Source: an uncultured Acidobacteriota bacterium
Lineage (GTDB): Bacteria; Acidobacteriota; Thermoanaerobaculia; UBA5066; Gp7-AA6
NCBI GenBank assembly: GCA_963776755.1
Contig: CAVZNW010000001.1
Coordinates: 68,866-132,865 of the forward strand
Length of the DNA: 64,000 nucleotides
Direction: 5' to 3'
Part shown: one piece after another, positions 1 to 64,000 of the stretch
Position numbering within the stretch: the stretch's first letter is position 1
How the letters are laid out: each line of letters begins with the position of its first letter
Notes under the pieces: model-generated
The model's database searches: none
Seen by the model: only the letters and a program-made list of their open reading frames with translations
Told to the model about the DNA's origin: nothing
Made by a program: the position numbers and the translations under genes

Positions 1-2054
1 GCGGTGGAGGCCATTGGTCACCCGGCGGGCGCGAGACGAAGCACGCGCCGGCGATGCCCTCGGAGACGAGCCTGTAGACCCAGTCGGAGAAGAGGCCAGG
101 GCATGGAAGGTCGTTGAAATAGCCCGGAGGCGTGCACGGCGGCGGCGCGTATGGAGGGTCGTTCTTGGCCTTGAGGAGGAAGACGGCCATCTGATCGCGT
201 CGGACGGCGCTTTCCCGGCAAAAGCTCCCTCCGCCGCAGCCGGCGGTGATTCCGCTGCGGAGCATGTTCTCGACGTCGGCGTGGAACATGTCGTCCTGGG
301 GCACGTCCAGGAAATCGGCCATCCAGCCGGCCGGAAGCGAGGCGCGTGGCCACGGAGCGGGTGGATCGTCGGTCGCGGGCTGGTCACGGTAACGTCGTGG
401 AGCGTGCCCGGCGAGAGCGGCGGCATCGTCGCGCGGATGGTCGAGGAATCGATGACGACGACTCCTGCGGCCGGTACTCCGCCGATCGTCAGCAAGGCAT
501 CGGGTAGAAGCCGCTTCCCGAGACCGTCACGAGCGTTCCGCCGTCGGCGGCGCCGGACCAGGCGCAGACGCCCAGGATCTGAAGCGAAGACGGACTGCCC
601 GTCGTCACGGCCAGGCAGGCGGAGAACTCCGAGGATCGTTCCGCGGCTCGTCACGACGGAGCCCGGTCCGAGCGAGACGGGCAGCACGGCCGAAAAGCTC
701 GCGTTGCCGCCGGCGTCGGTGTTCACGGTCGTCGAGCCGATCGGGGTGGCACCCTCGCCGTAGCCCGAGTCGTCGCACGCGTCGTCGGTAAAGAACTCGA
801 TCGGGATTCCCACGACGTTCGGCAGGCCGTTCAGGGTCCCGAGGATCGTCGTGGATCCCCCGGAAGCAGCGGCGACGCTCAGAGGATCGGGTAGTTGTCG
901 CGGCCGTCGTCGACATTCGGGGTCACGCCGTCGTCGCCGAGGTCGATTCCCAGGCCCGCGTTGGAGTGGATGCGTTGGATCGGAATCGAGACCGGGAGGT
1001 CGGTGCACGCTGGTCGCGACACCGGCACCGAGGTTGTGGGCGATGACATTTCCTGTCGACGGCGTCGGGGCCGCCGATCCTGACGAGAGTCGTTGGGTCC
1101 AACGGCGCCGCTGCTCGTGATCAAGACGCCATGGCCTCCGTTGGGCATGGCCGCCGTGCCCTCGGCATTGGTCCCGATGACGTTGCCCTGGATCGTCACC
1201 GGGAGGCCGAAATCCCCACCCAGTGTGATCCGGATGCCATCGAGAGTTGCACCCGAGATGACGTTGCCGGGTGGCGTACCCGCCGGCATGGCCGGGCCTC
1301 CGACGAGGACCGTGTTTCCGTAGCCCTCGAATCCGAGGTCGATGTTGACCAGATTGGGCAACGCGACCGCGCCCGTCGCATCGACTCCAACGAAGTTGCC
1401 CTGAATGATCGCGCCGGCCACGTGCTCGATCCCCAGGCCGTCGTTGCCCGAGATGACGTTGCGCTGCGCAGGTAGAGAGCCGCCGATCGTGGGGCCGCCG
1501 ACGCCGCGAACGCCCACCGCATTGGCGCGGGTGCGGGCGGCCGTTCCCGTCGGGTCCGTGCCGATGAAACAGCCTTCCAGCCGAGAGCCGGCGCCTCCCA
1601 CGAAGACATTGCGCTGGAAGCGGTTGATGACGAGACCCCGTATCGTCGTGCCGTGCGACCGTGGCGACGACCCGTCGCCCAATCCGTCGCCCTCGCCCGC
1701 GAGTTCGCCGCTGATCTCGATCAGGAGAACGGCGTCGTCGCTCGTGAGCTGCGTGTTCGGGCTGGCGCCGGGCTGCGTGTAGCCGTCGATGGTCGTCCCT
1801 GCGGCCTCGATGCGCAGCGGACTGGTCGGCCGGATCGTGTGGACACCGGCACCCGGGATGTTGAAGGCGATCAGGTCGGTGCCAGCGTTGCTCTCGTTGG
1901 CGTCCAGGATCGCCTGACGCAGCGAGCCGGGGCCGGAGTCGTTGGTGTTGGTCACGGTGAACGTGGCGGCCGAGAGCGCCGCGCTCGATGCGAAAAGCAT
2001 GATCGCGGCCCGGACCCTGCGCCGCGCGTCGAGCATCCGAAGTACTCCAGCCAT
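1..2054 (-). pseudogene. P1: array paralog (signal peptide, GSLRQA N-cap, short parallel beta-helix, Ig-like, IPT, SLH-like repeats). The 3' end leaves the window and the frame is broken several times below 879.
   Basis: Track ORF 879..2150 holds [29 protein letters not shown]|[29 protein letters not shown] coils and ..[12 protein letters not shown], then TGA at 876-878. Ig-like (IEFFTDDACDDSGYGEG), IPT (GGTLVTVSGSGF; TIGGVPAAGVVVIDSSTIRATMPPLSPGTLHDVTVT) and SLH-like ([64 protein letters not shown]) pieces continue in different minus frames. Breaks lie near 877, 645, 500 and 370. Confidence 0.7.
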
Positions 2055-2202
2055 GGTCCCACCGTCCCTTCTTCGCGACGCACTGTGGCGCGCGGGGACG
2101 GCCCGAGTCCGGAGGCGGGGGTGAGATCTTCGTGAGATGACGAGGGCCACGCCGCGGCCAGGGGGCCGGGCGGGCGGCTCACGTCCCTCGCGGGCCGGCC
2201 GG

Positions 2203-4446
2203 CTACTGGAGCTTGAAGGTCTTGACCACGAACACGGCCATCTGGCCGCGGGTGTTCGAGTTGAGCGGGCAGTAGGTGTTCACGCCGCAGCCGCCGGTGA
2301 TGCCCTCGGCGGCGAGCTGCTCGATCCAGACGGCGAACGGGGAGGAGCAGGAGACGTCGGTGAACACGCCGGCGCAGGGCGGCGGCACGAAGCCGGAGCC
2401 GTGCTCGGCCTTCATCAAGAATACGGCCATCTGGTCCCGCCGGACCGGCTGGGTCGGGCAGTAGTTGGTTCCGCCGCAGCCGCCGGTGATGCCCTCGGCG
2501 GCGAGCCGTTCGATCCACGGCGAGAACGGATTGCTGCACGGGACGTCTGTGAAGATCCCGGCGCACGGCGGCGGCGTGAAGCAGACTCCGTGCTTGGCCT
2601 TCAGCAGGAAGACGGCCATCTGCTGGCGCAGCGTCGCCTGGTCCACGCCGTAGAGCCCGTTGCCGATGCCGGCCGCGACGGCATTCGAAACGAGCGTCGT
2701 CACGAAGGCGTGGAACTGGTGCGCGGCGGGCACGTCCAGGAAGTCCGACACCCAGCCGCTCACGAGCGTGCCGGGCGTCCCGTCCGGCGTCGTCACGACG
2801 ACGTCGTTGACGGTTCCCGCCGGGAGGGCCGGGGAAGTGAAGGCGAGGGAGACGTCCGACGGGACGGACACTCCCGTGGCGGCGGCGCCGCCGACCGTCA
2901 CGACGGCCGGCCCGGCGAGATCGGTGCCGGTCCCCGTCACGACGGTTCCGCCGGCGGCGGGCCCGGAGGACGGCGTGATGGAGAAGAGGATCCGCTGCGA
3001 AAACTCCGAGGTGTTGCGCAGTCCGGCCGTCGGCGTGGCAGTCGCCGAGACGCGGACGCCGGCGTCGGTCGAGGCGAGGGCGAAGTCGAACGTCGCGTTG
3101 CCCGAGCCGTTGGTCGTGACCTGCCTGGTGTCGAACCAGTCCTCGCCCTCGAGGAACTCCCGCGGGAACCGGGCGCACGGCGGGTTGGCGTAGAAGTCGA
3201 GATCGAACGTCGCATCGGGCGAGCTGCGGAACTTGCCCACGACGTGCGTGACGAACGACCCTTCCGCGACGCCGGTCTCGTGGGTGACGGACCGGATGAT
3301 CGGGAAGTTCTGGATGCCGTCGGACTCGTCGTCGTTCGGCGTGGGCACCCCGGAGCCGTCGTACGCGATCCCGAGGAGCGCGTTGTCGTGGATGGAGTTG
3401 CCGCGCACCCGCACGTTCTCGGCCGCCGTCGACAGCAGCGCCCCGTTGACCGTCGCATAGGCGATCGTGTTGCCCTCGCCGGGCGCGACGCCGCCGATCG
3501 CGACATTCGTCGAGGCGTTGAAGAAGTTGAAGTTCCCGCCGTTCGTCAGCGGCAGCGTGCCGGTGGCATCGGTCCCGATCCGGTTGCCGAGAATGGTGAT
3601 GTCCGTGGCCGGCGCCAGCGACACGTTGAACGCGCCGTCGTTGCCCGAGATGACGTTGCCGTCGCCGATGAAGGGGCCGCCGATGATGATGTTGTCGGCG
3701 CCGCTGAGCCGGATGCCGTCGTCCTGGTCCGCGACGGCCGCGGTGCCCTGGGCGTTCGTGCCGATGTAGTTGCCGAGGATGAGGACGTTGGAGGCGAACT
3801 CGACCGAGATGTTGCCGATCGCGTGGCCCGAGATGACGTTGCGGTCCTGGGCATCGGACCCGCCGATCGTGGTTAGGCCCCCTGCGGCCACCGGCTGGTC
3901 GTTTCGTCCCAGGGGTTCGAGGCCGAGGACGATGCCGTAGTCCTGATCGATGGTGGCCGAGTCCGAGCCGTCCGGAAGCAGCCCCAGGAAGTTGCCTGCG
4001 ATGAAGCTTCCGACGGCCCCCGAGGAGAGCGCGATCTGGTTGCCGAATCCGTGGATCACGAGCCCCCGGACGACCGACTGGGAATGCTCGATCTGCAGGC
4101 CCGTGGAGAGGCTGCCCGGTCCTCCATCGAGCTCGATCAGCAGCACTGCGTCGTTGCCGATGAGCTGCGTGTTCGCGTGCGAGCCGGGCTGCGTATAGCC
4201 GTCGATGGTCACGATGAACTCGAGAGGCGGCAGCGCCGTCGCCGGCGTGATGGTGTGCACGCCCGGCCCGGGGATGTTGAACGAGATGGTCGAGAAGTCG
4301 ATGTCGCCGTTGGCGTCGATGATCGCCTGGCGCAGCGATCCCGGGCCCGAGTCGTTCGTGTTGGTGACGGTGAAGGCCCCGGCGAGAGCGGGGGCGGCGG
4401 CGAAGGCGGCAAGGACGATCCCGGCAGCGATCCGGACGACTCGCAT
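2203..4446 (-). CDS. P2: secreted modular surface protein (signal peptide, GSLRQA/CSLREA-like N-cap, parallel beta-helix repeats, Ig-like + IPT/TIG, 3x SLH-like C-terminus)
   Basis: 747-aa in-frame segment of track ORF 2203..6270. AAGGAG lies 7 nt before ATG 4446. [23 protein letters not shown]|[23 protein letters not shown]; many GN.IGT..G coils; [15 protein letters not shown]; IPT-like [16 protein letters not shown]; three F.DVP...[16 protein letters not shown]...R.QMAVF repeats; ends VKTFKLQ-stop. The track ORF upstream of 4446 is an Arg/Pro-rich off-frame read of P3. Confidence 0.9.
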
Positions 4447-4490
4447 GCGAACGCTCCTTCCTGCTCGCCGTGTGTGGCGGAGGTGCGCGA

Positions 4491-4500
4491 AGCCTATATT
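4491..4500 (-). promoter_or_regulatory. AT-rich -10-like element AATATAGGCT upstream of P2 (member of the ATAG..T motif set)
   Basis: This is the only AT-rich patch in the 110-nt P3-P2 spacer. TAGGCT fits TAnnnT and lies 44 nt before ATG 4446. Confidence 0.25.
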
Positions 4501-4556
4501 GGCGCGGGGCGGTCCCGAAAGGTCGAGGCGTTCGCACGAAGCCGGTTCGGGAACTC

Positions 4557-6979
4557 CTACTGGAGGCTGAACGTCTTCACGATGAACACGGCCATCTGGC
4601 CCCGCGTGTTGGGATTTCCCGGGCAGTAGTTGGTGCCGCCGCAGCCGCCCGTGATGCCTTCGGCGGCGAGCCGCTCGATCCAGTTCGCGAAAGGCGAGGG
4701 GCAGGCGACGTCGGTGAAGACGCCCGCGCAGCCGGGAGGCACGTACGCCGAGCCGTGCTCGGTCTTCAGCAGGAAGACGGCCATCTGGTCGCGGCGGACG
4801 GGGTTGGTGGGGCAGTAGTTGGTGCCCCCGCAGCCGCCGGTGATTCCCTGCGCGGACAGGGCCTCGATCCACGGGGCGAACGCGCTCGGGCACGGCACGT
4901 CGGTGAAGATGCCCGCGCACGGCGGCGGCACGTAGCAGATGCCGTACTTGGCCTTGAGCAGGAAGACGGCCATCTGCTGGCGCAGCGTGCTCGAGGCGAC
5001 GCCGTAGTTGCCGCCGCCCACGCCGGCCGTGATGCCGTTGGAGACGAGGGTCGTGACGAAGCCGTGGAACTGATGGTTGAGCGGAACGTCGTTGAAGTCG
5101 GTGACGTAGCCCTTGGACAGCGTTCCCGCGGACCCGTCCAGGTTGGTCAGCGTCACGTCGCTGAGCTGCCCCGCCTGCAGGGCCGGCGTCCGCCCTTCGA
5201 CCTGCGTCGAGCTCTGCACGAGGATGTCGGTCGCGGGGAGTCCTCCGACCGTGATCGTCGCTCCGGCCGCGAAGTTGGTGCCGCGGACCACGAAGAGCAG
5301 TCCGGCCGGGGGCGCTCCCGAAAGCGGGCTGATCGAGAACACGAGGCGAGGCGTGAGCTCCGACGTGTTTCCGTTCGGGTCCGTCGCCGTCGTGGTGACG
5401 CGCTGGCCCGCTTCGATCGTGTAGGCCAGCGTGACGTCGAACGCGGCGTGTCCCGCTCCGTCGGTCGAGAGGTCCGAGGAGCCGATGTAGACGAGGCCCT
5501 CCTCGAAATCGTGGGGGCGGCCCGCGCACGCCGGGTTGGCGAAGAAGTCGAGCGCATACGTCGTGGAGGGCTTGCTGTCGAGAGTTCCCGTGACCTCGGT
5601 GCCCGTGGGCGAAAGCGGCGCCGCCGAGGCCACGAGCGGATAGTTCTGCAGGCCGTTCGCTCCGGTGTCGGCGTCCAGGACGTCGTTGGCGGTCACGCTG
5701 TCGCTTCCGAGATCGATGCCGATCGTGCCGTTGGCGTAAATCGAGTTGCCCCGGATGGCGTTGCCGGCGATGGAGCCGAGCAGGACGATGCCGCCGACTC
5801 CGCTGTGCGCGACCACGTTGCCTTCTCCCGGCGCCGTGCCGCCGATGGTCGAGTTGCTTCCGAAGACGGCGATGCCGCGGTTCTGATTGCCGAGGGCGAA
5901 CGAGCCGGTGAGGTCGGTCCCGATGAGGTTGCCCTTGACGACGACGCCGGTGACGCCGCCGGAGATCGACATTCCGTCGATGGCGTTGGCGGAGATGACG
6001 TTGCCCGCCCCCGCGGCCGAGCCGCCGATCGTGCTGCCGCTGGCCTCGACCAGGATTCCGTAGTTGAGGTTGGGAAGCGGTCCCATCCCGGTGACATCCG
6101 TGCCGATGAAGTTCCCGCTCACGACGAGGCCCGACCCGTTGTTGAGCCGGATGCCGTAGCTCCCGTTGCCCGACACGACGTTGCGGCTGGCCGGGTTGGT
6201 GCCTCCGATCGTGATGTTCAGCTGGAGGAGTTGTCGATTTCGATTCCGCTCTGCGCCCCCCCGATGGCATTCCCGCCCGAGGCGTCCGTGCCGACGAGAT
6301 TGCCCTGGATCAGGTGCCCGGTGCCGCCGTTGCCGCCCGAACCGAAGTTGATGCCGTTCGTCCCGTTGCCGGAGATCAGGTTGCGCGCGGCCGGAGTCGT
6401 GCCGCCGACCGTGACGCTGGACGGCCCGTTGTTGGCCAGGATCCCGAAGTTGTTGTTTCCGTGGGCGACGGTGCCCGAGGGGTCGGTGCCGATGAAGTTG
6501 CCGTCGATCACCATCCCGGCGACGCCGGAGAGGCGGATCCCCGCGTAGTGGCCGCGATTGATGGCGAGGCCCCGGACGGCGCTGTTGCCGCTGCCGGGCC
6601 CGAAGAAGAGAACGGCGGCATCGCTGCCCAGTCCGGTGTTCGTTCCGTCGATCTCGATGAGGATCACCGCATTGGTCCCCTGGTCGGGCGCGTTGGAGTT
6701 CGCGCTCGCTCCCGACTGGGTGTACCCGTCGATGGTGACTCCGTCCGTGATCGTCGGAAGCGCGGCGGCCGGCACGATGGTCTGGACGCCCGATCCGACG
6801 ATCGCGAAGCCGATCGTGTCGGCGCCGAAGTTCCCGTTGGCATCGAGAATCGCCTGGCGCAGCGACCCGGCGCCGCTGTCGGCGGTCGTCGTCACCGTGA
6901 AGGTCGCGGCGAGGGCGGAGGACGCCGCGAGCAGGGCAAGAGCCGCAAAGAGGGACAGACCCCGGTGCGACGGGCGCAT
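4557..6979 (-). CDS. P3: array paralog, one frame break as assembled (~6225)
   Basis: N-part is track ORF 6218..6979 (MRPSHRGLSLFAALALLAASSALA|[24 protein letters not shown]). C-part is ORF 4557..6176 (beta-helix coils, ANDVLDADTGANGLQNYPL, IPT, 3 SLH-like repeats, ends VKTFSLQ-stop). The junction ..GIEIDNSSS-stop / [20 protein letters not shown] needs a 1-nt correction. Length 2423 nt is not a multiple of 3. Confidence 0.85.
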
Positions 6980-7022
6980 TGTGCCGACCTTTCTTTTTGG
7001 GGGAGAGAGGGGGGACGCTCGG

Positions 7023-7030
7023 AGTCTATC
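7023..7030 (-). promoter_or_regulatory. GATAGACT -10-like motif upstream of P3
   Basis: GGGATAGACTCC lies 43 nt before ATG 6979. It is followed by a leader ..AAAAAGAAAGGTCGGCACAATG that aligns with the P19 leader ..TTCAGAAAGGTCGGAAACAGATG. Confidence 0.3.
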
Positions 7031-7042
7031 CCGTCCGGTGGT

Positions 7043-7070
7043 GCCCTCTCCCCTGCGCAGGGGAGAGGGC
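7043..7070 (-). terminator. Perfect 13-bp GC-rich stem-loop just after the P4 stop. Possible terminator or RNA-stability element; no U-tract.
   Basis: GCCCTCTCCCCTG-CG-CAGGGGAGAGGGC is a perfect inverted repeat, 12 nt downstream of the P4 stop (7082). Confidence 0.4.
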
Positions 7071-7081
7071 GATAGATCGGC

Positions 7082-9288
7082 CTACTGGAGACCGAAGGTC
7101 TTGGTGATGAACACGGCCATCTGCCCCCGCGTGTTGGGGTTGCCCGGGCAGTAGTTGCCGCCGCCGCAGCCCCCGGTGATGTTCTCGGCCGAGAGCTGCT
7201 CGACCCAGTTGGCGAAGGCCGAGGGGCAGGGGACGTCGGGGAAGGCGCTCGCGCAGGCGGGAGGCAAGTAGCTCGAGCCGTGCTCGGCCTTCAGCAGGAA
7301 GACGGCCATCTGGTCGCGCCGCACCGGGCTCCCGGGGCAGTAGTTGCCGTTGCCGCAACCCCCGGTGATGCCCTCGGCGGCGAGGGCCTCGATCCAGTCG
7401 GCGAATGGGGAGGGGCAGGCGACGTCGCCGAAGGCTCCCGCGCAGGACGGGGGCGTGTAGCAGAGACCGTGGCGGGCCTTGAGCAGGAAGACCGCCATCT
7501 GTTGGCGCAGCGTCGGCTGGTCGACGCCGTAGTTGCCGCCACCCACGCCCGCGGTGATGCCGTTGGCGACGAGGGTCGTGACGAAGGAGTAGAACTGCTG
7601 GTTGCCGGGGACGTCGAGAAAGTCCGCCACCCAGCCGTTGACCAGCCTCCCTTCCGTCGCGTCGGGCGTCGAGACCCAGATGTCGTTGACCGTTCCGGGA
7701 TCGCGCGCGGGGGTCGTGGCACTGAGCTGGTGGTCGTTCACGAACGTGGTGGCGATTTGGACGCCTCCGATCTGCATGATCGTCGGGTCGGAGAAATCGG
7801 TGCCCGAGACGCTGATGCTCGTGCCTCCCGCGGCCGGGCCGGACCTGGGGCCCAGCATCGAGAAGATGATCCGCTGCGAGAATTCGGACGTGTTGCCGCT
7901 CGGGTCGGTGGCGGTCACCGAGAGGCGGGCGCCGAGCTCGACGTCGACCGTCAAGCTGGCGACGAAGCTGGCGTGCCCGCTGCCATCGGTCGTGACCGGC
8001 CAGGTTCCGATGTAGGTTGCGCCCTCGAGATACTCGCGCGGGAAGTTGGAGCAAACCGAGCTCGCATAGAAGTCGAGATCGAACGTCGTCGAGGGCGTGC
8101 TGTCGAGCTTCCCGCCGATGATCAGGGTGGGCCCGTAGCTCACCGACTGGATGATCGGAAAGTTCTGGAGACCGTTCGCGCCGTTGTCGGCGTCGGTGGA
8201 ATCGTTGAAGTTCGGCTGCCCGTCGCCGTTCAGGTCGATGCCGAGGCCGCCGTTGTCATGGATCGTGTTGCCCCGGATGACATTGCGTTGACCCGAGTTC
8301 GAAACGAGGACGCCGGCGCCCCCGTTGTAGGCGATCGTGTTGGCGGCGCCATCTGCGAGCCCGCCGATCGTGGCGTCGTTGGACTCGTGGATGTTGATCC
8401 CGCCGAGCGCATTGCCGAGCGGCGCCGTGCCGTCGGCGGTCGTGCCGATCCGATTGCCCTGGAAAACGACGGCCGCCTGCAGGAAGACGGCGTAGAGACT
8501 GTTGCCCGAGATCACGTTTCCGGCGCCCGGCGCGGTTCCGCCGACGGTCGCCGGGGCGTTGGAGTAGAGGCCGTCGGCATTGGGGAGGGCGTGCATGCCC
8601 GTGGCGTCCGTGCCGATGAGGTTGCCCTGGACGTGAGATCCCGCCGCCCCGCCGACGATCTGAATCGCTCCCGCGAAGATGCCGGCGGTGTTTCCCGACA
8701 CGAGATTCCGGTCGGCCGGCGCCGTTCCGCCGACGAGATCGCCGGGGGCGTTGATCTGGATCGCGACGTTGTTGGGGCTGGCGGCCATGCCGGTGGGATC
8801 GGTTCCGAAGAAGCATCCGCGGATGACGTTGCCGCCGCCGGCGCCGGGGTTGAACGTCTGTAAGCCCATGAGCCAGCGATTGACGACCAGGCCCTGGACC
8901 GTGCTGTTGCCCCCGGTGATGTTCAGCCCGAGCCCGTTGGTCACGAGGCTGCCGTCGAGCTCGATTCGAAGGACGGCGTTCGTCCCGACCGGGTCGGTGT
9001 TGACGCTCGATCCGGGCTGCGTGTATCCGTCGATCAGGACGGGGCCGGTCAGGAACGGCAGTGCCGTCGCCGGAGTGATCGTGTGGACGCCCGTGCCCGG
9101 GATGTCGAAGGCGATCGTGTCTGCGCCCGGATCGCGTTGGCGTCGAGGATCGCCTGGCGCAGCGACCCGGCGCCCGAGTCGTTCGTGTTGAGGACCGTGA
9201 AAGTCGCGGCGGAGAGAGGGCCCGCCGAAGAGAGAAGCCAAAGGATCGGAAGGAAGAGACGGACGAGAGACGGGATTCGAATCCTCAC
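7082..9288 (-). CDS. P4: array paralog, one frame break as assembled (~9132)
   Basis: GTG 9288 has AAGGAG 6 nt upstream: MRIRIPSLVRLFLPILWLLSSAGPLSA|[25 protein letters not shown]. The read then slips (..AAC GCG A-T CCG GGC.. is one base short of DANANPGADTIAFDIPG) into track ORF 7082..9241, which carries beta-helix coils, NDSTDADNGANGLQNFPII, IPT and 3 SLH-like repeats and ends ITKTFGLQ-stop. Confidence 0.85.
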
Positions 9289-9351
9289 GGCGAGCTCCTT
9301 TTGTTTCTGCCCCCGAAGGGGGGGCCCCGCGCCTGGAACGGAGAACGGGAG

Positions 9352-9648
9352 CTAGCGCCGGGGCGGGGCGCGAGAGGAGAGCGATTCGGACCGAGCCGGA
9401 TCGCGGAGGGCGTCAGCGCCGTGAGCGTAAACGCCGCCGACGTGCCCCGGCGGGGGCGCCTGCGGGCCCGGGACGGTCTCGAGGATCGCGTCCGCCGGCG
9501 CATGCGAGGTGGGCGCGGTGCCCGACTCGAGGCGGCTTTCGTCGTCCTCGAGGAGTGCGTCCCCGGTCGGACCGTACTCGAGCGGGAGGAGGACGAGGGA
9601 TATCAGGACGATCAGGATGACGGCGGGAACGGCCCAGGGCCTTTTCAT
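9352..9648 (-). CDS. Small (98 aa) N-terminally anchored membrane or secreted protein, acidic and Pro-rich tail, unknown function
   Basis: [43 protein letters not shown]... Its ATG overlaps the P5 stop (ATGA at 9645-9648). It ends at TAG 9352-9354, 63 nt before the P4 start. It is the tail of an off-frame track ORF (9352..10995). Confidence 0.55.
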
Positions 9649-12068
9649 GGCAGGAGTCCAAAGGTCTTGACGATGAACGTGGCCATCTGTCCGCGGGTGA
9701 TGGGATTTCCGGGGCAGTAGAGCGGGGGGGACACGCTGCAGCCGGCGGTGATGCCTCGGGCGACGAGGTCCTCGATCCAGTCGTCCGCGAAGGCGCCCTG
9801 GGGGACGTCGTCGAAGACCGTCCCGGTCGCCGGAGGAGGAACGTAGCCCGGTCCGTAGGCCGTGTTGAGGAGGAAGACGGCCATCTGCGCGCGCGTGACG
9901 GAGGCGTCCGGGCAGTAGTTCCCGCCGCCGCACCCGGCGGTCAGGCCCTGCCGCTGGAGCTCCTCGATCCACGGGGCGTAGATGTTCGAGGCCGGCACGT
10001 CGGGAAAGACGGTGCCGGTCGCCGGCGGCGGCGTGAAGCAGAATCCGAGCCGGGCCTTGATGAGGAACGCGGCCATCTGGCCGCGGGTCGTCGGGTTGTC
10101 GACGCAGTAGAAGCCGCCGCCGCAGCCGACGGTGACGCCGTTGGAGACGAGGCGGATGACGAAGCCGTAGAACTGGTGCGCCGCCGGAACGTCCAGGAAG
10201 TCGGCCACCCAGCCCTTCAGGAGCGTGCCGGCGGTCGTGTCCGGATTGGTCACGACGACATCGTTGAGCGATCCCGGCGGCAGCGCCGGAGCGTTGGCCG
10301 TGATCTTCGTGTCGCTGACTCGGACGACGTTGGACGGCGCGACGCCCGCGATCGCGACGGTGACGGCCGGGTCGAAATTGGTGCCGGAGATCGACACCGC
10401 AGTGCCGCCGGCGGCCGGGCCCGAGGCCGGCGTGATGGCGAAGACGATCTGCTGCGAGAACTCGGAGGTGTTCCCGTCGCCGTCGGTCGCCGTCGCCGAG
10501 ACCGGGGACCCGGCGGGAATCGTGACCGAGAAGGTCGACGCCAGATCGGCGAAACCGTTTGCGTCCGTCACGTAGAGGGCCGACGCAAAGTAGTGCTCGC
10601 CCTGGAGGAAGTCCCGCGGCCGGAAGTTGCAGGCGTTCCAGTAGAAGTCGACGGTGACGGCCGTGTCGGGCGCGCCGCGGTACGCGCCCTCGATGTGCGT
10701 CGTTCCGGCGCCGGGCGTCACGGACCGGATGAGCGGAAAGTTCAGCAGGCCGTTCGAGCCCGTGTCGACGTCGCCGTCGTCGTTGGGCGTGACGCTGTCG
10801 TGATCGAGATCGATGCCCGTCGCAGGATACCCGGTCCCCGTGGTTTCCCGGTTGCGAAAGATGCTGTTGCGGCGAATCGACGTCCGGAACGTGTTGGCCA
10901 TCGCCACGCCGCTCGACCCGTTGTAGGCGATGACGTTGCCCGCCCCGACGCCGGTCCCTCCGATCTGGTTGTCCATGGGGAACGTGAATGCCCACCCGCT
11001 GTTGATGCCGCTCGCATAGTTTCCGAGCGCCGCGGTGCCGTTGACGTCCGTGCCGATCCGATTCCCCTGGATCGTGTTGTCGCTTCCTCCCCAGAGCTGA
11101 ATCCCGTGGAGTCCGTTGGCGGAGATGACGTTGCCCTCGCCCGCCCCCGAGCCGCCGACGAGATTGCCGTTCGAGCCGAGGTAAATGCCGGACCCACTGT
11201 TGCGAATGGGCTGCGTGCCGGTGATGTCGGTTCCGATGAAGTTCCCCTGGATGGTCGTCCCGTCGGCGAGGTACAGATTGAGTCCGGAGCCGTCGTTCCC
11301 GGACACGACGTTGCGCGATCCCGGCGCTGCGCCGCCGATCACGCCCGAGAAGGAGTTGACCACGTAGATTCCGTCGGTGCCATTGCCCATGGCGGTCGTT
11401 GCGCTGCGATTGGTTCCGACGAAGTTACCGGCGATGACGTTACCGGTGCCGCCGTCCATGGTGATCCCGCCGAAGGCGTTTCCCGAAATGAGGTTGCGGG
11501 TGCCCGGAGTCGTCCCGCCGATCCGGTTGTTCGAGGAGCTCACTCTGACGCCGTCGATGTTGGGCAGGGCCGTCGTGCCCGCGGCGTCCGTGCCGATGAA
11601 GTTGCCCTCGACGGCGTGCCCACCGGTCCCGCCCACGAAAATCCCGGCGCCGTATGTGCCGGCTCCAACATGGTTGATGACGAGGCCGCGAATCGTGCTC
11701 CCGGAGCCCTGGAGCTCGAGGCCGTTGAAGCCGGCTGCGAGATTCGTGGCGTCGATCTCGATGAGGATGACGGCGTCGTCGCCGGCGACCAGCGTGTTGG
11801 GCGAGGCGCCCGGCTGCGAGTAGCCGTCGATCGTGACGAATTCCGTGATCGCCGGCAGCGGCGTTAGCGGAGTGATCGTATGAACGCCGGCCCCCGGGAT
11901 GTCGAAGACGATGAGGTCCTGTCCGGACAGCGCGTTCGCGTCGAGGATCGCCTGGCGCAGCGATCCGGCGCCGGAGTCGTTCGTGTTGACGACGGTGAAC
12001 GTGACTCCTCCGGCCAGCAACGGTCCGGCGGCCGCCAGAAGCAGAGCGCCGGCGGCAAGACGCATCAT
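9645..12068 (-). CDS. P5: array paralog, intact (807 aa)
   Basis: [21 protein letters not shown]|[24 protein letters not shown]; coils; [20 protein letters not shown]; IPT; SLH-like repeats with a variant tail (..[48 protein letters not shown]-stop). The part of the track ORF upstream of 12068 is an off-frame read. Confidence 0.9.
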
Positions 12069-12083
12069 CCTGTCGCGCCACGG

Positions 12084-12124
12084 AGAAAAAGCGCCGGGGC
12101 GGCCGAGTGCCTGGCCACCCCGGC
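12084..12124 (-). terminator. Canonical intrinsic terminator (12-bp GC stem, 8-nt loop, U5) ending 16 nt before the P5 start codon
   Basis: Minus strand reads GCCGGGGUGGCC-AGGCACUC-GGCCGCCCCGGC-GCUUUUUCUCC. There is one G.U pair; the rest of the stem is perfect. Confidence 0.7.
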
Positions 12125-12154
12125 TTAACGCGACAGCCTTCGGAGGAACGCCTC

Positions 12155-12214
12155 TCACTGCAGGTTGAAAGTTCTCACGACGACCCGACCACCGGAGGCA
12201 GACCCCCGGCAGTA
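12155..12214 (-). pseudogene. Relic 3' tail of a lost paralog (..[19 protein letters not shown]-stop) in the P6-P5 spacer
   Basis: The minus-strand translation mimics the family C-terminus ..YCP...[14 protein letters not shown]-stop. It has no upstream ORF body. Confidence 0.5.
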
Positions 12215-12288
12215 GGGAACGCCATGCGGAGCATGGCGGTAACTGTCTGTTGGCACTTGACCGGGCGACTGGGTGTGTCATTCGGACG

Positions 12289-14556
12289 TCACTGAAGAGA
12301 GAAGGTCTTGACGACGAACACGGCCATTTGTCCCCGGGTCGCGGGATTCGACGGGCAGTAGTTGCTTCCGCCGCAGCCTCCGGTGATGCCTTCGGCGTTG
12401 AGCTGCTCGATCCAGTCGGCAAAAAGGGACGGGCAGGGCACATCGTCGAATGTGCCCGCGCAGAGCGGCGGGACGTAGCTCGAGCCGTGGGCGGCCTTGA
12501 GCAGGAACGGGGCCATCTGGTCGCGCCGGACGGGATTGGTGGGGCAGAAGTTGCCGCCGCCGCATCCTCCGGTGATGCCCTCGTCCGCGAGGGCCTCGAT
12601 CCAGTCGGCGAAGGTGGACGGGCAGGGGACGTCGCCGAAGTCGCCGTTGCAGGCAGGCGGGACGTAGCAGAGGCCGTGCCTGGCCTTGAGCAGGAAGACG
12701 GCCATCTGCCGCCGCAGCGTCGGCTGGTCGACGCCGTAGTTGCCTCCACCGGTCCCGACGGTGATGGTGTTGGAGACGAGCGTCGTGACGAAGGCGTGGA
12801 ACTGGTGCGATTCCGGCACGTCGAGGAAGTCCGAGACCCAGCCGTTGGTCAGGACGCCGATGTTGGCCGGCGTCGTGACGACGACGTCGTTGAAGGTCCC
12901 CGGCGCGAGACCGGGAGACGTGGCCGTCAGCGTCTGGGAGTCGACGAAGGTGACCGGAACCGACACGCCGCCGATCGTCATGGTCGTGGGATCGACGAAA
13001 TCCGTTCCGGAAGCGCTCAGCCCTGTGCCGCCCGCGGCGGGGCCGGAGGCCGGGCTGATCGAAAAGATGATCCGCTGCGAGAACTCCGAGGTGTTGCCAG
13101 CGGGGTCGGTGGCCGTCGCGGAGATGCGAGCGCCGGCCTCGGTCGCGATCGGCAGCGTCACGTCGATCGCGGCGTCGCCCGAGCCGTCGGTCGTCACCTG
13201 GGTGGCCCCGAGGTAGGTCTGGCCCTCCAGGAACTCCCGCGGGAAGCTCGAGCAGGCGGGGTTCGCGAAGAACTCGAGGTCGAACGTGGTCGAGGCCGCT
13301 CCATGGAAGCTGCCCAGAATCCGCGTGCTGCCCGCCCCCTGCGGCGCGAGGTGCTCCACGGACTGGATCAAGGGAAAGTTCTGCTGCCCGTTGGGGCCGC
13401 TGTCCACGTCGCCCACGTCATTGGGCGTCACACCGCCCGTGGGAGCGAGGTCGATCCCGAGAGTTCCGTTGTCGAAAATCGAGTTTCGGCGAATCGTGGC
13501 CGGCATCGAGCCCCCGGTACCCACGTACGCGTCGACGCCGTAGAACCTGCTCTCCGAGATCACGTTGCGCTCGACGAGCGACGGGCGGTTGACGTCGAGT
13601 GGTATGCCGACGTCGAATCGAATGATCGAGTTGTCCTCGATCACCGTGGAGCCCCCGGTCTGCGTCACGAAGAGGGCGAACTGCGTCGAGCCGGACCCGT
13701 TGGCGGCCGAGTCGTGGAACAGGTTCCGGGAGATCGTGACCGTTCCGGTCGGACCGATGCCCGGATTTCCGAAATCGACTCCGTCGAAGGAGCCGTTGAA
13801 CTCGTTCTCCTCGATGGTGACCGTGTCCACCGCGGGACTGAGAAACACGACGCTGCGCCAGCGCGCGAAGCCCAGGAGGTTGCTCTGTATGGTGGCGTTG
13901 GTGCCACCGGTGATCCGGATCAGGTTGTTCTGCGTCTGGGCGGCGCCGCCCGGGTTCGTGTAACTCGTCGCACCGGCGCCGATCACGTTCGCCTCGATGA
14001 CGGTGCCCGCTCCGCTCTGCACGTCGATGTTGCCGCTCCCCACGCCGACTCCGGAAAAGTCTCCCCCGCCGTGGAGGGCGAGGCCCCGGATGGTCACGGC
14101 ATCCGCCTGGACGGTGAGGATGGCGCCGGAGAGATTCCGGCCATCGATCTCGACCTCGGGCCCGTTCAACTGCGGCAGCGCGGGCTCGTCCCCGGTGCCC
14201 GTCCGGCCGTCCGGGCCGGTGCCGACGGTGCCCCCGGTCCCGAGCGTCACGTCGTTGGTGTTGCCGCCGTTGGCGGTCTGCGTCGTGCCGTCGACCGTGG
14301 TTCCCGGACACGTGATCGCCGGCAGGGGGGAGAGCGGCGTGATGACGGCGACGCCGTTCGACAGCAGCCCGCCCGGAACGTCGAAGGCGATGGTGTGCGG
14401 TCCGCCGTTGGGGAAGTCCGGGACGCAGCCTTGCGCGTCGGTCAGGGCCTGCCGAAGCGAGCCCGGGCCGGAGTCGTCCGTGTTGGTCACGGTGAACGTG
14501 GCCGCGGAGAGCGGCAGCGAGATGGCGCAGAGGAGGATCGAGGCGATTCGCTTCAT
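12289..14556 (-). CDS. P6: array paralog with divergent N-cap and beta-helix core, intact (755 aa)
   Basis: [18 protein letters not shown]|[45 protein letters not shown]... The core lacks the usual GN.IGTD rhythm. From [21 protein letters not shown] onward it is canonical (Ig-like, IPT, 3 SLH-like repeats, VKTFSLQ-stop). The start has the TAAAGGACTCCATG junction. Confidence 0.92.
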
Positions 14557-14564
14557 GGAGTCCT

Positions 14565-15457
14565 TTACTGAAGGCCGAAGGTCTTAGTGATGAACACGGC
14601 CATCTGACCGCGGGTGCTGGTGCCGTCGGGGCAGTAGAGGGGAGGTGACGCCTGGCAGCCGCCGGTGATGCCTTCGACGGAGAGTCGCTCGATGAAGTCG
14701 ACGGCGGCCGCGCCCGGGCAGGCGACGTCGTCGAAGACGCCGGCGCAGGCGGGCGGCACGTAGCTCGAGCCGTACTTGGCCTTCAGCAGGAAGACGGCCA
14801 TCTGCCGGCGGGTGACGAAGTTGTTGGGGCAGAAGTTGCCGCCGCCGCATCCGGTCGTGATCCCCTCGGCCGCCAGAGCCTCGATCCAGTCGGCGAAGGT
14901 GGAGGGGCAGGGGACGTCGGGAAAGACGTTGGCGCACGGGGGAGGGACGTAGCAGAGGCCGTACTTGGCTTTCAGGAGGAAGACGGCCATCTGCTGTCGC
15001 TTCGTGCCCTGGTCGACGCCGTAGAGGCCGCCGCCGACCCCCGCCGTGATGCCGTTGGACACGAGGGTGACGACGAAGGCGTGGAAGCCGTGTGCCGAGG
15101 GCACGTCGAGGAAGTCCGACACCCAGCCCTTGATCAGCGTCGCCGTCGTTCCGTCGGACGTCGTGGCGACGACGTCCTGCGAGGTTCCCGGAGCGAAGGC
15201 GGGCATGACGCCGCTCAGCTGATGGTCGTTGACGAACGTCACACCCGTGGCTGGAATGCCGCCGACGGTCAGCGTCGTCGGGTCGGCGAAGTCGGTGCCG
15301 GAGGCGGTGAAGGGAGTTCCTCCGGTATCGGGGCCCGAAGCGGGTGAGATCGAGAAGAGGATCCGCTGCGAGAACTCGGACGTGTTGCCGTTGGGGTCGG
15401 TGGCGGTCGCCGCGATGCGCGCCCCGGCCTCCGTCGCCACGGGCAGCGTGACGTCGA
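14565..15457 (-). repeat. 3' module of P7, about 90% identical (by eye) to the P8 3' module
   Basis: Aligns base for base with 16610..17503 apart from scattered, mostly third-position differences and one extra base in P8. Similarity drops abruptly upstream of ..GACGTCGA. Confidence 0.8.
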
Positions 15458-16601
15458 AAGTCGCATTTCCGCTTCCGTCGGTCGTGACCGCCGACAGGCC
15501 GAGCCACGTCTGACCCTCGACGAACTCGCGAGGGAAGTTGGAGCAGGCCGGGTTCGAATAGAAGTCGAGGTCATAGGTCGTTGAGGGGGCGCTGCCGAGC
15601 TTGCCGACGATCCGCGTGCTGCCCGTGCCCTGCAGCCCCAGGTGCTCGACGGATCGAACGATAGGGAAGTTCTGCAGATTGTTCGCTCCCGTGTCCGTGT
15701 CGCCCGGGTCGTTTGCCGAAGGGCCGACCGCTCCGAGGAGCTCGATGCCGAGGGCGCCGTTGTCGTGGATCGAGTTGCCGCGGATGACGTTTCCGCTGCC
15801 GGCCGCGGCCTCGCCCGCCCAGCCGTAGTACTGGCTGAACGCGATGACGTTGGCCTCACCGGCCACCGTGCCCCCGACGGTGTTGTTGTTTGCGCCTCCG
15901 ATGCCGGCAGAGCCCAGGCCCGATTGGTTGCCGAGAGGGCTTACGCCGTCCTTTTGCGTGCCGATGAAGTTGCCCTGGATGACGTTGCCGCTGCTCAGGA
16001 TGAAAATGCCCCCTCTTCCATGGGCCGAGATCACGTTGCGGGCCCCGGGCGTCGTTCCGCCGATGACGTTGTCCGGGGCGCTCAATACGACGCCGTCGTC
16101 CTCGTTGCCCAGTCCGACCGTCCCACTGGCATCGGTGCCGAGGAAATTGCCTTCGACGTGGTTCCCTGCGGTCGTCAGGACGATCGCGTTTCCAGCCGAC
16201 AGGCCCCGGTAACGATTGATCACCAAACCTCGTACGGTGCTTCCTCCGGCACTGATGACGAGGCCGTTCGAATCTGGCCCGGCGCCGGCCCCGTTCAGCT
16301 CGATCAGGAGCGTGCCGTTGAACCCGTTGGGGTCGGTGTTCGGGCTGGCACCGGTCTGGGTGTAGCCGTCGATGACCACGGGATCGAAGATCTGCGTCAA
16401 TTCCGAGGCCGGGCTGATCGTCTGGACTCCCGCGCCCGGGATGTCGAACGCGATGGTGTCGAGGCCCGGGTTCGCATTGGCGTCGACGATGGCCTGCCGC
16501 AGCGACCCCGGCCCGGAGTCGTCGGTGTTCGTCACGGTAAAAGTCGCCGCGGCCAGCGGCAGGGAGATCGCGAAGAGGAGGATCGAGGCAAATCGCTTCA
16601 T
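14565..16601 (-). CDS. P7: array paralog, intact (678 aa)
   Basis: MKRFASILLFAISLPLAA|[24 protein letters not shown]..; coils; ANDPGDTDTGANNLQNFPIV; IPT; SLH-like x3 with a PGAAAVDFIERL / PPLYCP tail; ends ITKTFGLQ-stop. It is the last in-frame segment of track ORF 14565..19190. Confidence 0.92.
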   Translation of the reverse strand: MKRFASILLFAISLPLAAATFTVTNTDDSGPGSLRQAIVDANANPGLDTIAFDIPGAGVQTISPASELTQIFDPVVIDGYTQTGASPNTDPNGFNGTLLIELNGAGAGPDSNGLVISAGGSTVRGLVINRYRGLSAGNAIVLTTAGNHVEGNFLGTDASGTVGLGNEDDGVVLSAPDNVIGGTTPGARNVISAHGRGGIFILSSGNVIQGNFIGTQKDGVSPLGNQSGLGSAGIGGANNNTVGGTVAGEANVIAFSQYYGWAGEAAAGSGNVIRGNSIHDNGALGIELLGAVGPSANDPGDTDTGANNLQNFPIVRSVEHLGLQGTGSTRIVGKLGSAPSTTYDLDFYSNPACSNFPREFVEGQTWLGLSAVTTDGSGNATFDVTLPVATEAGARIAATATDPNGNTSEFSQRILFSISPASGPDTGGTPFTASGTDFADPTTLTVGGIPATGVTFVNDHQLSGVMPAFAPGTSQDVVATTSDGTTATLIKGWVSDFLDVPSAHGFHAFVVTLVSNGITAGVGGGLYGVDQGTKRQQMAVFLLKAKYGLCYVPPPCANVFPDVPCPSTFADWIEALAAEGITTGCGGGNFCPNNFVTRRQMAVFLLKAKYGSSYVPPACAGVFDDVACPGAAAVDFIERLSVEGITGGCQASPPLYCPDGTSTRGQMAVFITKTFGLQ

Positions 16602-16609
16602 GGAGTCCT

Positions 16610-17503
16610 TTACTGAAGGCCGAACGTCTTGACGATGAAGACCGCCATCTGTCCGCGGGTGCTGGTGCCGTCGGGGCAGTAGAGGGGAGGCGAGGCCTGG
16701 CAGCCGCCGGTGATTCCCTCGACGGAGAGCCGCTCGATGAAGTCGACGGCGGCCGCTCCCGGGCAGGCGACGTCGTCGAAGATGCCGGCGCAGGCCGGCG
16801 GAACGTAGCTGGAGCCGTACTTGGTCTTCAGGAGGAAGACCGCCATCTGCCGCCGGGTGACGAAGTTGTTGGGGCAGAAGAAGCCGCCGCCGCAGCCGGT
16901 CGTGATGCCCTGGGCCGCGAGCTCCTCGATCCAGTCGGCGAAGGTGGACGGGCAGGGGACGTCGGGGAAGACGTTGGCGCAGGGGGGCGGGACGTAGCAG
17001 AGGCCGTACTTGGCTTTCAGCAGGAAGACGGCCATCTGCTGGCGCTTGGTGCCCTGGTCGACGCCGTAGAAACCGCCGCCGACGCCCGCGGTGATGCCGT
17101 TGGAGACGAGGGTGACGACGAAGGCGTGAAAGCCGTGTGCCGCGGGCACGTCGAGGAAGTCCGAGACCCAGCCCTTGATCAGCGTCGCCGTCGTTGCCGT
17201 CGGACGTCGTGGCGACGACGTCCTGCGAGGTGCCCGGAGCGAAGGCGGGCATGACGGCGCTGAGCTGATGGTCGTTGACGAAGGTGACGCCCGTGGCGGG
17301 AACGCCGCCGACGGTCAGCGTCGTCGGGTCGGCGAAGTCGGTGCCGAAGGCCGTGAACGGCGTGCCTCCGGTATCCGGGCCCGAAGCCGGTGAGATCGAG
17401 AAGAGGATCCGCTGCGAGAACTCGGACGTGTTGCCGGCGGGGTCGGTGGCGGTCGCGGCGATGCGCGCCCCGGCCTCGGTCGCCACCGGCAGCGTGACGT
17501 CGA
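16610..17503 (-). repeat. 3' module of P8, partner of 14565..15457
   Basis: See the P7 repeat entry. Confidence 0.8.
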
Positions 17504-18809
17504 TCGCGGCGTCACCGTTGGCGTCGGTCGTGGCCTGGGATGTGCCCAGGTAGACCTCGCCCTCGAAGAGCTCGCGCGGGAACTTCGCGCACGCCGGGTT
17601 CGAGTAGAAGTCGAGATCGAAGGTCGTCGTGGGCGCGCTGTTGAACTTGCCGACGATCCGCGTGCCCCCGGCACCCTGCAGCCCGATGTGCTCGACGGAC
17701 TGGAGAATCGGGAAGTTCTGCTTCCCGTTGACTCCGCCGTCGGCGTCTTGCGGGTCGTTGAAGCTCGGACCGTCGCTCGCGAGATCGATGCCGAGCCCGG
17801 CGTTGTCGTGGATCGAGTTGCCGCGGATCGCGTTCTTCGAGCCGCCGTTGCCGGTCACGTTGACCCCGGCATTGGAGTTGTACGCGATGACGTTGCCCTC
17901 GCCGGGGGCGAGACCACCGATCGTCGTCGTGTCGCCCCCGACATTCATCTGGATGCCGTCGCCGTTGCCGAGCGGCCCGTTGCCGTCGGCGGTGGTCCCG
18001 ATGCGGTTGCCCTGGATGACGTGATGGGTGTTGCTCTGCGACAGGAAGATCCCGATTCCGTTGCCGGAGATGACGTTGCCCGCGCCCGGCGCCGTCCCGC
18101 CGACCGTCACGTCGGCGGCGGAGAGGAGAATGCCGATGCCGTTGGGGATGGCCCGGGTTCCCGTCGCGTCGGTTCCGATGAGGTTGCCCTGGATGACGCC
18201 GTTGGGTCCGGGGTTGATCGCGGAGTTGAGGCAGCAGGCGGCGTTGCCGGAGATGAGGTTCCGGTCTCCGGGCGCCGTTCCGCCGACCCGTTCGCCAGGC
18301 GGGCCCACGCTGACCCCTCCGCTGTTCGGCAGTGCAAAAGAGCCGCTGGGATCCGTGCCCACGAAGTTGCCCCGAATGACGTTGCCGCCGGCAATCCCGG
18401 TCTGCAGGGCCGTCCCCCAGCGGTTGATCACGAGGCCCTGGATCGTCGAGCCGCCGCTGGGCGAGGCGATGAGCCCCACGGCGCCGGTCGTGGCGCTCCC
18501 GTCGAGCTCGATGAGAAGAACCGCGTTCGTCGCCACGGGATCCGTGTTCTCGGTCGCGCCCGGCTGCGAATAGCCGTCGACGAGCGCGGCCTCGGAGACC
18601 AGGGGCAGCGACGTCGCCGGCGTGATCGTATGGACGCCGGTTCCGGGAATGTTGAATGCGATCGTGTCGAAGCCGGGGGTTCCGTTGGCGTCGAGGATCG
18701 CCTGCCGCAGGGATCCCGGTCCGGAGTCGTCGGTGTTCGTCACGGTGAAGGTCGCCGCGAAGAGGGGCAGCGAGGTCGCGCAGAGGAGGATCGAGGCAAT
18801 TCGCTTCAT
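16610..18809 (-). CDS. P8: array paralog, one frame break as assembled (extra base ~17196)
   Basis: [18 protein letters not shown]|[24 protein letters not shown].. runs in the frame of ORF 14565..19190 up to ..VVATTSDG. The tail is track ORF 16610..17149 (..HGFHAFVVTLVSNGITAGVGGG..IVKTFGLQ-stop). Compared with P7 (cgttccgtcgg), P8 reads cgttGccgtcgg. Length is 2200 nt. Confidence 0.88.
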
Positions 18810-18817
18810 GGAGTCCT

Positions 18818-20888
18818 TTACTGGAGGCCGAAAGTCTTGACGATGAACACGGCCATCTGTCCGCGAGTCGAGGAGTTGTCGGGGCAGTAGAGCGGCGGCG
18901 AAGCCTGGCAGCCGCCGGTGATGCCCTCGGCGGCGAGGCGCTCGATGAAGTCGACGGCGGCCGCGCCCGGGCAAGGGACGTCGTCGAAGACGCCGGCGCA
19001 GGCGGGCGGGACGTAGCTGGAGCCGTGCTCGGTCTTGAGGAGGAAGACCGCCATCTGTCGCCTGGTGACGAAGTTGTTGGGGCAGAAGTTGCCGCCGCCG
19101 CAGCCGGTCGTGATGCCTTCCGCGGCGAGGGCCTCGATCCAGTCGGCGAAGGTGGAGGGACAGGGCACGTCGGGGAAGGCGCTGGCACACGGGGGAGGCA
19201 CGTAGCAGAGGCCGTGCTCGGCCTTCAGGAGGAAGACGGCCATCTGCTGGCGCTTGGTGCCCTGGTCGACGCCGTAGAGACTGCCGCCGACCCCGGCGGT
19301 GATGCCGTTCGAGACGAGGGTCGTGACGAACGAATAAAACTGATGCGCCGGCGTGACGTCGAGAAAGTCGGCGACGAAAGCCTTGGGGAGGGTGCCGCGG
19401 CTGCCGTCGAGGTTGGTCACGACGATGTCGTTGACCGTGCCGGCGGCAAGCGCGGGCGCCGTGATCGTCGCCGACGTGAAGGAGTTGACGGTGACTCCCG
19501 CCGCCGCGACTCCCCCGACCGTGACCGCCGCACCGTCGAGGAAGTCGGTGCCCGTCAAGCCGAGGATGGCACCGCCGGCGGGCGGTCCCGAGGAGACGCT
19601 CGTCGCGAACGGGATTCGCTGCGAGAACTCCGACGTCTTTCCCGCCGGATCGGTGGCGGTCGCGGTGATGCGGGCGCCGGCGGCGACGGACACGGGAAGC
19701 GTGACGTCGAATGCGCCCGTGCCCGAGCCGTCCGTCGAAACCTGGCCCGAGCCGATGTAGGTCTGGCCCTCGAGGAACTCGCGGGGAAATCGGGAGCAGA
19801 CGGGGTTCTCATAGAAGTCGAGGTCGAAGGTCGTCGACGGAAGCGAGTGAAGGACCCCCTGGATTCGAGTCGAAGCCCCCGACGGCAGCAGTGCCTCGAC
19901 GGAGGAGACGATCGGGAAGTTCTGCTGGCCGTTGGAGCCGCCGTCGCCGTCGCCCGCGTCGTTCGGGAGCGGCAAGTTCGGGTCCGACTGACTGCCTAGG
20001 CGGATGCCCAGAAAGCCGTTGTCGAAGATGGAGTTTCCGCGGATCGTGAGCGTCTGGGAGTCGCCGCTCGAGCCGATGCCGACTCTGGAATTGCCCGCGA
20101 TGATGTTGCCTTCTTCGGGCGTGAGGCCGCCGATCGTCGACGTCGTCGGCCCGAGCCCCGAGAACGAAATGCCGAACTGTTCGTTCGGGATCGCCGCGGT
20201 CGCGTTCTTGTCGAGGCCGATGATGTTCCCCTGGATGACGGAGGTCGATCCGCCGTTGAAGTTGCTGCTCACGCTGATCGCGACGTTGGTGTTTCCGGAG
20301 ATCAGATTTCGATCCTCCGGATTCGTTCCTCCGATCGTGGCGCTGACGGTTCCGCCCTGGGTGAACGCGATGTCGACTCCGATCCCATTGGGCGACGCGG
20401 AGAGGCCGGTCGCATCCGTGCCGAGGAAGTTGCCGGCGACGACGATGCCCGTGGGGCTGCCCGAGATGGGGTTGGTGAGCTGGATGGCGTCGCTGCACCG
20501 GTTGATGACGAGACCCCGCACCGTCGTGTCGCTGGCGAGGATCGTGATGCAGCGGTTCGGCGCCGAGGTGCCGTCGATCTCGATCTGCAGGGCCGTGTTC
20601 AGCCCCCCCGTGGCATTCGTGTTGGCGGCGCTGCCGGGCTGGGTGTAGCCGTCGATCGTCACCGGGTTCGAGATGATCGGCAGCAGCGAGAGAGGCGTGA
20701 TTGTGTGCACCCCCGCTGCCGGGGATGTTGAAGGCGATCGTGTCGGCCCCGGGGCTGGCCTCGGCGTCGAGGATCGCCTGCCGCAGCGACCCCGCTCCGG
20801 AGTCGTCGGTGTTCGTCACCGTGAAGGTGGCCGCGGAGAGCGAGGCGCAGACCGCGAGGGAAAGACCCAGCGATCCGAGGATCTTCAT
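18818..20888 (-). CDS. P9: array paralog, one frame break as assembled (C5/G5 run 20710-20714)
   Basis: AGGGAG lies 7 nt before ATG 20888: MKILGSLGLSLAVCASLSA|[40 protein letters not shown]. An extra G in ..AGC GGG GGT GCA.. then shifts into ORF 18818..20710 ([26 protein letters not shown] ... IVKTFGLQ-stop). Confidence 0.88.
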
Positions 20889-21081
20889 CGGAGACTCCCT
20901 TTCAGGGTTCGAGCGACGGTCACGGCGGGGCCGCCGCTGCGCCCAGGGGCGTGCGGCCCGCCGTTCCGTCGCCTCCGCGCGAGCCATTCCTGCTTACATC
21001 CGCGAGAAACGGACCCAAAACGTGCCAGAGGGTCTCGGGTCGGCTCAGCACGAGGCTTGTAACAGTCTGAGGATATGAGGG

Positions 21082-21111
21082 TTAAGTCGTAGTCCCGGGT
21101 TCGTATCTAAT
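21082..21111 (+). promoter_or_regulatory. Candidate sigma70-like promoter for sigma-1 (TTAAGT-18 nt-TCTAAT) in a low-GC island
   Basis: The 21040-21130 stretch is the most AT-rich in the window. The -10 match TCTAAT lies 19 nt before ATG 21131. No clear SD is present. Confidence 0.25.
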
Positions 21112-21130
21112 AACCGAACTCGAAACGGAC

Positions 21131-21718
21131 ATGGAGAACAAGGACCAAGCGCCCCCCGGCGAGGTGACCGGCCTCCTGCTGGCCTGGAACGCCGGTGATC
21201 GGGCGGCGCTCGAGCGGCTGATGCCGCTCGTCTACGCGGAATTGCGCGCGATCGCGGAGCGCCACTTCCGCCGGGAGCGCCCGGGACACACGCTCCAGCC
21301 GACCGCCGTCGTCCACGAGGCGTACTTCCGGCTCGTCGACCAGACGCGGGTGACCTGGCGAAACCGCGGCCACTTCCTGGCGATCGCCTCGCAGGCGATG
21401 CGCCGGATCCTGATCGACCACGCGCGCGGCCGGGACGCCGAGAAGCGGGGCGGGCATGCCGAGCGCGTGACGCTCGACTTCGGGATGGAGATGGCCTCGC
21501 CCGAGCCCGGACGCGATGTCGACCTGCTGGCGCTCGACGAGGCCCTCGAGAGGCTCAAGGCGCTCGACGTCGCGCAGGCGCAGATCGTGGAGCTGCGCTT
21601 CTTCGGGGGACTGACGATCGAGGAGGCGGCCGACGTCATGGAGACCTCGCCTTCGTCGGTCAAACGCGACTTTCGCTCGGCGAAGGCCTGGCTGTTCCGC
21701 GAGCTCGCCCTGGGATGA
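21131..21718 (+). CDS. ECF-type RNA polymerase sigma factor (kinase-linked subtype, TIGR02999/ECF43-like from memory)
   Basis: 195 aa. EVTGLLLAWNAGDRAALERLMPLVYAELRAIAERHF...TAVVHEAYFRL (region 2). IVELRFFGGLTIEEAADVMETSPSSVKRDFRSAKAWL (region 4 HTH). The stop overlaps the kinase start (ATGA 21715-21718). Confidence 0.9.
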   Translation: MENKDQAPPGEVTGLLLAWNAGDRAALERLMPLVYAELRAIAERHFRRERPGHTLQPTAVVHEAYFRLVDQTRVTWRNRGHFLAIASQAMRRILIDHARGRDAEKRGGHAERVTLDFGMEMASPEPGRDVDLLALDEALERLKALDVAQAQIVELRFFGGLTIEEAADVMETSPSSVKRDFRSAKAWLFRELALG

Positions 21719-24159
21719 CTCCCGAGCGCTGGAGACGCGTGCGGGAAATCTTCGACCGCGCCGCGGATCTGGCGCCGGGTGAGCGCGACCGGTTCCTGGC
21801 CTCGGAGTGCGGCCCCGACCCGGGCCTCGACGCCGAGGTCCGGTCGCTCCTCGCCTCGGGCGCGGCGGCGGGCGCGTTTCTCGAGGTCCCCGCCGCCGAG
21901 CAGGTCGGCCGCTGGGCCCCGGCGGCGCCGGAACCGCTGCCCTCCTCGATCGGGCCGTGGGAAATCGTTCGAGAGCTCGGGCACGGCGGGATGGGCGCGG
22001 TCTACCTCGGCGTGCGCCGCGACGGGGAGTTCGAGCGCACCGCGGCCGTCAAGCTCGTGCGCCGCGGCATGGACACGGACTTCATCCTGCGGCGCTTCCG
22101 GACCGAGCGCGAGATCCTGGCCGGGCTCGATCACCCCAACATCGCGCGCCTGCTCGACGGAGGTTCGACCGCGGAGGGGATTCCGTACTTCGCGATGGAG
22201 TACGTGGAGGGCGACCACCTGCTCGAGGCGTGCACGGCGCGCGGCTGGGACGAGCGCGCGAGGATCGGGCTCTTTCTCCTGGTCTGCGAAGCGGTGGCCT
22301 ACGCGCACCGGCACCTCGTGGTCCACCGGGACCTGAAGCCGTCGAACATTCTCGTCACACCGGAGGGCGTGCCGAAGCTCCTCGACTTCGGCCTGGCGCG
22401 CCTCCTTCAACCGGAGGCGGGGCAGGTCGGCGAGAGGACGGAAACGATGTTCCGGCTGCTCACGCCCGACTACGCCAGCCCCGAGCAGGTGCGGGGCGAG
22501 CGCATCACGACGGCGACCGACATCTACTCCCTCGGTGTCGTGCTCTACCACCTGCTCGCGGGCCGGAGCCCCTATCGCACGACCGGGTCGGCGGAAGCGA
22601 CCGCCCGCGCCGTCTGCGACCAGGAGCCCGAGAAGCCGGGCCTCTCCCGCGACCTCGACAACATCGTGCTGATGGCCCTGCGCAAGGAGCCCGAGCGCCG
22701 CTACGACTCGGTCGGCGCGCTCGCCGAGGACCTGAAGCGCTACCTCGAGGGCCGGCCGGTGGTCGCCCGGAAGGACACGCTCGCGTACCGCACCGGCAAG
22801 TTCGTCGCGCGGCACAAGGCCGGGACGGCCGCGGCGGCGCTCGGGGCGCTGGCCCTCGTCGCCGCCCTCGCCGCCGCCGTGCACCAGGCGCGCGTCGCCG
22901 GCCTCGAGCGGGCGGCGGCCGAAAGGCACTTCAACGACGTCCGCCAGCTCGCGGACTCGTTCCTCTTCGAGTTCCACGACGCCATCAAGGACCTCCCCGG
23001 ATCGACGCCCGCGCGGGAGCTCGTGGTCCGCCGGGCGCTGGAGTACCTGGAGAAGCTGTCGAGCGTGAAGAGCGGAGACCCGGACCTCCAGCGCGAGCTC
23101 GCGTCGGCGTACGAGAGGGTCGCCCGGGTCCAGGGGGGCCTCTTCGAATCGCACCTGGGCGACACGGAGGGCGCCCGCGAGAGCCTCCTGCGGGCCGTCC
23201 AGATCCGGGAGAGGCTCGCCGGAACGGGCGCGCCGGCGGCGCGCGACCGGGCCGCCCTGGCCGAGACGGAGCTTCAGCTCGCGCAGGTCCTGATGGTGGC
23301 GGGCGACGCCTCCGGAGCGGCGGCGCAGGCGCGGCGGGCGCTCGCGGCGCTCACGGCCCTCTCGGCGGCCTCGCCCGGCGACCGGGTCATCGAGGCGCGC
23401 CTCGCCCGGGCCCACCGATATCTCGGCGCGGCGCTCTCGCGCGAAGGCGCGCGCGAGGAGGGGATCGCGGAGCTGCGCACGGCGGCGCGGGCCTTCGAAG
23501 CCCTGGCCGCGGCCGAGCCGTCGAGCGCCGCCTACCAGCGCGAGCTCGGGATCACGCACCAGATGATCGTCCATGGTCTCGGCGGCACCGGCGAGCGCGA
23601 GGCGGCGCTGGAGAGCTACGCGAAGGCGGTCGTGCTGCAGGAGGATCTCGTCCGCGGCGAGCCCGGCAACTTCTCGCTCAAGCGCGAGCTCGCCTACACG
23701 CACGTCAGCATGGGCGCGTTCTGCGAATGGAGCGGCGATGCGAAGGGCGCCCTGCAGGCCTACCGGACGGCGCTGCCGATTCTCGAGTCGCTCGTCGAGG
23801 CCGATCCCCGGAACGCGGACGCGCGGCTCCTGCTGGCCGAGACCCGCAACAGCGTCGGGTACGGCCAGGCGTTGTCGGGACAGACGGCGGCGGCGCTCGA
23901 GAACCTGCGCGGGGCCAGGGCGCTGCTCGAGCCGATCGTCGCCGCCGACCCCGCCAACGCGCGCGCGGCCCTCGACCTTGCGAGGCTCTACGAGAGCTTC
24001 GGCACGGCGCGCTCCGCCGAACGGGCGGAGGCGCTCGCCTGGTACCGGCGGAGCGAGGCCGCATACGTGGCGCTGCGCGCGCGCGGCCTCCTCGATGCGC
24101 AGGCCGCCCAGGAGCTCGAGGCGGTCTCGAAAAAGATCGCGGGCCTCAGTCCCGCCTGA
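21715..24159 (+). CDS. Ser/Thr protein kinase with one TM helix and a long TPR-like C-terminal domain, intact (814 aa)
   Basis: N-terminal MTPERWRRVREIFDRAADLAPGERDRFL. Kinase motifs GHGGMGAVYLG, AVKLV, HRDLKPSNILV, DFGLARLL, SPEQ. TM segment AAAALGALALVAALAAAV. The remaining ~420 aa are helical repeats. Confidence 0.92.
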   Translation: MTPERWRRVREIFDRAADLAPGERDRFLASECGPDPGLDAEVRSLLASGAAAGAFLEVPAAEQVGRWAPAAPEPLPSSIGPWEIVRELGHGGMGAVYLGVRRDGEFERTAAVKLVRRGMDTDFILRRFRTEREILAGLDHPNIARLLDGGSTAEGIPYFAMEYVEGDHLLEACTARGWDERARIGLFLLVCEAVAYAHRHLVVHRDLKPSNILVTPEGVPKLLDFGLARLLQPEAGQVGERTETMFRLLTPDYASPEQVRGERITTATDIYSLGVVLYHLLAGRSPYRTTGSAEATARAVCDQEPEKPGLSRDLDNIVLMALRKEPERRYDSVGALAEDLKRYLEGRPVVARKDTLAYRTGKFVARHKAGTAAAALGALALVAALAAAVHQARVAGLERAAAERHFNDVRQLADSFLFEFHDAIKDLPGSTPARELVVRRALEYLEKLSSVKSGDPDLQRELASAYERVARVQGGLFESHLGDTEGARESLLRAVQIRERLAGTGAPAARDRAALAETELQLAQVLMVAGDASGAAAQARRALAALTALSAASPGDRVIEARLARAHRYLGAALSREGAREEGIAELRTAARAFEALAAAEPSSAAYQRELGITHQMIVHGLGGTGEREAALESYAKAVVLQEDLVRGEPGNFSLKRELAYTHVSMGAFCEWSGDAKGALQAYRTALPILESLVEADPRNADARLLLAETRNSVGYGQALSGQTAAALENLRGARALLEPIVAADPANARAALDLARLYESFGTARSAERAEALAWYRRSEAAYVALRARGLLDAQAAQELEAVSKKIAGLSPA

Positions 24160-24177
24160 GGACCGGGCCCGGCTCGA

Positions 24178-24868
24178 TCAGTGCTTGCCGGGCTCGAGCG
24201 CGACGCCCTTGCGCGTCGGACAGGATGTAGGCCTCGACCGACGCGCAGCCGCGGGTCGTTCTCGGGCAGCGGCTTGCCCTTGAGCGGGTTCTCGATGCAC
24301 CAGTTGATCATGTCGCGCAGCAGCGCCACCTTCTTGAGTCTGCGTCTGGAACTTCGGATAGGTCTCCGGGTGCGTGTTCGATCGCGTCGGGATGGCACAT
24401 GTCGCAGGAGATCGCCGATGGTGCCGCCGAGGGCCTTGGCGTTGTGGAAGTTCTTGTAGCCCTCGTCGATCCACTTCTTCTCCTCGCGCTTCCAGAGCAT
24501 CTGGTCGCGGGCCGTGAACTTCGTGGGCTGGCCCGGTCCCGCGCGGCGGCCGGGGCCGCGCGCCTGTCGCGCGGCTTCGGCGGCCGGCCGCCTCCGCCGC
24601 CCAGGACGCCCAGCGCACCTCGCCCTGGCTCTTGCGCCAGACCTGCATCATCTCGGCGGCGACCTTGCGGGCCTCGGCCGGGGGCAGCTCCTGCCCGGGC
24701 TTCAGGCCCGGGCACCGTCATCGCGCTCGTCGCCGTCGCAGAGCGAGACCGTCACGTCCGTTGTCGGCGGCGGCCTTCGGAGTCGCCGCGCGGCGAGCCG
24801 GCCAGGGCCAGCGCCGGCCGCCGGGAGCCACCGCCAGGAGCCAGAGTCGCTCGAGCGCTCGTTGCCAT
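24178..24868 (-). pseudogene. c-type cytochrome (CxxCH), last gene of the peroxidase operon; about 6 frame breaks as assembled
   Basis: GGAGG lies 7 nt before ATG 24868. Pieces across three minus frames: ..PAEARKVAAEMMQVWRKSQGEVRW.., ..ARDQMLWKREEKKWIDEGYKNFHNAKALGGTIG, ISCDMCHPDAIEH, THPETYPKFQTQT, LKKVALLRDMINWCIENPLKGKPLPENDPRL, ..VEAYILS, RKGVALEPGKH-stop. Confidence 0.5.
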
Positions 24869-24879
24869 CGTCGTCCTCC

Positions 24880-25993
<1,114 letters not shown>

Positions 25994-25997
<4 letters not shown>

Positions 25998-27150
25998 CGC
26001 GATCCCTCCTTCTTGGCGGGGTCCTGGAGCTCGGCCCGGGTGGGCGCGCCCGCGCCCTGGCCGGTCAGCGACTCCATGAACGCCACCAGGTCCTGCTTCT
26101 CCTGATCCGTGAGCTTCAGCGGGACGATGCCGCCGTCGAGGTACGGGTTCGGCTCGCCGCCCTTGTCGTAGAAGTTCACCACGTCGAGCGAGCGTGGCCT
26201 CGCTGCCGTCGTGCATGTAGGGCGCGGTCAGCGCGACGTCGCGCAGGCCCGGGCGTCTTGAAGGCGCCGATGTCCTTGGGCTGCTTCGTGACGACGAACC
26301 GCCCGAGCTCGGTGAAGTCGGGGTTGAAGGCGAGCTCGTCGCGGGTTCGCTCACGCCGGCGGCCTTCGCGGGCCAGGCCGGCGAAGTCGCGGCCCTTGGC
26401 GGCGACGCCGATGTTGTGGAACTTGTTGTCGGAGAAGTTCGGCGTGGCGTCGCCGAAGGGATGGCAGGTGTTGCAGCGGGCCTTGCCGTTCCAGAGCTCC
26501 CAGCCGCGCTGGGCGGACTCGGAGATGCGCGGTCTTGTCGCCCGCATGGAAGCGGTCGAAGGGCGAGTTCGCCGCTGACCACCGTCCGCTCGAAGGTGGC
26601 GATCGACGGCCACGATGTCGTCGATCGTGGGCTCGCGGCCGAAGACCTTCTGGAACGCCTGCCGGTACTCCGGCACGCCCGTCACGACTTCCACCACGAC
26701 GTCGTGGCTGTCCATGCCCATCTCGACGGGGTTGATCATCGGCCCCTTGGCCTGCTCCTCGAGGCTCGGCGCGCGGCCGTCCCAGAACTGGAACTCGTTG
26801 AAGACCGCGTTCAGGACCGTCGGGCTGTTGCGGGTTCCCTTCTTGCCGCCGACGCCCTCGGACACCTTCTTGCCGTCGGAGAAGCCCTTGTCCGGATCGT
26901 GGCAGGTGGCGCACGACACCGTGCCGTCCTTCGAGAGCCGCTTGTCGTAGTAGAGCTTCCGGCCGAGCGCCACCTTCTCGGGGGTCACGGGATTGTCGGG
27001 CGGGATCAGCATCTCCCACAGGTCCGCCGGCAGCCCCGCGGGCAGGGTGCGCGGAGGCTCGGCGCCCGATGCCAGAGCGAGGATTGCAAACCCGAGGACG
27101 CAAGCTGCGAGGGGGCCGAATCGCGACCGCCGTCTCTTCACTGCGTTCAT
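25994..27150 (-). pseudogene. Di-haem cytochrome c peroxidase (CCP/MauG family); 5 frame breaks as assembled
   Basis: MNAVKRRRSRFGPLAACVLGFAILALASG (signal). CATCHDP and CNTCHPF haem motifs. [103 protein letters not shown]. Breaks lie near 26608, 26570, 26528, 26250 and 26190; three of them are single-base insertions. Confidence 0.8.
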
Positions 27151-27314
27151 GCTCCAACCATATGGAGCGTCCCGGTTTCGGGAATGATGTAGCTGCATCA
27201 ACCGCCGAGCAGACTCGATGGAGCGAAAACATCTTGACGGCGGCACCGCCGCCTCGGTGCTCGCCCGTCGTCGACGACGTCGCTCGAGCTACGCCGACCC
27301 GGAACCGGCGGTCA

Positions 27315-27356
27315 TCATTGAAGGGCGAGTGTCTTCACGATGAGCCGACCGCCATG
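27315..27356 (-). pseudogene. Relic duplicate of the family 3' tail (..HGGRLIVKTLALQ-stop) just downstream of the P10 stop
   Basis: ATGGCGGTCGGCTCATCGTGAAGACACTCGCCCTTCAATGA aligns with the true P10 end ATGGCGGTGTTCATCGTCAAGACCTTCTCTCTTCAGTGA. Confidence 0.5.
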
Positions 27357-27373
27357 CGCCCTCCTACACGCCG

Positions 27374-29782
27374 TCACTGAAGAGAGAAGGTCTTGACGAT
27401 GAACACCGCCATTTGCCCTCGCGTGCTGGAGTTGTCTGGGCAATAGAGGGGTGGATTGGTCGAGCAACCGCCGGTGATCTGCTCGGCGGCGAGCCGCTCG
27501 ATGAAGGCCACCGCGGCCGCCCCCGGGCAGGGCACGTCGTCGAAGACGCCCGTGCAGTCGGGCGGCGCGTAGGCCGAGCCGTACTTGGTCTTCAGCAGGA
27601 AGACGGCCATCTGGCGCCGGGTCACGAAGTTGTCCGGGCAGAAGTTGCCGCCGCCGCAGCCGGTCGTGATGCCCTCGGCGGCGAGGGCCTCGATCCAGTT
27701 GGCGAAGGTCGATGGGCAGGGGACGTCGGGGAAGCTGCCCGCGCAGACGGGCGGCACGTAGCAGAGCCCGTGCTCGGCCTTCAGCAGGAAGACCGCCATC
27801 TGCTGGCGCTTGGTCCCCTGGTTCACGCCGTAGATCCCGCCGCCCACCCCGACGGTGATGGTGTTGGAGACGAGTGTCGTGACGGAGGGATAGAAGATGT
27901 TGCTGGACGGCACGTCGAGGAAGTCCGAGACGAAGCCCTTCGGCAGCGTCCCGGCGCTGCCGTCGAGGTTGACGACGGTGACGTCGTGGACCGTGCCGGC
28001 GGGCAGCGCCGGAGTCGTCGCGCCGATCTGTGTCGAGGACCCGACGCTGACTCCAGAGGCCGCCGCCCCGCCGATCGTCACGATCGCGCCGGCCGCGAAG
28101 TCGGTGCCCGAGAGGGCCACGGCGGTCCCCCCGGCGGGCGGGCCGGAGGTCGGCAGGATGGAGAAGACGATGCGCTGCGAGAACTCCGACGTGTTCCCGG
28201 CGGGGTCGGTCGCGGTGGCGGTGACGCGCGCTCCCGGGTCGAGCACGACGGGAAGGGTCACGTCGAAGACGCCCGTGCCCGCGCCGTTGGTCGTCACCTG
28301 GCCGAAGCCGAGATACGTCTCGCCCTCGATGAACTCGCGCGGGAAGCGGGCGCAGGCCGGGTTCGCGTAGAAGTCGAGGGTGTAGGTCGTCGACGGCGCC
28401 GAGTGCAGGATGCCCTGGAACCGCGTGTCGGTGCCCTGCGGCCCGGCGAGCCCCGTCACCGTGGTCACGATCGGGAAGTTCTGGAACTCGTTGCCGACGC
28501 CGGTGTCGGGATCGCCCGGGTCGTTGGGAGTGACGCCGAGGGAGCTGTCGCTGTTGTCGATCCCGATGCCGAAGTTGTCGTGGATCGAGTTGCCCCGGAT
28601 CGTGACCCGCAGCCCCAGGTTCCAGATCCCTCCGGTGAACAGGGTTCCCCCGACGCTCGGGTAGCCCTGGTTGAACGCGATCACGTTGCCCTCGCCCGGT
28701 CCGAGCCCGCCGATCACGACGTCGGTCGTTTCGAGGGTGTTGAGCAGGATGGACAGGTTGTTGGGGAGCGGCAGCAATCCCGTCGCGTCCGTGCCGATGA
28801 GGTTGCCCTGGATCACCGAGCCGGTGATGCCGTTGTTCAGGATGATGGCCTGGTTGTTGCCCGAGATGACGTTGCCTTCTCCGGGCGCCGGACCTCCGAT
28901 GTCGATGCTTTCCGTCAGGGCGGCGTCGATGCCGAAGTTGTTCGGAAGGGCCATCGTCCCGCTGATGTCGGTGCCGATGAAGTTGCCCAGGATTCGGTTT
29001 CCCGCGCCGGACTGCACCACGTAGAGCCCGTTGCCGTTCGTGTTGCCGGAGATCACGTTGCGTGCGCCGGCCGCGGCACCGCCGACCAGCGTGTTCGTGG
29101 CGAGGACGAGCGTGACTCCGGTGCCGTTCTCGAGCGCGCCGGCTCCGTCGGCCGTCGTCCCGATCCGATTCCCCTGGATGACGTTGGCGTCGCCGGTGAT
29201 GATGTGGACGCCGGAGCCGCCGTTTCCCGAGATGAGGTTTCCGGCCCCGGCCGACGTGCCGCCGATCGTGTTCCCATTGGAGTCCTGGACATAGACGCCG
29301 TCGCCGACGCTCAGGTCGATCGTCCCCGTCGGGTCCGTCCCGACGTAGCAGCCCGCGACGAGGTTGCCGCCGCCGGTCGCGAGGGCGATCTGCGTCGAGA
29401 AGCCGTTGACGACGAGCGCGCGAACGGTGCTCCCACCCGCGGTGATCCGGATGCCGTTGCCCAGAGGCGCGCCGGCCGTGATCTCGATGAGCGGGCTTCC
29501 CGCGTAGCCGGGTTGAGTCGTCCCGTCGATGATTACCGGATCGGTGATCGTGGGCGGGCTCGTCGCCAGACTGATCGTGTGGACGCCGCTGCCCGCGATG
29601 GCGAAGGCAATGGTGTCGAGGACTCCGACAGACGCGTTCGAGGCGTCGATCGCGTCCCGGAACGATCCGGCTCCGCTGTCGTTCGTGTTTGTCACCGTGA
29701 TGGTCACGGCCGAGAGATCGCCTCCCGCGAACGACACACCGAGGGCGGCCACGAGAAGCCGTGCCGCAAGGACTGGGCGCAT
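27374..29782 (-). CDS. P10: array paralog, intact (802 aa)
   Basis: MRPVLAARLLVAALGVSFAGGDLSA|[25 protein letters not shown]..; coils; TPNDPGDPDTGVGNEFQNFPIV; Ig-like; IPT; SLH-like x3 with a PGAAAVAFIERL / PPLYCP tail; IVKTFSLQ-stop. Confidence 0.92.
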   Translation of the reverse strand: MRPVLAARLLVAALGVSFAGGDLSAVTITVTNTNDSGAGSFRDAIDASNASVGVLDTIAFAIAGSGVHTISLATSPPTITDPVIIDGTTQPGYAGSPLIEITAGAPLGNGIRITAGGSTVRALVVNGFSTQIALATGGGNLVAGCYVGTDPTGTIDLSVGDGVYVQDSNGNTIGGTSAGAGNLISGNGGSGVHIITGDANVIQGNRIGTTADGAGALENGTGVTLVLATNTLVGGAAAGARNVISGNTNGNGLYVVQSGAGNRILGNFIGTDISGTMALPNNFGIDAALTESIDIGGPAPGEGNVISGNNQAIILNNGITGSVIQGNLIGTDATGLLPLPNNLSILLNTLETTDVVIGGLGPGEGNVIAFNQGYPSVGGTLFTGGIWNLGLRVTIRGNSIHDNFGIGIDNSDSSLGVTPNDPGDPDTGVGNEFQNFPIVTTVTGLAGPQGTDTRFQGILHSAPSTTYTLDFYANPACARFPREFIEGETYLGFGQVTTNGAGTGVFDVTLPVVLDPGARVTATATDPAGNTSEFSQRIVFSILPTSGPPAGGTAVALSGTDFAAGAIVTIGGAAASGVSVGSSTQIGATTPALPAGTVHDVTVVNLDGSAGTLPKGFVSDFLDVPSSNIFYPSVTTLVSNTITVGVGGGIYGVNQGTKRQQMAVFLLKAEHGLCYVPPVCAGSFPDVPCPSTFANWIEALAAEGITTGCGGGNFCPDNFVTRRQMAVFLLKTKYGSAYAPPDCTGVFDDVPCPGAAAVAFIERLAAEQITGGCSTNPPLYCPDNSSTRGQMAVFIVKTFSLQ

Positions 29783-29836
29783 GGACCACCCGCCTTTCCG
29801 GCTTGCCCGCCTGGGGAAGGCGGGCGAGTCTGGGAA

Positions 29837-29844
29837 ACTCTATC
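29837..29844 (-). promoter_or_regulatory. GATAGAGT -10-like motif upstream of P10
   Basis: GAGATAGAGTTTCCCAG lies 54 nt before ATG 29782 and is near-identical to the P18 upstream GCGATAGACTTTCCCAG. The leader contains the hairpin GCCCGCC-TTCCCCA-GGCGGGC (29805-29825). Confidence 0.3.
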
Positions 29845-29870
29845 TCGGCGACGCGTGGCCGGGTCGGGGA

Positions 29871-32222
29871 CTATGGAAGGCGGAACGTCCTCGCGAGGAA
29901 AGTCGCCATCTGCCCCCGCGTGGCCGGCGTCCCGGGGCAGTAGTCCCCGCCGCCGCAGCCGCCGGTGATGCCCTCGGCGGCAAGCTGCTCGATCCAGTCG
30001 GCAAACGGCCCGGGGCACGCTACGTCCCCGAAGGCCCCCGCACAGGCGGGAGGCGTGTAACTCGAGCCGTATCTTGCCTTGAGGAGCAGTGCGGCCATCT
30101 GGTCGCGCCGGACGGGATCCTGCGGGCAGTAGCGGCCGTTGCCGCAGCCGCCCGTGACGCCCTCGGCCGCGAGGGCCTCGATCCAGTCGGCGAAGGCCGA
30201 CGGGCAGGAAACGTCGACGAAGTGGCCGGTACATGGCGGCGGCGCGTAGCAGGCGCCGTGCCTGGCCTTCAAGAGGAGCGCCGCCACCTGTTGGCGCAGC
30301 GTCGGCTGATCCACGCCGTAGAGCCCTCCGCCCAGGCCGGCAGCGATCTCGTACAGAACGAGACGGACGACGTCGTCGTGGAAGAGGTGCGAGGACGGGA
30401 CGTCGAAGAAGTCCGCAACGTACCCCCGCGGCAGCGTTCCCGCCAGACCGCCGGGGTTCAGCACGGCGATGTCGGCGAGCGTTCCGGGGGCCAGGGCCGG
30501 CGCAACCGCGGCGATCGTCGACGAATTCGCGACGATGCTCGAAACGACCGCGCCGCCGATCGTCACGGCGGCGCCGTCCTCGAAGTCCGAGCCGAGCACG
30601 GCGACGGCGCTCCCGCCCTCCGCCGCGCCCGAGGTGGGCGCCGCCCGGAAGACGATCCCTCCGAAGATTTCCGAGGTGTTGCCTCCGACGTCGGTCGCGG
30701 TCGCGGTCACGTTCTCTCCAGCGGCGAGCGCTTCGGGGAACTCGACGTCGAAGTGAGCCTCGCTCTCGTGGTGGGCGACGTGCTCCTCGACCACCGCCGT
30801 GGTCGATCCGAGGTACCGCCGTGCCTGAGGAAGCGCCGACGGGGTTCGCGCGCAGGCCAGATCGGCGTAGAAGTCGATCGTGAAGGTCCCCTCCAGTGCG
30901 CTGCGCAGGACCCCCTCGATGTGCGTCGAGCCCGGCAGGACCGTGACGGCCTCCACGATCGGAAAGTTCTGCAGGTGATTGCCTCCCTCGTCGGTGTCGG
31001 CCGGGTCGTTGGGCGTGGGGCCGCCCGTCGCGTCGAGGGCGGCGAGGTCGATTCCTATCCCCCGGTTGTCGTGGATGGAGTTCCCGCGAATCGTGATTCC
31101 CGCCGAGAACCCGACCCATACACCGGAGTCGCCGTTGAACGCGATGACGTTGCCTTCGCCGGGCTCGGCGCCGCCGATGAGGACGTTCGCCGCGTCCTGC
31201 AGGAGAACCCCGCCGCCGTTGGGAAGGGGCGCGTCCCCGCCCACGTCGGTCCCGATGAGGTTTCCCTGGACGATTCCGTTCGCGCCGAGGAAAGTGATCC
31301 CCCGGCCGCCGTTGCCCGAGATGAGATTGCCGGCTCCCGCGTCCGGGCCGCCGACTCGGACGCCGTCGGCCCCCGCCACGTCCACTCCCGTCCCGCTGTT
31401 CGGGATCGCGAACGATCCGGACGAGTCCGTGCCGATGCGATTGCCTTCGATGACGGTCCCGTCCGAGCCCGCCTGGACCTGGATGCCGTTGCCGGAGTGG
31501 CCGGACACGAGGTTGCCCGTGCCGGGCGCGGCCCCGCCGATGCGCGTCGACGGCGAGCGTGCGAGCACACCGAGGCTCGACGCGACGGCGGCGGATCCGC
31601 CGGCGTTGGTGCCGATGAAATTCCCCTCGATACGGTTACCGCCTCCGGGGCCCTCGACGAAAATGCCGATCGGCTGACCCGCGATCGTGTTGCGCTCTCC
31701 GGCGGCGGCGCCGCCGATCCGATTGTCGCCGGACTCGACGCGGACGCCGGCCGATCCGTTGCCGTGCGGCATCGTTCCGGTGGGATCGAGACCGACGAAA
31801 CACCCTTCGACAGCGCTGCCGGTGCCCCCGGAGATCCGGATCCCGTACTGCGCGAAGCCGCCGATGCTGAGGCCTCGCACCAGACTGCCGCCCGCGGCGA
31901 TCTCGATCCCGGCGCCGTCCCCGGCGAGCGAGCCGTCGAGTGCCACGAGCGGCGAGCCCGCGAAGCCGGGCTGAGTCGTGCCGTCGAGGGCGGCCGCCTC
32001 GGTGATCGCGGGAAGCGGCGAAAGCAACTGAATCGACTGAACTCCGGCGCCGGGAATCGCGAAGGCGATGGTGTCGGGCCCGGGGCTGGCGTTGGCGTCG
32101 AGGACCGCCTGGCGTAGCGACCCGGCACCCGAGTCGCCCGCTTGAACGACTGTGAAGGTCGCCGCGATGACGGGCGCCGCGGCCAGCCAGGACGCGGCCA
32201 GCAATACCGGCGCTCTCCTCAC
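29871..32222 (-). CDS. P11: array paralog (783 aa from GVG-type GTG start at 32222), in frame with the upstream GNAT ORF
   Basis: (V/M)RRAPVLLAASWLAAAPVIA|[24 protein letters not shown]..; coils; TPNDPADTDEGGNHLQNFPIV; IPT; SLH-like x3; ends FLARTFRLP-stop. There is no stop codon between it and the GNAT coding part (track ORF 29871..32645). Confidence 0.8.
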   Translation of the reverse strand: MRRAPVLLAASWLAAAPVIAATFTVVQAGDSGAGSLRQAVLDANASPGPDTIAFAIPGAGVQSIQLLSPLPAITEAAALDGTTQPGFAGSPLVALDGSLAGDGAGIEIAAGGSLVRGLSIGGFAQYGIRISGGTGSAVEGCFVGLDPTGTMPHGNGSAGVRVESGDNRIGGAAAGERNTIAGQPIGIFVEGPGGGNRIEGNFIGTNAGGSAAVASSLGVLARSPSTRIGGAAPGTGNLVSGHSGNGIQVQAGSDGTVIEGNRIGTDSSGSFAIPNSGTGVDVAGADGVRVGGPDAGAGNLISGNGGRGITFLGANGIVQGNLIGTDVGGDAPLPNGGGVLLQDAANVLIGGAEPGEGNVIAFNGDSGVWVGFSAGITIRGNSIHDNRGIGIDLAALDATGGPTPNDPADTDEGGNHLQNFPIVEAVTVLPGSTHIEGVLRSALEGTFTIDFYADLACARTPSALPQARRYLGSTTAVVEEHVAHHESEAHFDVEFPEALAAGENVTATATDVGGNTSEIFGGIVFRAAPTSGAAEGGSAVAVLGSDFEDGAAVTIGGAVVSSIVANSSTIAAVAPALAPGTLADIAVLNPGGLAGTLPRGYVADFFDVPSSHLFHDDVVRLVLYEIAAGLGGGLYGVDQPTLRQQVAALLLKARHGACYAPPPCTGHFVDVSCPSAFADWIEALAAEGVTGGCGNGRYCPQDPVRRDQMAALLLKARYGSSYTPPACAGAFGDVACPGPFADWIEQLAAEGITGGCGGGDYCPGTPATRGQMATFLARTFRLP

Positions 32223-32645
32223 TCGGATCCCGGGTGTCTGGATCCAGCAGGGGATCGAGGTCAGGAACGTGAACCCGGCGCGCTCGTAGAAGCCCTTCGC
32301 CGTCTCCCGGCTGTCGAGGTAGACCTTCGGGATGCCGTCCTCGGCGGCCCGCCGGCCGAGCCAGCGCAGCATCTGGCCGCCGTGGCCGTGGCCCCGCACG
32401 TCTTCGGCCGTGACGAGGTCGTCCACGAACAGGTGCTCCCCCCGTGACAGGGTGTGGGAGCGCCGCACGCCCGCCAGGCAGACGAGCCGCCCGTCCTCGA
32501 AGCCGCCGAAGAGACGGTAGCCCTCGAGGTGCTGCCGGCGGACCTCGGCGACGAACGTCTCCTCGCGGAGCCGGTCGCGCAGCTGCCGCGCCAGGGGGAA
32601 GGCCGCGGCGATCTCCGCGTCGCTCGTGAGCTCTCGTACGTCCAC
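32223..32645 (-). CDS. GNAT-family N-acetyltransferase (141 codons), without its own stop codon as assembled
   Basis: GTG start 15 nt after the P12 stop. MDVRELTSDAEIAAAFPLARQLR..., motif A-like LVTAEDVRGHGHGGQMLRWL, ..AKGFYERAGFTFL.. The frame continues directly into the P11 signal peptide. Confidence 0.7.
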
Positions 32646-32660
32646 GGCGCGCGATTCTAC

Positions 32661-35054
32661 CTAAGGAAACTGAAAGGTGTTGTACAGGAACGCCGCCATC
32701 TGGTCGCGCCGGACGGGGCTGGCGGGGCAGTAATTGCTTCCGCCGCAGCCGCCGGTGATGCCTTCGGCCGAGAGCTGCTCGATCCAGTCGGCGAATTGCG
32801 ACGGACAGGGCACGTCGGTGAAGTCGCCGCTGCAGACCGGGGGCAAGTAGCTCGAGCCGTGCTTGCTCTTCAGGAGAAAGACCGCCATCTGCTGCCGCGT
32901 CACCGGATTGGCGGGGCAGTAGTTGCCGCCGCCGCAACCGCCCGTGATGCCCGCCGCGGCGAGCGCTTCCACCCAGGCGGCGAAGCCGCTCGAGCAGGGG
33001 ACGTCCCCGAAGACGCCGCTGCACGGCGGCGGCACGAAGCACAGGCCGTTCTTCGACTTCATGAGGAAGACCGCCATCTGCTGCCGCGTGACCGAGTTGA
33101 GGGGACAGTAGATCCCCGTGCCGCAGCCGACGGTGATCGCGTTCGCGACGAGCCTGGTGATGTAGAAGTAGAACTGCTGGGAGCTCGGGACGTCCGAGAA
33201 ATCCGCGACCCATCCGTTGACCAGCGTGCCGCCGGTGCCGTCGGGGTTCGTCACGACGACGTTGTTGAGCGAGCCGGCGGAGAGCGCCGGCATCGTCGCC
33301 GTGATCTGCGTGGGGCCCGCGACGTCGACGTTGACGGCCGGCTGGCCGCCCACCGACACCGTCGCGCCGTCGACGAACTGCATGCCGGTGATCGTGACGT
33401 TCGTGCCGCCGGCCGGAGGACCCGCCGCCGGGGTCATCGAGAAGATCAGGCGCTGCGAAAACTCGGAGGTATTGCCGTTGGGATCGGTCGCCGTCGCGGC
33501 GATGCGCGCCCCGTTCTCGACCGTCGCCGAGCAGCGTGACGTCGAAGGCGGCGTGGCCGGATCCGTCGGTCGAGACCTGCGTCGAGCCGATGTAGTCCTG
33601 GCCCTCGAGGTAGTCCTGAGGCCGGTCGGCGCACCCGGGGTTCGAGTAGAAGTCGACGTCGTAGGTCGTCGAGGGCTTGCTCTCGAGGACGCCGGCCACG
33701 TGCGTGCCGGCGCCCTGGCCGAGGGCCGGTCCCGCCGCGACGAGGACCGGGAAGTTCTGCAGGCCGTTCGAGTCGCCGTCGGCGTCGCCCGCGTCGTTGG
33801 GCGTCACGCCCGAGTTTCCCCCCGCGAAGAGATCGATGCCGAGGCCGTCGCCCGACGCCGTCTTGTTGGCGTAGATCCGGTTTCCCCGGATGCGCACCTG
33901 CTGTCCCTGGACGAGGATCCCGGCCGAGTTTCCGTAGGCGCCGCCGTTGTACGCGATGGTGTTGCCTTCGCCCGGGTTCGTTCCGCCGATCGTCATGTCC
34001 GTGCCGCCCACGTTGATGCCGATGCGGTGATTGCCCAGATCGAGCGTGCCGGTGACGTCGGTGCCGACAAAATTGCCCTGGACGACGTGGCCGCTGCCGA
34101 CGACGAGGAGCCCCTCGTAGAAGTCGGCGCCGGCGAGGACGTTGCCGTCTCCCGGATTGGGGCCGCCCACCGTGTGGCCGTCGCCGGAGACGCTCATGCC
34201 CTGCTGGGAGAGGCCCAGGACGACCGTGCCGGTGACGTCGGTGCCGACGTAGTTGCCTCGCGCCGACTTGCCCGAGCTGCCCTGGAGGTAGATCCCGCTG
34301 GTGCCTCCGGCGATCACGTTGCGGACGACCTGCCCGTTGGGCCCATCGACGACGATCGGAAACGTCGACGAGCCGCAGGCGGGCGTCAGCAGCACGCCGC
34401 CCGAAGCGGCGATGCCGATGACGTTGCCCTGGATGTCGACCCCGTCGTTCGCGGCGGTGACCTGGACCGCGACGCCGCACGCCGTGATCAGGTTGCGGGC
34501 GGCCGGGGTCGAGCCGCCCACGTGCGCCGACGGCGCCGCCCCGACGACCACCTCGGCGCCGGAGTCGACGAGCCGCTGCGTGCCGGTCGGGTCGGTTCCG
34601 AGGAAGTTGCCTTCGACGCGGTTGTTCGACCCCGACGAGATGTCGACGCTCGTCGTGCACCCGTTGACGACGAGCCCGCGGATCGTGGTATCGCCCGTCT
34701 GGACGCTGAAACACGTGCCGACCGATCCGGCCGCGGTCAACTGGATTCGCAGGACGGTGTTCAGGCCCTGGCCGAATGGCTGCGTGTTGGCGGAGGCCCC
34801 CGGCTGCGTGTAGCCGTCGATGGTGACCGGGGAGGTCAGGGGCGCCAGCGCCGTCGCGATCGTGATCGTCTGCACGCCGCTACCCGGGACGTTGAACGCG
34901 ATCGTGTCGGCCCCCGCGTTCGCGTTCGCGTCGAGGACCGCCTGGCGAAGCGAGCCCGCGCCGGCGTCGGCGGTCGACGTGACGGTGTACGTGTTGGCGG
35001 AGCCGACCGCCGCGACGCCGAGGACGAGAAGAGCCAGAAAAATCCGAATTTCAC
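32661..35054 (-). CDS. P12: array paralog, two frame breaks as assembled (~35038-35042 and ~33535)
   Basis: AAGGAGG lies 5 nt before GTG 35054: (M)KFGFF, then a T5 run one base short of ..FLALLVLGVAAVGSA|[24 protein letters not shown]. The body is in track ORF 31636..34875 up to ..AAFDVTL. The tail ORF 32661..33437 (TVENGARIAATATDP.. upstream; IPT; SLH-like x3) ends FLYNTFQFP-stop. Confidence 0.82.
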
Positions 35055-35106
35055 ACCACCCTCCTTACCGCTTCGACGCGAGATCACCAGGCCGCAACGC
35101 CGGATG

Positions 35107-37515
35107 CTACGGCAGCGCGAAAGCATTCACCAGGAACGCGGCCATCTGGCCCCGCGTGACGTCGTTCTGCGGACAGAAGTTTTGTCCGCCGCAGCCGCCG
35201 GTCACGCCTTCCGCCTGCAGCTGCTCGATCCAGTCGGCGAAGGGCCCCGGGCACGGCACGTCCGCGAAGTGGCCGTCGCACGGCGGCGGGATGTACTGGG
35301 AGCCGTGCTTTCCTTTCAGCAGGAAGACCGCCATCTGGTCGCGGCGCACGGGGTTGGCGGGGCAGTAGTTGCCACCGCCGCAGCCGCCCGTGATCCCTTC
35401 CGCGGCGAGTTGCTCGATCCACGGCGCGAAGTTGTTCGAGCACGGGACATCCGGGAATACGCCGGAGCAGGGCGGGGGTATGTAGCACGCGCCGTGGGCC
35501 GCCTTCAGGAGGAAGACCGCCATCTGCTGGCGCTTCGTGTTCTGGCCCACGCCGTAAAGGCCCCCGCCGACGCCGGCGGTGATGCCGTTGCCGACGAGGC
35601 GCATGACGTACAGGTAGAACTGGTGGTTGGAGGCGACGTCGAGGAAGTCGGTCAGCCAGCCGTTGGGCAGCGTGTCGATCGGGCCGCCCGGGTTCGACAC
35701 GACGACGAATTGACGGAGCCCGGAGGAAGGCTGGGCGTCTTCAGCGTAAGCGTGTGCACATCGGTCACTTGCACGTTCGACGCCGCCGCGCCTGCCGACC
35801 GTGACCGTCGCTCCGTCCTCGAACGCGAGTCCCGTCAGGACGGTCGGTGCCGCCCGAGCGGTCCGTACGGCGGCAGGCTGTGAAAGATGCCGCGGGGCGA
35901 GAGCTCGGAGGTGTTGCCGCAGGGGTCCGTGCGCGGTGACGACACCGGCGACCCGTTGGGGAGAGCGACGGGCAGGACGACGTTCACGACGGCGTGGCCC
36001 GACCCGTCTGTCGTGGCCGTGCGTCGAGCCGATGTACGTCCGCGCCTCGGGCAGGTCCTGGGGACGACGTTCGCAGATCGGGTCCGCATAGAAGTCGAGG
36101 TCGTAGTGGTCGATGGCGTGCTGTCCAGCACGCCGACGACCGTCGTGGTCGAAGCGCCGTACGTGACGGAAGACAGGACCGGGAAGTTCTGTAGCCCGTT
36201 GGCCCCGGCGTCGCCGTCGCCGGCGTCGTTGAACGTGACTCCGTTGCCGGCGACGAGCAGGTCGATGGCGAGGCCGGTATGGTAGTTGCCGCCGGGGTTG
36301 TCGAAGATCGAGTTTCCGCGGATCGTTGCCTTGCCGGCGCTCTCGACGCCCGACGCCCGCCGATTCCCGGTGTCGACGATGACGTTTCCTTCTCCCGGAT
36401 TGACGCCGCCGATGACGGTCCCGGTCGCCAGGACGCGGATGCCGTAGGTCGGGTTGCGAAGGAGGATGCGGCCGGTCTCGTCCGTGCCGATGAAGTTGCC
36501 CTGGATCAGGGCCGGCCCGTCGCCGACTGGTACACGGAGATACCCGCGGCATCCGTTCCCCCGACGAGGTTACCGGCGCCCGGGGAGGCTGCCTCCACGG
36601 CTAGTCCGGGTCGTTGACGATGCACTCGCTGTGACGATCGACCGCGAAGGTCCCGGTGACGTCGTGTCCGACGAAGTTGCCTTGGATCATGTCGGACGTC
36701 GATGATGCCCGGGAGTGCCGACGCCGACGTCGTCCGTCGCTGAAGACGTTGCGGGCCGAGGCCGTGGCGCCTCCGACGAGCGGGCCGTGCCCGCGCCGGC
36801 AAAGACGCCGTTGCGGGCCCCTCAACCGCGCCGAGCGTCTCGAGTCCGGTAAGGCTTCGTGCGCGATCAGGTTCCCGGCGACCAGGCGTCGTGATCCCCG
36901 GGAGATCTGCACCCGACTGTAGCAGCCCGAGATCAGGTTCCGCCGCCGGGGTCGTTCCGCCGACCGGGCGTCGGTCGCTGGGTTGAACTCAGCGACGCCC
37001 TCGAGACGTTCCCGTGACGGGAACCTCGTTCGCCGTCGGTCGGTCCCGAGGAAGACGCCATCGACGACGGTTCGCGACCGACCGGAGCAGCGTCGATCTC
37101 GGCCGCCGTCGAGCAGTGGTCACCGCGAGGCCCCGCATCGTGACGTCGTCCGCGCTTCGACGATCAGGCAGTCGCGGCGCCGCCGCTCGTGCCGTCGATC
37201 TCGACCTGGAGGACCGTGTTCGAGGCCCGAGGCTGGTCGGGTTGGTGTTGGCCGACGACCCCGCCTGCGTGTAGCCGTCGATCGTCACCGCGCCGGTGAT
37301 CGCGGGCAGCGCGGAGGCGAGAGCGATCGTGTGCGGACCGGTGCCGACGATCGCCGAAGGCGATCGTGTCCAGGCCGGGGTTCGCCGTTGGCGTCGAGGA
37401 TCGCCTGGCGCAGGGACCCGGCGCCGGAGTCGGCGGTCGAGGTGACGGTGTAGGTGTTGCCGAGCGCGGCCGCGGACGCGAGAGCCCCGAAAACAACCGC
37501 CAGGATCCTCTTCAT
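35107..37515 (-). pseudogene. P13: array paralog, heavily frame-disrupted (at least ten breaks, stops in all frames 36.5-37.2 kb)
   Basis: Start MKRILAVVFGALASAAALG|[25 protein letters not shown] (ATG 37515, junction TAGGAGGGATCATG). Family pieces ([98 protein letters not shown]) are scattered over all three minus frames. The last ~190 aa (SLH-like x3, FLVNAFALP-stop) are intact. Confidence 0.75.
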
Positions 37516-37523
37516 GATCCCTC

Positions 37524-39959
37524 CTAAGGAAGCTTGAACGTCTTGACGAGGAACACCGCCATCTGGCCTCGCGTCACGTTGGAGAGCGGGCAGAAGTTGC
37601 CGCCGCCGCAGCCGCCGGTGATGCCTTCGACGCCGAGTTGCTCGACCCACGGCGCGAATTGATTGGTGCAGGGAACGTCCGCGAACGTCCCGGAGCAGGG
37701 CGGCGGCACGTAGGACGAGCCGTGCTCGGCCTTGAGGAGGAAGACGGCCATCTGCTGGCGCAGTGACGGGGTTGCCCGGGCAGTAGTTGCCGCCTCCGCA
37801 GCCGCCGGTGATGCCCTCGGCCGCGAGCGCTTCGATCCACGGAGCGAACCCCGACGGGCAGGGCACGTCCGGGAAGATCCCGCTGCACGGAGGGGGCACG
37901 TAGCAGATGCCGTACTTGGCCTTCAGAAGGAATACCGCCATCTGCTGGCGCAGCGTGCTCTGCGTCGGGCCGTAGTTGCCGCCGCCGATGCCCGCCGTGA
38001 TCCCGTCGACGACGAGCTGGATGATGTTCGTCCGGAACTGGGCGCCCGCCGGCACGTCGTTGAAGTCCGCGAGCCAACCGTTCGCCAGCGTTCCGGAGAG
38101 CCCGGCGGAAGGATTCTGGACGACGACGGGGTTGATCGTCCCGGCCGGCCGGGCCGGGACGTTGGCCGTGATCGTGTTCGCGTCGGTTACGACGACGCTG
38201 GTCGCCGCCGCGCCGCCGACGGTCACCGTCGCGCCGGCCTCGAAGGCCAGCCCCTTGATCTGCACCGCGGTGCCGCCGGCGGCCGGACCGGAGCCCGGCG
38301 TCATGGACAACACGAAGCGCGGAGAAAGCTCCGACGTGCTGCCGGAGGGGCTAGTCGCGGTCGCGGCGATGATCGAGCCGGCCGGCACGGCCACGGGGAG
38401 CACGGCGTTGAAGGTCGCGTTGCCCGAGCCGTCCGTCGTGGCCTGCGCCGAGCCGATGAAGGCCAGCGCCTCGGCGATCTCCTGCGGCCACCGGGCGCAC
38501 GTCGTGGCGTAGAAGTCGAGGTCGAACACGGTCGAGGCCGTGCTGTTGAGGACACCGGCCACGGTCGTCGTCGAGGCGCCGTACACGACCGACGCGATGA
38601 TCGGAAAGTTCTGGAGGCCGTTGGGCCCGCTGTCGGCGTCGCCGGCGTCGTTGAACGTGATGCCGTATGGACCGGTGGCATGGAGGTCGATCGCGACGCT
38701 CGGCTGGCCGTTCGTGTCGTAGATCGAGTTGCCGCGTACGGACACCTGCTGGCCCTCGACGAGCACGGCGGATCCCTGCGTGGCGACCCCCGGCGCCGGG
38801 CCGTTGTGGGCGATGACGTTGCCTTCGCCGGGCCCGGTTCCGCCGATGGTCACGCCGGTGGCGAAGGCGTAGATGCCGTTCGGCGCGTTCGGCAGGATCG
38901 CCGTCTCGGTCGGGTCCGTGCCGATGAAGTTGCCCTGGACGACGGTGCCGTCGCCCTTGATCTCGATTCCCGCCGCGCCGGCCGCGCCCGCGATGACGTT
39001 GCCGGCTCCCGCCGCGGAGCCGCCGATCGTGTTGTTCTGATGGTTGGCCGAAATGCAGTAGCCGTTGCAGCCGAGGGCGACCAGGCCCGTCACGTCGGTG
39101 CCGACGTAGTTGCCGATGGCGAAGTTGCCGGTGGCCTGGGTCCCGTTGCCGCCGGGCCCGAGGATGATCCGGTTGACGACGACGTTGCGCGCGGCCGCCG
39201 TCGTTCCGCCGACCGTGATGCCCGTTCCCGCGAAAATGCCGACCGACGAATCGGCCGTCGTCGAGATCTTCGCGGTGCCGGCGGCGTTTGTCCCGATGAG
39301 GTTGCCCTGGATCACGTGGCCCGAGTTCGGCGCGAAGAAGTTGCCGATCGTGATCTGGTTGTTGATCCCTCCGCCGGCGATCAGGTTGCGCGCCGCCGGC
39401 GTCGTGCCGCCGATCCGGGCGTTCGTGTGGTTGCCCAGACTGATCGCGCCGCCGTAGGGCGTCAGGGCCTGCGTCCCGTCGGCACTCGACCCGAGGAAGC
39501 AGCCCTCGACGACGAGGTTCTGGTGGGAGACCGTGACGGCTTCGATGGCCTGTCCCGTGCAGCGGTTGATCGCGAGGCCGCGGATGGTGACGTCGTCGGC
39601 CTGCACCGAAGGCACGCCGCGCTGCCGGCGCCCGTCCCGTTCAGCTCGATCCGGAGGACGGTGTTGAGCCCCTGGCTCGTCGGATTCGTGTTCGTCGAGG
39701 AGCCGGACTGCGTGTACCCGTCGATCGTGACGGGCCCGGTGATCGGGGGAAGGGCCGACGTCGGTGCGATCGTCTGAACGCCGCTTCCGACGATCCCGAA
39801 GGCGATCGTGTCCGCGCCCGGGTTGGCGTTGGCGTCGAGGATCGCCTGGCGCAGGGTCCCCGCGCCCGAGTCGGCCGTCGAAGTGACCGTGTACGTGGTC
39901 GCGGATGCCAGCGCTGCGGCGGCGAACAGGGCGGCGGCGAGGCCGGGTCGTTGAAGCAT
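37524..39959 (-). CDS. P14: array paralog, two frame breaks as assembled (~39615 and ~37762)
   Basis: GAAGGAGG SD, ATG 39959: MLQRPGLAAALFAAAALASA|[44 protein letters not shown]... (ORF 39462..40172). The body is in ORF 37285..40221 (VQADDVTIRGLAINRC...). The tail ORF 37524..37751 ends FLVKTFKLP-stop; an extra G follows ..GTC ACT. Confidence 0.82.
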
Positions 39960-40013
39960 CGGGGCCCTCCTTCTTCTCAACTCGACGAACGGGGGCACAG
40001 GGGGACACGAAAT
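39960..40013 (-). promoter_or_regulatory. 5' leader of P14, homologous to the P15 leader
   Basis: GATTTCGTGTCCCCCTGTGCCCCCGTTCGTCGAGTTGAGAAGAAGGAGGGCCCCG-ATG aligns with the P15 leader TTTTCGTGTCCCCCGGGGCCGCCTTTTGTCGAGTCAAGAGACAGGAGGAACCC-ATG. Confidence 0.4.
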
Positions 40014-40134
40014 CGGCGGCCGGCGGACTCGTCTTCCTTGCCCCACGAGGGCGGTAACTACCAGAGGGAGAGGGTGTTGACCAAGAGAATTCGAGCACAT
40101 GGCCGCTTGTCGGACTCCAGGTTTTTCGGGCTCT

Positions 40135-40256
40135 ACGGGAGGTGAGGACGGGTTGACCAGGAACGCCGTCATCCGGCAAGGCGTGAGGTTGTTCTGAGGG
40201 CAGCCTCTGGTGCCTCTGCAACCGCCGGTGATGCCTCGGCCGCCATCGGGGGCCGA
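40135..40256 (-). pseudogene. Relic of a third SLH-like repeat from a lost paralog in the P15-P14 spacer
   Basis: The minus strand reads ..GRGITGGCRGTRGCPQNNLTPCRMTAFLVNPSSPP.., a decayed copy of ..[32 protein letters not shown]-stop. No gene body lies upstream, because P15 ends at 40281. Confidence 0.55.
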
Positions 40257-40280
40257 ATCCCCCGCTGCGATCGGTCGTGG

Positions 40281-42692
40281 CTACGGCAGGCTAAACCCCT
40301 TCACCAGGAACGCGGCCATTTGGCCTCGTGTGTTATTGCTTCCCGGGCAGTAGTTGGCCCCGCCGCATCCGCCCGTGATCCCGTCGGCCGCGAGCTTCTC
40401 GATCCAGTCGGCGAACGGGGAGGGGCAGGGCACGTCGTCGAAGACTCCGGTGCACGGCGGGGCAGTGAAGGTGGAGCCGTACTTGCCCTTCAGCAGGAAC
40501 ACCGCCATCTGGTCGCGCCTCACGTTGGAGGTCGGGCAGTAGTTGCCGCCGCCGCAGCCGCCGGTGATGCCCTCGGCGGCGAACTGCTCGATCCACGGCG
40601 CGAAGTTCGAGCTGCAAGGCACGTCGGGAAAGTCCCCCGAGCAGGGCGGCGGCGTGTAGCAGATCCCGTGCTTCGCTTTCAGAACGAAGACGGCCATCTG
40701 CTGGCGGGTGACGTTGAAGCCCGGGCAGTAGTTTCCGCCGCCGCATCCCGCCGTGACGCCGGCCGCCACGAGTTTGGCGATCAGGCTGTCGAAAAGGCTT
40801 CCTTTCACCACGTCGGTGAACCGCGAGACGTATCCGTTGCGGAGCGCGCCCGAAGGGCCGCCGGGATTCGTCACGACGATATCGTAGACGCCGCCGGGGG
40901 AGAGCGAGGGGCCGACGAAGTTCAGCTGGTATTGGTCGTCGAACGTGACGGGAACCGGGCTCCCGCCGATCGTCATCGTGGCGGCCGGATCGAACAGGTG
41001 CCCGCGGACGGACTGCAGGGCGGTATCCCCGGGGCCGCCGAGGCCCGGGACGGCGCGGAAGATGATCTCCTGCCAGAGCTCGGAAGTGTTCCCCTCGGGA
41101 CCAGTGGCTGAAGCGGTGACCGGCGCGCCCGCGGCAATCGGCGTCGGGAGCAGGACGTTGAATGCGGCGTTTCCCGAGCCGTCGGTCGTCACTTGCGTCG
41201 TGCCGATGTAAGTCTCCGCCTGGAGCAGGGCCCTCGGCCGCGCGCGGCACGACGGGTTCGCGTAGAAGTCGAGGTCGAACGTCGTCGAAGCGAGGCTGTT
41301 GAGCGTGCCGATCACTCGGGTGCCGCCCCCTTCCGGGACGGCCGAGGTGATCAGGGGATTGTTTTGGAAGTCGTTCCCGAATTGGATGGTGGCGCTGTCG
41401 GCGTCGCCGAGGTCGTTCGGGTTCTGGCCGCTCGGCGTGCTGCTGTTGCCCAGATCGATGGCCAGCCCCACGCCGTTGGCGCCGACGCCACCGATGCCGT
41501 TGCCGAAGATTCGGTTGCCCCGGATCGGGTTCTTCTGCGCGAAATCGGTCACGAGGATGCCCACCCAGCCGTTGAAGGCGATGACGTTGCCTTCGCCCGC
41601 GCCGACGCCGCCGACCACCTGGCTGCCGGTGCTCAGGAAGATCCCCATGATGCGGTTGCCGAAGTTCTTCGTGGCGGTGGTGTCGGTTCCGATGAAGTTC
41701 CCGTAGATCGGGGTCACGGCGCTGTCCAGGAAAATGCCGTAATCGAAGCCGCCGATCACGTTGCCTTCACCCGGACCGGTGCCGCCGATCGTACTGCCAA
41801 CGGGGCTCGGGTGGCTGATGCCGTACGTGCCGCTGGAGATGACTCCCGCTTGCGCCGCGTCGACCCCGATGAAATTGCCCTGGACGGTCGCAACGGCCGT
41901 ACCGATCCCGACGCCGACGTCCATCCCGGCGATGACGTTGGCCGCGTTCGGGTCGGCTCCCCCGACCGTGATGGGAGAGGCGCCCGACAGGCTGATTCCG
42001 ATGCCTGCCCCGGCGGTCCCGGGCATCGATCGCGCTCCCGTGATGTCCGTGCCGACGAGATTGCCCTGGATGACTCCGCCGTAGCTCATGGCCACGCCGT
42101 TTGACCCTCCAGGCGAGATCAGGTTGCGCGCGGCGGGCGTCAGACCGCCGATGCGTGCGCCGGGGCTGTCGTTGCTGACGCCATGGCCGCCGACATACCC
42201 CTGGAGCCCATCCGGGCTCGCCCCGATGAAGCAGCCCTCGACGACCAGGTTGGAGTGCAGGAACGAATCGCTCCCGCCGACCTGATCCTGGGAGAACCGG
42301 TTCACCGCGAGGCCCCGGAAGGTCACGTTGAGCGCCCGGGCCTCGAGGCCGTTGCCGGTCGTTGCGGTGCCGGCGATCTCGATCATGAGAACCGTGTTGA
42401 GCCCGAGGCCCACCGCATTCGTGTTGGGCGAGGAGCCCGGCTGGGTGTAGCCGTCGATGGTCACGGCGTCGGTGATCGGGGGAAGCGGGGTTGCCGGAAC
42501 GATGGTCTGGACGCCCGAGCCGACGATCGAGAAGGCGATCGTGTCCGCGCCGAGGCTGGCGTTGGCGTCGGTGATCGCCTGGCGGAGAGACCCCGGCCCC
42601 GAGTCGGCCGTCGAGGTGACCGTGTACGTGGTCGCGGAGAGGAGCGCCGCGGCCGCGAACAGGGCACCGGCCGTTCCGAGTCGTTTGAGCAT
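40281..42692 (-). CDS. P15: array paralog, intact (803 aa)
   Basis: AGGAGG SD. MLKRLGTAGALFAAAALLSA|[24 protein letters not shown]..; coils; NPNDLGDADSATIQFGNDFQNNPLI; Ig-like; IPT; SLH-like x3; FLVKGFSLP-stop. Confidence 0.92.
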   Translation of the reverse strand: MLKRLGTAGALFAAAALLSATTYTVTSTADSGPGSLRQAITDANASLGADTIAFSIVGSGVQTIVPATPLPPITDAVTIDGYTQPGSSPNTNAVGLGLNTVLMIEIAGTATTGNGLEARALNVTFRGLAVNRFSQDQVGGSDSFLHSNLVVEGCFIGASPDGLQGYVGGHGVSNDSPGARIGGLTPAARNLISPGGSNGVAMSYGGVIQGNLVGTDITGARSMPGTAGAGIGISLSGASPITVGGADPNAANVIAGMDVGVGIGTAVATVQGNFIGVDAAQAGVISSGTYGISHPSPVGSTIGGTGPGEGNVIGGFDYGIFLDSAVTPIYGNFIGTDTTATKNFGNRIMGIFLSTGSQVVGGVGAGEGNVIAFNGWVGILVTDFAQKNPIRGNRIFGNGIGGVGANGVGLAIDLGNSSTPSGQNPNDLGDADSATIQFGNDFQNNPLITSAVPEGGGTRVIGTLNSLASTTFDLDFYANPSCRARPRALLQAETYIGTTQVTTDGSGNAAFNVLLPTPIAAGAPVTASATGPEGNTSELWQEIIFRAVPGLGGPGDTALQSVRGHLFDPAATMTIGGSPVPVTFDDQYQLNFVGPSLSPGGVYDIVVTNPGGPSGALRNGYVSRFTDVVKGSLFDSLIAKLVAAGVTAGCGGGNYCPGFNVTRQQMAVFVLKAKHGICYTPPPCSGDFPDVPCSSNFAPWIEQFAAEGITGGCGGGNYCPTSNVRRDQMAVFLLKGKYGSTFTAPPCTGVFDDVPCPSPFADWIEKLAADGITGGCGGANYCPGSNNTRGQMAAFLVKGFSLP

Positions 42693-42746
42693 GGGGTTCC
42701 TCCTGTCTCTTGACTCGACAAAAGGCGGCCCCGGGGGACACGAAAA
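42693..42746 (-). promoter_or_regulatory. 5' leader of P15 (conserved with P14), directly abutting the P16 terminator
   Basis: See the 39960..40013 entry. Confidence 0.4.
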
Positions 42747-42766
42747 GAGGGGGCCTCAGCCCCCTC
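42743..42766 (-). terminator. Intrinsic terminator after P16 (8-bp GC stem, UGAG loop, U4)
   Basis: Minus strand reads GAGGGGGC-UGAG-GCCCCCUC-UUUU, 26 nt downstream of the P16 stop. Confidence 0.65.
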
Positions 42767-42792
42767 GTCGAGATTCTGGGTCGGGCCGAAGC

Positions 42793-45180
42793 CTACTGGA
42801 GGCTGAAGGTCTTCACGATGAACGCCGCCATCTGGGCGCGGGTGGCGGTGTTGAGCGGACAGTAGGTCGTGCCGTTGCCGCAGCCTCCCGTGACGCCTTC
42901 CGTGTAGAGCTGCTTGATCCACGGGGCGAAGGGCGACGTGCAGGGGACGTCGGTGAAAACCTCCGTGCAGGCCGGCGGCAGATAGCTCGAGCCGTGCTCG
43001 GCCTTCATCAGGAAGACGGCCATCTGCTGGCGGGTGACCGGGTTGCCGGGGCAGTAGTTGCCGCCGCCGCAGCCGCCGGTGATGCCCTCGTCCGCGAGGG
43101 CCTCGATCCACGCCGCGGCGAAGGAATTCGCCGGGACGTCCGGGAACACGGTCCCGGTCGCCGGGGGCGGCGCGTAGCACGAGCCGTACTTGCCCTTGAG
43201 AAGGAACACGGCCATCTGCGCGCGGGTGATGGGGTTGTTCGGGCAATAGGTGCCGACGCCGCAGCCCGCCGTGACCTGGTTGGCGACGAGGGTCGCGATG
43301 ACGTCCTCGAAGGCGGTGCCGAAGGCGTCGGTGAAGCTCGCGACGTAGGCGCGCTTGAGCGTTCCGGAGGAGCCGCTCGGGTTGGTGACGACGACGTCGT
43401 TGGCCGAGCCGGGTGGGCGCGCCGGGTTGACGTAGGTGATGTGCTTGGAATTGACGACGTTGACGTCCGTGGCGGGGGCGCCGCCGACGGTCACCGTGGC
43501 CCCGCTCTCGAACAGCATCCCGAAGAGGGCCGTCGAGGTGCCGGCGGGCGGGCCGTACCCGGTTTCGAGGCGGAAGATGAGACCCTGCGAGATCTCGGAG
43601 GTGTTGCCCAGGGGGTCGGTTGCCGTCGCGCTGACGATCTGGCCCGGCTGGAGGACGACGGGCAGATCCACCGAGAAGGCGACGTTGCCGGAGCCGTCGG
43701 TCGTGACCTGCGCCTCGCCGAGGTAGTTCTGTCCCTGCAGGGTGTCGCGCACGAAGGGAACGCACGGAGGGCCTGCATAGAAGTCGAGGTCGAAGACGGT
43801 CGAGGCCGTGCTGTGGAGCGTCCCCTGGATGTTGGTCGACGAGACCCCCGGCGTGACCGTTCCGATCAGCGGGAAATTCTGGAGGGGATTGGCGTTGGCC
43901 CCGAGGTCGGCGTCGCCGGCGTCGTTGGCCGTGATGCCGGTATCCCCGGCCGGGTTCCCGAGGGATTCGAGCATGTCGATCGCCAGTTTCCGGTTGCCGT
44001 ACATGCGGTTGCCGCGGATCCGCGCGTACCGGCCGTTGACGCTGACGCCGCTGAACGTGCCGCGGTTGTAGGCGATGACGTTTCCTTCGCCGGGCGCCGT
44101 CCCGCCGATCGTCCAGTTGAGCCCGTAGACGTAGATTCCGGCACCGAGCGCCAGGCCGTTGCCGAGGTTGAGGGTCTCCGCCTGATCGGTTCCGATCCAG
44201 TTGCCCTGGATCGTCATGCCGTCGACGAAGGCCTGCGCGGTGATCCCGCTGCTCGCGTTACCGGAGATGACGTTGCCCTTGATGATCCCGCCCGGCCCGT
44301 TGGCGTAGATGCCGGTCGAGTTCGGCAGCGCCTTCGTGCCTGAGACGTCCACGCCGATGTAGTTGCCGATGACGCTGGCGCCCGAGTCGCCGAAGCCGAC
44401 TCCGACGCTGGACGAGTGGCCGGAGATGACGTTGCGTTCCGCGGGCGTCGGGCCGCCGATGACCGTTCCCGAACCCGCCACCTGGACGCCCGCGCCGGTG
44501 GAATTGAGGGACCGGGCTCCCGTCGCGTCGGTGCCGATGAGGTTTCCCTTCGCCTGGAAGTTCGAGCCCGTGCCGTTGACGTTGTTCTCGTTGCCCCCGA
44601 TCACGTTTCGGTCGGCTGGAGCGGTTCCGCCGAGGACCAGGTTGTTGGCGAACTCGAAGTAGACCCCCTTGCTCTGAAAGCCGGGGACCACCAGGCCGGA
44701 TGCGTCCGTGCCGATGAAGTTGCCCGCGATCACCGCGCCGGATCCGCCCGTCGAAACCATGATGCCGGATCCGGGGGCGCGGTTGATCGCGAGGCCGCGA
44801 ACGACGACCGGCGACGCGAGGATCCAGAGGCCCGTGTTGGAGGGAGCGGACGACTGGGCGTTGATCTCGATCCGGATCACGGCGTTCGAGCCCTGGTCGG
44901 GTGGATTGGTGTTGGGGGATGCGCCCGGCTGGGTGTAGCCGTCGATCGTGACGGCGTCGGTGAAGTTGGGAAGCGCCGCTGCGAGCGTGATCGTCTGGAC
45001 GCCCGACCCGACGATGTTGAAGGCGATCGCGTCGGCGCCCGGGTTGGCGTTGGCGTCGGTGATCGCCTGCCGGAGCGACCCGGCGCCGGAGTCGGCGGTC
45101 GTGGTCACGGTGTAGGTGTTCCCGGACGCGGCAGCGGCAGCCAGATACAGGGCTCCCAGGGCGAAGGGGATCCGGCGCAT
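42793..45180 (-). CDS. P16: array paralog, intact (795 aa), head of the middle block
   Basis: GAGGAG SD. MRRIPFALGALYLAAAAASG|[38 protein letters not shown]..; coils; TANDAGDADLGANANPLQNFPLI; Ig-like; IPT; SLH-like x3; IVKTFSLQ-stop. Confidence 0.92.
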   Translation of the reverse strand: MRRIPFALGALYLAAAAASGNTYTVTTTADSGAGSLRQAITDANANPGADAIAFNIVGSGVQTITLAAALPNFTDAVTIDGYTQPGASPNTNPPDQGSNAVIRIEINAQSSAPSNTGLWILASPVVVRGLAINRAPGSGIMVSTGGSGAVIAGNFIGTDASGLVVPGFQSKGVYFEFANNLVLGGTAPADRNVIGGNENNVNGTGSNFQAKGNLIGTDATGARSLNSTGAGVQVAGSGTVIGGPTPAERNVISGHSSSVGVGFGDSGASVIGNYIGVDVSGTKALPNSTGIYANGPGGIIKGNVISGNASSGITAQAFVDGMTIQGNWIGTDQAETLNLGNGLALGAGIYVYGLNWTIGGTAPGEGNVIAYNRGTFSGVSVNGRYARIRGNRMYGNRKLAIDMLESLGNPAGDTGITANDAGDADLGANANPLQNFPLIGTVTPGVSSTNIQGTLHSTASTVFDLDFYAGPPCVPFVRDTLQGQNYLGEAQVTTDGSGNVAFSVDLPVVLQPGQIVSATATDPLGNTSEISQGLIFRLETGYGPPAGTSTALFGMLFESGATVTVGGAPATDVNVVNSKHITYVNPARPPGSANDVVVTNPSGSSGTLKRAYVASFTDAFGTAFEDVIATLVANQVTAGCGVGTYCPNNPITRAQMAVFLLKGKYGSCYAPPPATGTVFPDVPANSFAAAWIEALADEGITGGCGGGNYCPGNPVTRQQMAVFLMKAEHGSSYLPPACTEVFTDVPCTSPFAPWIKQLYTEGVTGGCGNGTTYCPLNTATRAQMAAFIVKTFSLQ

Positions 45181-45209
45181 GGTTTTTTCTCCTCGGTTGG
45201 TGTTCCGTC

Positions 45210-45217
45210 ATCCTATT
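45210..45217 (-). promoter_or_regulatory. AATAGGAT -10-like motif upstream of P16
   Basis: TAGGAT fits TAnnnT and lies 29 nt before ATG 45180 in the 96-nt divergent spacer shared with sigma-2. Confidence 0.25.
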
Positions 45218-45259
45218 CCTCGGCGGCCGCGGCCGAAAAGGGCCACACCGCGCCTCCGC

Positions 45260-45265
45260 TACAAT
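45260..45265 (+). promoter_or_regulatory. TACAAT -10-like hexamer 11 nt before the sigma-2 ATG (would give a near-leaderless mRNA)
   Basis: gcTACAATtgccctcatccATG. There is no SD and no convincing -35. Confidence 0.2.
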
Positions 45266-45276
45266 TGCCCTCATCC

Positions 45277-45870
45277 ATGAACGACACCCCCCCGGCGCCG
45301 AGGCCTGAAGAGGTCACGGGGCTCCTGCGCGCTGCCGAGGCGGGCGATCGGGATGCCCTCGACCGCGTCTTTTCAGTGCTTTACGGCGAGCTGCGCGCGA
45401 TCGCCCACCGGCAGCTCCAGGGGGCTCCGGCCGAGCAGACGCTTTCCACCACCGCCCTCGTCCACGAGGCGTATCTCAAACTCTCGCGGGGCGCGGGCTG
45501 GACCGCGAAGGACCGCCAGCACTTCTTCTCGCTCGCCGCCCGGGCGATGCGGATGATCCTCGTCGACCAGGCCCGGTCGCGGACCCGGCTGCGTCGCGGC
45601 TCGGGGAAGCGGCCCCTCGACCTGGAAAACGTCGAGATCCCGGTCGAGGAGCGCGCGGCCGAGATCGTCGCGCTCGACGAAGCGCTCGTGAAGCTCGGAG
45701 AGGTCGACGGGGAGCTCGCGCAGATCGTCGAGTGGCGTTTCTTCGCCGGGCTCTCGGTGGAGGAGATCGCGGAGATGTCGGGGCGGTCGGAACGGACGGT
45801 CAAGAGGCACTGGCAGGCGGCGCGCGCCTTCCTGTACCAGGAGCTCTCGGCGCCGGAATCCGGGTCGTGA
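45277..45870 (+). CDS. ECF-type sigma factor, second kinase-linked copy (197 aa)
   Basis: MNDTPPAPRPEEVTGLLRAAEAGDRDALDRVFSVLYGELRAIAHRQL..TALVHEAYLKL.. IVEWRFFAGLSVEEIAEMSGRSERTVKRHWQAARAFL. Roughly 40% identity to sigma-1 by eye. The stop overlaps the kinase start (GTGA 45867-45870). Confidence 0.9.
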   Translation: MNDTPPAPRPEEVTGLLRAAEAGDRDALDRVFSVLYGELRAIAHRQLQGAPAEQTLSTTALVHEAYLKLSRGAGWTAKDRQHFFSLAARAMRMILVDQARSRTRLRRGSGKRPLDLENVEIPVEERAAEIVALDEALVKLGEVDGELAQIVEWRFFAGLSVEEIAEMSGRSERTVKRHWQAARAFLYQELSAPESGS

Positions 45871-48745
45871 GCGCCGGGGGGCGCTGGACCGAGGTCCGGG
45901 CGCTCTTCGAGGAGCTCGTCGAGCTCTCGCCCGCCGAGCGGGACCGCCGGCTCGGCGCGCTCGCCGACGTCGAGCTCGCCGGGCGCGTGGCGAAACTCCT
46001 GGCCGCGGACTCGCAGGCCGGCCGCTTTCTCGAGACGCCGGCCGTCGCCGTCGCCGGGGGACTCTTCGACGGCCTCGCCGAGCCGGAGGCGGAGGCCCCG
46101 CCGCCCGAGCGCATCGGCCCGTACCGCGTGCTGCGGCGCATCGGCCGCGGCGGGATGGGCGAGGTCCTGCTCGCCGAGCGCGCCGACGGCCTCTTCGAGC
46201 AGCGCGTCGCCATCAAGCTGCTGCGCCCGGGCATGGCCTCCGACGAGATCCTCCGGCGCTTCTCGCGGGAGCGTCGGATTCTCGCGAGGCTCGAGCATCC
46301 GCACATCGCGCGCCTTCTGGACGGCGGCGCGACCGAGGACGGGCGTCCCTATTTCGTCATGGAGCTCGTCGAGGGCGAGCCGATCACGGACTACTGCCGG
46401 TCCCGCGACCTCGGGGCCGACGAGCGGCTGCGCCTCATCGAGGACTGCTGCGACGCCGTCGCCGCCGCGCACCGGAACCTCGTCGTTCATCGGGACCTGA
46501 AGCCCTCGAACGTTCTCGTCACGAAGGACGGCGAGGTCAAGCTCCTCGACTTCGGGATCGCCAAGCTGCTCGGCCCCGACGACACGGGCGAGGCGGCCGC
46601 CGAGACCCGCACCGAGCTGCGGCTGCTGACCCCCGCCTACGCCGCTCCCGAGCAGGTCCTCGGCGAGCCCGTCACCACGGCGACCGACGTGTGGGCGCTC
46701 GGCGCGCTCGCCTACGAGCTCCTGACGGGGACGCTGCCCCAGAAGCGTGAGGGACGTTCCGCGTCCGCCCTCACGGCGGCCGTCGCGGACGACGTGACGG
46801 AGCGACCGAGCCAGCGGGTGAGCCGAGAGCCCCTCGAGGCGCTGCCGCTGCTCCGGCCGTCCGAGGCCGACCGGCGCCGCCTCGCCAGGCGTCTGCGCGG
46901 GGACCTCGACAACGTCCTGCTCGCGGCGCTGCGCCGCGCGCCCGAGCGCCGGTACGGCTCGGTCACTGCCCTCGCCGGGGATCTGCGCCGCCACCGCGAG
47001 GGCCAGCCGGTCAAGGCACGGCCGGACACGTTCGGCTATCGCGTCGGGAAGTTCGTCCGGCGCAACCGCGTCGGCGTGGCCGCGGGCGCGCTCGTCGCCG
47101 TGTCGCTCGTGGCCGGCATCGCCGTCGCGGCCTGGCAGGCGCGCCGCGCCGAGGCGCACGCGAAGACGGCCGCGGCGGCCGCCCGCCGCGCGGAAGGCGT
47201 CAAGGAGTTCCTGATCGGCCTCTTCGAGGTGGCCGATCCGGAGCAGGCCTCCGGCGGCTCGGTGACGGCGAGCGAGCTGCTCGATCAGGCCGGGCAAGCG
47301 CCTGGAGACCGAGCTCGCCTCCGAGCCCGACATCCAGGCCGACCTGCTCGAGGCCGTCGCTCGCATCGACAAGGGGCTCGGCCGCCTCGACACCGCCGAG
47401 GACCTGGCGAAGCGCTCGCTCGCGATCCGGCGAGCGGATCCTTCCGGCGGGCGACGCGGCGATCGGCCGCAGCCTCGCGACACTCGGCGCCGTGAAGATG
47501 TCCGCAGGGCAAGCTCGACGAGGCGGAGAAGGAGATCACCGCGGCGCTCGCCGTGCTCGAGGTCGCCGAGGCGCCCGACAGCCTCGCCACGGCGCGGGCG
47601 CGGAGCGACCTCGCGCAGGTCCTCTTCTGGAAGGGCCAGGCGGAGCGCGCCGAGACGAGCGAGCGCCGCGTCTACGAGACCTACCGCCGGGTGCTGGGCG
47701 ACGACAACGCCCAGACGGCCATGCACCTGCGCAACCTCGGCGTGCTGCTCGACGAGCTCGACCGGGTCGACGAGGCGGAGAAGGCGTACCGGGATTCGCA
47801 GGCGGTCCTCGTCAAGCAGCTCGGGCCCGACCACGTCAACCTCGGATACAGCTACGTGAATCTCGCCGTTCTCCTCGGCTCGAGGCGCGGCCAGGCGGCC
47901 GAGGCGGATGCACTCTACAAGCGCACGCTCGAGATCCGGCGCAAGGCGCTCGGCCCGAATCACCCGACGGTCGGCCAGGCGCTGCAGCTCACCGGGCTCT
48001 TCTACCTGAACCAGGGGCGGCTCGAGGAGTCGGAGGCCGCCTACCGCGAAGCGCTGGCGCTCTTCTCCGGCATCGACCCGAAGCACTTCGAGGTCGGCAA
48101 GTGCATGAACGGCCTCGCGCTCATCGCCTCGCGCCGCGGCCGGTACGCCGAGGCCGAGAGGCACCATGGAGCGAGGTCGAGGCGCTCTTTCGCGAGGTCC
48201 TCGGCGAGAAGCACTCCTTCACCTGGCAGGTCCGGGGCAACCGCGCGTCGCAGATCGGCCTGCAGGGCCGGCTCGAAGAGGAAGAGTCGATCGAGCGCGA
48301 GGTCGCAGCGAAGCTCGAGGAGTTGAACGGCAGGGGCTCAAGCGAGGCTCTCGACGCGCGCGCGCGCCTGGCCGAGACGCGGCGCAAGCGCGGGCACCCC
48401 GAGGAGGCCCTGCCCGTGCATCGCGAGGTCCTCGCGGCCGTCGTCAGGATGGAGGGTGAGGACAGCACCTGGGTTTCCATGCTTCGCTACCAGGTCGCCG
48501 CGGACCTCCTCGCGGCGGGCAAGCCGGAGGATCGAGCCGAGGCGAAGGCCCTGCTCGACCGCGCCCTCGCGGTGCTCGAGAAGCAGGCGCCGCCGCACCA
48601 GCGGCTCGCCGAGGTCCGGGGCAGGGGGGGCAGGCTGAAGCGCTCGGCCGAAGACCGTCAGCCTGACTCGCGCTACGGCAGACGCAGCGCCTTGACGAGG
48701 AACGTGGCCATCTGGCCGCGGTTGTTCGGGTTCGAGGGACAGTAG
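45867..48745 (+). CDS. Ser/Thr protein kinase with TM helix and TPR C-terminal domain. The kinase half is intact; the TPR half has about 4 frame breaks and a probably masked stop.
   Basis: (V)SAGGRWTEVRALFEELVELSPAERDRRL; GRGGMGEVLLA, AIKLL, HRDLKPSNVLV, DFGIAKLL, APEQ; TM GVAAGALVAVSLVAGIAVAAW. The TPR pieces (ORFs 47553..48326 and 47492..48745) are joined by breaks near 47295, 47431, 47508 and 48163. With the G7 run at 48624-48630 one base shorter, the frame ends ..RGRGAG-TGA at 48636-48638 instead of running 73 nt into P17. Confidence 0.8.
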
Positions 48746-50909
48746 TTGCCGCCGCCGCAGCCGGACGTCACGCCCTCGATCGAGAGCTGCTCGATCCAGT
48801 CCGCGAAGAGCGACGGGCAGGCCACGTCGGCGAAGACGCCGCTGCAGGCCGGCGGAGCGTAGGTCGGGCCGTGCACGGCCTTGAGAAGGAACGGCGCCAT
48901 CTGGTCGCGCCGCACCGCGTCGAGCGGGCAGAAGTTGCCGCCGCCGCACCCGCCGGTGATGCCCTCCGCCGCCATCGCCTCGATCCAGTCGGCGTACTGC
49001 GAGGGGCAGGGCACGTCGCTGAAGGTCCCGGGCGGCGTGCACGGGGGCGGCGTGTAGCAGACGCCGTGCTCGGCCTTCAGCACGAAGACGGCCATGGCCT
49101 GCCGCTTCACCGGATTGTCCACGCCGTAGAGGCCGCTGCCGATGCCGGCCGTCACCTGGTTGGCGACGAGCTTGACGATGTCGTCGTGGAACTGGTTGGC
49201 CGGCGGCACGTCGAGGAAGTCGGCGATGTAGCCGTTGGTCGAGCGTTCCGGAGACGCCCCCCGGGTTCGTGACGACGACGTCGTGGGCCGTTCCCGCTCC
49301 GAATGCCGGCATGTCCGCCGTGATCGAGTTCGGCGGCGTGACGACGAGGTTCGAAGCGGCGACTCCGCCCACTGAGACGGTCGCGCCCGGTTCGAAGAGC
49401 TGCCCGTACATCAGAACGTTGCTGCCGCCTGCCGCCGGGCCGGAGCGCGGCAGGGTCTTCAGCAGGATCGCCTGCGAGAACTCCGACGTGTTGCCGGAGG
49501 GATCCGTGGCGATGGCCGTCACGCGTCCTCCCGGGGCAATGGGCGAGGGCAGCGTGTAGTCGATCCCGACGATGCCCGACGCGTTGGTCGTCGCCGTCGT
49601 GCTTCCGACGCGCACCTCGCCCTGCGCGGAGAGCACCGGAAACGTCACGCAGCTCGTGCTGGCGTAGAAGTCCACGTCGAACGTCGTCGACGGCGCGCTG
49701 CTCAGCACGAAGTGCGCGACGGTCGGCGGCCCGTAGTCGATCCCCGTCAGCACGGGCGCGTTCTGGCGCCCGTTCGGCCCGACGTCGGGGTCGCCGGGAT
49801 CCGCCGCGTGGGGCGGATCGAGTCCGAGCGCGATCGCGACGGGCCGGTTGTCGTAGAAGACGGTTGCCGCGCGCCGTGACCTGGCCGCTCGAGCCGGACA
49901 TGAGAAAACCGGCCGGGTAGTTGAAGGTGCCGCCCAGCCCGTTGTGCGCGATGACGTTGCCTTCGCCCGGGCCGAGGCCGCCGAGGACTCCCGTGAATGG
50001 CTGCCCGCTCGTGTCCATCGAGACGCCGTTGCCGAGGTTGGCGAGGTTCGCCGTCTGCGTCGGATTGGTGCCGACGAAGTTGCCCTGGAAGGTCGAGAAC
50101 CGGCCGTAGAACCCGACCGCGAGGCTTCCCGCGATCACGTTGCCCTCGTTCGCTCCCGGCCCGCCGATCTGGACTCCGTGCTTCGACGGGCAATACACGC
50201 CCATCCCGTTGGTGATGACGTAGGACACGGTGGCATCCGTTCCGATGAGATTCCCCTGAACCTTGCCGGCGACGTTGTACTCGAGGTAGACGCCGGCCAG
50301 GCCCGGATTTCCGGAGATGAGGTTCCGGTCCGCGGGGTCGGGTCCGCCGACCTGGACGGTGATGGGCGGCTCGTTGCCGAGCGTGCCGAGAGCGAAGACC
50401 CCCCAACGCTGGGACGACCCGTCGCCGACCGGTGTTCCCGCCGGCGTCGTGCCGAGGAAGTTGCCCGGTGACCGTGAGGTTCCCTTTGTTGTAGATCGCG
50501 CCGTCGCCGCAACGGTTGATCACGAGACCCCGGATGTGCGCGTCGGTTGTTTCGAGCTCCCAGCACGCCGCGAGCGAAACGGCCGCCCCGTTGATCTCCA
50601 CGTTGAGCACGGCGTTGGTCCCCTGCGCCAGCGGCAGCGTGTTGGGGGAGGAGCCTGGCTGCGTGTATCCGTCGACTGTGATCGGGCCGAACGCCTTCGG
50701 AAGCCACGTCGTCAGCGCGATCGTGTGGACGCCCGCACCCGGGATGTTGAAGTGGATCGTGTCGGCCCCGGGCGCGGCCTCCGCGTCGAGGATCGCCTGG
50801 CGAAGCGACCCGGCACCGGTGTCGACGGTCGTCGTGACGGTGAAGGTCGCGGCCCGGAGCCGACGCGGCGGCGGACAGGGCGAGGACGAGGGCGGCGGCG
50901 AAGTCGCAT
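48673..50909 (-). pseudogene. P17: array paralog, about 5 frame breaks as assembled
   Basis: AAGGAG overlaps the P18 stop; ATG 50909. Two breaks lie inside the signal peptide (MRLRRR / LVLALSAAASAP / [25 protein letters not shown]). Further breaks lie near 50468 (extra G in GGG), 49865 and 49242. The tail ORF 48673..49209 ends FLVKALRLP-stop. Confidence 0.75.
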
Positions 50910-50924
50910 CGTGGAGTTTCTCCT

Positions 50925-53157
50925 TCAGGGAAGCCGGAGCGCCTTGTTCAGGAACGTCGCCATCTGCCCGCGCGTGTTCGGATTGGTGGGGCAGTAGATG
51001 GTCCCGTTGCCACAGCCGGTGGTCACGTTCTCGGCCTTGAGCTGCTCGATCCAGTCGGCGAAGGTGGACGGGCAGACGACGTCGGCGAAGATGCCCAGGC
51101 AGCGGGGCGGCACGTAGGCCGGGCCGTGGACGGCCTTCAGGAGGAAAGGCGCCATCTGGTTGCGGAGGACCGTCCTGTCCGGGCAGAAATTGCCGCCTTC
51201 GCAGCCTGCCGTGATGCCCTCGCACGTAGAGCGCCTCGATCCAGTCGGCGAAGGCCGAAGGGCAGGGGACGTCGGGGAAGATATGGGGCGGCGTGCAGGG
51301 CGGCGGCGTGTAGCAGAGGCCGTGCTCGGCCTTCAGGAGGAAGACCGCCATGTTCTGGCGCTTGACCGGGTCGTTGACGCCGTAGAGGCCGCCGCCGATG
51401 CCGACGGTGACCCCGTTGGCCACGAGCTTGACGATGTCGTCGTGGAAGAGATTCGCCGGGGGCACGTCCAGGAAGTCTGCCACGTACCCGTTCCTGAGCG
51501 TTCCCTCCAGTCCTCCGGGGTTCGTGACGACCACGTCGTGGTACGTCCCGGGCGGAAACGCCGGCATGTCGGCCGTGATGGTGTACGGCGGCGAGACGAC
51601 GACGTTCGACGGCGCGACACCGCCGACGCTGACGGCCGCGCCTGCCTCGAAGAGCTGGCCGGAAAGCGTCACGTTGCCCCCGCCCGCCGCCGGGCCGGAG
51701 CGGGGCGCGGTCTTCAGCAGGATCGTCTGCGAGAACTCGGACGTGTTGCCGGCGGGATCGGTGGCGATCGCCGTCACGCCCTGGCCCGGCGCGAGCGGCG
51801 ATGGAAGCGTGAAGTCGATCGTCGCGAGACCCGACGCATCGGTCGTCGCCTGGATCGTCCCGACGATCGTCCTCGCCCTCCGGGTACGCCGTGGGCCGCG
51901 TGACGCACTGGAGGTTGGCGTAGAAGTCGACGTCGAAAGTCGTCGACGGCGTGCTGCTGAGGACGAAGTGGGCCACCGTCGGCGGACCGTAGTCGATGCC
52001 GGCCAGGACCGGCGCATTCTGCAGCGCGTTGGCGCCGGTGTCCCCGTCCCCCGGATCGGCCGGGTTCGGCGGATCGAATTCCAGGGCGATCCCGACCGGG
52101 CCGTTGCCGTAGAAACGGTTTCCTCGAAGGGTGACGGTGTCGCCCCCGATGAAGACCCCGCCGGGGCGGCCGCTGACTCCGCCGCCGCCATTCCACGCGA
52201 AGACGTTGCCTTCGCCCGGGCCCAGGCCGCCTACGGAGGTGTTCACCCCGCCGGCGACGAGCCCGCCTCCGAGGTTGCCGAGATTCGCCGTCTCGGTCGG
52301 GTTGGTCCCGATGAAGTTGCCCTGGAAGACGTCGGCGCCGGCATAAATGCCGAACGACAGGCTGCCGCCCGACCACGTTTCCATCGTTGGGGCCCGGACC
52401 GCCGATGTGCGGCGGCGGGTTGGAGGAGCTGTACACGCCGACGCCGTTGGAGATCGCGTACGACGCGGTTGCGTCGACGCCGATGAGGTTTCCCTGGAGG
52501 GTGAAGCGGGTGAGAAACTGCGACCGGACGCCCTCCGAAAGCTGGAAGGACGTGTGTCCCGAGATCAGGTTGCGGTCGGCGGGATTCGGCCCTCCGACGA
52601 CGACGTCCGTCGTCGCCGGCTCGGACTGCGCTCCCAGGGCGTAGATCCCTCTGTTCTGGGGCGCGCTGTCGGTGAGCGGCCCGCCCTGCGGCGTCGTGCC
52701 GATGAAGTTGCCCGTAATCGTGATCGAGCCGGTCACCTGGATTTCCCCGATCGGGCAGCGGTTGATCGTCAAGCCCTGGATGCGTCCGCCTCCGGCGGCC
52801 CACGTCAAACAAGGCTCGAGCGTCACGGCCGCGCCGCTGACTTCGACGTTCAGCACGGCGTTGGTGCCCTGAGCGAGCGGCAGCGTGTTCGGCGACGAGC
52901 CCGGCTGCGTGTAGCCGTCGATCGTGACGACGTCGGTGACGAAGGGGAGCGCCGAGGCGAGGACGATCGTATGCACCCCCGCGCCCGGGATCGCAAAGGC
53001 GATCGTGTCGGCGCCGCCGGCGAGGTTGGCGTCGACGATCGCCTGGCGCAGCGACCCGGCGCCGGAGTCGTTCGTGTTGGTGACGGTGAACGTCGCGGCG
53101 GACAGGCGCAACGGCGGCGAGAGACAGGACGAGGGCTCGGAGAACACGAGCACGCAT
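50925..53157 (-). pseudogene. P18: array paralog (closest to P17), about 4 frame breaks as assembled
   Basis: GAAGGAG SD, ATG 53157: MRARVLRALVLSLAA.. / ..LSA|[24 protein letters not shown] (break ~53105). Further breaks lie near 52375, 51880 and 51230. It shares DYGPPTVAHFVLSS.PSTTFDVDFYA and the ..KALRLP-stop end with P17. Confidence 0.75.
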
Positions 53158-53182
53158 GGCGATCTCCTTCCCGGGCTGGGAA

Positions 53183-53190
53183 AGTCTATC
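53183..53190 (-). promoter_or_regulatory. GATAGACT -10-like motif in the 54-nt P19-P18 spacer
   Basis: GCGATAGACTTTCCCAGCCCGGGAAGGAGATCGCC-ATG, 25 nt before ATG 53157. Confidence 0.3.
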
Positions 53191-53211
53191 GCGGCGGCCT
53201 TCGGGTCCTGA

Positions 53212-55681
53212 CTACTGCAAGCCGAACGTCTTCACGACGAACGTCGCCATCTGGCCGCGGTTGGCGCTGGTCAGGGGCAGTAGATTGCCGCGCCGCAGCC
53301 GGCCGTGATGTTGCGCGCGACGAGCTCGTAGATCCAGGGCGCGAAGTCCGAGGAGCACGGCACGTCCGTGAAAGTCGCGATTGGCGCACGCCGGCGGCGT
53401 GTAGCCCGGGGCCTCGTAGGTCTCGAGGAGCAGGACGGCCATCTGCTGGCGCAGGACCGGGCTGGTCGGGCAGTAGAGGCCGGCGTCCGCAGCCGCCGGT
53501 GATCCCCTCGGCGACGAGCTCGTTGATCCACGGGGCGAAAGCCCGAGCGAGCAGGGCACGTCGGTGAAGACCTGGACCGTGCAGGGGGGCGGCGCGTAGC
53601 AGAGGCCGTACTTGGCCTTGAGCAGGAAGACCGCCATCTGCTGGCGCAGCGTGTCGTCGCCGACGCCATAGTTGCCGCCGCCCACGCCCGCGGTGATGGC
53701 GTTGCGCGACGAGCGTCGTGACGAAGGAGTGGAACTGCTGCGCGGCCGGCACGTCGAGGAAGTCCGCCACCCAGCCCTTCACGAGCGTGCCGGTCGTGGC
53801 GTCCGTGTTCGTCACCACGAGGTCGGCGGCGCTTCCCGCGACGAGCGCGGGCGTCACGGCGGTCAGGGACGTGCTCGAGTTGACGACGACTCCGGTCGCC
53901 GGCTGGCCGCCGATCGTCACCGCCGCGCCGGTCCCGAAGTCCGTGCCGGAGACCGTGATGGTCTTGCCGCCGCCCGCGTCCCCGGAAGCGAAGTTGACCG
54001 AGAAGGGCAGCCGCTGCGAGAACTCCGAGGTGTTGCCCGCGGGATCGGTCGCCGTGGCGCTGACGTGCTCGCCCGCGGAGATCCCGATGGGAACCGTGAC
54101 GTCGACGACGCCGGTCCCGTTGCCGTCCGTCGTGACGACGCCGGAGCCGAGGTACTTCGCGCCCTCGAGGAAGTCCTTCGGGAACTTCACGCAGGCGGGG
54201 TTGGAGAAGAAGTCGAGATCGTAGATCGTGGAGGGCGTCGAGTGCAGGATGCCCTGGATGCGCAGCCCGCCCTCCGGCGTCTGCGCGATCGTCGGTGTCA
54301 GCGTCGAGAGCACCGGAAAGTTCTGGAGGCCGTTCGCCCCGGTGTCGCCGTCGCCCGGGTCGTTCGGCGTCGTGCCGTCGGTGCCGAGCGCGATGCCCAG
54401 GCCGAAGTTGTCGTGGATGGAATTGGCGCGGATGGAGGCGCCGGTCACGTTTTCGTTCTCGACGAATACGCCGTGTCCGGACGAAGGCGACGTCCCGTTG
54501 TACGCGATCACGTTCGCCTCGCCCGCACCGGTCCCGCCGATCTTGCGCCCGGAGCCGACGATGTAGACGCCCGGCGCCCGCGTTGCCGAGGGCCGCCGTC
54601 CCGGCGGCGTCCGTACCGATGAGATTGCCCTGCACCGTGATGTTGCGCCGGATGACTCCGATGCCGTCGCCGCCATTGGCCGAGACGACGTTGTCGAAGA
54701 CGTTGTTGTCGGACTGGGTGATCTGAATGCCGACGTCGCCGTTGCCCAGGCGCGCGGCGCCTGTCACGTCCGTGCCGATGTAGTTGCCCTGGATCGTGCT
54801 GTTGAAGGCCTGGAACAGATTGACGGCGGTGCGGCGAGTTGCCGGAGACGACGTTGCGCTCGGCGGCGGTCGCTCCGCCGATCGTCACGTTCGCACCGTA
54901 GCAGATGTTGATTCCGTCGTCGAATCCGACAGCGTTGCCCGTCGGCGCGACGGCGCCCGTTGCGTCGGGCCCGATCAGGTTGCCCTGGATCAGATGTCCG
55001 GAGCCGCCCGCGTTGGAAATGCAGCCGACGGCGATCTGGGTGCTGGCGTTGCCGGAAATGACGTTACGCGCCGCCGGCGTCGACCCGCCGATCCGAACGT
55101 TCGTGGCGTTCGAGTCGATCAGGATGCCGAGGAAGTTGTCCCGGTCGATCGAGGTCAGCCCGGTCGGGTCCGTCCCGATGAAACAGCCTTCGACCACGAA
55201 GTTGCTTCCCTGGCCGAGGATCATGATCCCGCTCGCGGGTGCAGCGGTTGATCACGAGTCCCCGGATGGTGACGTTCGAGTTCGAGGGGCCCTGCGTGAT
55301 CAGCGCGGCGTTGAAGAACGACCCGCCCGAGGTCGTTCCGTCGATCTCGATTCGGAGGACGGCGTTGGTGCCCTGGTCCGGCGATTGCGTGTTCGGCGAG
55401 GCGCCCGGCTGCGTGTAGCCGTCGATCGTGACCGCGTCGGCGATCGTCGGCAGCTCGTCAGCGGGCGTGATCGTGTGCACGCCGCTGCCCACGATGCTGA
55501 AGGCGATGACGTCGGCGCCGGGGTTCGCGTTGGCGTCGAGGATCGCCTGGCGCAGCGACCCCGCTCCACTGTCGTCGGTGTTCGTCACCGTGAAGGTCGT
55601 GGCGAAGGCGCCGGAGGTCAGCGCCGTGAACAGGAGGACGAAGGCGGGCGAAAGACGTCGACCCGGGCGGCGGGAGCGCAT
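53212..55681 (-). pseudogene. P19: array paralog, about 8 frame breaks as assembled
   Basis: MRSRRPGRRLSPAFVLLFTALTSGAFA|[38 protein letters not shown].. (ATG 55681). Segments lie in ORFs 55064..56776, 54508..55224, 53271..54767, 53186..54676 and 53212..53685. Breaks lie near 55240, 54835, 54585, 53700, 53560, 53495, 53395 and 53280. Ends FVVKTFGLQ-stop at 53212. Confidence 0.75.
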
Positions 55682-55722
55682 CTGTTTCCGACCTTTCTGA
55701 ATTGGAGCGAGGGAACCCCGGC

Positions 55723-55729
55723 AGTCTAC
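55723..55729 (-). promoter_or_regulatory. GTAGACT -10-like motif upstream of P19
   Basis: GGGGTAGACTGCC lies 41 nt before ATG 55681. The leader ..CAGAAAGGTCGGAAACAG-ATG is homologous to the P3 leader. Confidence 0.3.
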
Positions 55730-55803
55730 CCCAGCGGCCGTCCGCCGCACTTCGCTGCGAACGCTGCGGGGGATTCCGCGTGCGGCAAGCCTGGTCGAAT
55801 GCT

Positions 55804-58209
55804 CTAGAAGAGCGAGAACGTCTTGGTGACGAAGACGGCCATCTGTCCCCGCGTGACCGGATTGGCGGGGCAGTACACGTCCACGCCGCAGCCGCCCGTG
55901 ATGTTGGCATTGGCCAGCGCCTCGATCCAGTCGGCGAAGGGCGAGGGGCACGGCACGTCGGTGAAGATCCCGGTGCACGGCAGCGGGACGTGGTCCGCCC
56001 CGGCGCGAGCCTTGATCAGGAAGACCGCCATCTGCTCCCGGCGCACGGGGCTCTGCGGGCAGAAGTTGCCGCCGCCGCAGCCCCCGGTGATGCCGTCGGC
56101 CGCGAGCGCCTCGATCCAGCCGGAGAACGGCGACGCGCACGGGACGTCCGCGAAGACGCCGGTGCAGGCCGGCGGCACGTAGCAGATGCCGCGCTTGGCC
56201 TTCATCAGGAAGACAGCCATCTGCTGGCGCGTCGTGACGGCGGCGACACCGAAATTCCCCCCGCCCACTCCGGCGGAAACGCCGTTCGTGACGAGGCGCA
56301 CGACGTAGTCGTGGAACGCGTGGGCGGCCGGAACGTCCAGGAAGTCGGAGAGCCAGGAGGACTCCAGGCTGGAGCCCCCGTTCGGAGGATTGCTGGCGAC
56401 GACGTCGTAGACGAGGCCGGCGGGCAGAGCCGGCATGGTCCCGGTCAGGAGCGAGTAGTCGACGACGTTGATGTTCGTGACGGGAAGTCCGGCCACGGTG
56501 ATGACCGTGGACGGTCCGAAATCCATGCCTTCGATCGTCACGGGAGTTCCTCCCTCGGGAGGCCCGGACTGCGGGTCGATCGAGAGGATCATCCGCTGCG
56601 AGAACTCCGACGTCCGTCCCTGAGGGTCCGTCGCCGTGGCCGTCATGGCCTCGCCGGCCTGGAGCTGGTATGGGACGTCGGTCAGGAAGCTGACCTTGCC
56701 GGCGCCATCGGTCGTCAACTGAATCGAGCCGACGTAGTGTTCGCCCTGCTGGTATCCCCAGGGCCGGAAGTGGCACGAGGGCCCGGCGAAGAAATCCACG
56801 TCGAACGTGGTGGACGGCGTGCTGTCCAGGAACCCGAAGACCGACGTCGCTCCGGTCGTGACGACCACGTTGGTGATGACGGGGAAGTTCTGCGATGCGT
56901 TGGGGCCGCCGTCGAGGTCGCCCGGGTCGTTCGGCGTGACGGCGCCGCCCGAGCGGCCGTTCAAGAGGTCGATGCCGAGGTAGAGGTTGTCGAAGATGCG
57001 GTTGCCGCGGATCGTGACGACGGGGCCGCGGACGTGGATGCCGCCGATCGTGGAGAAGAAGATTCTCCCGTTGTGCGCGATGACGTTGCCTTCGCCGGCC
57101 CCCGTGCCGCCGACCAGGATGCTTCCGTTCTCCTCCAGGGCGTAGATGCCGCCGCCGGGGTTGCCGAGGGCGAGCGTGGCCGTCTCGTCCGTTCCGATGA
57201 AGTTGCCCTGGATCACGGAGCTCGACAGCTCGAGCGAGATCCCGGCGTTGCCCTGGCCGGCGATGACGTTGCCGCGGATCGAGGGCGACGCGTTCACGAC
57301 CTCGATGCCGACCGAATCGCCGATGGCCTGCGTTCCGGTGACGTCCGTCCCGATGAAGTTGCCGATGACGGAGCCGGAGGCGTCGGCGTTCGAGACGATC
57401 ACGGCGGTGTCGCCGACCCCCGAGATGACGTTGCGCGAGGAGACGTCGGGGCCTCCGACCATGGCGAACGCGGCGACGTCGAGCAGCAGACCCTGGCCGT
57501 AGATGCCGTCGGCGCCGGCAATGCGCGCGTTGCCGGCGGCATTGGTTCCGATGAGATTCCCGCGGATCCCGAGGAAGGCCGCGGTGTCGGTGACCACGCC
57601 CGCGGTGGTGTGGCCGCTGATGAGGTTGCGTTCGAAGGGAAGCGATCCTCCGATCCCGACGAAGAGCGCGTTGACGATCCGGACGCCGAAGCCCTGCGGG
57701 CCCGGGACGCTCGTGCCGGTCGGGTCGGTGCCCAGGTAGTTCCCAACGATGAGCGCCCCGTCGCCCCCGGTTCCGACGTGGATCGCGCCGACCGGGCAGC
57801 GGTTGATGACGAGGCCCTGGATCGCCATGACGAGGAGCTTGTCGTTGCCGGCGTAGACCTGGAAGCAGGGCTCGGAGACCGCGCCGGTGCCGTCGATTTC
57901 GATCTGCATCGTCGCGTTGAGCCCCTGGCCGGTCGGGTTCGTGTTGAGGGTCGAGCCCGGCTGGGTGAAGCCGTCGATGATGACCGGCTGGGTGATCGGA
58001 GGCAGCCCGGAGGCGAGCGCGATGGTGTGGACGCCCGCGCCCGGGATCGCGAACGCGATGTCGTCGTTGCCGAACGAGCCGTTGGCGTCGAGAATCGCCT
58101 GGCGAAGCGACCCGGGGCCGGAGTCGCTGGTGCTGATGACGGTGAAGGTCGCCGCGAAGGCGGGCGCGGCGCTCAAGACGGCGACGACGAGGATCGAGAG
58201 ACGCTTCAT
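55804..58209 (-). CDS. P20: array paralog, intact (801 aa)
   Basis: GGAGGA SD. MKRLSILVVAVLSAAPAFA|[24 protein letters not shown]..; coils; TPNDPGDLDGGPNASQNFPVI; Ig-like; IPT; SLH-like x3; ends VTKTFSLF-stop. It is the last in-frame segment of track ORF 55804..60513. Confidence 0.92.
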   Translation of the reverse strand: MKRLSILVVAVLSAAPAFAATFTVISTSDSGPGSLRQAILDANGSFGNDDIAFAIPGAGVHTIALASGLPPITQPVIIDGFTQPGSTLNTNPTGQGLNATMQIEIDGTGAVSEPCFQVYAGNDKLLVMAIQGLVINRCPVGAIHVGTGGDGALIVGNYLGTDPTGTSVPGPQGFGVRIVNALFVGIGGSLPFERNLISGHTTAGVVTDTAAFLGIRGNLIGTNAAGNARIAGADGIYGQGLLLDVAAFAMVGGPDVSSRNVISGVGDTAVIVSNADASGSVIGNFIGTDVTGTQAIGDSVGIEVVNASPSIRGNVIAGQGNAGISLELSSSVIQGNFIGTDETATLALGNPGGGIYALEENGSILVGGTGAGEGNVIAHNGRIFFSTIGGIHVRGPVVTIRGNRIFDNLYLGIDLLNGRSGGAVTPNDPGDLDGGPNASQNFPVITNVVVTTGATSVFGFLDSTPSTTFDVDFFAGPSCHFRPWGYQQGEHYVGSIQLTTDGAGKVSFLTDVPYQLQAGEAMTATATDPQGRTSEFSQRMILSIDPQSGPPEGGTPVTIEGMDFGPSTVITVAGLPVTNINVVDYSLLTGTMPALPAGLVYDVVASNPPNGGSSLESSWLSDFLDVPAAHAFHDYVVRLVTNGVSAGVGGGNFGVAAVTTRQQMAVFLMKAKRGICYVPPACTGVFADVPCASPFSGWIEALAADGITGGCGGGNFCPQSPVRREQMAVFLIKARAGADHVPLPCTGIFTDVPCPSPFADWIEALANANITGGCGVDVYCPANPVTRGQMAVFVTKTFSLF

Positions 58210-58250
58210 CCTGGATTCCTCCGGTCGATGGGGAGTTGGAGGCCGAGAGA

Positions 58251-60513
58251 TTACTGCAACCCGAACGTCTTGACGATGAAGACCGCCATCTGACCGCGGC
58301 TGGCGCTCGTCAGGGGGCAGTAGTTGCCTCCGCCGCAGCCGGCCGTGACGTTGCGGGCGACGAGCTCGTAGACCCAGGCCGCGAAGGGATTGGAGCACGG
58401 CACGTCGGCGAAGCTCGCCGCCGTGCAGGCCGGCGGGGCATAGCCCGGGGCCTCGAAGGTCTTCAAGAGGAAGGCCGCCATCTGCTGGCGATTGACCGGA
58501 TTCAACGGGCAGAAGAGACCGCCGCCGCAGCCGCCGGTGATGCCCTGGGCGACGAGCTCGTTGATCCAGGGCGCAAAGCCCAGGGAGCAGGGGACGTCGG
58601 TGAAGACCTGGGTGGTGCAGGGGGGCGGGGTGTAGCAGACGCCGTTCTTCGCCTTGAGCAGAAAGACGGCCATCTGCTGCCGCAATGTGTTCTGGCCGAC
58701 GCCGTAGTTGCCGCCTCCCACCCCGGCCGTGATCGCGTTGCGCACGAGCGTCGTCACGAAGGAGTAGAACTGCTGGTTGCCCGGGACGTCCAGGAAGTCC
58801 GCGATCCAGCCGTTGGGCAGCGTGCCGACGGTGCCGTCCGTGTTGGTGACGACGATGTCGTTGAGGCTTCCGGGAAGGAGGGACGGAGTCGTCAGGGTGA
58901 TCGTGCCGTCGTCGACGACGTTGACGTTGGTCGCGGCCGTGCCGCCGACCTTGGCCGTCGCGCCGGCGAGAAAGTGAAATCCGGCGAGCGTCGTCGAAAC
59001 GCCGGAGGGGTTGCCCGAGGAGGGCGTCGCCGTCAGAACGAACCGCTGTGAGAACTCCGACGTGTTGCCGTCGGGATCCGTCGCGGTGGCCGAGACCTTC
59101 TCTCCCGCCGCGAGGACGACCCCCGTGAGCACCGCGTGGATCGTGGCATTGCCGCTGCCGTTCGTCGTCACATCCGTGGTGCCGATGTAGGTCCGTCCCT
59201 GAAGGAAGTCCTGCGGGCGTCCGACGCAGGAGTCGTTGACATAGAAGTCGATGGCGAACTGGGTGTTCGCCGTGCTGTTCAGGACTCCGTCGATCGTCGT
59301 GTCGCCTCCTGCGGAGACCGCGGACGACAGAAGCGGAAAGTTCTGGAGGAGGTTCGGTCCGATGTCCGCATCTCCGAGGTCGTTCGGCGTGAGCCCGCCC
59401 TGGCCGAACCCGCCCGGGTTCCCGAGATCGATGCCGAGGGTCGAGCGGAAATTGGTGCCGTTCGCGGTGCCGTTGCCGTAGATGGAGTTGCCGCGGATCC
59501 GATTGTGGAAGGTGTTGATCGTGCTGTACGACACGAGCACGCCGGCCCCCTGGTTGAACGCGACCACGTTCCCCTCGCCCGGCCCGGTGCCGCCCACCTG
59601 GATGTCCTTCCCCTGGACGAAGATCCCGATGTCCCTCGTGCCGAGATTGATGGCCCCGGTCACGTCCGTACCGACCCAGTTGTGCAGGATCGTCTTGCCG
59701 GTCGCGGCGTCGTTGGACGTCTCCGACCTGGAGTCCCGCGTTTACGCCGCCCACCACATTGTCTCGAATCACCGCGTCGGGTGTTTCCGAGAACATGCCG
59801 ATGCCCGAGAGGGCCGTCCCCCCGAACACGGCGGTGCTCGACTTGTTGACTCCGACCAGGTTGCCCTGGACGAGCGTGTTGGCGCCGTGACCGATCGTGA
59901 TGCCGGACTGGGCGTTTCCCGAGATCAGGTTGCGATCGGCGGGCGCCGGTCCCCCGACGGTGAAGTTGTCGCCGAACTGGGAGTCGACCCCGCGGATGTT
60001 GGGTGAGCCGGGCACCGAGGTGCCCGCGGCGTCGGTGCCGATGAAGCAACCCTTCACCGAGCCGCCGTTGCCGGCGAAGTAGAAGCTGATCGCGTAGTCC
60101 CAGCCGCCGTTCAGCACGATCCCGCGGATCGTCGAGCCGTCGGCGCCGGTCGAGAGTTGGAGTCCGGTCGAATGTGTGGTCGCTCCCGACAGCACGATCT
60201 TGAGCACGGTGTTGAGCGCGCCCTGGGCGTTGGTGTTGACCAGCGAGCCGGGCTGCGTGTAGCCGTCGATGAGGACCGGGCTGGAGATCGTCGGCAACTG
60301 AGAGGTCGGCGTAATCGTGCAGACGCCGCCACCGTCGCAGCCCGCGTCCGATATGTTGAACGCGATCGTGTCGAGGCCCGCGGCGGCGTTGGCGTCGAGG
60401 ATCGCCTGGCGGAGCGTCCCCGGGCCGGAGTCGTTCGTGTTGGTGACCGTGAACGTCGCGGCGGCCGCCGTCGACGCGGATGCCGCGAGAGCGAGAGCCA
60501 AGAGACTGCGCAT
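58251..60513 (-). CDS. P21: array paralog, mosaic (P22-like body, P19/P23-like tail), one frame break (~59715)
   Basis: AGGAGG SD, ATG 60513: MRSLLALALAASASTAAA|[42 protein letters not shown].. up to ..AGLQVGDV. Then ORF 58251..59663 (..NDAATGKTILHNWVGTDVTGAINLG...), ending IVKTFGLQ-stop. Confidence 0.88.
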
Positions 60514-60534
60514 GGTCGCCTCCTGTTTGCGCTT

Positions 60535-62859
60535 CTATTGCGATCCGAACTTCTTGACGGTGAGGCGACCACCCGAGGCAGACCCACGGTTCGACTTCAC
60601 TGAAGATGAGAACGTCTTGACGATGAAGACGGCCATCTGGCCGCGCGTGTTGTTGCTCGAGGGGCAGTAGTTGTTGCCGCCGCAGCCCCCGGTGATCTGC
60701 TCGGCCGCGAGTTGCTCGATCCAGTCGGCGAAGCCCGACGGGCACGGGACGTCGTCGAAGGTTCCGGTGCAGCCCGGGGGCGCGTAGGCCGAGCCGTGCT
60801 TGGCCTTGAGGAGGAAGACCGCCATCTGGTCGCGGCGCACCGGGTTCTGCGGACAGTAGATGCCGGTGCCGCAACCGCCGGTGATGCCTTCGGCGGCGAG
60901 GGCCTCGATCCAGTTCGCGAACGTCGAGGGACAGGGGACGTCGCCGAAGACGCCCGTGCACTGGGGCGGGACGTAGCAGACGCCGAACTTTCCCTTCAGG
61001 AGAAAGACGGCCATCTGCTGGCGCAGCGTCGGAGCGTTGACGCCGTAGTTGCCTCCGCCGACGCCGGCGGTGATCTGGTTGCGCACGAGCGCCGTCACGA
61101 AGAAGTAGAACTGTTGCGCGCCCGGCACGTCGAGGAAGTCGGCGACCCAACCGTTGGTCAGGGTCGACGCGCTGCCGTCGGTGTTGGTCACGGTGATGGA
61201 GTTGACGGTGCCCGGGGGCAGGGCCGGCGTGGTCACGTCCATCGAGGTGTAGCCGTTCACGTCGACGTTGGAAGCCGGCAGGCCGCCGACCGTCGCCGAG
61301 GCCCCCGCGAAGAAGTGGAAGCCCGTGAGGGTGGTGACGATGCCGCCCGCCGGGCTGCCCGAGGCGGGATTCGACGAGAGGACGAAGCGCTGGGAGAACT
61401 CGGACGTGTTGTTCGACGGATCGGTCGCCGTGGCGGTGACCCTGTCGCCGGGGCCGAGCGCGATCGGCAGCACCGTGTTGATGACGGCGTGGCCGTTGCC
61501 GTCGGTGGTCACGGTGTCCGTCCCGATGTAGCTCTGCCCCTCTCGGAATCCCTGCGGACGGCGCAGGCACGCGGCGTCGGCGTAGAAGTCGATCGCAAAC
61601 TGGGTGCTGGGGACGCTGTCGAGCGTTCCCTGGATCGTCGTGCTGGGGGTACCGGTGGGCAAGGCGGTCACGGCCGACGCGATGAGCGGGTAGTTCTGGT
61701 GGTCGTTGGGCCCGGCGTCGCCGTCTCCCTGGTCGTTCGCCGTCGGACCGCCCTGGCCGGAGGTGCCCGGATCCCCGAGGTCGATTCCGAGCGTCGAGAA
61801 GTTCCCGGCGCCGTCCCCGATGCCGTTCGAGTAGATCGCGTTGCCGCGGATCGGGTTCTGGCGCGGCTGCGGCGTGTCGTACGCGACGAGCACTCCCGCG
61901 CCCAGATTGAACGCGATGACGTTGCCTTCGCCGGCGCCGAGGCCGCCGATGGTGACCTGGTTCGTATCGACCAAGATCCCGTCGCGCAGGTTGCCGAGCT
62001 CGGCAGTGCCGGTCACGTCGGTCCCGACCCAGTTGCCCTGGATCGTCATGCCGAAGACCGTGTCGGAGCCCATCTGACCGACATGGATTCCGTAGCTGCC
62101 TGCGGCCGCCACGACGTTCTCGCGCACGGCGGTTCCGGGCGAATCGACGCCGATTCGCAGGCCGACGGATCCCGACCCGATCGACGCCGCCCCGGAGGCG
62201 TCGGTCCCGATGAGATTGCCCTGCACGAGGCCGTCCGTGCAGCGCTCGAGCTTGGCGCCGTTCGAGATGTTTCCCGAGATCAGGTTCCGGTCGGCGGGCG
62301 CCGGGCCGCCCACCACGATGCCGGTCCCGAGATAGGCGAACAAGCCGATGTCGTTCGGGACGGCCGCCGATCCGGAGGCGTCGACGCCGATGAAACAGCC
62401 GCGGAAGGAGACGTTGTCCGAGGAGTTGGAGCCGACTCCGAAGCCGAAACCGTTGACGACGAGGCCCCGAATGGTGACGTCGTCGGAGGTGGCGTAAAGG
62501 CCCCAGGAGAAGGGGAGGTTGACGCCCGAGAGGACGATCTTGAGAACCGCGTCGGTCGCGCCCTGCGCGATCGTGTTGGGCGACGCGCCGGGCTGCGTGT
62601 AGCCGTCGATCGTCACGGGGTCGGTCACGTTCGGCAGCGGGAGCACGGGAGCAATCGTGCAGACGCCCGAGCCGTCGCACCCCGCGCCGGTCACGTTGAA
62701 CTCGATCGTGTCGGCGCCCGCGTTCCCGTTGGCGTCGGTCAGCGCCTGCCGGAGCGAGCCGGCGCCCGAGTCGTCGGTGTTGGTGACGGTGTAAGTGGCG
62801 GCCGGTAGCGTTCCGGCGAGCAGCGCGAGGACGGCGGCAACCCCGAAGCGTCGCATCAT
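60535..62859 (-). CDS. P22: array paralog, intact ORF (774 aa) with a 21-codon read-through extension after loss of the family stop
   Basis: MMRRFGVAAVLALLAGTLPA|[42 protein letters not shown]... It ends ..[34 protein letters not shown]-stop. One extra base at ~60607 moves the usual ..TFSLQ-TGA (latent TGA 60597-60599) out of frame. Confidence 0.9.
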   Translation of the reverse strand: MMRRFGVAAVLALLAGTLPAATYTVTNTDDSGAGSLRQALTDANGNAGADTIEFNVTGAGCDGSGVCTIAPVLPLPNVTDPVTIDGYTQPGASPNTIAQGATDAVLKIVLSGVNLPFSWGLYATSDDVTIRGLVVNGFGFGVGSNSSDNVSFRGCFIGVDASGSAAVPNDIGLFAYLGTGIVVGGPAPADRNLISGNISNGAKLERCTDGLVQGNLIGTDASGAASIGSGSVGLRIGVDSPGTAVRENVVAAAGSYGIHVGQMGSDTVFGMTIQGNWVGTDVTGTAELGNLRDGILVDTNQVTIGGLGAGEGNVIAFNLGAGVLVAYDTPQPRQNPIRGNAIYSNGIGDGAGNFSTLGIDLGDPGTSGQGGPTANDQGDGDAGPNDHQNYPLIASAVTALPTGTPSTTIQGTLDSVPSTQFAIDFYADAACLRRPQGFREGQSYIGTDTVTTDGNGHAVINTVLPIALGPGDRVTATATDPSNNTSEFSQRFVLSSNPASGSPAGGIVTTLTGFHFFAGASATVGGLPASNVDVNGYTSMDVTTPALPPGTVNSITVTNTDGSASTLTNGWVADFLDVPGAQQFYFFVTALVRNQITAGVGGGNYGVNAPTLRQQMAVFLLKGKFGVCYVPPQCTGVFGDVPCPSTFANWIEALAAEGITGGCGTGIYCPQNPVRRDQMAVFLLKAKHGSAYAPPGCTGTFDDVPCPSGFADWIEQLAAEQITGGCGGNNYCPSSNNTRGQMAVFIVKTFSSSVKSNRGSASGGRLTVKKFGSQ

Positions 62860-63021
62860 GAGGGCCCCCTGTGTTGGCCGAAAGATTTCACGGTCGGGGG
62901 GCCCAACGGAAGGGCCGATCCGGCGGTCCCGGCCCGCCGCCGGCCCGTTCGGACGCGGGTCAGAGGCCCCGGTGACTTTCCGATGCCCCGCGGCGAGGGA
63001 TCCGATCCTCGCGGAGCGGCC

Positions 63022-64000
63022 TCACTGAAGACCGAACGTCTTCACTATGAAGACGGCCATCTGGCCGCGGTTGGCGTTGGTCAGGGGGCAGTAGTTGCCG
63101 CCGCCGCAGCCGGCCGTGATGTTGCGGGCGACGAGCTCGTAGACCCAGGACGCGAAGTTCGACGTGCACGGCACGTCCGCGAAGGTCGCCGCCGTGCAGG
63201 CGGGCGGGGCGTAGCCCGGGGCCTCGTAGGTCTTGAGGAGGAAGACGGCCATCTGCTGGCGGTTGACGGGATTGGACGGGCAGAAGAGGCCGCCGCCGCA
63301 ACCGCTGGTGATGCCCTGGGCGACGAGCTCGTTGATCCAGGGCGCGAAGCCCAGGGAGCATGGGACGTCGGTGAAGACCTGCGTCGTGCAGGGGGGCGGC
63401 GCGTAGCAGATACCGTTCCTGGCCTTGAGCAGGAACACCGCCATCTGCTGGCGCAGGGTGGGCTGGTCTACGCCGTAGTTGCCCGCCGCCGACGCCCGCC
63501 GTGATCGCGTTGGTCACGAGGGTCGTGACGAACGAATAGAACTGCTGGGCCGGAGGAACGTCGAGGAAGTTGGACACGAAGCCTTTCTCGAGTGTTCCCG
63601 TCGTTCCCTCCGTGTTCGTCACGACGACGTCGTTGAGGGTGCCGGCGGCGAGCGCCGGCGACGTCGCCGTGATCTGGTTGAAGTTGCCTACGACGACGTT
63701 GGTCGCGGGCTGCCCGCCGATCGTCACCGTGGCACCGGCTTCGAAGTCGGTGCCCGCGATCGTGACCGCGGTGCCGCCGGCCGACGGGCTAGATGACGGC
63801 GCGATCGTGAAGGGCAGCCGCTGCGAAAACTCGGACGTGCTGCCGGACGGGTCCGTCGCCGTCATGCTGATGCGCTCGCCCGCGGCGATCGAAACCGGAA
63901 GCGTCACGTCGAAGGCCCCCTCGCCCGCGCCGTCGGTCGTCGCCTGGCCCGAGCCGAGATACGTCCGACCCTCGAGGAAGTCCTTCGGGAATCGGACGCA
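63022..64000 (-). CDS. P23: array paralog, 5'-truncated by the window end, one frame break (~63482)
   Basis: ORF 62960..63907 (..ITLPVSIAAGERISMTATDPSGSTSEFSQRLPF.., IPT, ..FLDVPPAQQFYSFVTTLVTNAITAGVGGG) plus ORF 63022..63444 ([57 protein letters not shown]-stop). CCC at 63482-63484 corresponds to CC in the P21 copy. Confidence 0.85.

Follow-up and report, generated by a model that had tools for sequence, protein, structure and literature searches.

The closest described counterparts of the anchor considered here are the S-layer homology (SLH) domains of Sap and EA1 from Bacillus anthracis and of SpaA from Paenibacillus alvei, in which three SLH repeats form one three-pronged module and a conserved anchor is combined with a variable functional part. 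The SLH genes of Bacillus are for the most part dispersed and encode different passengers. The Cwp proteins of C. difficile, encoded in and around the slpA/cwp cluster, join three wall-binding repeats to a variable domain, and many of their genes are clustered and co-directional. The sap genes of C. fetus encode homologous coat proteins with conserved ends in a region of less than 65 kb, and are served by one promoter on an invertible segment together with promoterless cassettes. Acidobacteriota have two membranes, and in bacteria of this kind the wall polymers bound by SLH domains are normally reached from the periplasmic side; the SLH domains of Thermus, Deinococcus, cyanobacteria and Negativicutes work in the periplasm. 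At the level of regulation, ECF43 sigma factors form modules with Ser/Thr kinases, namely EcfP/PknT of Vibrio parahaemolyticus and EcfK/PknS of Xanthomonas citri (PMC8999054; PMC13147305), and region 2.2 of EcfP lacks the DAED motif and carries STTA instead (PMC8999054).

Here we describe a window of 64,000 nucleotides from a soil-derived, uncultured Acidobacteriota bacterium that is filled by one type of gene, encoding a secreted beta-helix protein with an SLH tail. Module HMMs were trained on the 10 units with an uninterrupted open reading frame and searched against all six-frame fragments of the window. They matched 22 N-caps, 23 loop-plus-Ig segments, 23 TIG domains and up to three SLH repeats per unit in 23 units (E-values from 1e-10 to 1e-108), all on the minus strand and none on the plus strand. 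The 21 complete units measure 2037–2470 nt and the summed unit length of 51.6 kb amounts to 81% of the window. Each gene encodes one protein of about 750–800 residues with an N-terminal signal-peptide-like leader, and the order of modules is identical throughout: signal peptide, N-cap, beta-helix, acidic loop, Ig-like domain, TIG domain and three SLH repeats. A start codon, a Shine–Dalgarno-like purine run and a leader sequence are present at all 22 unit 5' ends. In number, strand, size, module order and coverage, an earlier sequence-only reading, which had proposed 23 minus-strand units of about 2.0–2.45 kb in a uniform order over some 52 of 64 kb, was accurate. Units 1 and 23 are truncated at the edges of the window, and the array therefore continues beyond it on both sides. 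What the window shows is an authentic tandem array, maintained in evolution, of 23 or more paralogous genes in a Thermoanaerobaculia-like genome.

The units fall into three co-directional blocks, all read on the minus strand. Block 1 opens with unit 1 (63022–64000; end of the Ig-like domain, TIG and three SLH repeats, with the 5' part outside the window and one frame change) and continues with unit 2 (60535–62859; uninterrupted, 774 residues), unit 3 (58251–60513; full module set, at least one frame change), unit 4 (55804–58209; uninterrupted), unit 5 (53212–55681; full set, at least six frame changes), unit 6 (50925–53157; full set, at least three, one shift breaking the signal peptide) and unit 7 (48673–50909; full set, at least three), the final unit, which is convergent with the gene of kinase 2 described below. 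Block 2 begins with unit 8 (42793–45180; uninterrupted, 795 residues), followed on its 3' side by a hairpin and T-run terminator at 42747–42766. Next come unit 9 (40281–42692; uninterrupted, 803 residues), a degenerate SLH relic downstream of it at 40152–40238, unit 10 (37524–39959; full set, at least two frame changes), unit 11 (35107–37515; full set, at least six), unit 12 (32661–35054; full set, at least one), a GNAT acetyltransferase gene (32229–32645, minus strand) and the uninterrupted units 13 (29871–32222) and 14 (27374–29782; 802 residues). Block 3 comprises unit 15 (18818–20888; at least one frame change), unit 16 (16610–18809; at least one), unit 17 (14565–16601; uninterrupted, with the shortest helix of the set), unit 18 (12289–14556; uninterrupted, 755 residues), unit 19 (9645–12068; uninterrupted), unit 20 (7082–9288; at least one, within the N-cap), unit 21 (4557–6979; at least one), unit 22 (2203–4446; uninterrupted) and unit 23 (1–2054; third SLH repeat cut by the window end, at least two frame changes), in which the Ig-like and TIG modules gave weak module-HMM scores.

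Spacers within blocks are short. Four measure 8 nt, preceding units 11, 16, 17 and 18, and in these the TAA or TAG stop merges into AGGA or GGAGG, which implies co-transcription; another 13 lie between 15 and 220 nt. The proposed range of 8–220 nt thus holds for 17 spacers and misses three longer ones of 321, 356 and 438 nt, which contain the SLH relic, a small ORF and the GNAT gene, respectively. Together with the terminator behind unit 8, the four 8-nt spacers bear out the proposed operon-like organization. Apart from its units, the array therefore contains this GNAT gene, this small ORF and remnants of the 3' ends of units. The reading frame of unit 2 runs 22 codons past the usual C-terminus into a tail that resembles such a remnant of another unit.

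More than half of the units (13 of 23) need between at least one and at least six frame changes each, at least 29 in total, and might be taken for true pseudogenes in a decaying array; the sequence-only reading had not pointed this out. We consider decay improbable. The most likely source of the breaks is consensus error in a long-read assembly, since one-base insertions of the same kind also occur in neighbouring conserved single-copy genes. Between 21099 and 27079, a comparison with the related locus L001, a genome about 85–90% identical and not a set of reads, counted 40 insertions, 38 of them single-base, against 4 deletions, which is an unnatural mutation spectrum; nearly all the insertions lie in 24164–26604 and break three such genes (CCP, a phosphoesterase and a cytochrome). 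Kinase 2 is also hit by frame errors, as is the TGA stop codon of the GNAT gene, hidden by one extra base without which it would overlap the GTG start of unit 13. The broken units match the module HMMs as well as the uninterrupted ones do, and in relatives the units are mostly called as full-length genes. The closest relatives are Nanopore-only assemblies (PMC12313526).

A repetitive locus could also arise by assembly expansion of a few copies, an explanation for which repetitiveness itself is the whole case and whose probability we regard as negligible. The units are 65–86% identical in DNA, the best match between any two being 86% over 1.4 kb, and no pair shares a tract of 90% or more; helix lengths and spacers are specific to each unit. 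Moreover, the layout is conserved in independent metagenome assemblies of about ten related Thermoanaerobaculia-like genomes. Both the check for assembly expansion and the check for synteny therefore left the array standing. In nine related loci, read over ±10 kb (L001–L005, L007, L015, L017 and L051), arrays flank a sigma factor/kinase pair on both sides, and in a tenth (L006) on one side only. Loci L001 and L082 keep the order of units, GNAT, units, CCP, metallophosphoesterase, SoxA-like cytochrome, kinase, sigma factor and more units, the GNAT of L001 being 94% identical to that of the window. In one relative the block continues for about 11 further units and stops at BipA.

Judged by DNA identities of 65–86%, the paralogs are old. 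Unit 14 has orthologs with 89% (P0001) and 86% (P0002) identity, and its dN/dS against them is 0.23–0.34, compared with 0.20 for the neighbouring kinase, which indicates purifying selection in the one ortholog pair tested. In the tail of the same unit, a gene-conversion tract spans SLH2–SLH3, and this segment appears to have been overwritten by the tail type of units 15–17. For unit 13, by contrast, the corresponding neighbourhoods of two close relatives contain no ortholog with more than 52% identity. Gain and loss of units change the array, as does gene conversion in the conserved tail. The family as a whole is very large, with 16,014 representatives at E ≤ 1e-30. The sequence-only reading could not match the locus to a described system; its proteins in fact belong to a family already deposited, as 'S-layer homology domain-containing protein [Thermoanaerobaculia]', but unstudied, as we found no experiment or expression data in the literature for any member.

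The beta-helix, IPT/TIG and triple-SLH assignments made from the sequence were supported by Pfam, by an AlphaFold2 model and by Foldseek. SLH (PF00395) was matched in all five units tested, at 32.9–66 bits against a cut-off of 20.8, and precomputed PF00395 matches exist for most homologs. TIG (PF01833) exceeded its 20.9-bit cut-off in three of the five (22.7–38 bits); one of the others scored 17.3 bits, below the cut-off, and the last gave no match at E ≤ 0.01, and a profile search of this module matches the IPT domains of Met and plexin. Beta_helix (PF13229) passed its 25.9-bit cut-off in two of the five units (26.5 and 43.5 bits). Two other proposed memberships were not upheld: NosD scored below its Pfam cut-off (PF05048; 17.4–21.4 against 23.6 bits) and far below its NCBIfam one (TIGR04247; 5–14 against 300 bits), and CSLREA (TIGR04214) gave no NCBIfam match with full-length units at E ≤ 0.01 or with N-terminal halves at E ≤ 10. 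By eye, GSLRQAI of the N-cap bears a likeness to CSLREA.

The model of unit 14 (pLDDT 88.7, pTM 0.86) consists of a helix, two beta-sandwich domains and three helical SLH repeats. Its residues 27–405 form regular three-stranded coils, predicted to be a right-handed parallel beta-helix, and each SLH repeat contributes one helical pair to a canonical three-pronged module. Foldseek aligned the SLH region with the SLH domain of B. anthracis Sap (3pyw; TM 0.85, rmsd 2.7 Å) and of SpaA (6cwc/6cwh; TM 0.75–0.79). The Thr-Arg of the Sap TRAE motif aligns with that of TR.Q (as in TRRQ) in the SLH repeats, and the TRAE-type arginines of all three repeats (R659, R722 and R788) do not vary across 49 homologs; nine cysteines of the SLH region are likewise invariant, and two more nearly so. 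The acidic loop, ND.GD.D.G.N..QNFP, is strictly conserved. The proposal of conserved ends around a variable core proved correct: mean pairwise identity is 0.62 in the N-cap, 0.36 in the helix, 0.48 in loop plus Ig, 0.42 in TIG and 0.59–0.67 in the SLH repeats, and helix length ranges over units from 197 to 327 residues. Across the 49 homologs, the invariant helix positions are nearly all Gly or Asn, with the exception of one arginine, R396, in the last coils.

The proteins thus share with Sap, EA1 and SpaA the three-repeat, three-pronged SLH module, its fold (Foldseek TM 0.71–0.85 to 3pyw, 6bt4, 6cwc and related SpaA entries), the Thr-Arg of TRAE and the combination of conserved anchor and variable functional part. 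They differ from these Bacillus and Paenibacillus proteins in that the SLH module is C-terminal, is rich in cysteine and carries an insert, that the host has two membranes, and that one passenger architecture is repeated in at least 23 paralogs within one array. Like the Cwp proteins of C. difficile, they form a clustered multigene family with three wall-binding repeats and a variable domain; in that system, however, the anchor is CWB2 rather than SLH, the passengers are mutually unrelated, about a dozen genes are clustered as against more than 23 near-uniform units, and no ECF43 sigma factor/kinase pair is embedded. A different relationship connects the units to giant proteins of Verrucomicrobiota and others annotated as 'right-handed parallel beta-helix repeat-containing', 'Calx-beta' or 'GEVED domain-containing'. 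These share the N-cap, helix, acidic loop and Ig-like domain (about residues 24–538 of unit 14) at some 42–47% identity, but the cassette is repeated in one polypeptide of 2,000–7,900 residues, with up to 10–40 matched stretches, and among the matches listed the query is covered only to about residue 620, short of the SLH tail. In the array, each cassette instead stands alone in one gene, which supplies a leader and an SLH anchor of its own.

Two plus-strand pairs, each of a sigma factor gene followed by a Pkinase gene, lie inside the array and read away from blocks 2 and 3, in agreement with the proposal that the array carries its own regulators. Sigma factor 1 (21131–21718; 195 residues, PF07638) is divergent from unit 15 and is followed by Ser/Thr kinase 1 (21715–24159; 814 residues), with a kinase domain at residues 83–331, one transmembrane helix at 368–386 and, at the C-terminus, a TPR-like domain some 430 residues long. 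Sigma factor 2 (45277–45870; PF07638) is divergent from unit 8 and is followed by Ser/Thr kinase 2 (45732–48745), which combines a Hanks-type kinase domain with a single transmembrane helix and, at the C-terminus, a TPR region whose frame is disrupted in the window. This pairing is conserved in almost all of 80 related loci, and in neither pair does an anti-sigma factor gene adjoin the sigma gene. With the motif placed by eye, region 2.2 of sigma factor 2 reads TLSTTALVHEAY, with STTA where canonical ECF factors have DAED, and that of sigma factor 1 reads TLQPTAVVHEAY, lacking DAED and having QPTA at that place. Both features, a sigma gene directly adjoining the gene of a transmembrane Hanks-type kinase and a region 2.2 without DAED but with STTA or QPTA, are shared with ECF43 modules, and we regard the two factors as ECF43-like on the basis of the kinase pairing and the by-eye motifs. 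The presumed regulon differs, being the paralog array here and polymyxin-resistance or type VI secretion genes in the described modules. No ECF-type promoter motif could be established upstream of the units, where a single element recurs: TAGRNT, which lies 32–60 nt before six unit starts and resembles an ordinary -10 box. A stricter 8-nt version is only weakly enriched, with 3 matches where 0.89 are expected, a count that 3 of 100 shuffles also reached.

The likely role of the array is that of an envelope-anchored binding repertoire under sigma factor/kinase control. We give the whole explanation, comprising a genuine array, wall-anchored binding proteins, sigma/kinase control and frame breaks due to consensus errors, a probability of about 60%. 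The proteins would leave the cytoplasm by the Sec pathway, and their SLH module would attach them non-covalently to pyruvylated wall polysaccharide. The beta-helix, variable in length and sequence, would provide the binding surface and the acidic loop may bind calcium, so that the array would amount to a repertoire of envelope-attached, adhesin-like binding proteins rather than one enzyme. Each kinase may use its TPR-like domain to sense a cue from the envelope or from outside and, by phosphorylating its sigma factor, would turn on the adjacent block.

On which side of the outer membrane such proteins would act is a separate matter. A surface or S-layer coat, as had been suggested from the sequence, is an overstatement for a host with two membranes: given the outer membrane of Acidobacteriota, a Sec signal by itself brings proteins only as far as the periplasm, and surface exposure is uncertain. 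A purely periplasmic role, in which the SLH module binds a peptidoglycan-linked polymer from the periplasmic side and the helix and Ig-like stalks also work within the periplasm, for instance by acting as spacers or by binding glycans there, is somewhat doubtful yet deserves serious attention. It accords with the Sec-type leader as the only sorting signal (the model and domain scans revealed no outer-membrane barrel, lipobox or other such signal), with the many invariant cysteines, which suit an oxidising periplasm, and with the location of SLH domains in the two-membrane bacteria named at the outset. It sits less well with the size of the variable repertoire, since more than 23 members would be uncommon for proteins with a structural role in the periplasm, and with the recurrence of the N-cap-to-Ig cassette in the giant proteins, which resemble extracellular adhesins.

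The fold itself raises the question of an enzymatic function. Foldseek matched the modelled helix to tailspike depolymerases of phages that attack capsules, to the mannuronan epimerase AlgE4 and to alginate lyases, and together with the weak Beta_helix and NosD (CASH-type) Pfam matches this could point to wall-tethered polysaccharide lyases, epimerases or hydrolases of differing substrate specificity. Such an enzyme repertoire seems rather unlikely to us, given that identity to these structures is only 7–17%, that no lyase or glycosidase family was matched in Pfam or NCBIfam, that helix length varies, and that the invariant Gly and Asn residues with R396 include no conserved acid/base or metal-binding set. 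Least convincing among the functional alternatives, and very improbable in our view, is the switchable coat of the sequence-only reading, in which one or a few units would be expressed at a time through recombination between conserved ends, as in phase or antigenic variation. The conserved 5' and 3' ends could support such recombination, and one clear gene-conversion tract and the unit-end relics in spacers are in keeping with it; several homologous genes with conserved ends in one region also recall C. fetus sap. Unlike sap, however, the window contains no invertible promoter and no silent promoterless cassettes; its inverted repeats are weak and GC-rich, and neither an invertible segment nor a recombinase gene was seen in it. 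Every unit has kept a ribosome-binding site, a start codon and a signal peptide of its own, all units point in the same direction with 8-nt spacers implying co-transcription, and the tested orthologs of unit 14 are under purifying selection.

A bolder extension of the binding repertoire, which we offer as quite speculative, is a regulated combinatorial envelope layer: the transmembrane kinases would read external cues and, through phosphorylated ECF43-like sigma factors, would choose which block coats the cell, while unit turnover and gene conversion of the anchor would renew the repertoire. If true, a coat chosen block by block would represent a selection logic undescribed for any S-layer or adhesin system, and it would offer a first functional handle on the envelope of Thermoanaerobaculia.

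The array is a tandem expansion, specific to its lineage and with regulators embedded in it, of SLH-anchored beta-helix proteins in a two-membrane bacterium. Each of its units, numbered 1-23 from high to low coordinates, is a single gene encoding a signal peptide, an N-cap, a beta-helix, an acidic loop, an Ig-like domain, a TIG domain and three SLH repeats. The G+C content of 67-74% makes spurious frames abundant in raw ORF lists of the window. An alignment of the 10 uninterrupted units was split into seven modules (N-cap, helix, acidic loop plus Ig-like, TIG and SLH1-3), and the resulting HMMs were searched against every stop-free fragment in all six frames. They matched 22 N-caps and 23 each of the loop-Ig and TIG modules, with up to three SLH repeats in each of 23 units, on the minus strand only and in constant order (E-values 1e-10 to 1e-108). 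Similarly, motif scans and tblastn with uninterrupted copies placed all copies of the motifs named in the sequence-only reading on the minus strand. Exact start and stop codons delimit 21 complete units of 2037-2470 nt each, and the summed length of the units is 51.6 kb, or 81% of the window. The claim of a 23-member, minus-strand array with fixed module order was therefore borne out almost to the letter by module HMMs and codon coordinates. The array extends past both window ends, as the 5' part of unit 1 and the last SLH repeat of unit 23 (both minus strand) are missing.

The units fall into three blocks (units 1-7, 8-14 and 15-23). Within blocks, four spacers measure 8 nt, 13 measure 15-220 nt and three measure 321, 356 and 438 nt; in the 8-nt spacers a TAA or TAG stop is followed directly by AGGA or GGAGG and ATG. 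A few other genes, all on the minus strand, lie among the units. A GNAT acetyltransferase gene (32229-32645), 94% identical to its ortholog, sits inside the array, and once one extra base is removed, its TGA stop and the GTG start of unit 13 overlap (GTGA), which suggests translational coupling of the two. The stop codon of unit 19 overlaps the ATG of a small ORF (9352-9651) whose product of ~100 aa has a hydrophobic helix at its N-terminus. Genes for a CCP/MauG di-haem cytochrome c peroxidase, a calcineurin-like metallophosphoesterase and a SoxA/TsdA-type cytochrome c (24200-27246) occupy the region between block 2 and the first of two kinase genes, and this set is kept at the same position in two relatives. 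The sole convincing intrinsic terminator in 27-46 kb is a minus-strand hairpin, GAGGGGGC-TGAG-GCCCCCTC followed by TTTT (42747-42766); other terminator-like sites in this interval did not exceed shuffled expectation. As the hairpin lies directly after unit 8, this unit may be transcribed on its own.

Expansion of a few copies during assembly, which the sequence-only reading had named as the alternative to a genuine array, is excluded by self-comparison of the window, as no inter-unit DNA tract reaches 90% identity. Units 16 and 17 give the best inter-unit match, 86% over 1433 nt, and most pairs lie at 65-76%. Related genomes, recorded as uncultured Acidobacteriota or Thermoanaerobaculia, carry the same arrangement. 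The closest database proteins to unit 14, the unit chosen for modelling, are 89%, 86% and 76% identical to it. On the contig carrying the 89% ortholog (locus L001), the order is again units, GNAT, units, di-haem peroxidase, metallophosphoesterase, SoxA/TsdA-like cytochrome, kinase, sigma factor and more units. A second relative (L082) has the same gene order, with a third block ~11 units longer that ends at BipA. Among 80 related loci retrieved with the window's kinase, family members stand on both sides of the sigma/kinase pair in L001-L005, L007, L015, L017 and L051 (kinase identity at least 57%) and on one side in L006, whose contig is short on one side. At loci with more distant kinases, family members are mostly absent.

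Ten of the 23 units are uninterrupted ORFs; to read through the remaining 13, at least 29 frame changes are required altogether. These breaks might reflect either natural decay or consensus errors. Compared with L001 over 21099-27079 (~85% identity), the window has 40 insertions, 38 of them of one base, and 4 deletions. The insertions lie almost all within 24164-26604, none in a homopolymer, and disrupt the three conserved single-copy genes for the di-haem peroxidase, the metallophosphoesterase and the SoxA/TsdA-like cytochrome; the stretches 21131-24159 and 27374-32222 are clean of them. The C-terminal domain of the second kinase is garbled likewise (47300-48745), the GNAT stop codon is lost through one extra base (~32235), and in units 6 and 7 the signal peptide can be read only by changing frame. 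Furthermore, frame-broken units score as well as uninterrupted ones against the module HMMs. The closest relatives are Nanopore-only assemblies polished once (PMC12313526), and one close relative likewise has fragmented gene calls. Consensus errors are the most likely explanation of the breaks in the 13 units, since the patchy, essentially insertion-only spectrum is unlike natural decay, conserved single-copy genes are broken too, broken units keep their module scores and the closest relatives are Nanopore-only. A practical warning follows: where a long-read metagenome assembly contains frame-broken paralogs, the breaks can be artefacts.

The architecture of the units was examined with domain databases and a structural model. 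In the five units tested against Pfam, SLH was supported in all five, TIG exceeded the cut-off in three and Beta_helix in two, and NosD fell below the cut-off. With the N-terminal halves as queries, NCBIfam yielded neither CSLREA (TIGR04214) nor a choice-of-anchor family nor any other specific one, up to E<=10. Unit 14 was modelled with AlphaFold2 from 49 homologs, and the model is confident (pLDDT 88.7, pTM 0.86). Its leader (residues 1-22) is disordered and is followed by a regular beta-helix (27 to ~405), the acidic loop at low confidence (415-433), a pair of beta-sandwich domains (438-525 and 539-619) and the three SLH repeats, which are helical (631-799). When the model was compared with the PDB by Foldseek, the tail matched the SLH domain of Bacillus anthracis Sap (3pyw; TM 0.85, rmsd 2.7 A) and also that of Paenibacillus alvei SpaA. 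The helix matched phage capsule depolymerases, AlgE4 epimerase and alginate lyases, its best match being 8wm1_A, an entry entitled 'DHS dehydratase' (E 4e-17, 17% identity). Pfam, model and Foldseek together thus uphold the SLH, TIG and Beta_helix assignments of the sequence-only reading, and the NosD and CSLREA families, which it had listed for checking, are not supported.

Across the 49 homologs, the invariant positions of the helix are almost only Gly and Asn, and the acidic ND.GD.D.G.N..QNFP loop is the most conserved non-anchor element. In the anchor, the TR.Q motif of the units aligns with the Thr-Arg of the SLH TRAE motif, and the Arg is invariant in all three repeats. The SLH region of all units also holds nine invariant and two nearly invariant Cys (e.g. 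unit 14 residues 674-781, window 27374-27760). A Cys-bearing insert is present in repeats two and three, and repeat one often has Gly or Val instead of Cys. The invariance of these residues implies that several disulfides would form in each SLH module. This cysteine-rich SLH variant is not known to have been described before.

Conserved ends around a variable core, another feature claimed from the sequence, are confirmed by the 10 uninterrupted units. Mean pairwise identity is 0.36 in the helix, against 0.62 in the N-cap and 0.59-0.67 in the SLH repeats, with 0.48 in loop plus Ig and 0.42 in TIG; helix length ranges from 197 to 327 aa. Part of the conservation of the tail can be ascribed to concerted evolution. 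Indeed, between unit 14 and its L001 ortholog dS is 0.08-0.23 over most of the length and 0.49 in the SLH region, and SLH2-SLH3 of unit 14 carries a string of derived residues common with unit 17 and absent from the ortholog; this stretch is best read as a gene-conversion tract. Relics of unit 3' ends, namely an SLH fragment in a spacer (40152-40238), a spacer remnant resembling a ...RTFNLQ terminus with its stop codon (~12120-12160) and a 22-codon tail of unit 2 resembling ...KKFGSQ with its stop codon (60535-60604), suggest past unequal exchange or crossing-over, or deletions. Turnover also affects whole units. For unit 13 (29871-32222), the matching neighbourhoods of the two relatives (L001 12409-14847 and L082 10001-12355 compared) contain no ortholog above 52% identity, in both of them a different unit separates the unit-14 ortholog from the peroxidase gene, and unit content differs among genomes that are 85-90% identical. 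In the single testable ortholog pair, dN/dS of unit 14 is 0.23-0.34, compared with 0.20 for the kinase, which indicates purifying selection on unit 14; this pair gave no sign of positive selection on the helix.

The array had been said to possess its own regulators, and it is interrupted by two sigma/kinase pairs, all four genes on the plus strand. Between units 14 and 15, sigma 1 (21131-21718; PF07638, matched in its ortholog) is followed by kinase 1 (21715-24159); between units 7 and 8, sigma 2 (45277-45870; PF07638) is followed by kinase 2 (45732-48745). Region 2.2 reads TLQPTAVVHEAY in sigma 1 and TLSTTALVHEAY in sigma 2. The DAED motif is absent from both factors, and sigma 2 carries exactly STTA, with the motifs of both factors placed by eye. 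In the ECF43 factor EcfP, the second Thr of STTA is phosphorylated (PMC8999054). Both kinases combine a Hanks-type domain with one transmembrane helix, and their C-terminal domain is long and TPR-like. Among described regulators, ECF43/kinase modules are the nearest analogues and of the same type. Sigma 1 diverges from unit 15 and sigma 2 from unit 8, the first units of their blocks; kinase 2 converges on unit 7, and kinase 1 on the peroxidase-phosphoesterase-cytochrome genes after unit 14. Position and the conservation of this arrangement suggest that the sigma factors control the blocks.

Promoter searches gave little. A sigma-70 consensus scan of 27-46 kb found no promoter, and alignment of the sigma/unit intergenic regions of six genomes revealed two conserved blocks and no recognisable ECF -35/-10 pair. 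The 8-nt motif ATAGASTY, a stricter form of TAGRNT, has 3 matches against 0.89 expected, a number equalled in 3 of 100 shuffles, and this weak enrichment is too slight to call it a promoter. TAGRNT, counted without a proper null, occurs 32-60 nt upstream of units 5, 6, 8, 14, 21 and 22 and looks like an ordinary -10 box.

How the proteins might work can be sketched from these elements. The units would be exported by Sec, and the SLH module would hold them non-covalently on a pyruvylated wall polymer, with the proteins either outside the outer membrane or retained in the periplasm. The variable beta-helix probably binds rather than catalyses, since no catalytic set is conserved, and the acidic loop may bind calcium. 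The kinase/sigma pairs would induce the units block by block. A switchable coat, as the sequence-only reading had proposed, is not supported, as no silent cassettes, invertible element or recombinase were found in the window. When inverted repeats that might flank an invertible promoter were sought, imperfect GC-rich pairs were all that emerged, and the spacing of the units, which suggests co-transcription, also speaks against switching. Of that earlier interpretation, the beta-helix, TIG and SLH domains, the conserved ends and the regulators stand, and switching is not supported.

Soils and sediments harbour Thermoanaerobaculia and related Acidobacteriota in abundance, and as almost none of them has been cultured, the biology of their envelope is unexplored. 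Literature searches on Thermoanaerobaculia S-layers, acidobacterial SLH proteins and SLH plus beta-helix paralogs found nothing on the family or on such arrays. The nearest described analogues of the proteins are the SLH proteins of Bacillus and Paenibacillus, which have the same anchor as the units, and the Cwp cluster of Clostridioides difficile, which follows the same logic with a different anchor. The array is large, conserved and unstudied, made of known domain types and with a function that we infer. It offers material on the role of the SLH anchor in a two-membrane bacterium and on the targets of kinase-activated ECF sigma factors beyond two or three model cases.

The family itself is large and already deposited. 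A word-indexed search gave at least 7,962 homologs and an exhaustive one, at E<=1e-30, 16,014 representatives of clusters formed at 50% identity; members are named, where names are given, 'S-layer homology domain-containing protein', 'parallel beta-helix repeat protein' or 'hypothetical protein'. At least 52 kb of genome is taken by one protein type here, and comparable arrays flank the same regulators in close relatives; together with the more than 16,000 distinct representatives, this makes it likely that the family plays a major part at the interface between these cells and their surroundings. Outside the SLH-tailed group, the best scores belong to giant proteins of 2,000-7,900 aa (among homologs P0121-P0268), in which the N-cap-to-Ig cassette (residues ~24-538) recurs in tandem, with up to 40 matched stretches. 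The array is therefore also material for studying one beta-helix cassette used in two ways, as separately anchored genes here and as repeats within one protein in the giant-protein lineages, whose named members come from Verrucomicrobiota.

Follow-up and report, generated by a model that had tools for sequence, protein, structure and literature searches.

Probable gene conversion at the gene boundaries of a tandem beta-helix/SLH gene array from an uncultured soil Acidobacterium

The boundaries between the adjacent genes P9, P8, P7 and P6 have most probably (about 0.8) been homogenised by ectopic gene conversion, that is by concerted evolution, with the cores of the same genes keeping older, separate histories. 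The genes are mosaics with significant breakpoints; dS is low in the blocks and high in the cores, and the ends cluster within the genome while the cores cluster between genomes. The process behind this pattern would be RecA-type conversion.

The array and its genes

The window, the whole stretch of 64,000 nt that was analysed, comes from an uncultured soil Acidobacterium and contains 23 paralogues of a secreted beta-helix/IPT/3xSLH family, arranged in sub-arrays, with P6-P9 representing four of the 23. A divergent ECF sigma/kinase pair adjoins the start of both sub-arrays whose first gene lies inside the window, and such a pair is kept near the arrays in 11 of 28 related loci that were retrieved and searched by tblastn (L001, L004-L007, L009, L010, L013, L014, L016 and L019). 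The features of this region are as follows:

9645..12068, minus strand: P5, the neighbouring paralogue, ~220 nt from P6; serves as control
12093..12124, minus strand: terminator-like hairpin 3' of P6, 12 pairs (11 G-C) followed by a T run
12289..14556, minus strand: P6, intact, 755 aa, the last of the four genes
14565..16601, minus strand: P7, intact, 678 aa
16610..18809, minus strand: P8, second of the four genes, frame broken by an extra C at 17196
18818..20888, minus strand: P9, first gene of the four-gene unit, with predicted signal peptide, beta-helix, Ig-like, IPT/TIG and 3xSLH
21131..24159, plus strand: ECF sigma factor and Ser/Thr kinase with TPR, divergent from P9
21131-21718, plus strand: the ECF sigma factor (Pfam Sigma70_ECF, 5.8e-54)
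21715-24159, plus strand: the Ser/Thr kinase with TPR (Pfam Pkinase, 8.3e-44)

Judged from the sequence, P9-P8-P7-P6 probably form one operon, and the hairpin 3' of P6 is the probable end of its transcript. The hairpin search was a consensus scan only, with 8 sites against 6.3 expected, among which 12093..12124 is by far the strongest.

The assembled lengths of P8 (2200 nt) and P9 (2071 nt) are not divisible by three. A surplus G in the G5 run at ~20712-20716 disrupts the P9 frame; minus one G, the gene encodes a 689-aa protein with 85% identity over 673 aa to its orthologue in the related locus L005, and the base at 20718 is absent from a related metagenome contig. The extra C of P8 sits within the conserved block, and the shifted frame reads open into P7, giving a spurious 1415/1541-aa ORF (14565..19190). 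Corrected P8 has 732 aa and 81.6% identity to its L005 orthologue, and the base at 17194 is likewise absent from a related contig. Since apparent frameshifts also hit single-copy housekeeping genes of the same assembly and the related contigs lack the extra bases, those in P8 and P9 are most likely assembly insertion errors and not marks of silent cassettes. With many single-base insertions in the assembly, fine detail may be wrong in places.

Regarding the proteins, the AlphaFold2 model of P7 (pLDDT 87.6; 78-90 within the SLH part) comprises a beta-helix (~aa 20-300), an Ig-like domain (314-401), an IPT domain (416-495) and three SLH domains (506-678), with Pfam matches to SLH (2.7e-11) and TIG (5.7e-9); E values for Pfam SLH PF00395 run from 2.7e-11 to 4.3e-14. 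The modelled SLH part matches 3pyw, 6cwr and 6bt4 (Foldseek TM 0.74-0.80), which predicts three tandem SLH domains folding as a pseudo-trimer, and the C-terminal 173 aa reach TM 0.79-0.80 against the SLH trimers of Sap and SpaA. The invariant pairs R535/Q537, R598/Q600 and R664/Q666 sit at TRAE-like positions. In sequence, the N-termini begin with MKR, followed by a hydrophobic stretch and an AAA|T site. The family members appear to be Sec-secreted surface proteins, putatively anchored to the wall via their SLH domains.

Boundary units and mosaic structure

Each boundary is occupied by a continuous unit made up of the last 0.5-1.1 kb of the upstream gene, an 8-nt spacer and the opening 110-125 nt of the downstream gene. 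The three units and the junctions inside them are:

14446..15653, minus strand: boundary unit P7/P6, 3' 1.09 kb of P7, 8-nt spacer and first 110 nt of P6
16477..17699, minus strand: boundary unit P8/P7, 3' part of P8, spacer and first ~125 nt of P7
18685..19321, minus strand: boundary unit P9/P8, 3' 504 nt of P9 (three SLH), spacer and first ~125 nt of P8
14548..14570, minus strand: junction copy 1, P7 stop / P6 start
16593..16615, minus strand: junction copy 2, P8 stop / P7 start
18801..18823, minus strand: junction copy 3, P9 stop / P8 start

Pairwise identity among the units is 88-89%, and the P7/P8 pair reaches 1.2 kb: by blastn, 14446-15653 and 16491-17699 are 89.3% identical over 1209 nt with 1 gap. 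Without gaps, 16477-17113 and 18685-19321 share 89.0% over 637 nt, and 14447-15068 and 18700-19321 share 88.4% over 622 nt. The P9/P8 unit is the shortest of the three, with a breakpoint at ~P7 aa 497-525. P6 contributes only its first ~110 nt to a homogenised unit and ends in a different type of 3' sequence, with 0.75 identity to P7-P9.

A previous reading of the sequence alone had described a ~0.9-kb, ~90% identical P7/P8 block that differs mainly at third codon positions, with 12 differences in the first 130 nt, and had opposed similar ends to divergent cores. The count of 12 is reproduced, and between 14565-15457 and 16610-17503 there are 64 mismatches and 1 gap in 894 columns (92.7%), and third codon positions account for 49 of the mismatches. 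The end-versus-core contrast also holds, as the P7 and P8 cores share 56% identity against 89-93% in the block. The extent of the block had been underestimated: the similar tracts are larger, up to 1209 nt, and continuous across the junctions.

The same reading had singled out the 23-nt junctions. The string TCGCTTCATGGAGTCCTTTACTG is indeed exact at 14548, 16593 and 18801 (0 expected by chance, from shuffles), and a search allowing <=3 mismatches returns no fourth copy. As had been proposed, the minus strand at P7/P6, P8/P7 and P9/P8 alike reads CAG TAA aggactcc ATG AAG CGA, that is the last codon and stop, an 8-nt spacer and the next start, and the spacer region bears an AAGGA Shine-Dalgarno-like core. 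The identical junctions are real but do not constitute a separate signal. In the three-way block of 622 nt, 85% of the columns do not vary; among the three-way identical runs (26, 25, 25, 23, 22) the junction ranks fourth, and since longer runs occur in the block, it is conserved to no greater degree than the sequence around it.

Comparison with orthologues from related Thermoanaerobaculia MAGs, themselves draft assemblies, separates the ends from the cores. For P6, P7, P8 and P9 alike, the nearest relatives of the core are orthologues in other genomes (0.76-0.89 nt identity, versus 0.53-0.61 among the four cores), and the ends most resemble one another (MaxChi p<0.001). Because the cores are closer to orthologues than to one another, the paralogues predate the split from the orthologue-bearing genomes. 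The P7 core (aa 46-330) is 0.76, 0.75 and 0.70 identical to its orthologues L1g4, L2gA and L3gB, and 0.61 to P8. Over aa 386-505, P7 and P8 share 0.94, versus 0.76-0.80 to the orthologues of P7 and 0.81-0.82 to those of P8, and the P7 SLH part has 0.92 to P8 versus 0.78-0.84 to its orthologues. For the SLH segment overall, the P7-P8 value of 0.92 compares with 0.78-0.87 to orthologues, and the N-termini give 0.86-0.89 within the genome versus 0.59-0.82. The P8 core is 0.80 identical to its L005 orthologue, with the P8 ends nearer P7. For P9 and its L005 orthologue, identity is 0.89 in the core, 0.63 at the N-terminus and 0.75 over aa 386-505; the P9 SLH part, at 0.87-0.88 within the genome, is slightly above the 0.85 to the orthologue. 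The P6 N-terminus shares 0.86-0.89 with P7 and P8 versus 0.66-0.82 with P6 orthologues.

The informative sites of P7 that agree with P8 only or with L2gA only stand at 22:1 over aa 1-30, 41:179 over aa 31-270 and 101:18 over aa 391-660. Two checks suggested by the sequence-only reading, breakpoint detection and dS along the genes, point the same way. In MaxChi analyses of P6/P7/P8/P9 triplets, 0/1000 permutations reach the observed value, with breakpoints at ~P7 aa 18-30, 382 and 497-525 and mosaic boundaries at ~15440-15650 and 19320. The coding part of the P7-P8 3' block has dS 0.27, dN 0.031 and dN/dS 0.115, against dS ~0.96 and dN 0.42 in the core, and the P9 SLH part has dS 0.33-0.41 versus 1.0-1.2 in the adjoining IPT part. 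The control P5 is 0.90-0.96 identical to its L005 orthologue over its full length and shows no mosaic (MaxChi p=0.055). Furthermore, the SLH tree groups by genome, as (P7,P8,P9), (L3gB,C,D) and (L2gA,B) from three genomes, and the core tree groups by orthology, with P7 beside L1g4, L2gA and L3gB and P8 not sister to P7. Together these results support the homogenisation of ends by conversion that had been offered as one of two readings.

The pattern extends beyond this genome: 3' blocks of 0.3-1.0 kb with 80-97% identity between array paralogues occur in 12/12 related loci examined. In L005, the P6 orthologue is preceded by the orthologous junction type, TAG aggacacc ATGAAGCGAGTCGCCTCGATCCTCCTCTGC, though a different gene sits upstream. 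An independent short-read contig spans the P7 block/core boundary (15593-15809) with 0 mismatches. Outgroups are equally distant from the 3' blocks of P7 and P8, so that these blocks reveal neither the direction nor the number of the conversions.

These observations are consistent with P9-P8-P7-P6 being four old paralogues of a large tandem family, with genes 8 nt apart, a four-unit arrangement read from the assembly alone. Non-allelic homologous recombination between neighbouring copies would have repeatedly overwritten the boundary units, each taking in part of the Ig-like domain, the IPT and three SLH domains, the ribosome-binding spacer of 8 nt and the codons for the following gene's signal peptide, so that the three internal operon boundaries are now 88-94% alike. 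The beta-helix cores between them would have escaped conversion and kept their separate, older histories, and the 23-nt junctions would be mere parts of converted tracts. After the last conversions, both partners would have gained mostly synonymous changes under purifying selection, which suggests that all four genes are functional.

Alternative explanations

Array remodelling could also bring similar boundaries together: unequal crossing-over at the boundary units would insert, delete and reorder core-plus-boundary cassettes, and the similar boundaries would be duplicated copies travelling with moved cores instead of converted tracts. Gene order agrees with this, since L005 has, after sigma, P8o - b - P5o .. 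P9o - P6o where the window has P9-P8-P7-P6-P5, and in L005 P9o is joined directly to P6o via the same junction type. The leader peptide tracks position and not the core (the first gene of L009 combines a P8-type core with a P9-type leader), a 3'-end relic lies in the g6/g7 spacer of L001, and the Staphylococcus aureus lpl model, with a unit spanning two genes, fits as well (PMC2568036). However, a single crossover predicts a P7 that is first P6-like and then P8-like, and P7 aa 31-380 match neither and have orthologues of their own; nor does the window hold a second P8 or P7 core at >80% identity. This explanation is judged improbable as a replacement for gene conversion. The two are not exclusive, being two outcomes of one ectopic recombination, and probably both occur; a single unequal crossover, if the parental copy was then lost, could mimic one of the events.

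The other proposal made from sequence, a recent tandem duplication of whole units with fast, positively selected divergence of the beta-helix core and ends kept alike by constraint, is very unlikely. The copies are adjacent, in the same direction and separated by identical spacers, core dN is high (0.42), and the signal peptide and anchor, both encoded at the ends, are under constraint throughout the family. Nevertheless, core dS of 0.96 is near saturation, compared with 0.27 in the block, which selection on protein sequence cannot yield, and constraint alone cannot explain why the ends resemble each other within the genome more than they do their orthologues. Even identity and sister cores would be expected; identity instead falls from 89-93% in the block to 56% in the core, P7 and P8 are not sisters in the core tree, and each of the P6-P9 cores is closer to orthologues in other genomes (0.76-0.89) than to any paralogue in the window (0.53-0.61). 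The label 'recent' was also too strong, as the blocks differ by 7-11%, about the distance of P5 from its closest orthologue (0.90-0.96).

An assembly artefact, in which one unit was expanded or the assembler jumped, at shared k-mers, from one paralogue or strain to another, might be suspected in a metagenome-type assembly with many single-base insertion errors but is scarcely credible, and collapse or expansion is an unlikely source of the units: they differ by 11%, the dominance of third-position differences (77%) and dN/dS of 0.1 mark the three as separately evolving genes, no exact shared run exceeds 49 nt, unique parts are matched exactly by short-read contigs from other soil metagenomes (one spanning a block boundary), and the pattern recurs in twelve independently assembled related loci.

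Related systems and wider meaning

The conversion mechanism is ordinary and well known in gene families; the SLH/beta-helix surface-protein family described here is undescribed elsewhere. According to PMC3960876, the 3' segments of Helicobacter pylori babA/babB and homA/homB evolve in concert (Pride & Blaser 2002, cited therein), resembling each other more inside one strain than across strains, with the remainder of the gene following orthology, as here, and RecA-dependent intragenomic gene conversion among surface-protein paralogues is held responsible. The bab and hom genes, pathogen outer-membrane beta-barrel adhesins, lie at dispersed loci and their converted tract stays in the gene, whereas the present array of predicted SLH-anchored beta-helix proteins from a soil Acidobacterium is tandem-packed and its tract runs through the spacer into the next gene. 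With the lpl genes the array shares a unit spanning two adjacent genes, as the blocks are continuous across the spacer. The polarity is mirrored: in lpl the gene centre is conserved and serves as the recombination site and the boundary unit is variable, and here the centre is most divergent (0.53-0.61) and the boundary unit conserved and homogenised.

The sap genes of Campylobacter fetus have a conserved 5' region, a single invertible promoter and silent copies. Here, by contrast, every copy comes with a start codon and a ribosome-binding spacer of its own, and an SLH triplet at the C-terminus forms the predicted anchor. The likeness lies in ~8 clustered surface-layer homologues with shared recombining segments and chimeras (PMC4943207). 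Cassette-type variation with silent donors (sap, pilS/vlsE-like) was rejected, the copies being full length with their own start and spacer and the frameshifts most likely being assembly errors. The model of P7 resembles Sap of Bacillus anthracis and SpaA of Paenibacillus alvei in its predicted three-SLH pseudo-trimer fold. In these Firmicutes proteins, however, the triplet is N-terminal and not C-terminal, and the present family differs further by a Cys pair (CGGGNFC) per repeat and by the motif TR(G/R)Q in place of TRAE.

Gene order varies among close relatives, and the leader follows position rather than core; together with the 23 copies in the array and the conserved regulator pair beside the arrays, these are hints toward shuffling. 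A tentative and on balance doubtful extension is that the boundary units act as portable recombination sites for shuffling, gaining and losing hypervariable beta-helix cores among ECF sigma/kinase-controlled operon positions. If so, uncultured soil Thermoanaerobaculia would hold an environmental counterpart of the surface-variation systems of pathogens, perhaps for phage evasion or for altered polymer or substrate specificity.

Junctions and repeated blocks of the four-gene unit

The genes considered here are neighbouring minus-strand paralogues, the first four of which form one unit with P9 at its head and P6 at its end:

18818-20888, minus strand, gene model P9
16610-18809, minus strand, gene model P8
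14565-16601, minus strand, gene model P7
12289-14556, minus strand, gene model P6
9645-12068, minus strand, gene model P5

The three byte-identical junctions reported by the sequence-only reading are present, as exact copies of a 23-nt string at 14548, 16593 and 18801. On the minus strand, each copy reads CAG TAA aggactcc ATG AAG CGA, that is, a stop codon, an 8-nt spacer and the next start. No fourth copy occurs in the window, even at up to 3 mismatches, and by chance no copy at all would be expected; 28 of 28 related loci lack the exact 20-nt junction. Strict self-comparison of the window delimits three homologous segments, each of which starts in the 3' part of a gene, crosses the spacer without a break and covers the initial 110-125 nt of the gene that follows.

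Pairwise comparison of the three homologous segments (positions; identity; length; gaps)
14446-15653 / 16491-17699; 89.3%; 1209 nt; 1
16477-17113 / 18685-19321; 89.0%; 637 nt; 0
14447-15068 / 18700-19321; 88.4%; 622 nt; 0

The sole gap of the first pair corresponds to an extra base in P8. Within the three-way 622-nt block, 85% of the columns are invariant, and the longest invariant runs measure 26, 25, 25, 23 and 22 nt, the 23-nt one being the junction. Because three runs longer than the junction lie inside the same block, the junction is an ordinary part of it, and its treatment as a specially conserved element was rejected. The likeness is confined to the three boundaries that lie within this group of four genes, the P9 5' end and the P6 3' end being of other types.

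For the 3' parts of P7 and P8, a block of about 0.9 kb and 90% identity had been proposed, differing mainly at third codon positions, the first 130 nt at about 12 sites. Alignment of 14565-15457 with 16610-17503 gives 92.7% identity (64 mismatches and one gap in 894 columns), 49 of the 64 mismatches fall at third positions, and the count of 12 is correct. The P7 and P8 cores, meaning their β-helix middles, are 56% identical. The drop in similarity does lie inside the Ig-like module, with the P7/P8 breakpoint at approximately aa 382-390, in the last strands of that domain.

A second 8-nt junction of different sequence (TAG gagggatc ATG) is located at 37515-37526 on the minus strand, between two other array copies, c10 and c11; other array spacers in the window span 21 to 456 nt. 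Upstream of P9, positions 20889-20903 (minus strand) read AAAGGGAGTCTCCGATGAAG, similar to the internal junction AAAGGACTCCATGAAG; this resemblance suggests that the junction spacer goes back to the family's ancestral ribosome-binding region.

Divergence of ends and cores

The contrast between ends and cores is evident from synonymous divergence in codon-aligned sliding windows. The P7-P8 3' block shows dS 0.27 and dN 0.031 (dN/dS 0.115), against dS 0.96 and dN 0.42 in the core. For P9 compared with P7 and P8, dS is 0.33-0.41 in the SLH part and 1.0-1.2 directly upstream. Orthologues were located in related loci of GTDB genomes, each a Thermoanaerobaculia or Acidobacteriota MAG (L handles denote these loci).

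Orthologues of the window genes in related loci
P7: L001 9980-12028; L002 382-2418; L003 1419-3446
P8: L005 10001-12199; L009 9941-12136
P9: L005 18904-20970; L010 5577-7646
P6: L001 14509-16755; L009 18619-20871; L010 12251-14530
P5: L005 14629-17052

The core of P7 shares nucleotide identities of 0.76, 0.75 and 0.70 with its orthologues versus 0.61 with P8, while aa 386-505 are closer to P8 (0.94 versus 0.76-0.80), as is the SLH part (0.92 versus 0.78-0.84). The cores of P8, P9 and P6 are 0.80, 0.89 and 0.84 identical to their orthologues; at the ends of these genes, likeness to the orthologue is at most equal to, or clearly below, likeness to the window paralogues. P9 reaches 0.63 to its L005 orthologue at the N-terminus and 0.75 in aa 386-505, and the P6 N-terminus is 0.86-0.89 identical to P7 and P8 versus 0.66-0.82 to orthologues. 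The informative sites of P7, shared either with P8 only or with its L002 orthologue L2gA only, are distributed accordingly.

Informative sites of P7 (residues; common to P8 only; common to L2gA only)
1-30; 22; 1
31-270; 41; 179
391-660; 101; 18

MaxChi supports recombination breakpoints in every mosaic triplet (0/1000 permutations), near P7 aa 18-30, 382 and 497-525. The control gene P5 gives no mosaic (p=0.055) and matches its L005 orthologue at 0.90-0.96 identity in all regions. In neighbour-joining trees, the cores group by orthology across genomes. The SLH parts group by genome, as (P7,P8,P9), (L3gB,C,D) and (L2gA,B), L3gB being the P7 orthologue in L003, and the leaders place (P6,P7,P8) together. 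Cores that follow orthology, ends that follow the genome, the dS contrast and the breakpoints together carry the signature of ectopic gene conversion, and these sequence comparisons support concerted evolution of the P6-P9 ends by this process. Of the two explanations offered by the sequence-only reading, homogenization of the ends by conversion thus agrees with region-wise identity, dS, MaxChi and the trees alike.

The other, a recent duplication of whole units followed by divergence of the cores, is ruled out: the cores follow their orthologues and only the ends cluster within the genome, and the dS contrast, MaxChi and the trees reject it as well. Nor are the conversions very recent, since the blocks differ by 7-11%, approximately the divergence between P5 and its closest available relative. 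A single unequal crossover as sole cause is rejected by the two-ended mosaic of P7.

Regarding the assembled sequence itself, the copies are 11% different, mostly at synonymous sites, with 49 nt as the longest exact run in common. Other soil metagenomes supply short-read contigs that match unique parts exactly, one of which (15593-15809) crosses a block boundary; furthermore, the same architecture is present in independently assembled relatives. No sequencing run in the DNA and RNA searches contained more than 10% of the sampled words, and the search for encoding contigs returned no database record of the P7 protein. Skip or joint contigs from one metagenome run (X4) were rejected as evidence of rearrangement, as they derive from sequences only 90-95% alike and carry unmatched letters at the joints.

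Arrays in relatives and errors in the record

Blocks of 0.3-1.0 kb and 80-97% identity link the 3' parts of array paralogues in 12 of 12 related loci examined, for instance 97% over 361 nt in L002, 92.8% over 806 nt in L004 and 90.8% over 884 nt in L011, and tight spacers of 7-9 nt recur. In L005, the orthologues of P9 and P6 are immediate neighbours, linked via TAG aggacacc ATGAAGCGAGTCGCCTCGATCCTCCTCTGC, a junction of the window type, which is therefore older than the divergence of L005 and the window genome. The genes are ordered differently in the two, as sigma / P8o - b - P5o .. P9o - P6o in L005 (o marking its orthologues) and as sigma / P9-P8-P7-P6-P5 in the window. The leader peptide tracks position and not the core, the first gene of L009 combining a P8-type core with a P9-type leader. 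Together with the changed order, this suggests that cores are probably also reordered, inserted or deleted through reciprocal exchange at the boundary units. In L001, the spacer at 16756-16830, which separates two array genes, retains a remnant of the 3' end of another gene (..ctcatcgtcaagacgttcaatttgcagTAA, read ..IVKTFNLQ and stop); by its sequence, this remnant appears to be left from an earlier deletion or recombination event among paralogues. In related MAGs, arrays of approximately 80 kb lie on one contig each (L009/L011/L012 and L010/L013/L021).

P8 carries an extra C at 17196, and in P9 one G of the G5 run near 20714 is surplus; in total, 22 frame breaks, mostly +1, affect 14 of the 23 copies. 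Single-copy genes at 24.9-27.2 kb are shifted as well:

~27150-26000, minus strand, di-haem cytochrome c peroxidase, at least five +1 frame switches
~25990-24880, minus strand, metallophosphoesterase, at least five +1 frame switches

In related-strain contigs from several metagenomes, every indel relative to the window is one base left out at the frame-break sites, including 17194 and 20718, and deletion of one base restores full-length P8 and P9, 82-85% identical to their orthologues. On these three grounds, the P8 and P9 frameshifts are most likely insertion errors of the assembly. The same observations reject pseudogenes or silent cassettes. Homopolymer phase variation is likewise rejected, only the P9 site lying in a G5 run and most sites lying outside runs. 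The error-dense stretches of the window are 24.1-27.2, 35-40 and 48.6-55.7 kb.

A 1,541-aa ORF at 14565..19190 (minus strand) comprises the N-terminal part of P8, an out-of-frame Arg-rich stretch of about 180 aa and the entire P7. This ORF is spurious, resulting from the surplus C at 17196 combined with off-frames that lack stops at 68% G+C, and a gene caller would probably report it as a false fusion protein. Array genes with out-of-frame tails or cut short are found at L009 14244-16451 and at L010 3224-5479 and 7655-8041, so that such errors are probably common for this family in public MAGs. For annotators, the frameshifts and the 1,400-1,500-aa "fusion" ORF in the record are most likely assembly errors, neither pseudogenes nor fusions.

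Protein family, array context and significance

P7 and its paralogues match the Pfam SLH and IPT/TIG families, with Beta_helix/NosD in several copies. The AlphaFold2 model of P7 (44 sequences; mean pLDDT 87.6) predicts the following parts:

N-terminal, leader
~aa 20-300, right-handed β-helix
aa 314-401, Ig-like sandwich
aa 416-495, IPT domain
aa 506-678, three SLH repeats

The predicted SLH part can be superimposed, at TM 0.79-0.80, on the SLH trimers known from Sap of B. anthracis and SpaA of P. alvei. Structural matches of the β-helix are 8wm1, the capsule depolymerase VexL and a phage tailspike. The 8wm1 entry, whose deposited name is 3-dehydroshikimate dehydratase, resembles P7 aa 12-287 (window ~15740-16570) weakly in sequence (E 1.8e-5) and also in fold (Foldseek E 2.4e-15). 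Database relatives exceed 7,800, the named ones being labelled Thermoanaerobaculia S-layer-homology or IPT/TIG proteins, and the literature search found no paper pairing "Thermoanaerobaculia" with "S-layer homology". As modelled, P7-type proteins are SLH-anchored β-helix proteins of Thermoanaerobaculia, an undescribed family.

By tblastn and a family HMM, the window contains 23 paralogues, all on the minus strand and covering about 86% of the 64 kb. The array is interrupted twice, each time by a plus-strand pair in which an ECF sigma factor precedes a Ser/Thr kinase bearing TPR repeats; each pair is divergent from the gene that heads a sub-array:

21131-24159, plus strand, ECF sigma/kinase module 1
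~45277-48745, plus strand, ECF sigma/kinase module 2

The same pair flanks arrays at 11 related loci, with sigma factor identity up to 94%, and the modules are candidate regulators of the arrays. A promoter scan found no sigma-70-type site, the expected outcome if the ECF sigma factor drives the array. P9-P8-P7-P6 may constitute one operon, which fits the strong terminator-like hairpin predicted downstream of P6 (12124-12093).

Gene conversion that homogenizes parts of tandem paralogues is a textbook mechanism, and P6-P9 add a clean, well-controlled example without a new principle. Among the closest precedents are the 3' concerted evolution of the H. pylori bab and hom genes (PMC3960876) and recombining S-layer gene clusters, for example sap of C. 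fetus (PMC4943207). The S. aureus lpl genes, a further such precedent, share a "unit spanning two adjacent genes" (PMC2568036), that is, one across the gene boundary, but with conserved and variable parts inverted, as in a mirror image. Whole-gene trees of this β-helix/IPT/3xSLH family are misleading. Concerted evolution can thus act on a unit other than the gene, which here is the gene boundary, with the anchor domains, the spacer and the signal peptide of the following gene. Thermoanaerobaculia are a widespread, uncultured soil group, and the main interest lies in the family and its arrays, which are large and undescribed, with 23 copies in 64 kb.

What the first reader, a model, noticed from the sequence alone, without database searches (positions are those of the whole stretch)
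58251..60513. P21 is a mosaic: P22-like body joined to a P19/P23-type SLH2-3 tail
P21 and P22 are collinear homologues from the N-cap through the first SLH-like repeat. They share the otherwise unique GAGCDG.GVCTI insertion, KIVLSG, GCFIG.DA.G, STQFAIDFY, SEFSQRFVL, GFHF.AGA and FVT.LVRN.ITAGVGGGNYGV. The last ~125 aa of P21 ([102 protein letters not shown]) instead match P23 and P19 nearly residue for residue. DNA at 58251-58640 versus 63022-63410 is about 88-90% identical by eye. P22 carries the common tail type. The breakpoint sits at the SLH1/SLH2 boundary. This is direct evidence that modules are exchanged between array members.
Basis: seen in the sequence. Interest (0 to 1): 0.65.

Follow-up and report, generated by a model that had tools for sequence, protein, structure and literature searches.

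The report
Anchor-tail swap between paralogous surface-protein genes
Two neighbouring members of a 23-gene array of cell-surface proteins in an uncultured Acidobacteriota genome share a recently copied 370-base cell-wall-anchor cassette; this is a clean but ordinary case of gene conversion, and the gene that received the copy is probably P23, not P21.

Summary
P21's last 390 bases are 89.2% identical to P23's, against 82.4% for P19 and at most 73.6% for every other array member. Body trees pair P21 with P22 at 99% bootstrap. SLH2-3 trees pair P21 with P23 at 92-97%. Synonymous divergence between P21 and P23 falls from about 0.8 to 0.31 across that point, so the cause is shared ancestry, not selection. 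Similarity stops at the stop codon, which indicates a conversion patch of about 370 bp.

Most P21 orthologues in other metagenomes carry this tail class. Twelve of the 13 closest P23-body relatives carry the common, P22-like tail. P23 is therefore the likely recipient.

Tail exchange is family-wide. P7-P10 form a second tail cluster, and tails of this class group by genome rather than by body.

P21 has a 1-base insertion at 59718 and P23 has one at 63482. Related strains lack both.

This is a known kind of process in a new lineage. Interest is modest.

The parts
58251..60513 (-). P21 gene. It encodes a signal peptide, N-cap, right-handed beta-helix, IPT/TIG domain and three SLH repeats. It is read in two frames in this assembly because of one extra base at 59718. 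With that base removed it is a 753-aa ORF.
   Evidence: related-strain contigs lack the base
58254..58625 (-). SLH2-3 cassette of P21, tail class 'T*'. This is the tract shared with P23 (89% nt, 90% aa, dS 0.31).
58621..58629 (-). 5' breakpoint of the shared tract, in the CY-TPPPC-TTQ linker between SLH1 and SLH2.
   Evidence: maximum chi-square 47.1, 0/2000 permutations
58626..58796 (-). SLH1 of P21. It is conserved across the family at about 80% nt, but synonymous sites against P23 are saturated (dS 0.87). It is not part of the recent tract.
60313..60348 (-). DAGCDGGGVCTI insertion shared only with P22. It marks P21 and P22 as body sisters.
59718..59718 (-). Single inserted base that splits P21 into two frames. 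It is absent in contigs of related strains from three public runs.
63022..64000 (-). P23, 3' part only, because the window ends inside the gene. It covers the end of the helix, IPT and SLH1-3. An extra G at 63482 shifts the frame after GVGGG.
63025..63397 (-). SLH2-3 cassette of P23. This is the probable recipient copy of the T* cassette. The closest P23-body relatives elsewhere carry the common tail here.
53213..53603 (-). T* tail of P19 (82% nt to P21, 84% to P23). It holds about five indels. P19-body orthologues elsewhere also carry T*, so it is native to P19.
60535..62859 (-). P22, the body sister of P21, with the common tail type. A 1-base insertion seven codons before the usual KTFxLQ stop adds 24 residues.

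Best explanation
What the window holds. It is a tandem array of 23 paralogous genes, all on the minus strand. Each encodes a secreted cell-surface protein with a signal peptide, a right-handed beta-helix, an IPT/TIG domain and a C-terminal triple-SLH cell-wall anchor. Related sequences are labelled Acidobacteriota or Thermoanaerobaculia MAGs.

The process. Array members exchange the last two SLH repeats (SLH2-3, about 370 bp) by non-reciprocal homologous recombination, that is, gene conversion. Two stretches conserved in every member could serve as the recombination anchors (inferred). One is the ...[10 protein letters not shown]... end of SLH1 with the CYxPPxC linker. The other is the ...RGQMAVFIVKTF end of SLH3 at the stop codon.

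This event. The cassette of class T* (TTQVFTDVPCSLGFAPWINELVAQGIT...) was copied between P21 and P23 over 58254-58625 and 63025-63397.

Shown:
- The tract is discrete and bounded on both sides.
- Its synonymous divergence is less than half that of the flanking sequence.
- Body and tail trees conflict.
- Tails of this class group by genome rather than by body, which is concerted evolution.

Inferred:
- P23 was the recipient and P21, or a close T* paralogue possibly outside the window, was the donor. P23-body relatives elsewhere carry the common tail, whereas P21 orthologues mostly carry T*.
- The P21/P22 difference in tail class is an older event, best explained by the P22 lineage switching to a common tail.
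- The exchange swaps two thirds of one pseudo-trimeric SLH fold. It may change which wall-polymer sites the protein binds. This last point is a hypothesis.
For: - Tract identity: 89.2% against a family background of 66-74%.
- Segment trees: body (P21,P22) 99%; SLH2-3 (P19,P21,P23) 96-100% and (P21,P23) 92-97%.
- Breakpoint: 58621-58629, chi2 47.1, 0/2000 permutations.
- Nei-Gojobori dS for P21-P23: body 0.75, SLH1 0.87, SLH2-3 0.31.
- Similarity ends at the stop codon and the intergenic DNA is unrelated.
- P21 against its orthologue in L003: body dS 0.16-0.28 and 88-93% nt, but SLH2-3 dS 0.65 and 77% nt. Tails therefore turned over after the genomes split.
- P21 orthologues carry three different tail classes.
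- P23-body relatives carry common tails in 12 of 13 cases.
- Triplet test of P23 against [orthologue, P21]: chi2 63-75, 0/1000 permutations.
- T* tails cluster by genome: L016 x4, L052 x3, L028 x2, window x3.
- Every tract of at least 85% identity in the array is at the 3' end.
- The three SLH repeats fold as one spindle like B. anthracis Sap (3PYW) and P. alvei SpaA SLH (6CWC). Model pLDDT 94, TM 0.82-0.85.
Against: - The P21-P23 tract is 11% diverged (dS 0.31 with a standard error of roughly 0.07, my estimate). This is as old as or older than the P21 orthologue split (dS 0.16-0.28), so the true donor may be an unsampled paralogue.
- P21's own tail is only 70-81% identical in amino acids to its orthologues' tails, so P21 may also have been overwritten.
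- P23's N-terminal two thirds lie outside the window. Its 'orthologues' are 75-85% identical over only 144 residues.
- L001 gene X, which sits at the P23 position next to the closest P22 orthologue, is P21-like from the end of IPT onward. Only 699 nt of it are available, so its status is unclear.
- Trees are neighbour-joining with simple distances. The nodes that decide polarity have only 76-82% bootstrap.
- The assembly carries many indels, so base-level detail is imperfect.
Confidence: 0.75

Rival explanations
1. P21 began with a P22-type (common) tail and received an SLH2-3 cassette from P23 or P19, the native carriers.
For: Within the window, P21 groups with P22 on the body, and P22 has the common tail. 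P19 and P23 are body sisters (70% nt against a median of 59%) and both carry T*. P21's tail differs more from its orthologues' tails than its body does.
Against: Eighteen of 29 P21 orthologues, including the closest at 88-89% body identity, carry T*. The P22 orthogroup is nested among T*-bearing clades. Twelve of the 13 closest P23-body relatives carry the common tail. P19 orthologues carry T*, but P23 relatives do not.
Confidence: 0.15
2. A hybrid gene made by unequal crossing-over between misaligned array members, rather than a conversion patch.
For: The genes are direct tandem repeats with conserved SLH segments. Copy number and gene order differ between related genomes in L001, L003 and L004/L008.
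Against: A crossover would carry the donor's downstream DNA with it. P21/P23 similarity stops at the stop codon. The intergenic regions and the downstream genes (P20 versus P22) are unrelated. A single crossover between P23 and P22 would also place the hybrid between them, which is not the observed order.
Confidence: 0.06
3. No exchange occurred. The tails are alike because of strong purifying or convergent selection on an anchor-binding function.
For: SLH1 shows this behaviour. It is 80% nt and 87% aa identical between P21 and P23, yet dS is 0.87.
Against: In SLH2-3, synonymous divergence itself drops to 0.31, against 0.75-0.87 in the flanks. Other members under the same constraint stay at about 70%.
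Confidence: 0.02
4. An assembly artefact. A long-read consensus blended or mis-joined paralogous tails.
For: The assembly has about 30 frameshifts in the array. Related MFD MAGs are Nanopore-only with one round of Medaka polishing.
Against: The two tails differ at 11% of sites, so they are not collapsed copies. Flanking sequences are unique and collinear. An independent short-read contig (L001) also has a T*-tailed gene directly upstream of the P22 orthologue. The same body-tail combinations recur in many independent assemblies.
Confidence: 0.02

Closest known systems
Gene conversion and concerted evolution in bacterial surface-protein multigene families (Neisseria opa loci; Campylobacter fetus sap homologues, which share a conserved anchor-encoding end and recombine into chimeras). 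Comparison from my own knowledge.
   Same: Paralogous surface-protein genes with a conserved anchor-encoding end and variable bodies. Discrete recombination tracts produce mosaic genes. Within-genome homogenisation makes copies group by genome.
   Different: Here the conserved, exchanged part is C-terminal (SLH), not N-terminal. There is no sign of a single expression site, an invertible promoter or silent cassettes, because every copy has its own start codon and signal peptide. The event is old (dS 0.31), so nothing indicates rapid programmed variation.
Triple-SLH cell-wall anchors of Gram-positive S-layer proteins: Bacillus anthracis Sap (PDB 3PYW, 6BT4) and Paenibacillus alvei SpaA (6CWC and related entries).
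   Same: Pfam SLH matches. The AlphaFold model of SLH1-3 superposes on 3PYW, 6BT4 and 6CWC with TM 0.82-0.85 over about 177 columns.
   Different: Sequence identity is only 13-22%. SLH2 and SLH3 each carry three cysteines (DVPC...GGCG...YCP) and the linkers carry CYxPPxC. The host is a putative diderm Acidobacteriota. The ligand is unknown. The SLH triplet sits at the C-terminus, after a beta-helix and an IPT domain.
Silent-cassette antigenic variation systems (Neisseria pilE/pilS, Borrelia vlsE). Comparison from my own knowledge.
   Same: Non-reciprocal copying of segments between tandem homologous sequences.
   Different: There is no expression-site and silent-copy architecture, no recognisable recombination-initiating element was looked for or found, and the tract is ancient rather than ongoing. 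This array is not a member of that class.

Membership tests
SLH (S-layer homology) triple-repeat anchor | Sequence match to Pfam PF00395 | tested here: met
   P21 E=1.2e-12, P22 6.7e-11, P20 1.9e-15 with two stretches. SLH2 and SLH3 are more divergent and are only partly detected.
SLH (S-layer homology) triple-repeat anchor | Three repeats folding into one pseudo-threefold spindle | tested here: met
   AF2 model has pLDDT 94.2 and six helices in three pairs. Best PDB hits are 3PYW (E 1.4e-9, TMt 0.85), 6BT4 and 6CWC.
SLH (S-layer homology) triple-repeat anchor | Binding of pyruvylated secondary cell-wall polymer, and presence of the CsaB pyruvyl transferase | not testable with these tools
The rest of the genome is not in the window.
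Gene conversion between paralogues | Discrete tract of raised identity, bounded on both sides, between otherwise diverged copies in one genome | tested here: met
   The tract 58254-58625 / 63025-63397 is 89% identical. Upstream identity is 63%. Similarity ends at the stop codon.
Gene conversion between paralogues | Phylogenetic incongruence between the tract and its flanks | tested here: met
   Body (P21,P22) 99%. Tail (P21,P23) 92-97%.
Gene conversion between paralogues | Reduced synonymous divergence in the tract | tested here: met
   dS 0.31 against 0.75-0.87.
Gene conversion between paralogues | Non-reciprocal transfer with an identifiable donor and recipient | tested here: inconclusive
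   Orthologue tail states point to P23 as recipient. The donor could be an unsampled T* paralogue, and the polarity nodes have 76-82% bootstrap.
Programmed antigenic-variation cassette system | One expressed locus plus promoterless or truncated silent cassettes | tested here: not met
   Twenty-one N-terminal TFTVTNTxDSGxGSLR caps were found. Most follow a start codon and a signal peptide. Copies are full length. Expression was not tested.
Right-handed parallel beta-helix surface proteins | Pfam Beta_helix (PF13229) or NosD match in the body | tested here: met
   P22 matches PF13229 at E=5.7e-6 (26.5 bits, cutoff 25.9). The match is weaker in P20.

The most novel reading that the evidence does not exclude
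SLH2-3 cassettes come in a few discrete classes: common, T*, the P7-P10 type and the P5 type. They may be anchor-specificity modules that Thermoanaerobaculia shuffle among dozens of beta-helix surface proteins. The cut falls inside a single pseudo-trimeric SLH fold, so SLH1 stays with the body while the other two grooves are replaced. Genome-specific homogenisation would then keep the tails matched to the cell's own wall polymer. The two ECF-sigma/Ser-Thr-kinase pairs embedded in the array might control which members are displayed.
Probability: 0.15. Interest if true: 0.6.

Novelty: new member of a known kind. Interest (0 to 1): 0.35.

Why it matters
Giant tandem families of SLH-anchored beta-helix proteins in uncultured Acidobacteriota have more than 5,400 homologues in metagenomes. 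This work shows that they evolve by modular exchange and concerted evolution of the anchor cassette. Three practical points follow.

- Annotation and phylogeny: trees of these proteins must be built per module, not per gene.
- Polarity: in-window comparison alone gave the wrong donor and recipient. Orthologues were needed to settle the direction.
- SLH biology: the exchanged unit splits what is normally treated as one domain. That gives a testable idea about which SLH grooves determine binding.

Otherwise this is an expected process, gene conversion between tandem paralogues, and not a new mechanism.

Tried and rejected
- The exact-protein look-up of P22 found no record.
- Longest-ORF gene models are useless at 69% GC, because wrong frames stay open. 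I replaced them with HMM-guided frame stitching.
- The stitched P19 tail was still out of frame. It scored 51% amino-acid identity. I replaced it with an alignment-guided correction that scores 79%.
- My first sliding-window reading suggested a breakpoint near 58790, at the start of SLH1. I rejected this after the dS and maximum chi-square tests showed that SLH1 similarity is family-wide constraint.
- A self-BLAST with a percent-identity filter missed the tracts because HSPs ran on into diverged DNA. I replaced it with a window scan of the codon alignment.
- Laying contigs from public runs could not test the junction, because short contigs break or multi-map in the SLH repeats. It did resolve the two frameshifts.
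- The protein search with the 144-aa P23 body returned only weak partial hits. I replaced it with the metagenome DNA scan.
- Four literature searches for SLH with gene conversion or concerted evolution, Thermoanaerobaculia, or Acidobacteria with beta-helix found nothing.
- I looked for a mosaic within the tail, part from P19 and part from P21. The site patterns showed no clear sub-structure.
- The idea that P22 and P23 swapped tails reciprocally was rejected. All P22 orthologues already have the common tail in genomes whose P23 relatives also have it.

Full report
SETTING. The window has about 69% GC. The relevant ones are P19 (53210-55660), P20 (55804-58209), P21 (58251-60513), P22 (60535-62859) and P23 (63022 to beyond 64000, cut by the window end). 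Each encodes a signal peptide, a TFTVTNTxDSGxGSLRQAI cap, a right-handed beta-helix, an IPT/TIG domain and SLH repeats (Pfam). An AlphaFold model of the last 270 residues of P21 has pLDDT 94. It shows an IPT sandwich followed by a three-SLH spindle. That spindle superposes on B. anthracis Sap SLH (3PYW, 6BT4) and P. alvei SpaA SLH (6CWC) with TM 0.82-0.85. The family has more than 5,400 homologues in metagenomes. Named relatives are Acidobacteriota or Thermoanaerobaculia MAGs, many from the Nanopore-only Microflora Danica catalogue (PMC12313526).

P21's last 390 bases are 89.2% identical to P23, 82.4% to P19 and at most 73.6% to any other member. Upstream of the tail, P23 is only 63% identical to P21, which is family background. 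P22 is the best body match at 69%. P21 and P22 alone share the AGCDGxGVCTI insertion and KIVLSG. Neighbour-joining trees on a frame-corrected codon alignment of all members give (P21,P22) 99% bootstrap for the body. For SLH2-3 they give (P19,P21,P23) 96-100% and (P21,P23) 92%.

THE BREAKPOINT. I ran a triplet maximum chi-square test with P21 as query and P22 and P23 as parents. It places the switch between 58629 and 58621, with chi2 47.1 and 0 of 2000 permutations reaching that value. Informative sites go from 100:75 to 11:76.

EXCHANGE, NOT SELECTION. Nei-Gojobori estimates for P21 against P23 are as follows:
- Body: dS 0.75, dN 0.43.
- SLH1: dS 0.87, dN 0.09.
- SLH2-3: dS 0.31, dN 0.06.
SLH1 is alike because it is constrained in every member. 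SLH2-3 is alike because it shares a more recent ancestor. Similarity ends at the stop codon and the intergenic DNA is unrelated. The tract is therefore a patch bounded on both sides, as gene conversion produces, and not a crossover product.

ORTHOLOGUES CHANGE THE POLARITY. I removed base 59718 and searched with the 753-aa P21. This found full-length orthologues at 61-89% body identity.
- P21 orthologue tails fall into three classes. Most carry T*, the class of P19, P21 and P23. Some carry the P7-P10 type and some the common type.
- P22 orthologues always carry the P22-type tail.
- P19-body orthologues carry T* closest to P19's own tail.
- Relatives of the P23 body carry the common, P22-like tail in 12 of 13 cases. 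These come from GTDB genomes and from independent short-read metagenome contigs.
- Against those relatives, P23 is 75-82% identical in the body but only 67-73% in SLH2-3. A triplet test of P23 against [orthologue, P21] is highly significant, with chi2 63-75 and 0 of 1000 permutations.
- A body tree places the P22 orthogroup inside T*-bearing clades, with 76-82% bootstrap.
The most economical history is this. T* is native to the P21 lineage and to P19. P22's lineage switched long ago to a common tail. In this genome's lineage, P23 had its SLH2-3 overwritten by the cassette of P21 or a close T* relative.

TAIL EXCHANGE IS GENERAL.
- P21 against its orthologue in L003 has body dS 0.16-0.28 but SLH2-3 dS 0.65. 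Tails turned over after the genomes split.
- In a tree of T* tails from many genomes, tails group by genome rather than by body type. L016 has four together on P4-, P7- and P8-like bodies. L052 has three, L028 two and the window three. This is the signature of concerted evolution.
- Within the window, P7-P10 share tails at 82-91% although the bodies of P9 and P10 are only 61-66% identical to those of P7 and P8.
- Every tract of at least 85% identity between diverged pairs lies at the 3' end.

FRAMESHIFTS. HMM-guided stitching finds at least one frameshift in 13 of the 23 members. P22's 1-base insertion near its stop makes 14, with about 30 frameshifts in all. P21 has one at 59718 and P23 one at 63482. 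Contigs of related strains in three or four public runs lack exactly those bases. Both are therefore private to this assembly. They are probably long-read consensus errors, given that related MFD MAGs are Nanopore-only with one Medaka round. P19 has at least eight and may be a real pseudogene.

VERDICT. The sequence observation and the breakpoint are confirmed. Exchange of an anchor module between array members is well supported. The direction is probably the opposite of the one proposed, and P21's own body-tail combination is old. The phenomenon is gene conversion and concerted evolution in a surface-protein multigene family. That is a known kind of process, here in a new lineage and with an unusual cut inside the triple-SLH fold.

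Noticed in passing
14565-20890 and 27374-29782 (P7, P8, P9, P10): A second tail cluster. The SLH2-3 of P7-P10 are 82-91% identical and share a distinctive [13 protein letters not shown]...CPGAAAVDFIERL...PPLYCP sequence. The bodies of P9 and P10 are only 61-66% identical to those of P7 and P8. The same tail type sits on some P21 orthologues in other genomes.
   Followed up: partly
whole array; e.g. 59718, 63482, 53213-53700, 35107-37520, 48688-53150: There are about 30 frameshifts in 14 of 23 members. Ten look intact on the HMM frame scan: P2, P5, P6, P7, P10, P11, P15, P16, P20 and P22. P22 is among them but also carries the 1-base insertion near its stop. P19 has at least 8, P13 has 4, and P17 and P18 have 3 each. 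The two that were tested are absent from related strains. This looks like a mix of long-read consensus errors and perhaps real pseudogenes.
   Followed up: partly
21131-24159 (+) and 45732-48745 (+): The array is interrupted twice by plus-strand regulatory genes. The first interruption is an ECF sigma factor (PF07638, 21131-21718) followed by a Ser/Thr kinase with TPR repeats (21715-24159). The second is a kinase (45732-47495) plus a TPR ORF (47492-48745) that looks like one gene split by a frameshift. The first interruption also holds a metallophosphoesterase (24880-25866, minus strand) and a di-haem cytochrome c peroxidase (26176-27246, minus strand).
   Followed up: partly
60535-60630 (P22 3' end): P22 has a 1-base insertion seven codons before the family's usual KTFxLQ stop. 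This adds a 24-residue extension ([24 protein letters not shown]). All P22 orthologues end at about 750 aa without it.
   Followed up: partly
L001 1-699 (JGI 3300009078 contig, directly upstream of the 89%-identical P22 orthologue): The gene at the P23 position in the closest relative has a T* tail. It is 87-91% identical to P21, not P23, across the end of IPT and SLH1. It is either a longer P21-derived conversion tract or a different gene order. Only 699 nt are available.
   Followed up: partly
L003, L004/L008, L080 (related genomes): Gene order and copy number differ between relatives. L003 runs P21 orthologue, an extra P21-like gene, then P20, P18 and P17 orthologues, with no P19. In L004/L008 and L080 the P23 relative is directly upstream of the P21 orthologue with no P22 between them. 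The array is rearranged as well as converted.
   Followed up: partly
12289-18800 (P6, P7, P8 N-termini): P6, P7 and P8 share almost identical signal peptides ([37 protein letters not shown]), although P6's body is otherwise diverged. P14 and P15 likewise share MLxRxGxAxALFAAAALxSATTYTVTSTADSG. This may be 5'-end conversion. The tracts are too short for the 180-nt scan.
   Followed up: no
37533-37770 (P14 tail): In the HMM scan, P14's tail aligns out of register (profile positions 644-720 after 115-709), and it contains a frameshift. This may reflect repeat-register slippage between SLH units.
   Followed up: no
SLH2 and SLH3 of all members, e.g. 58254-58616: Each of SLH2 and SLH3 carries three conserved cysteines (DVPC...GGCG...YCP), and the linkers carry CYxPPxC. 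SLH1 has none. This is unusual for SLH domains and suggests disulfide-stabilised repeats.
   Followed up: no
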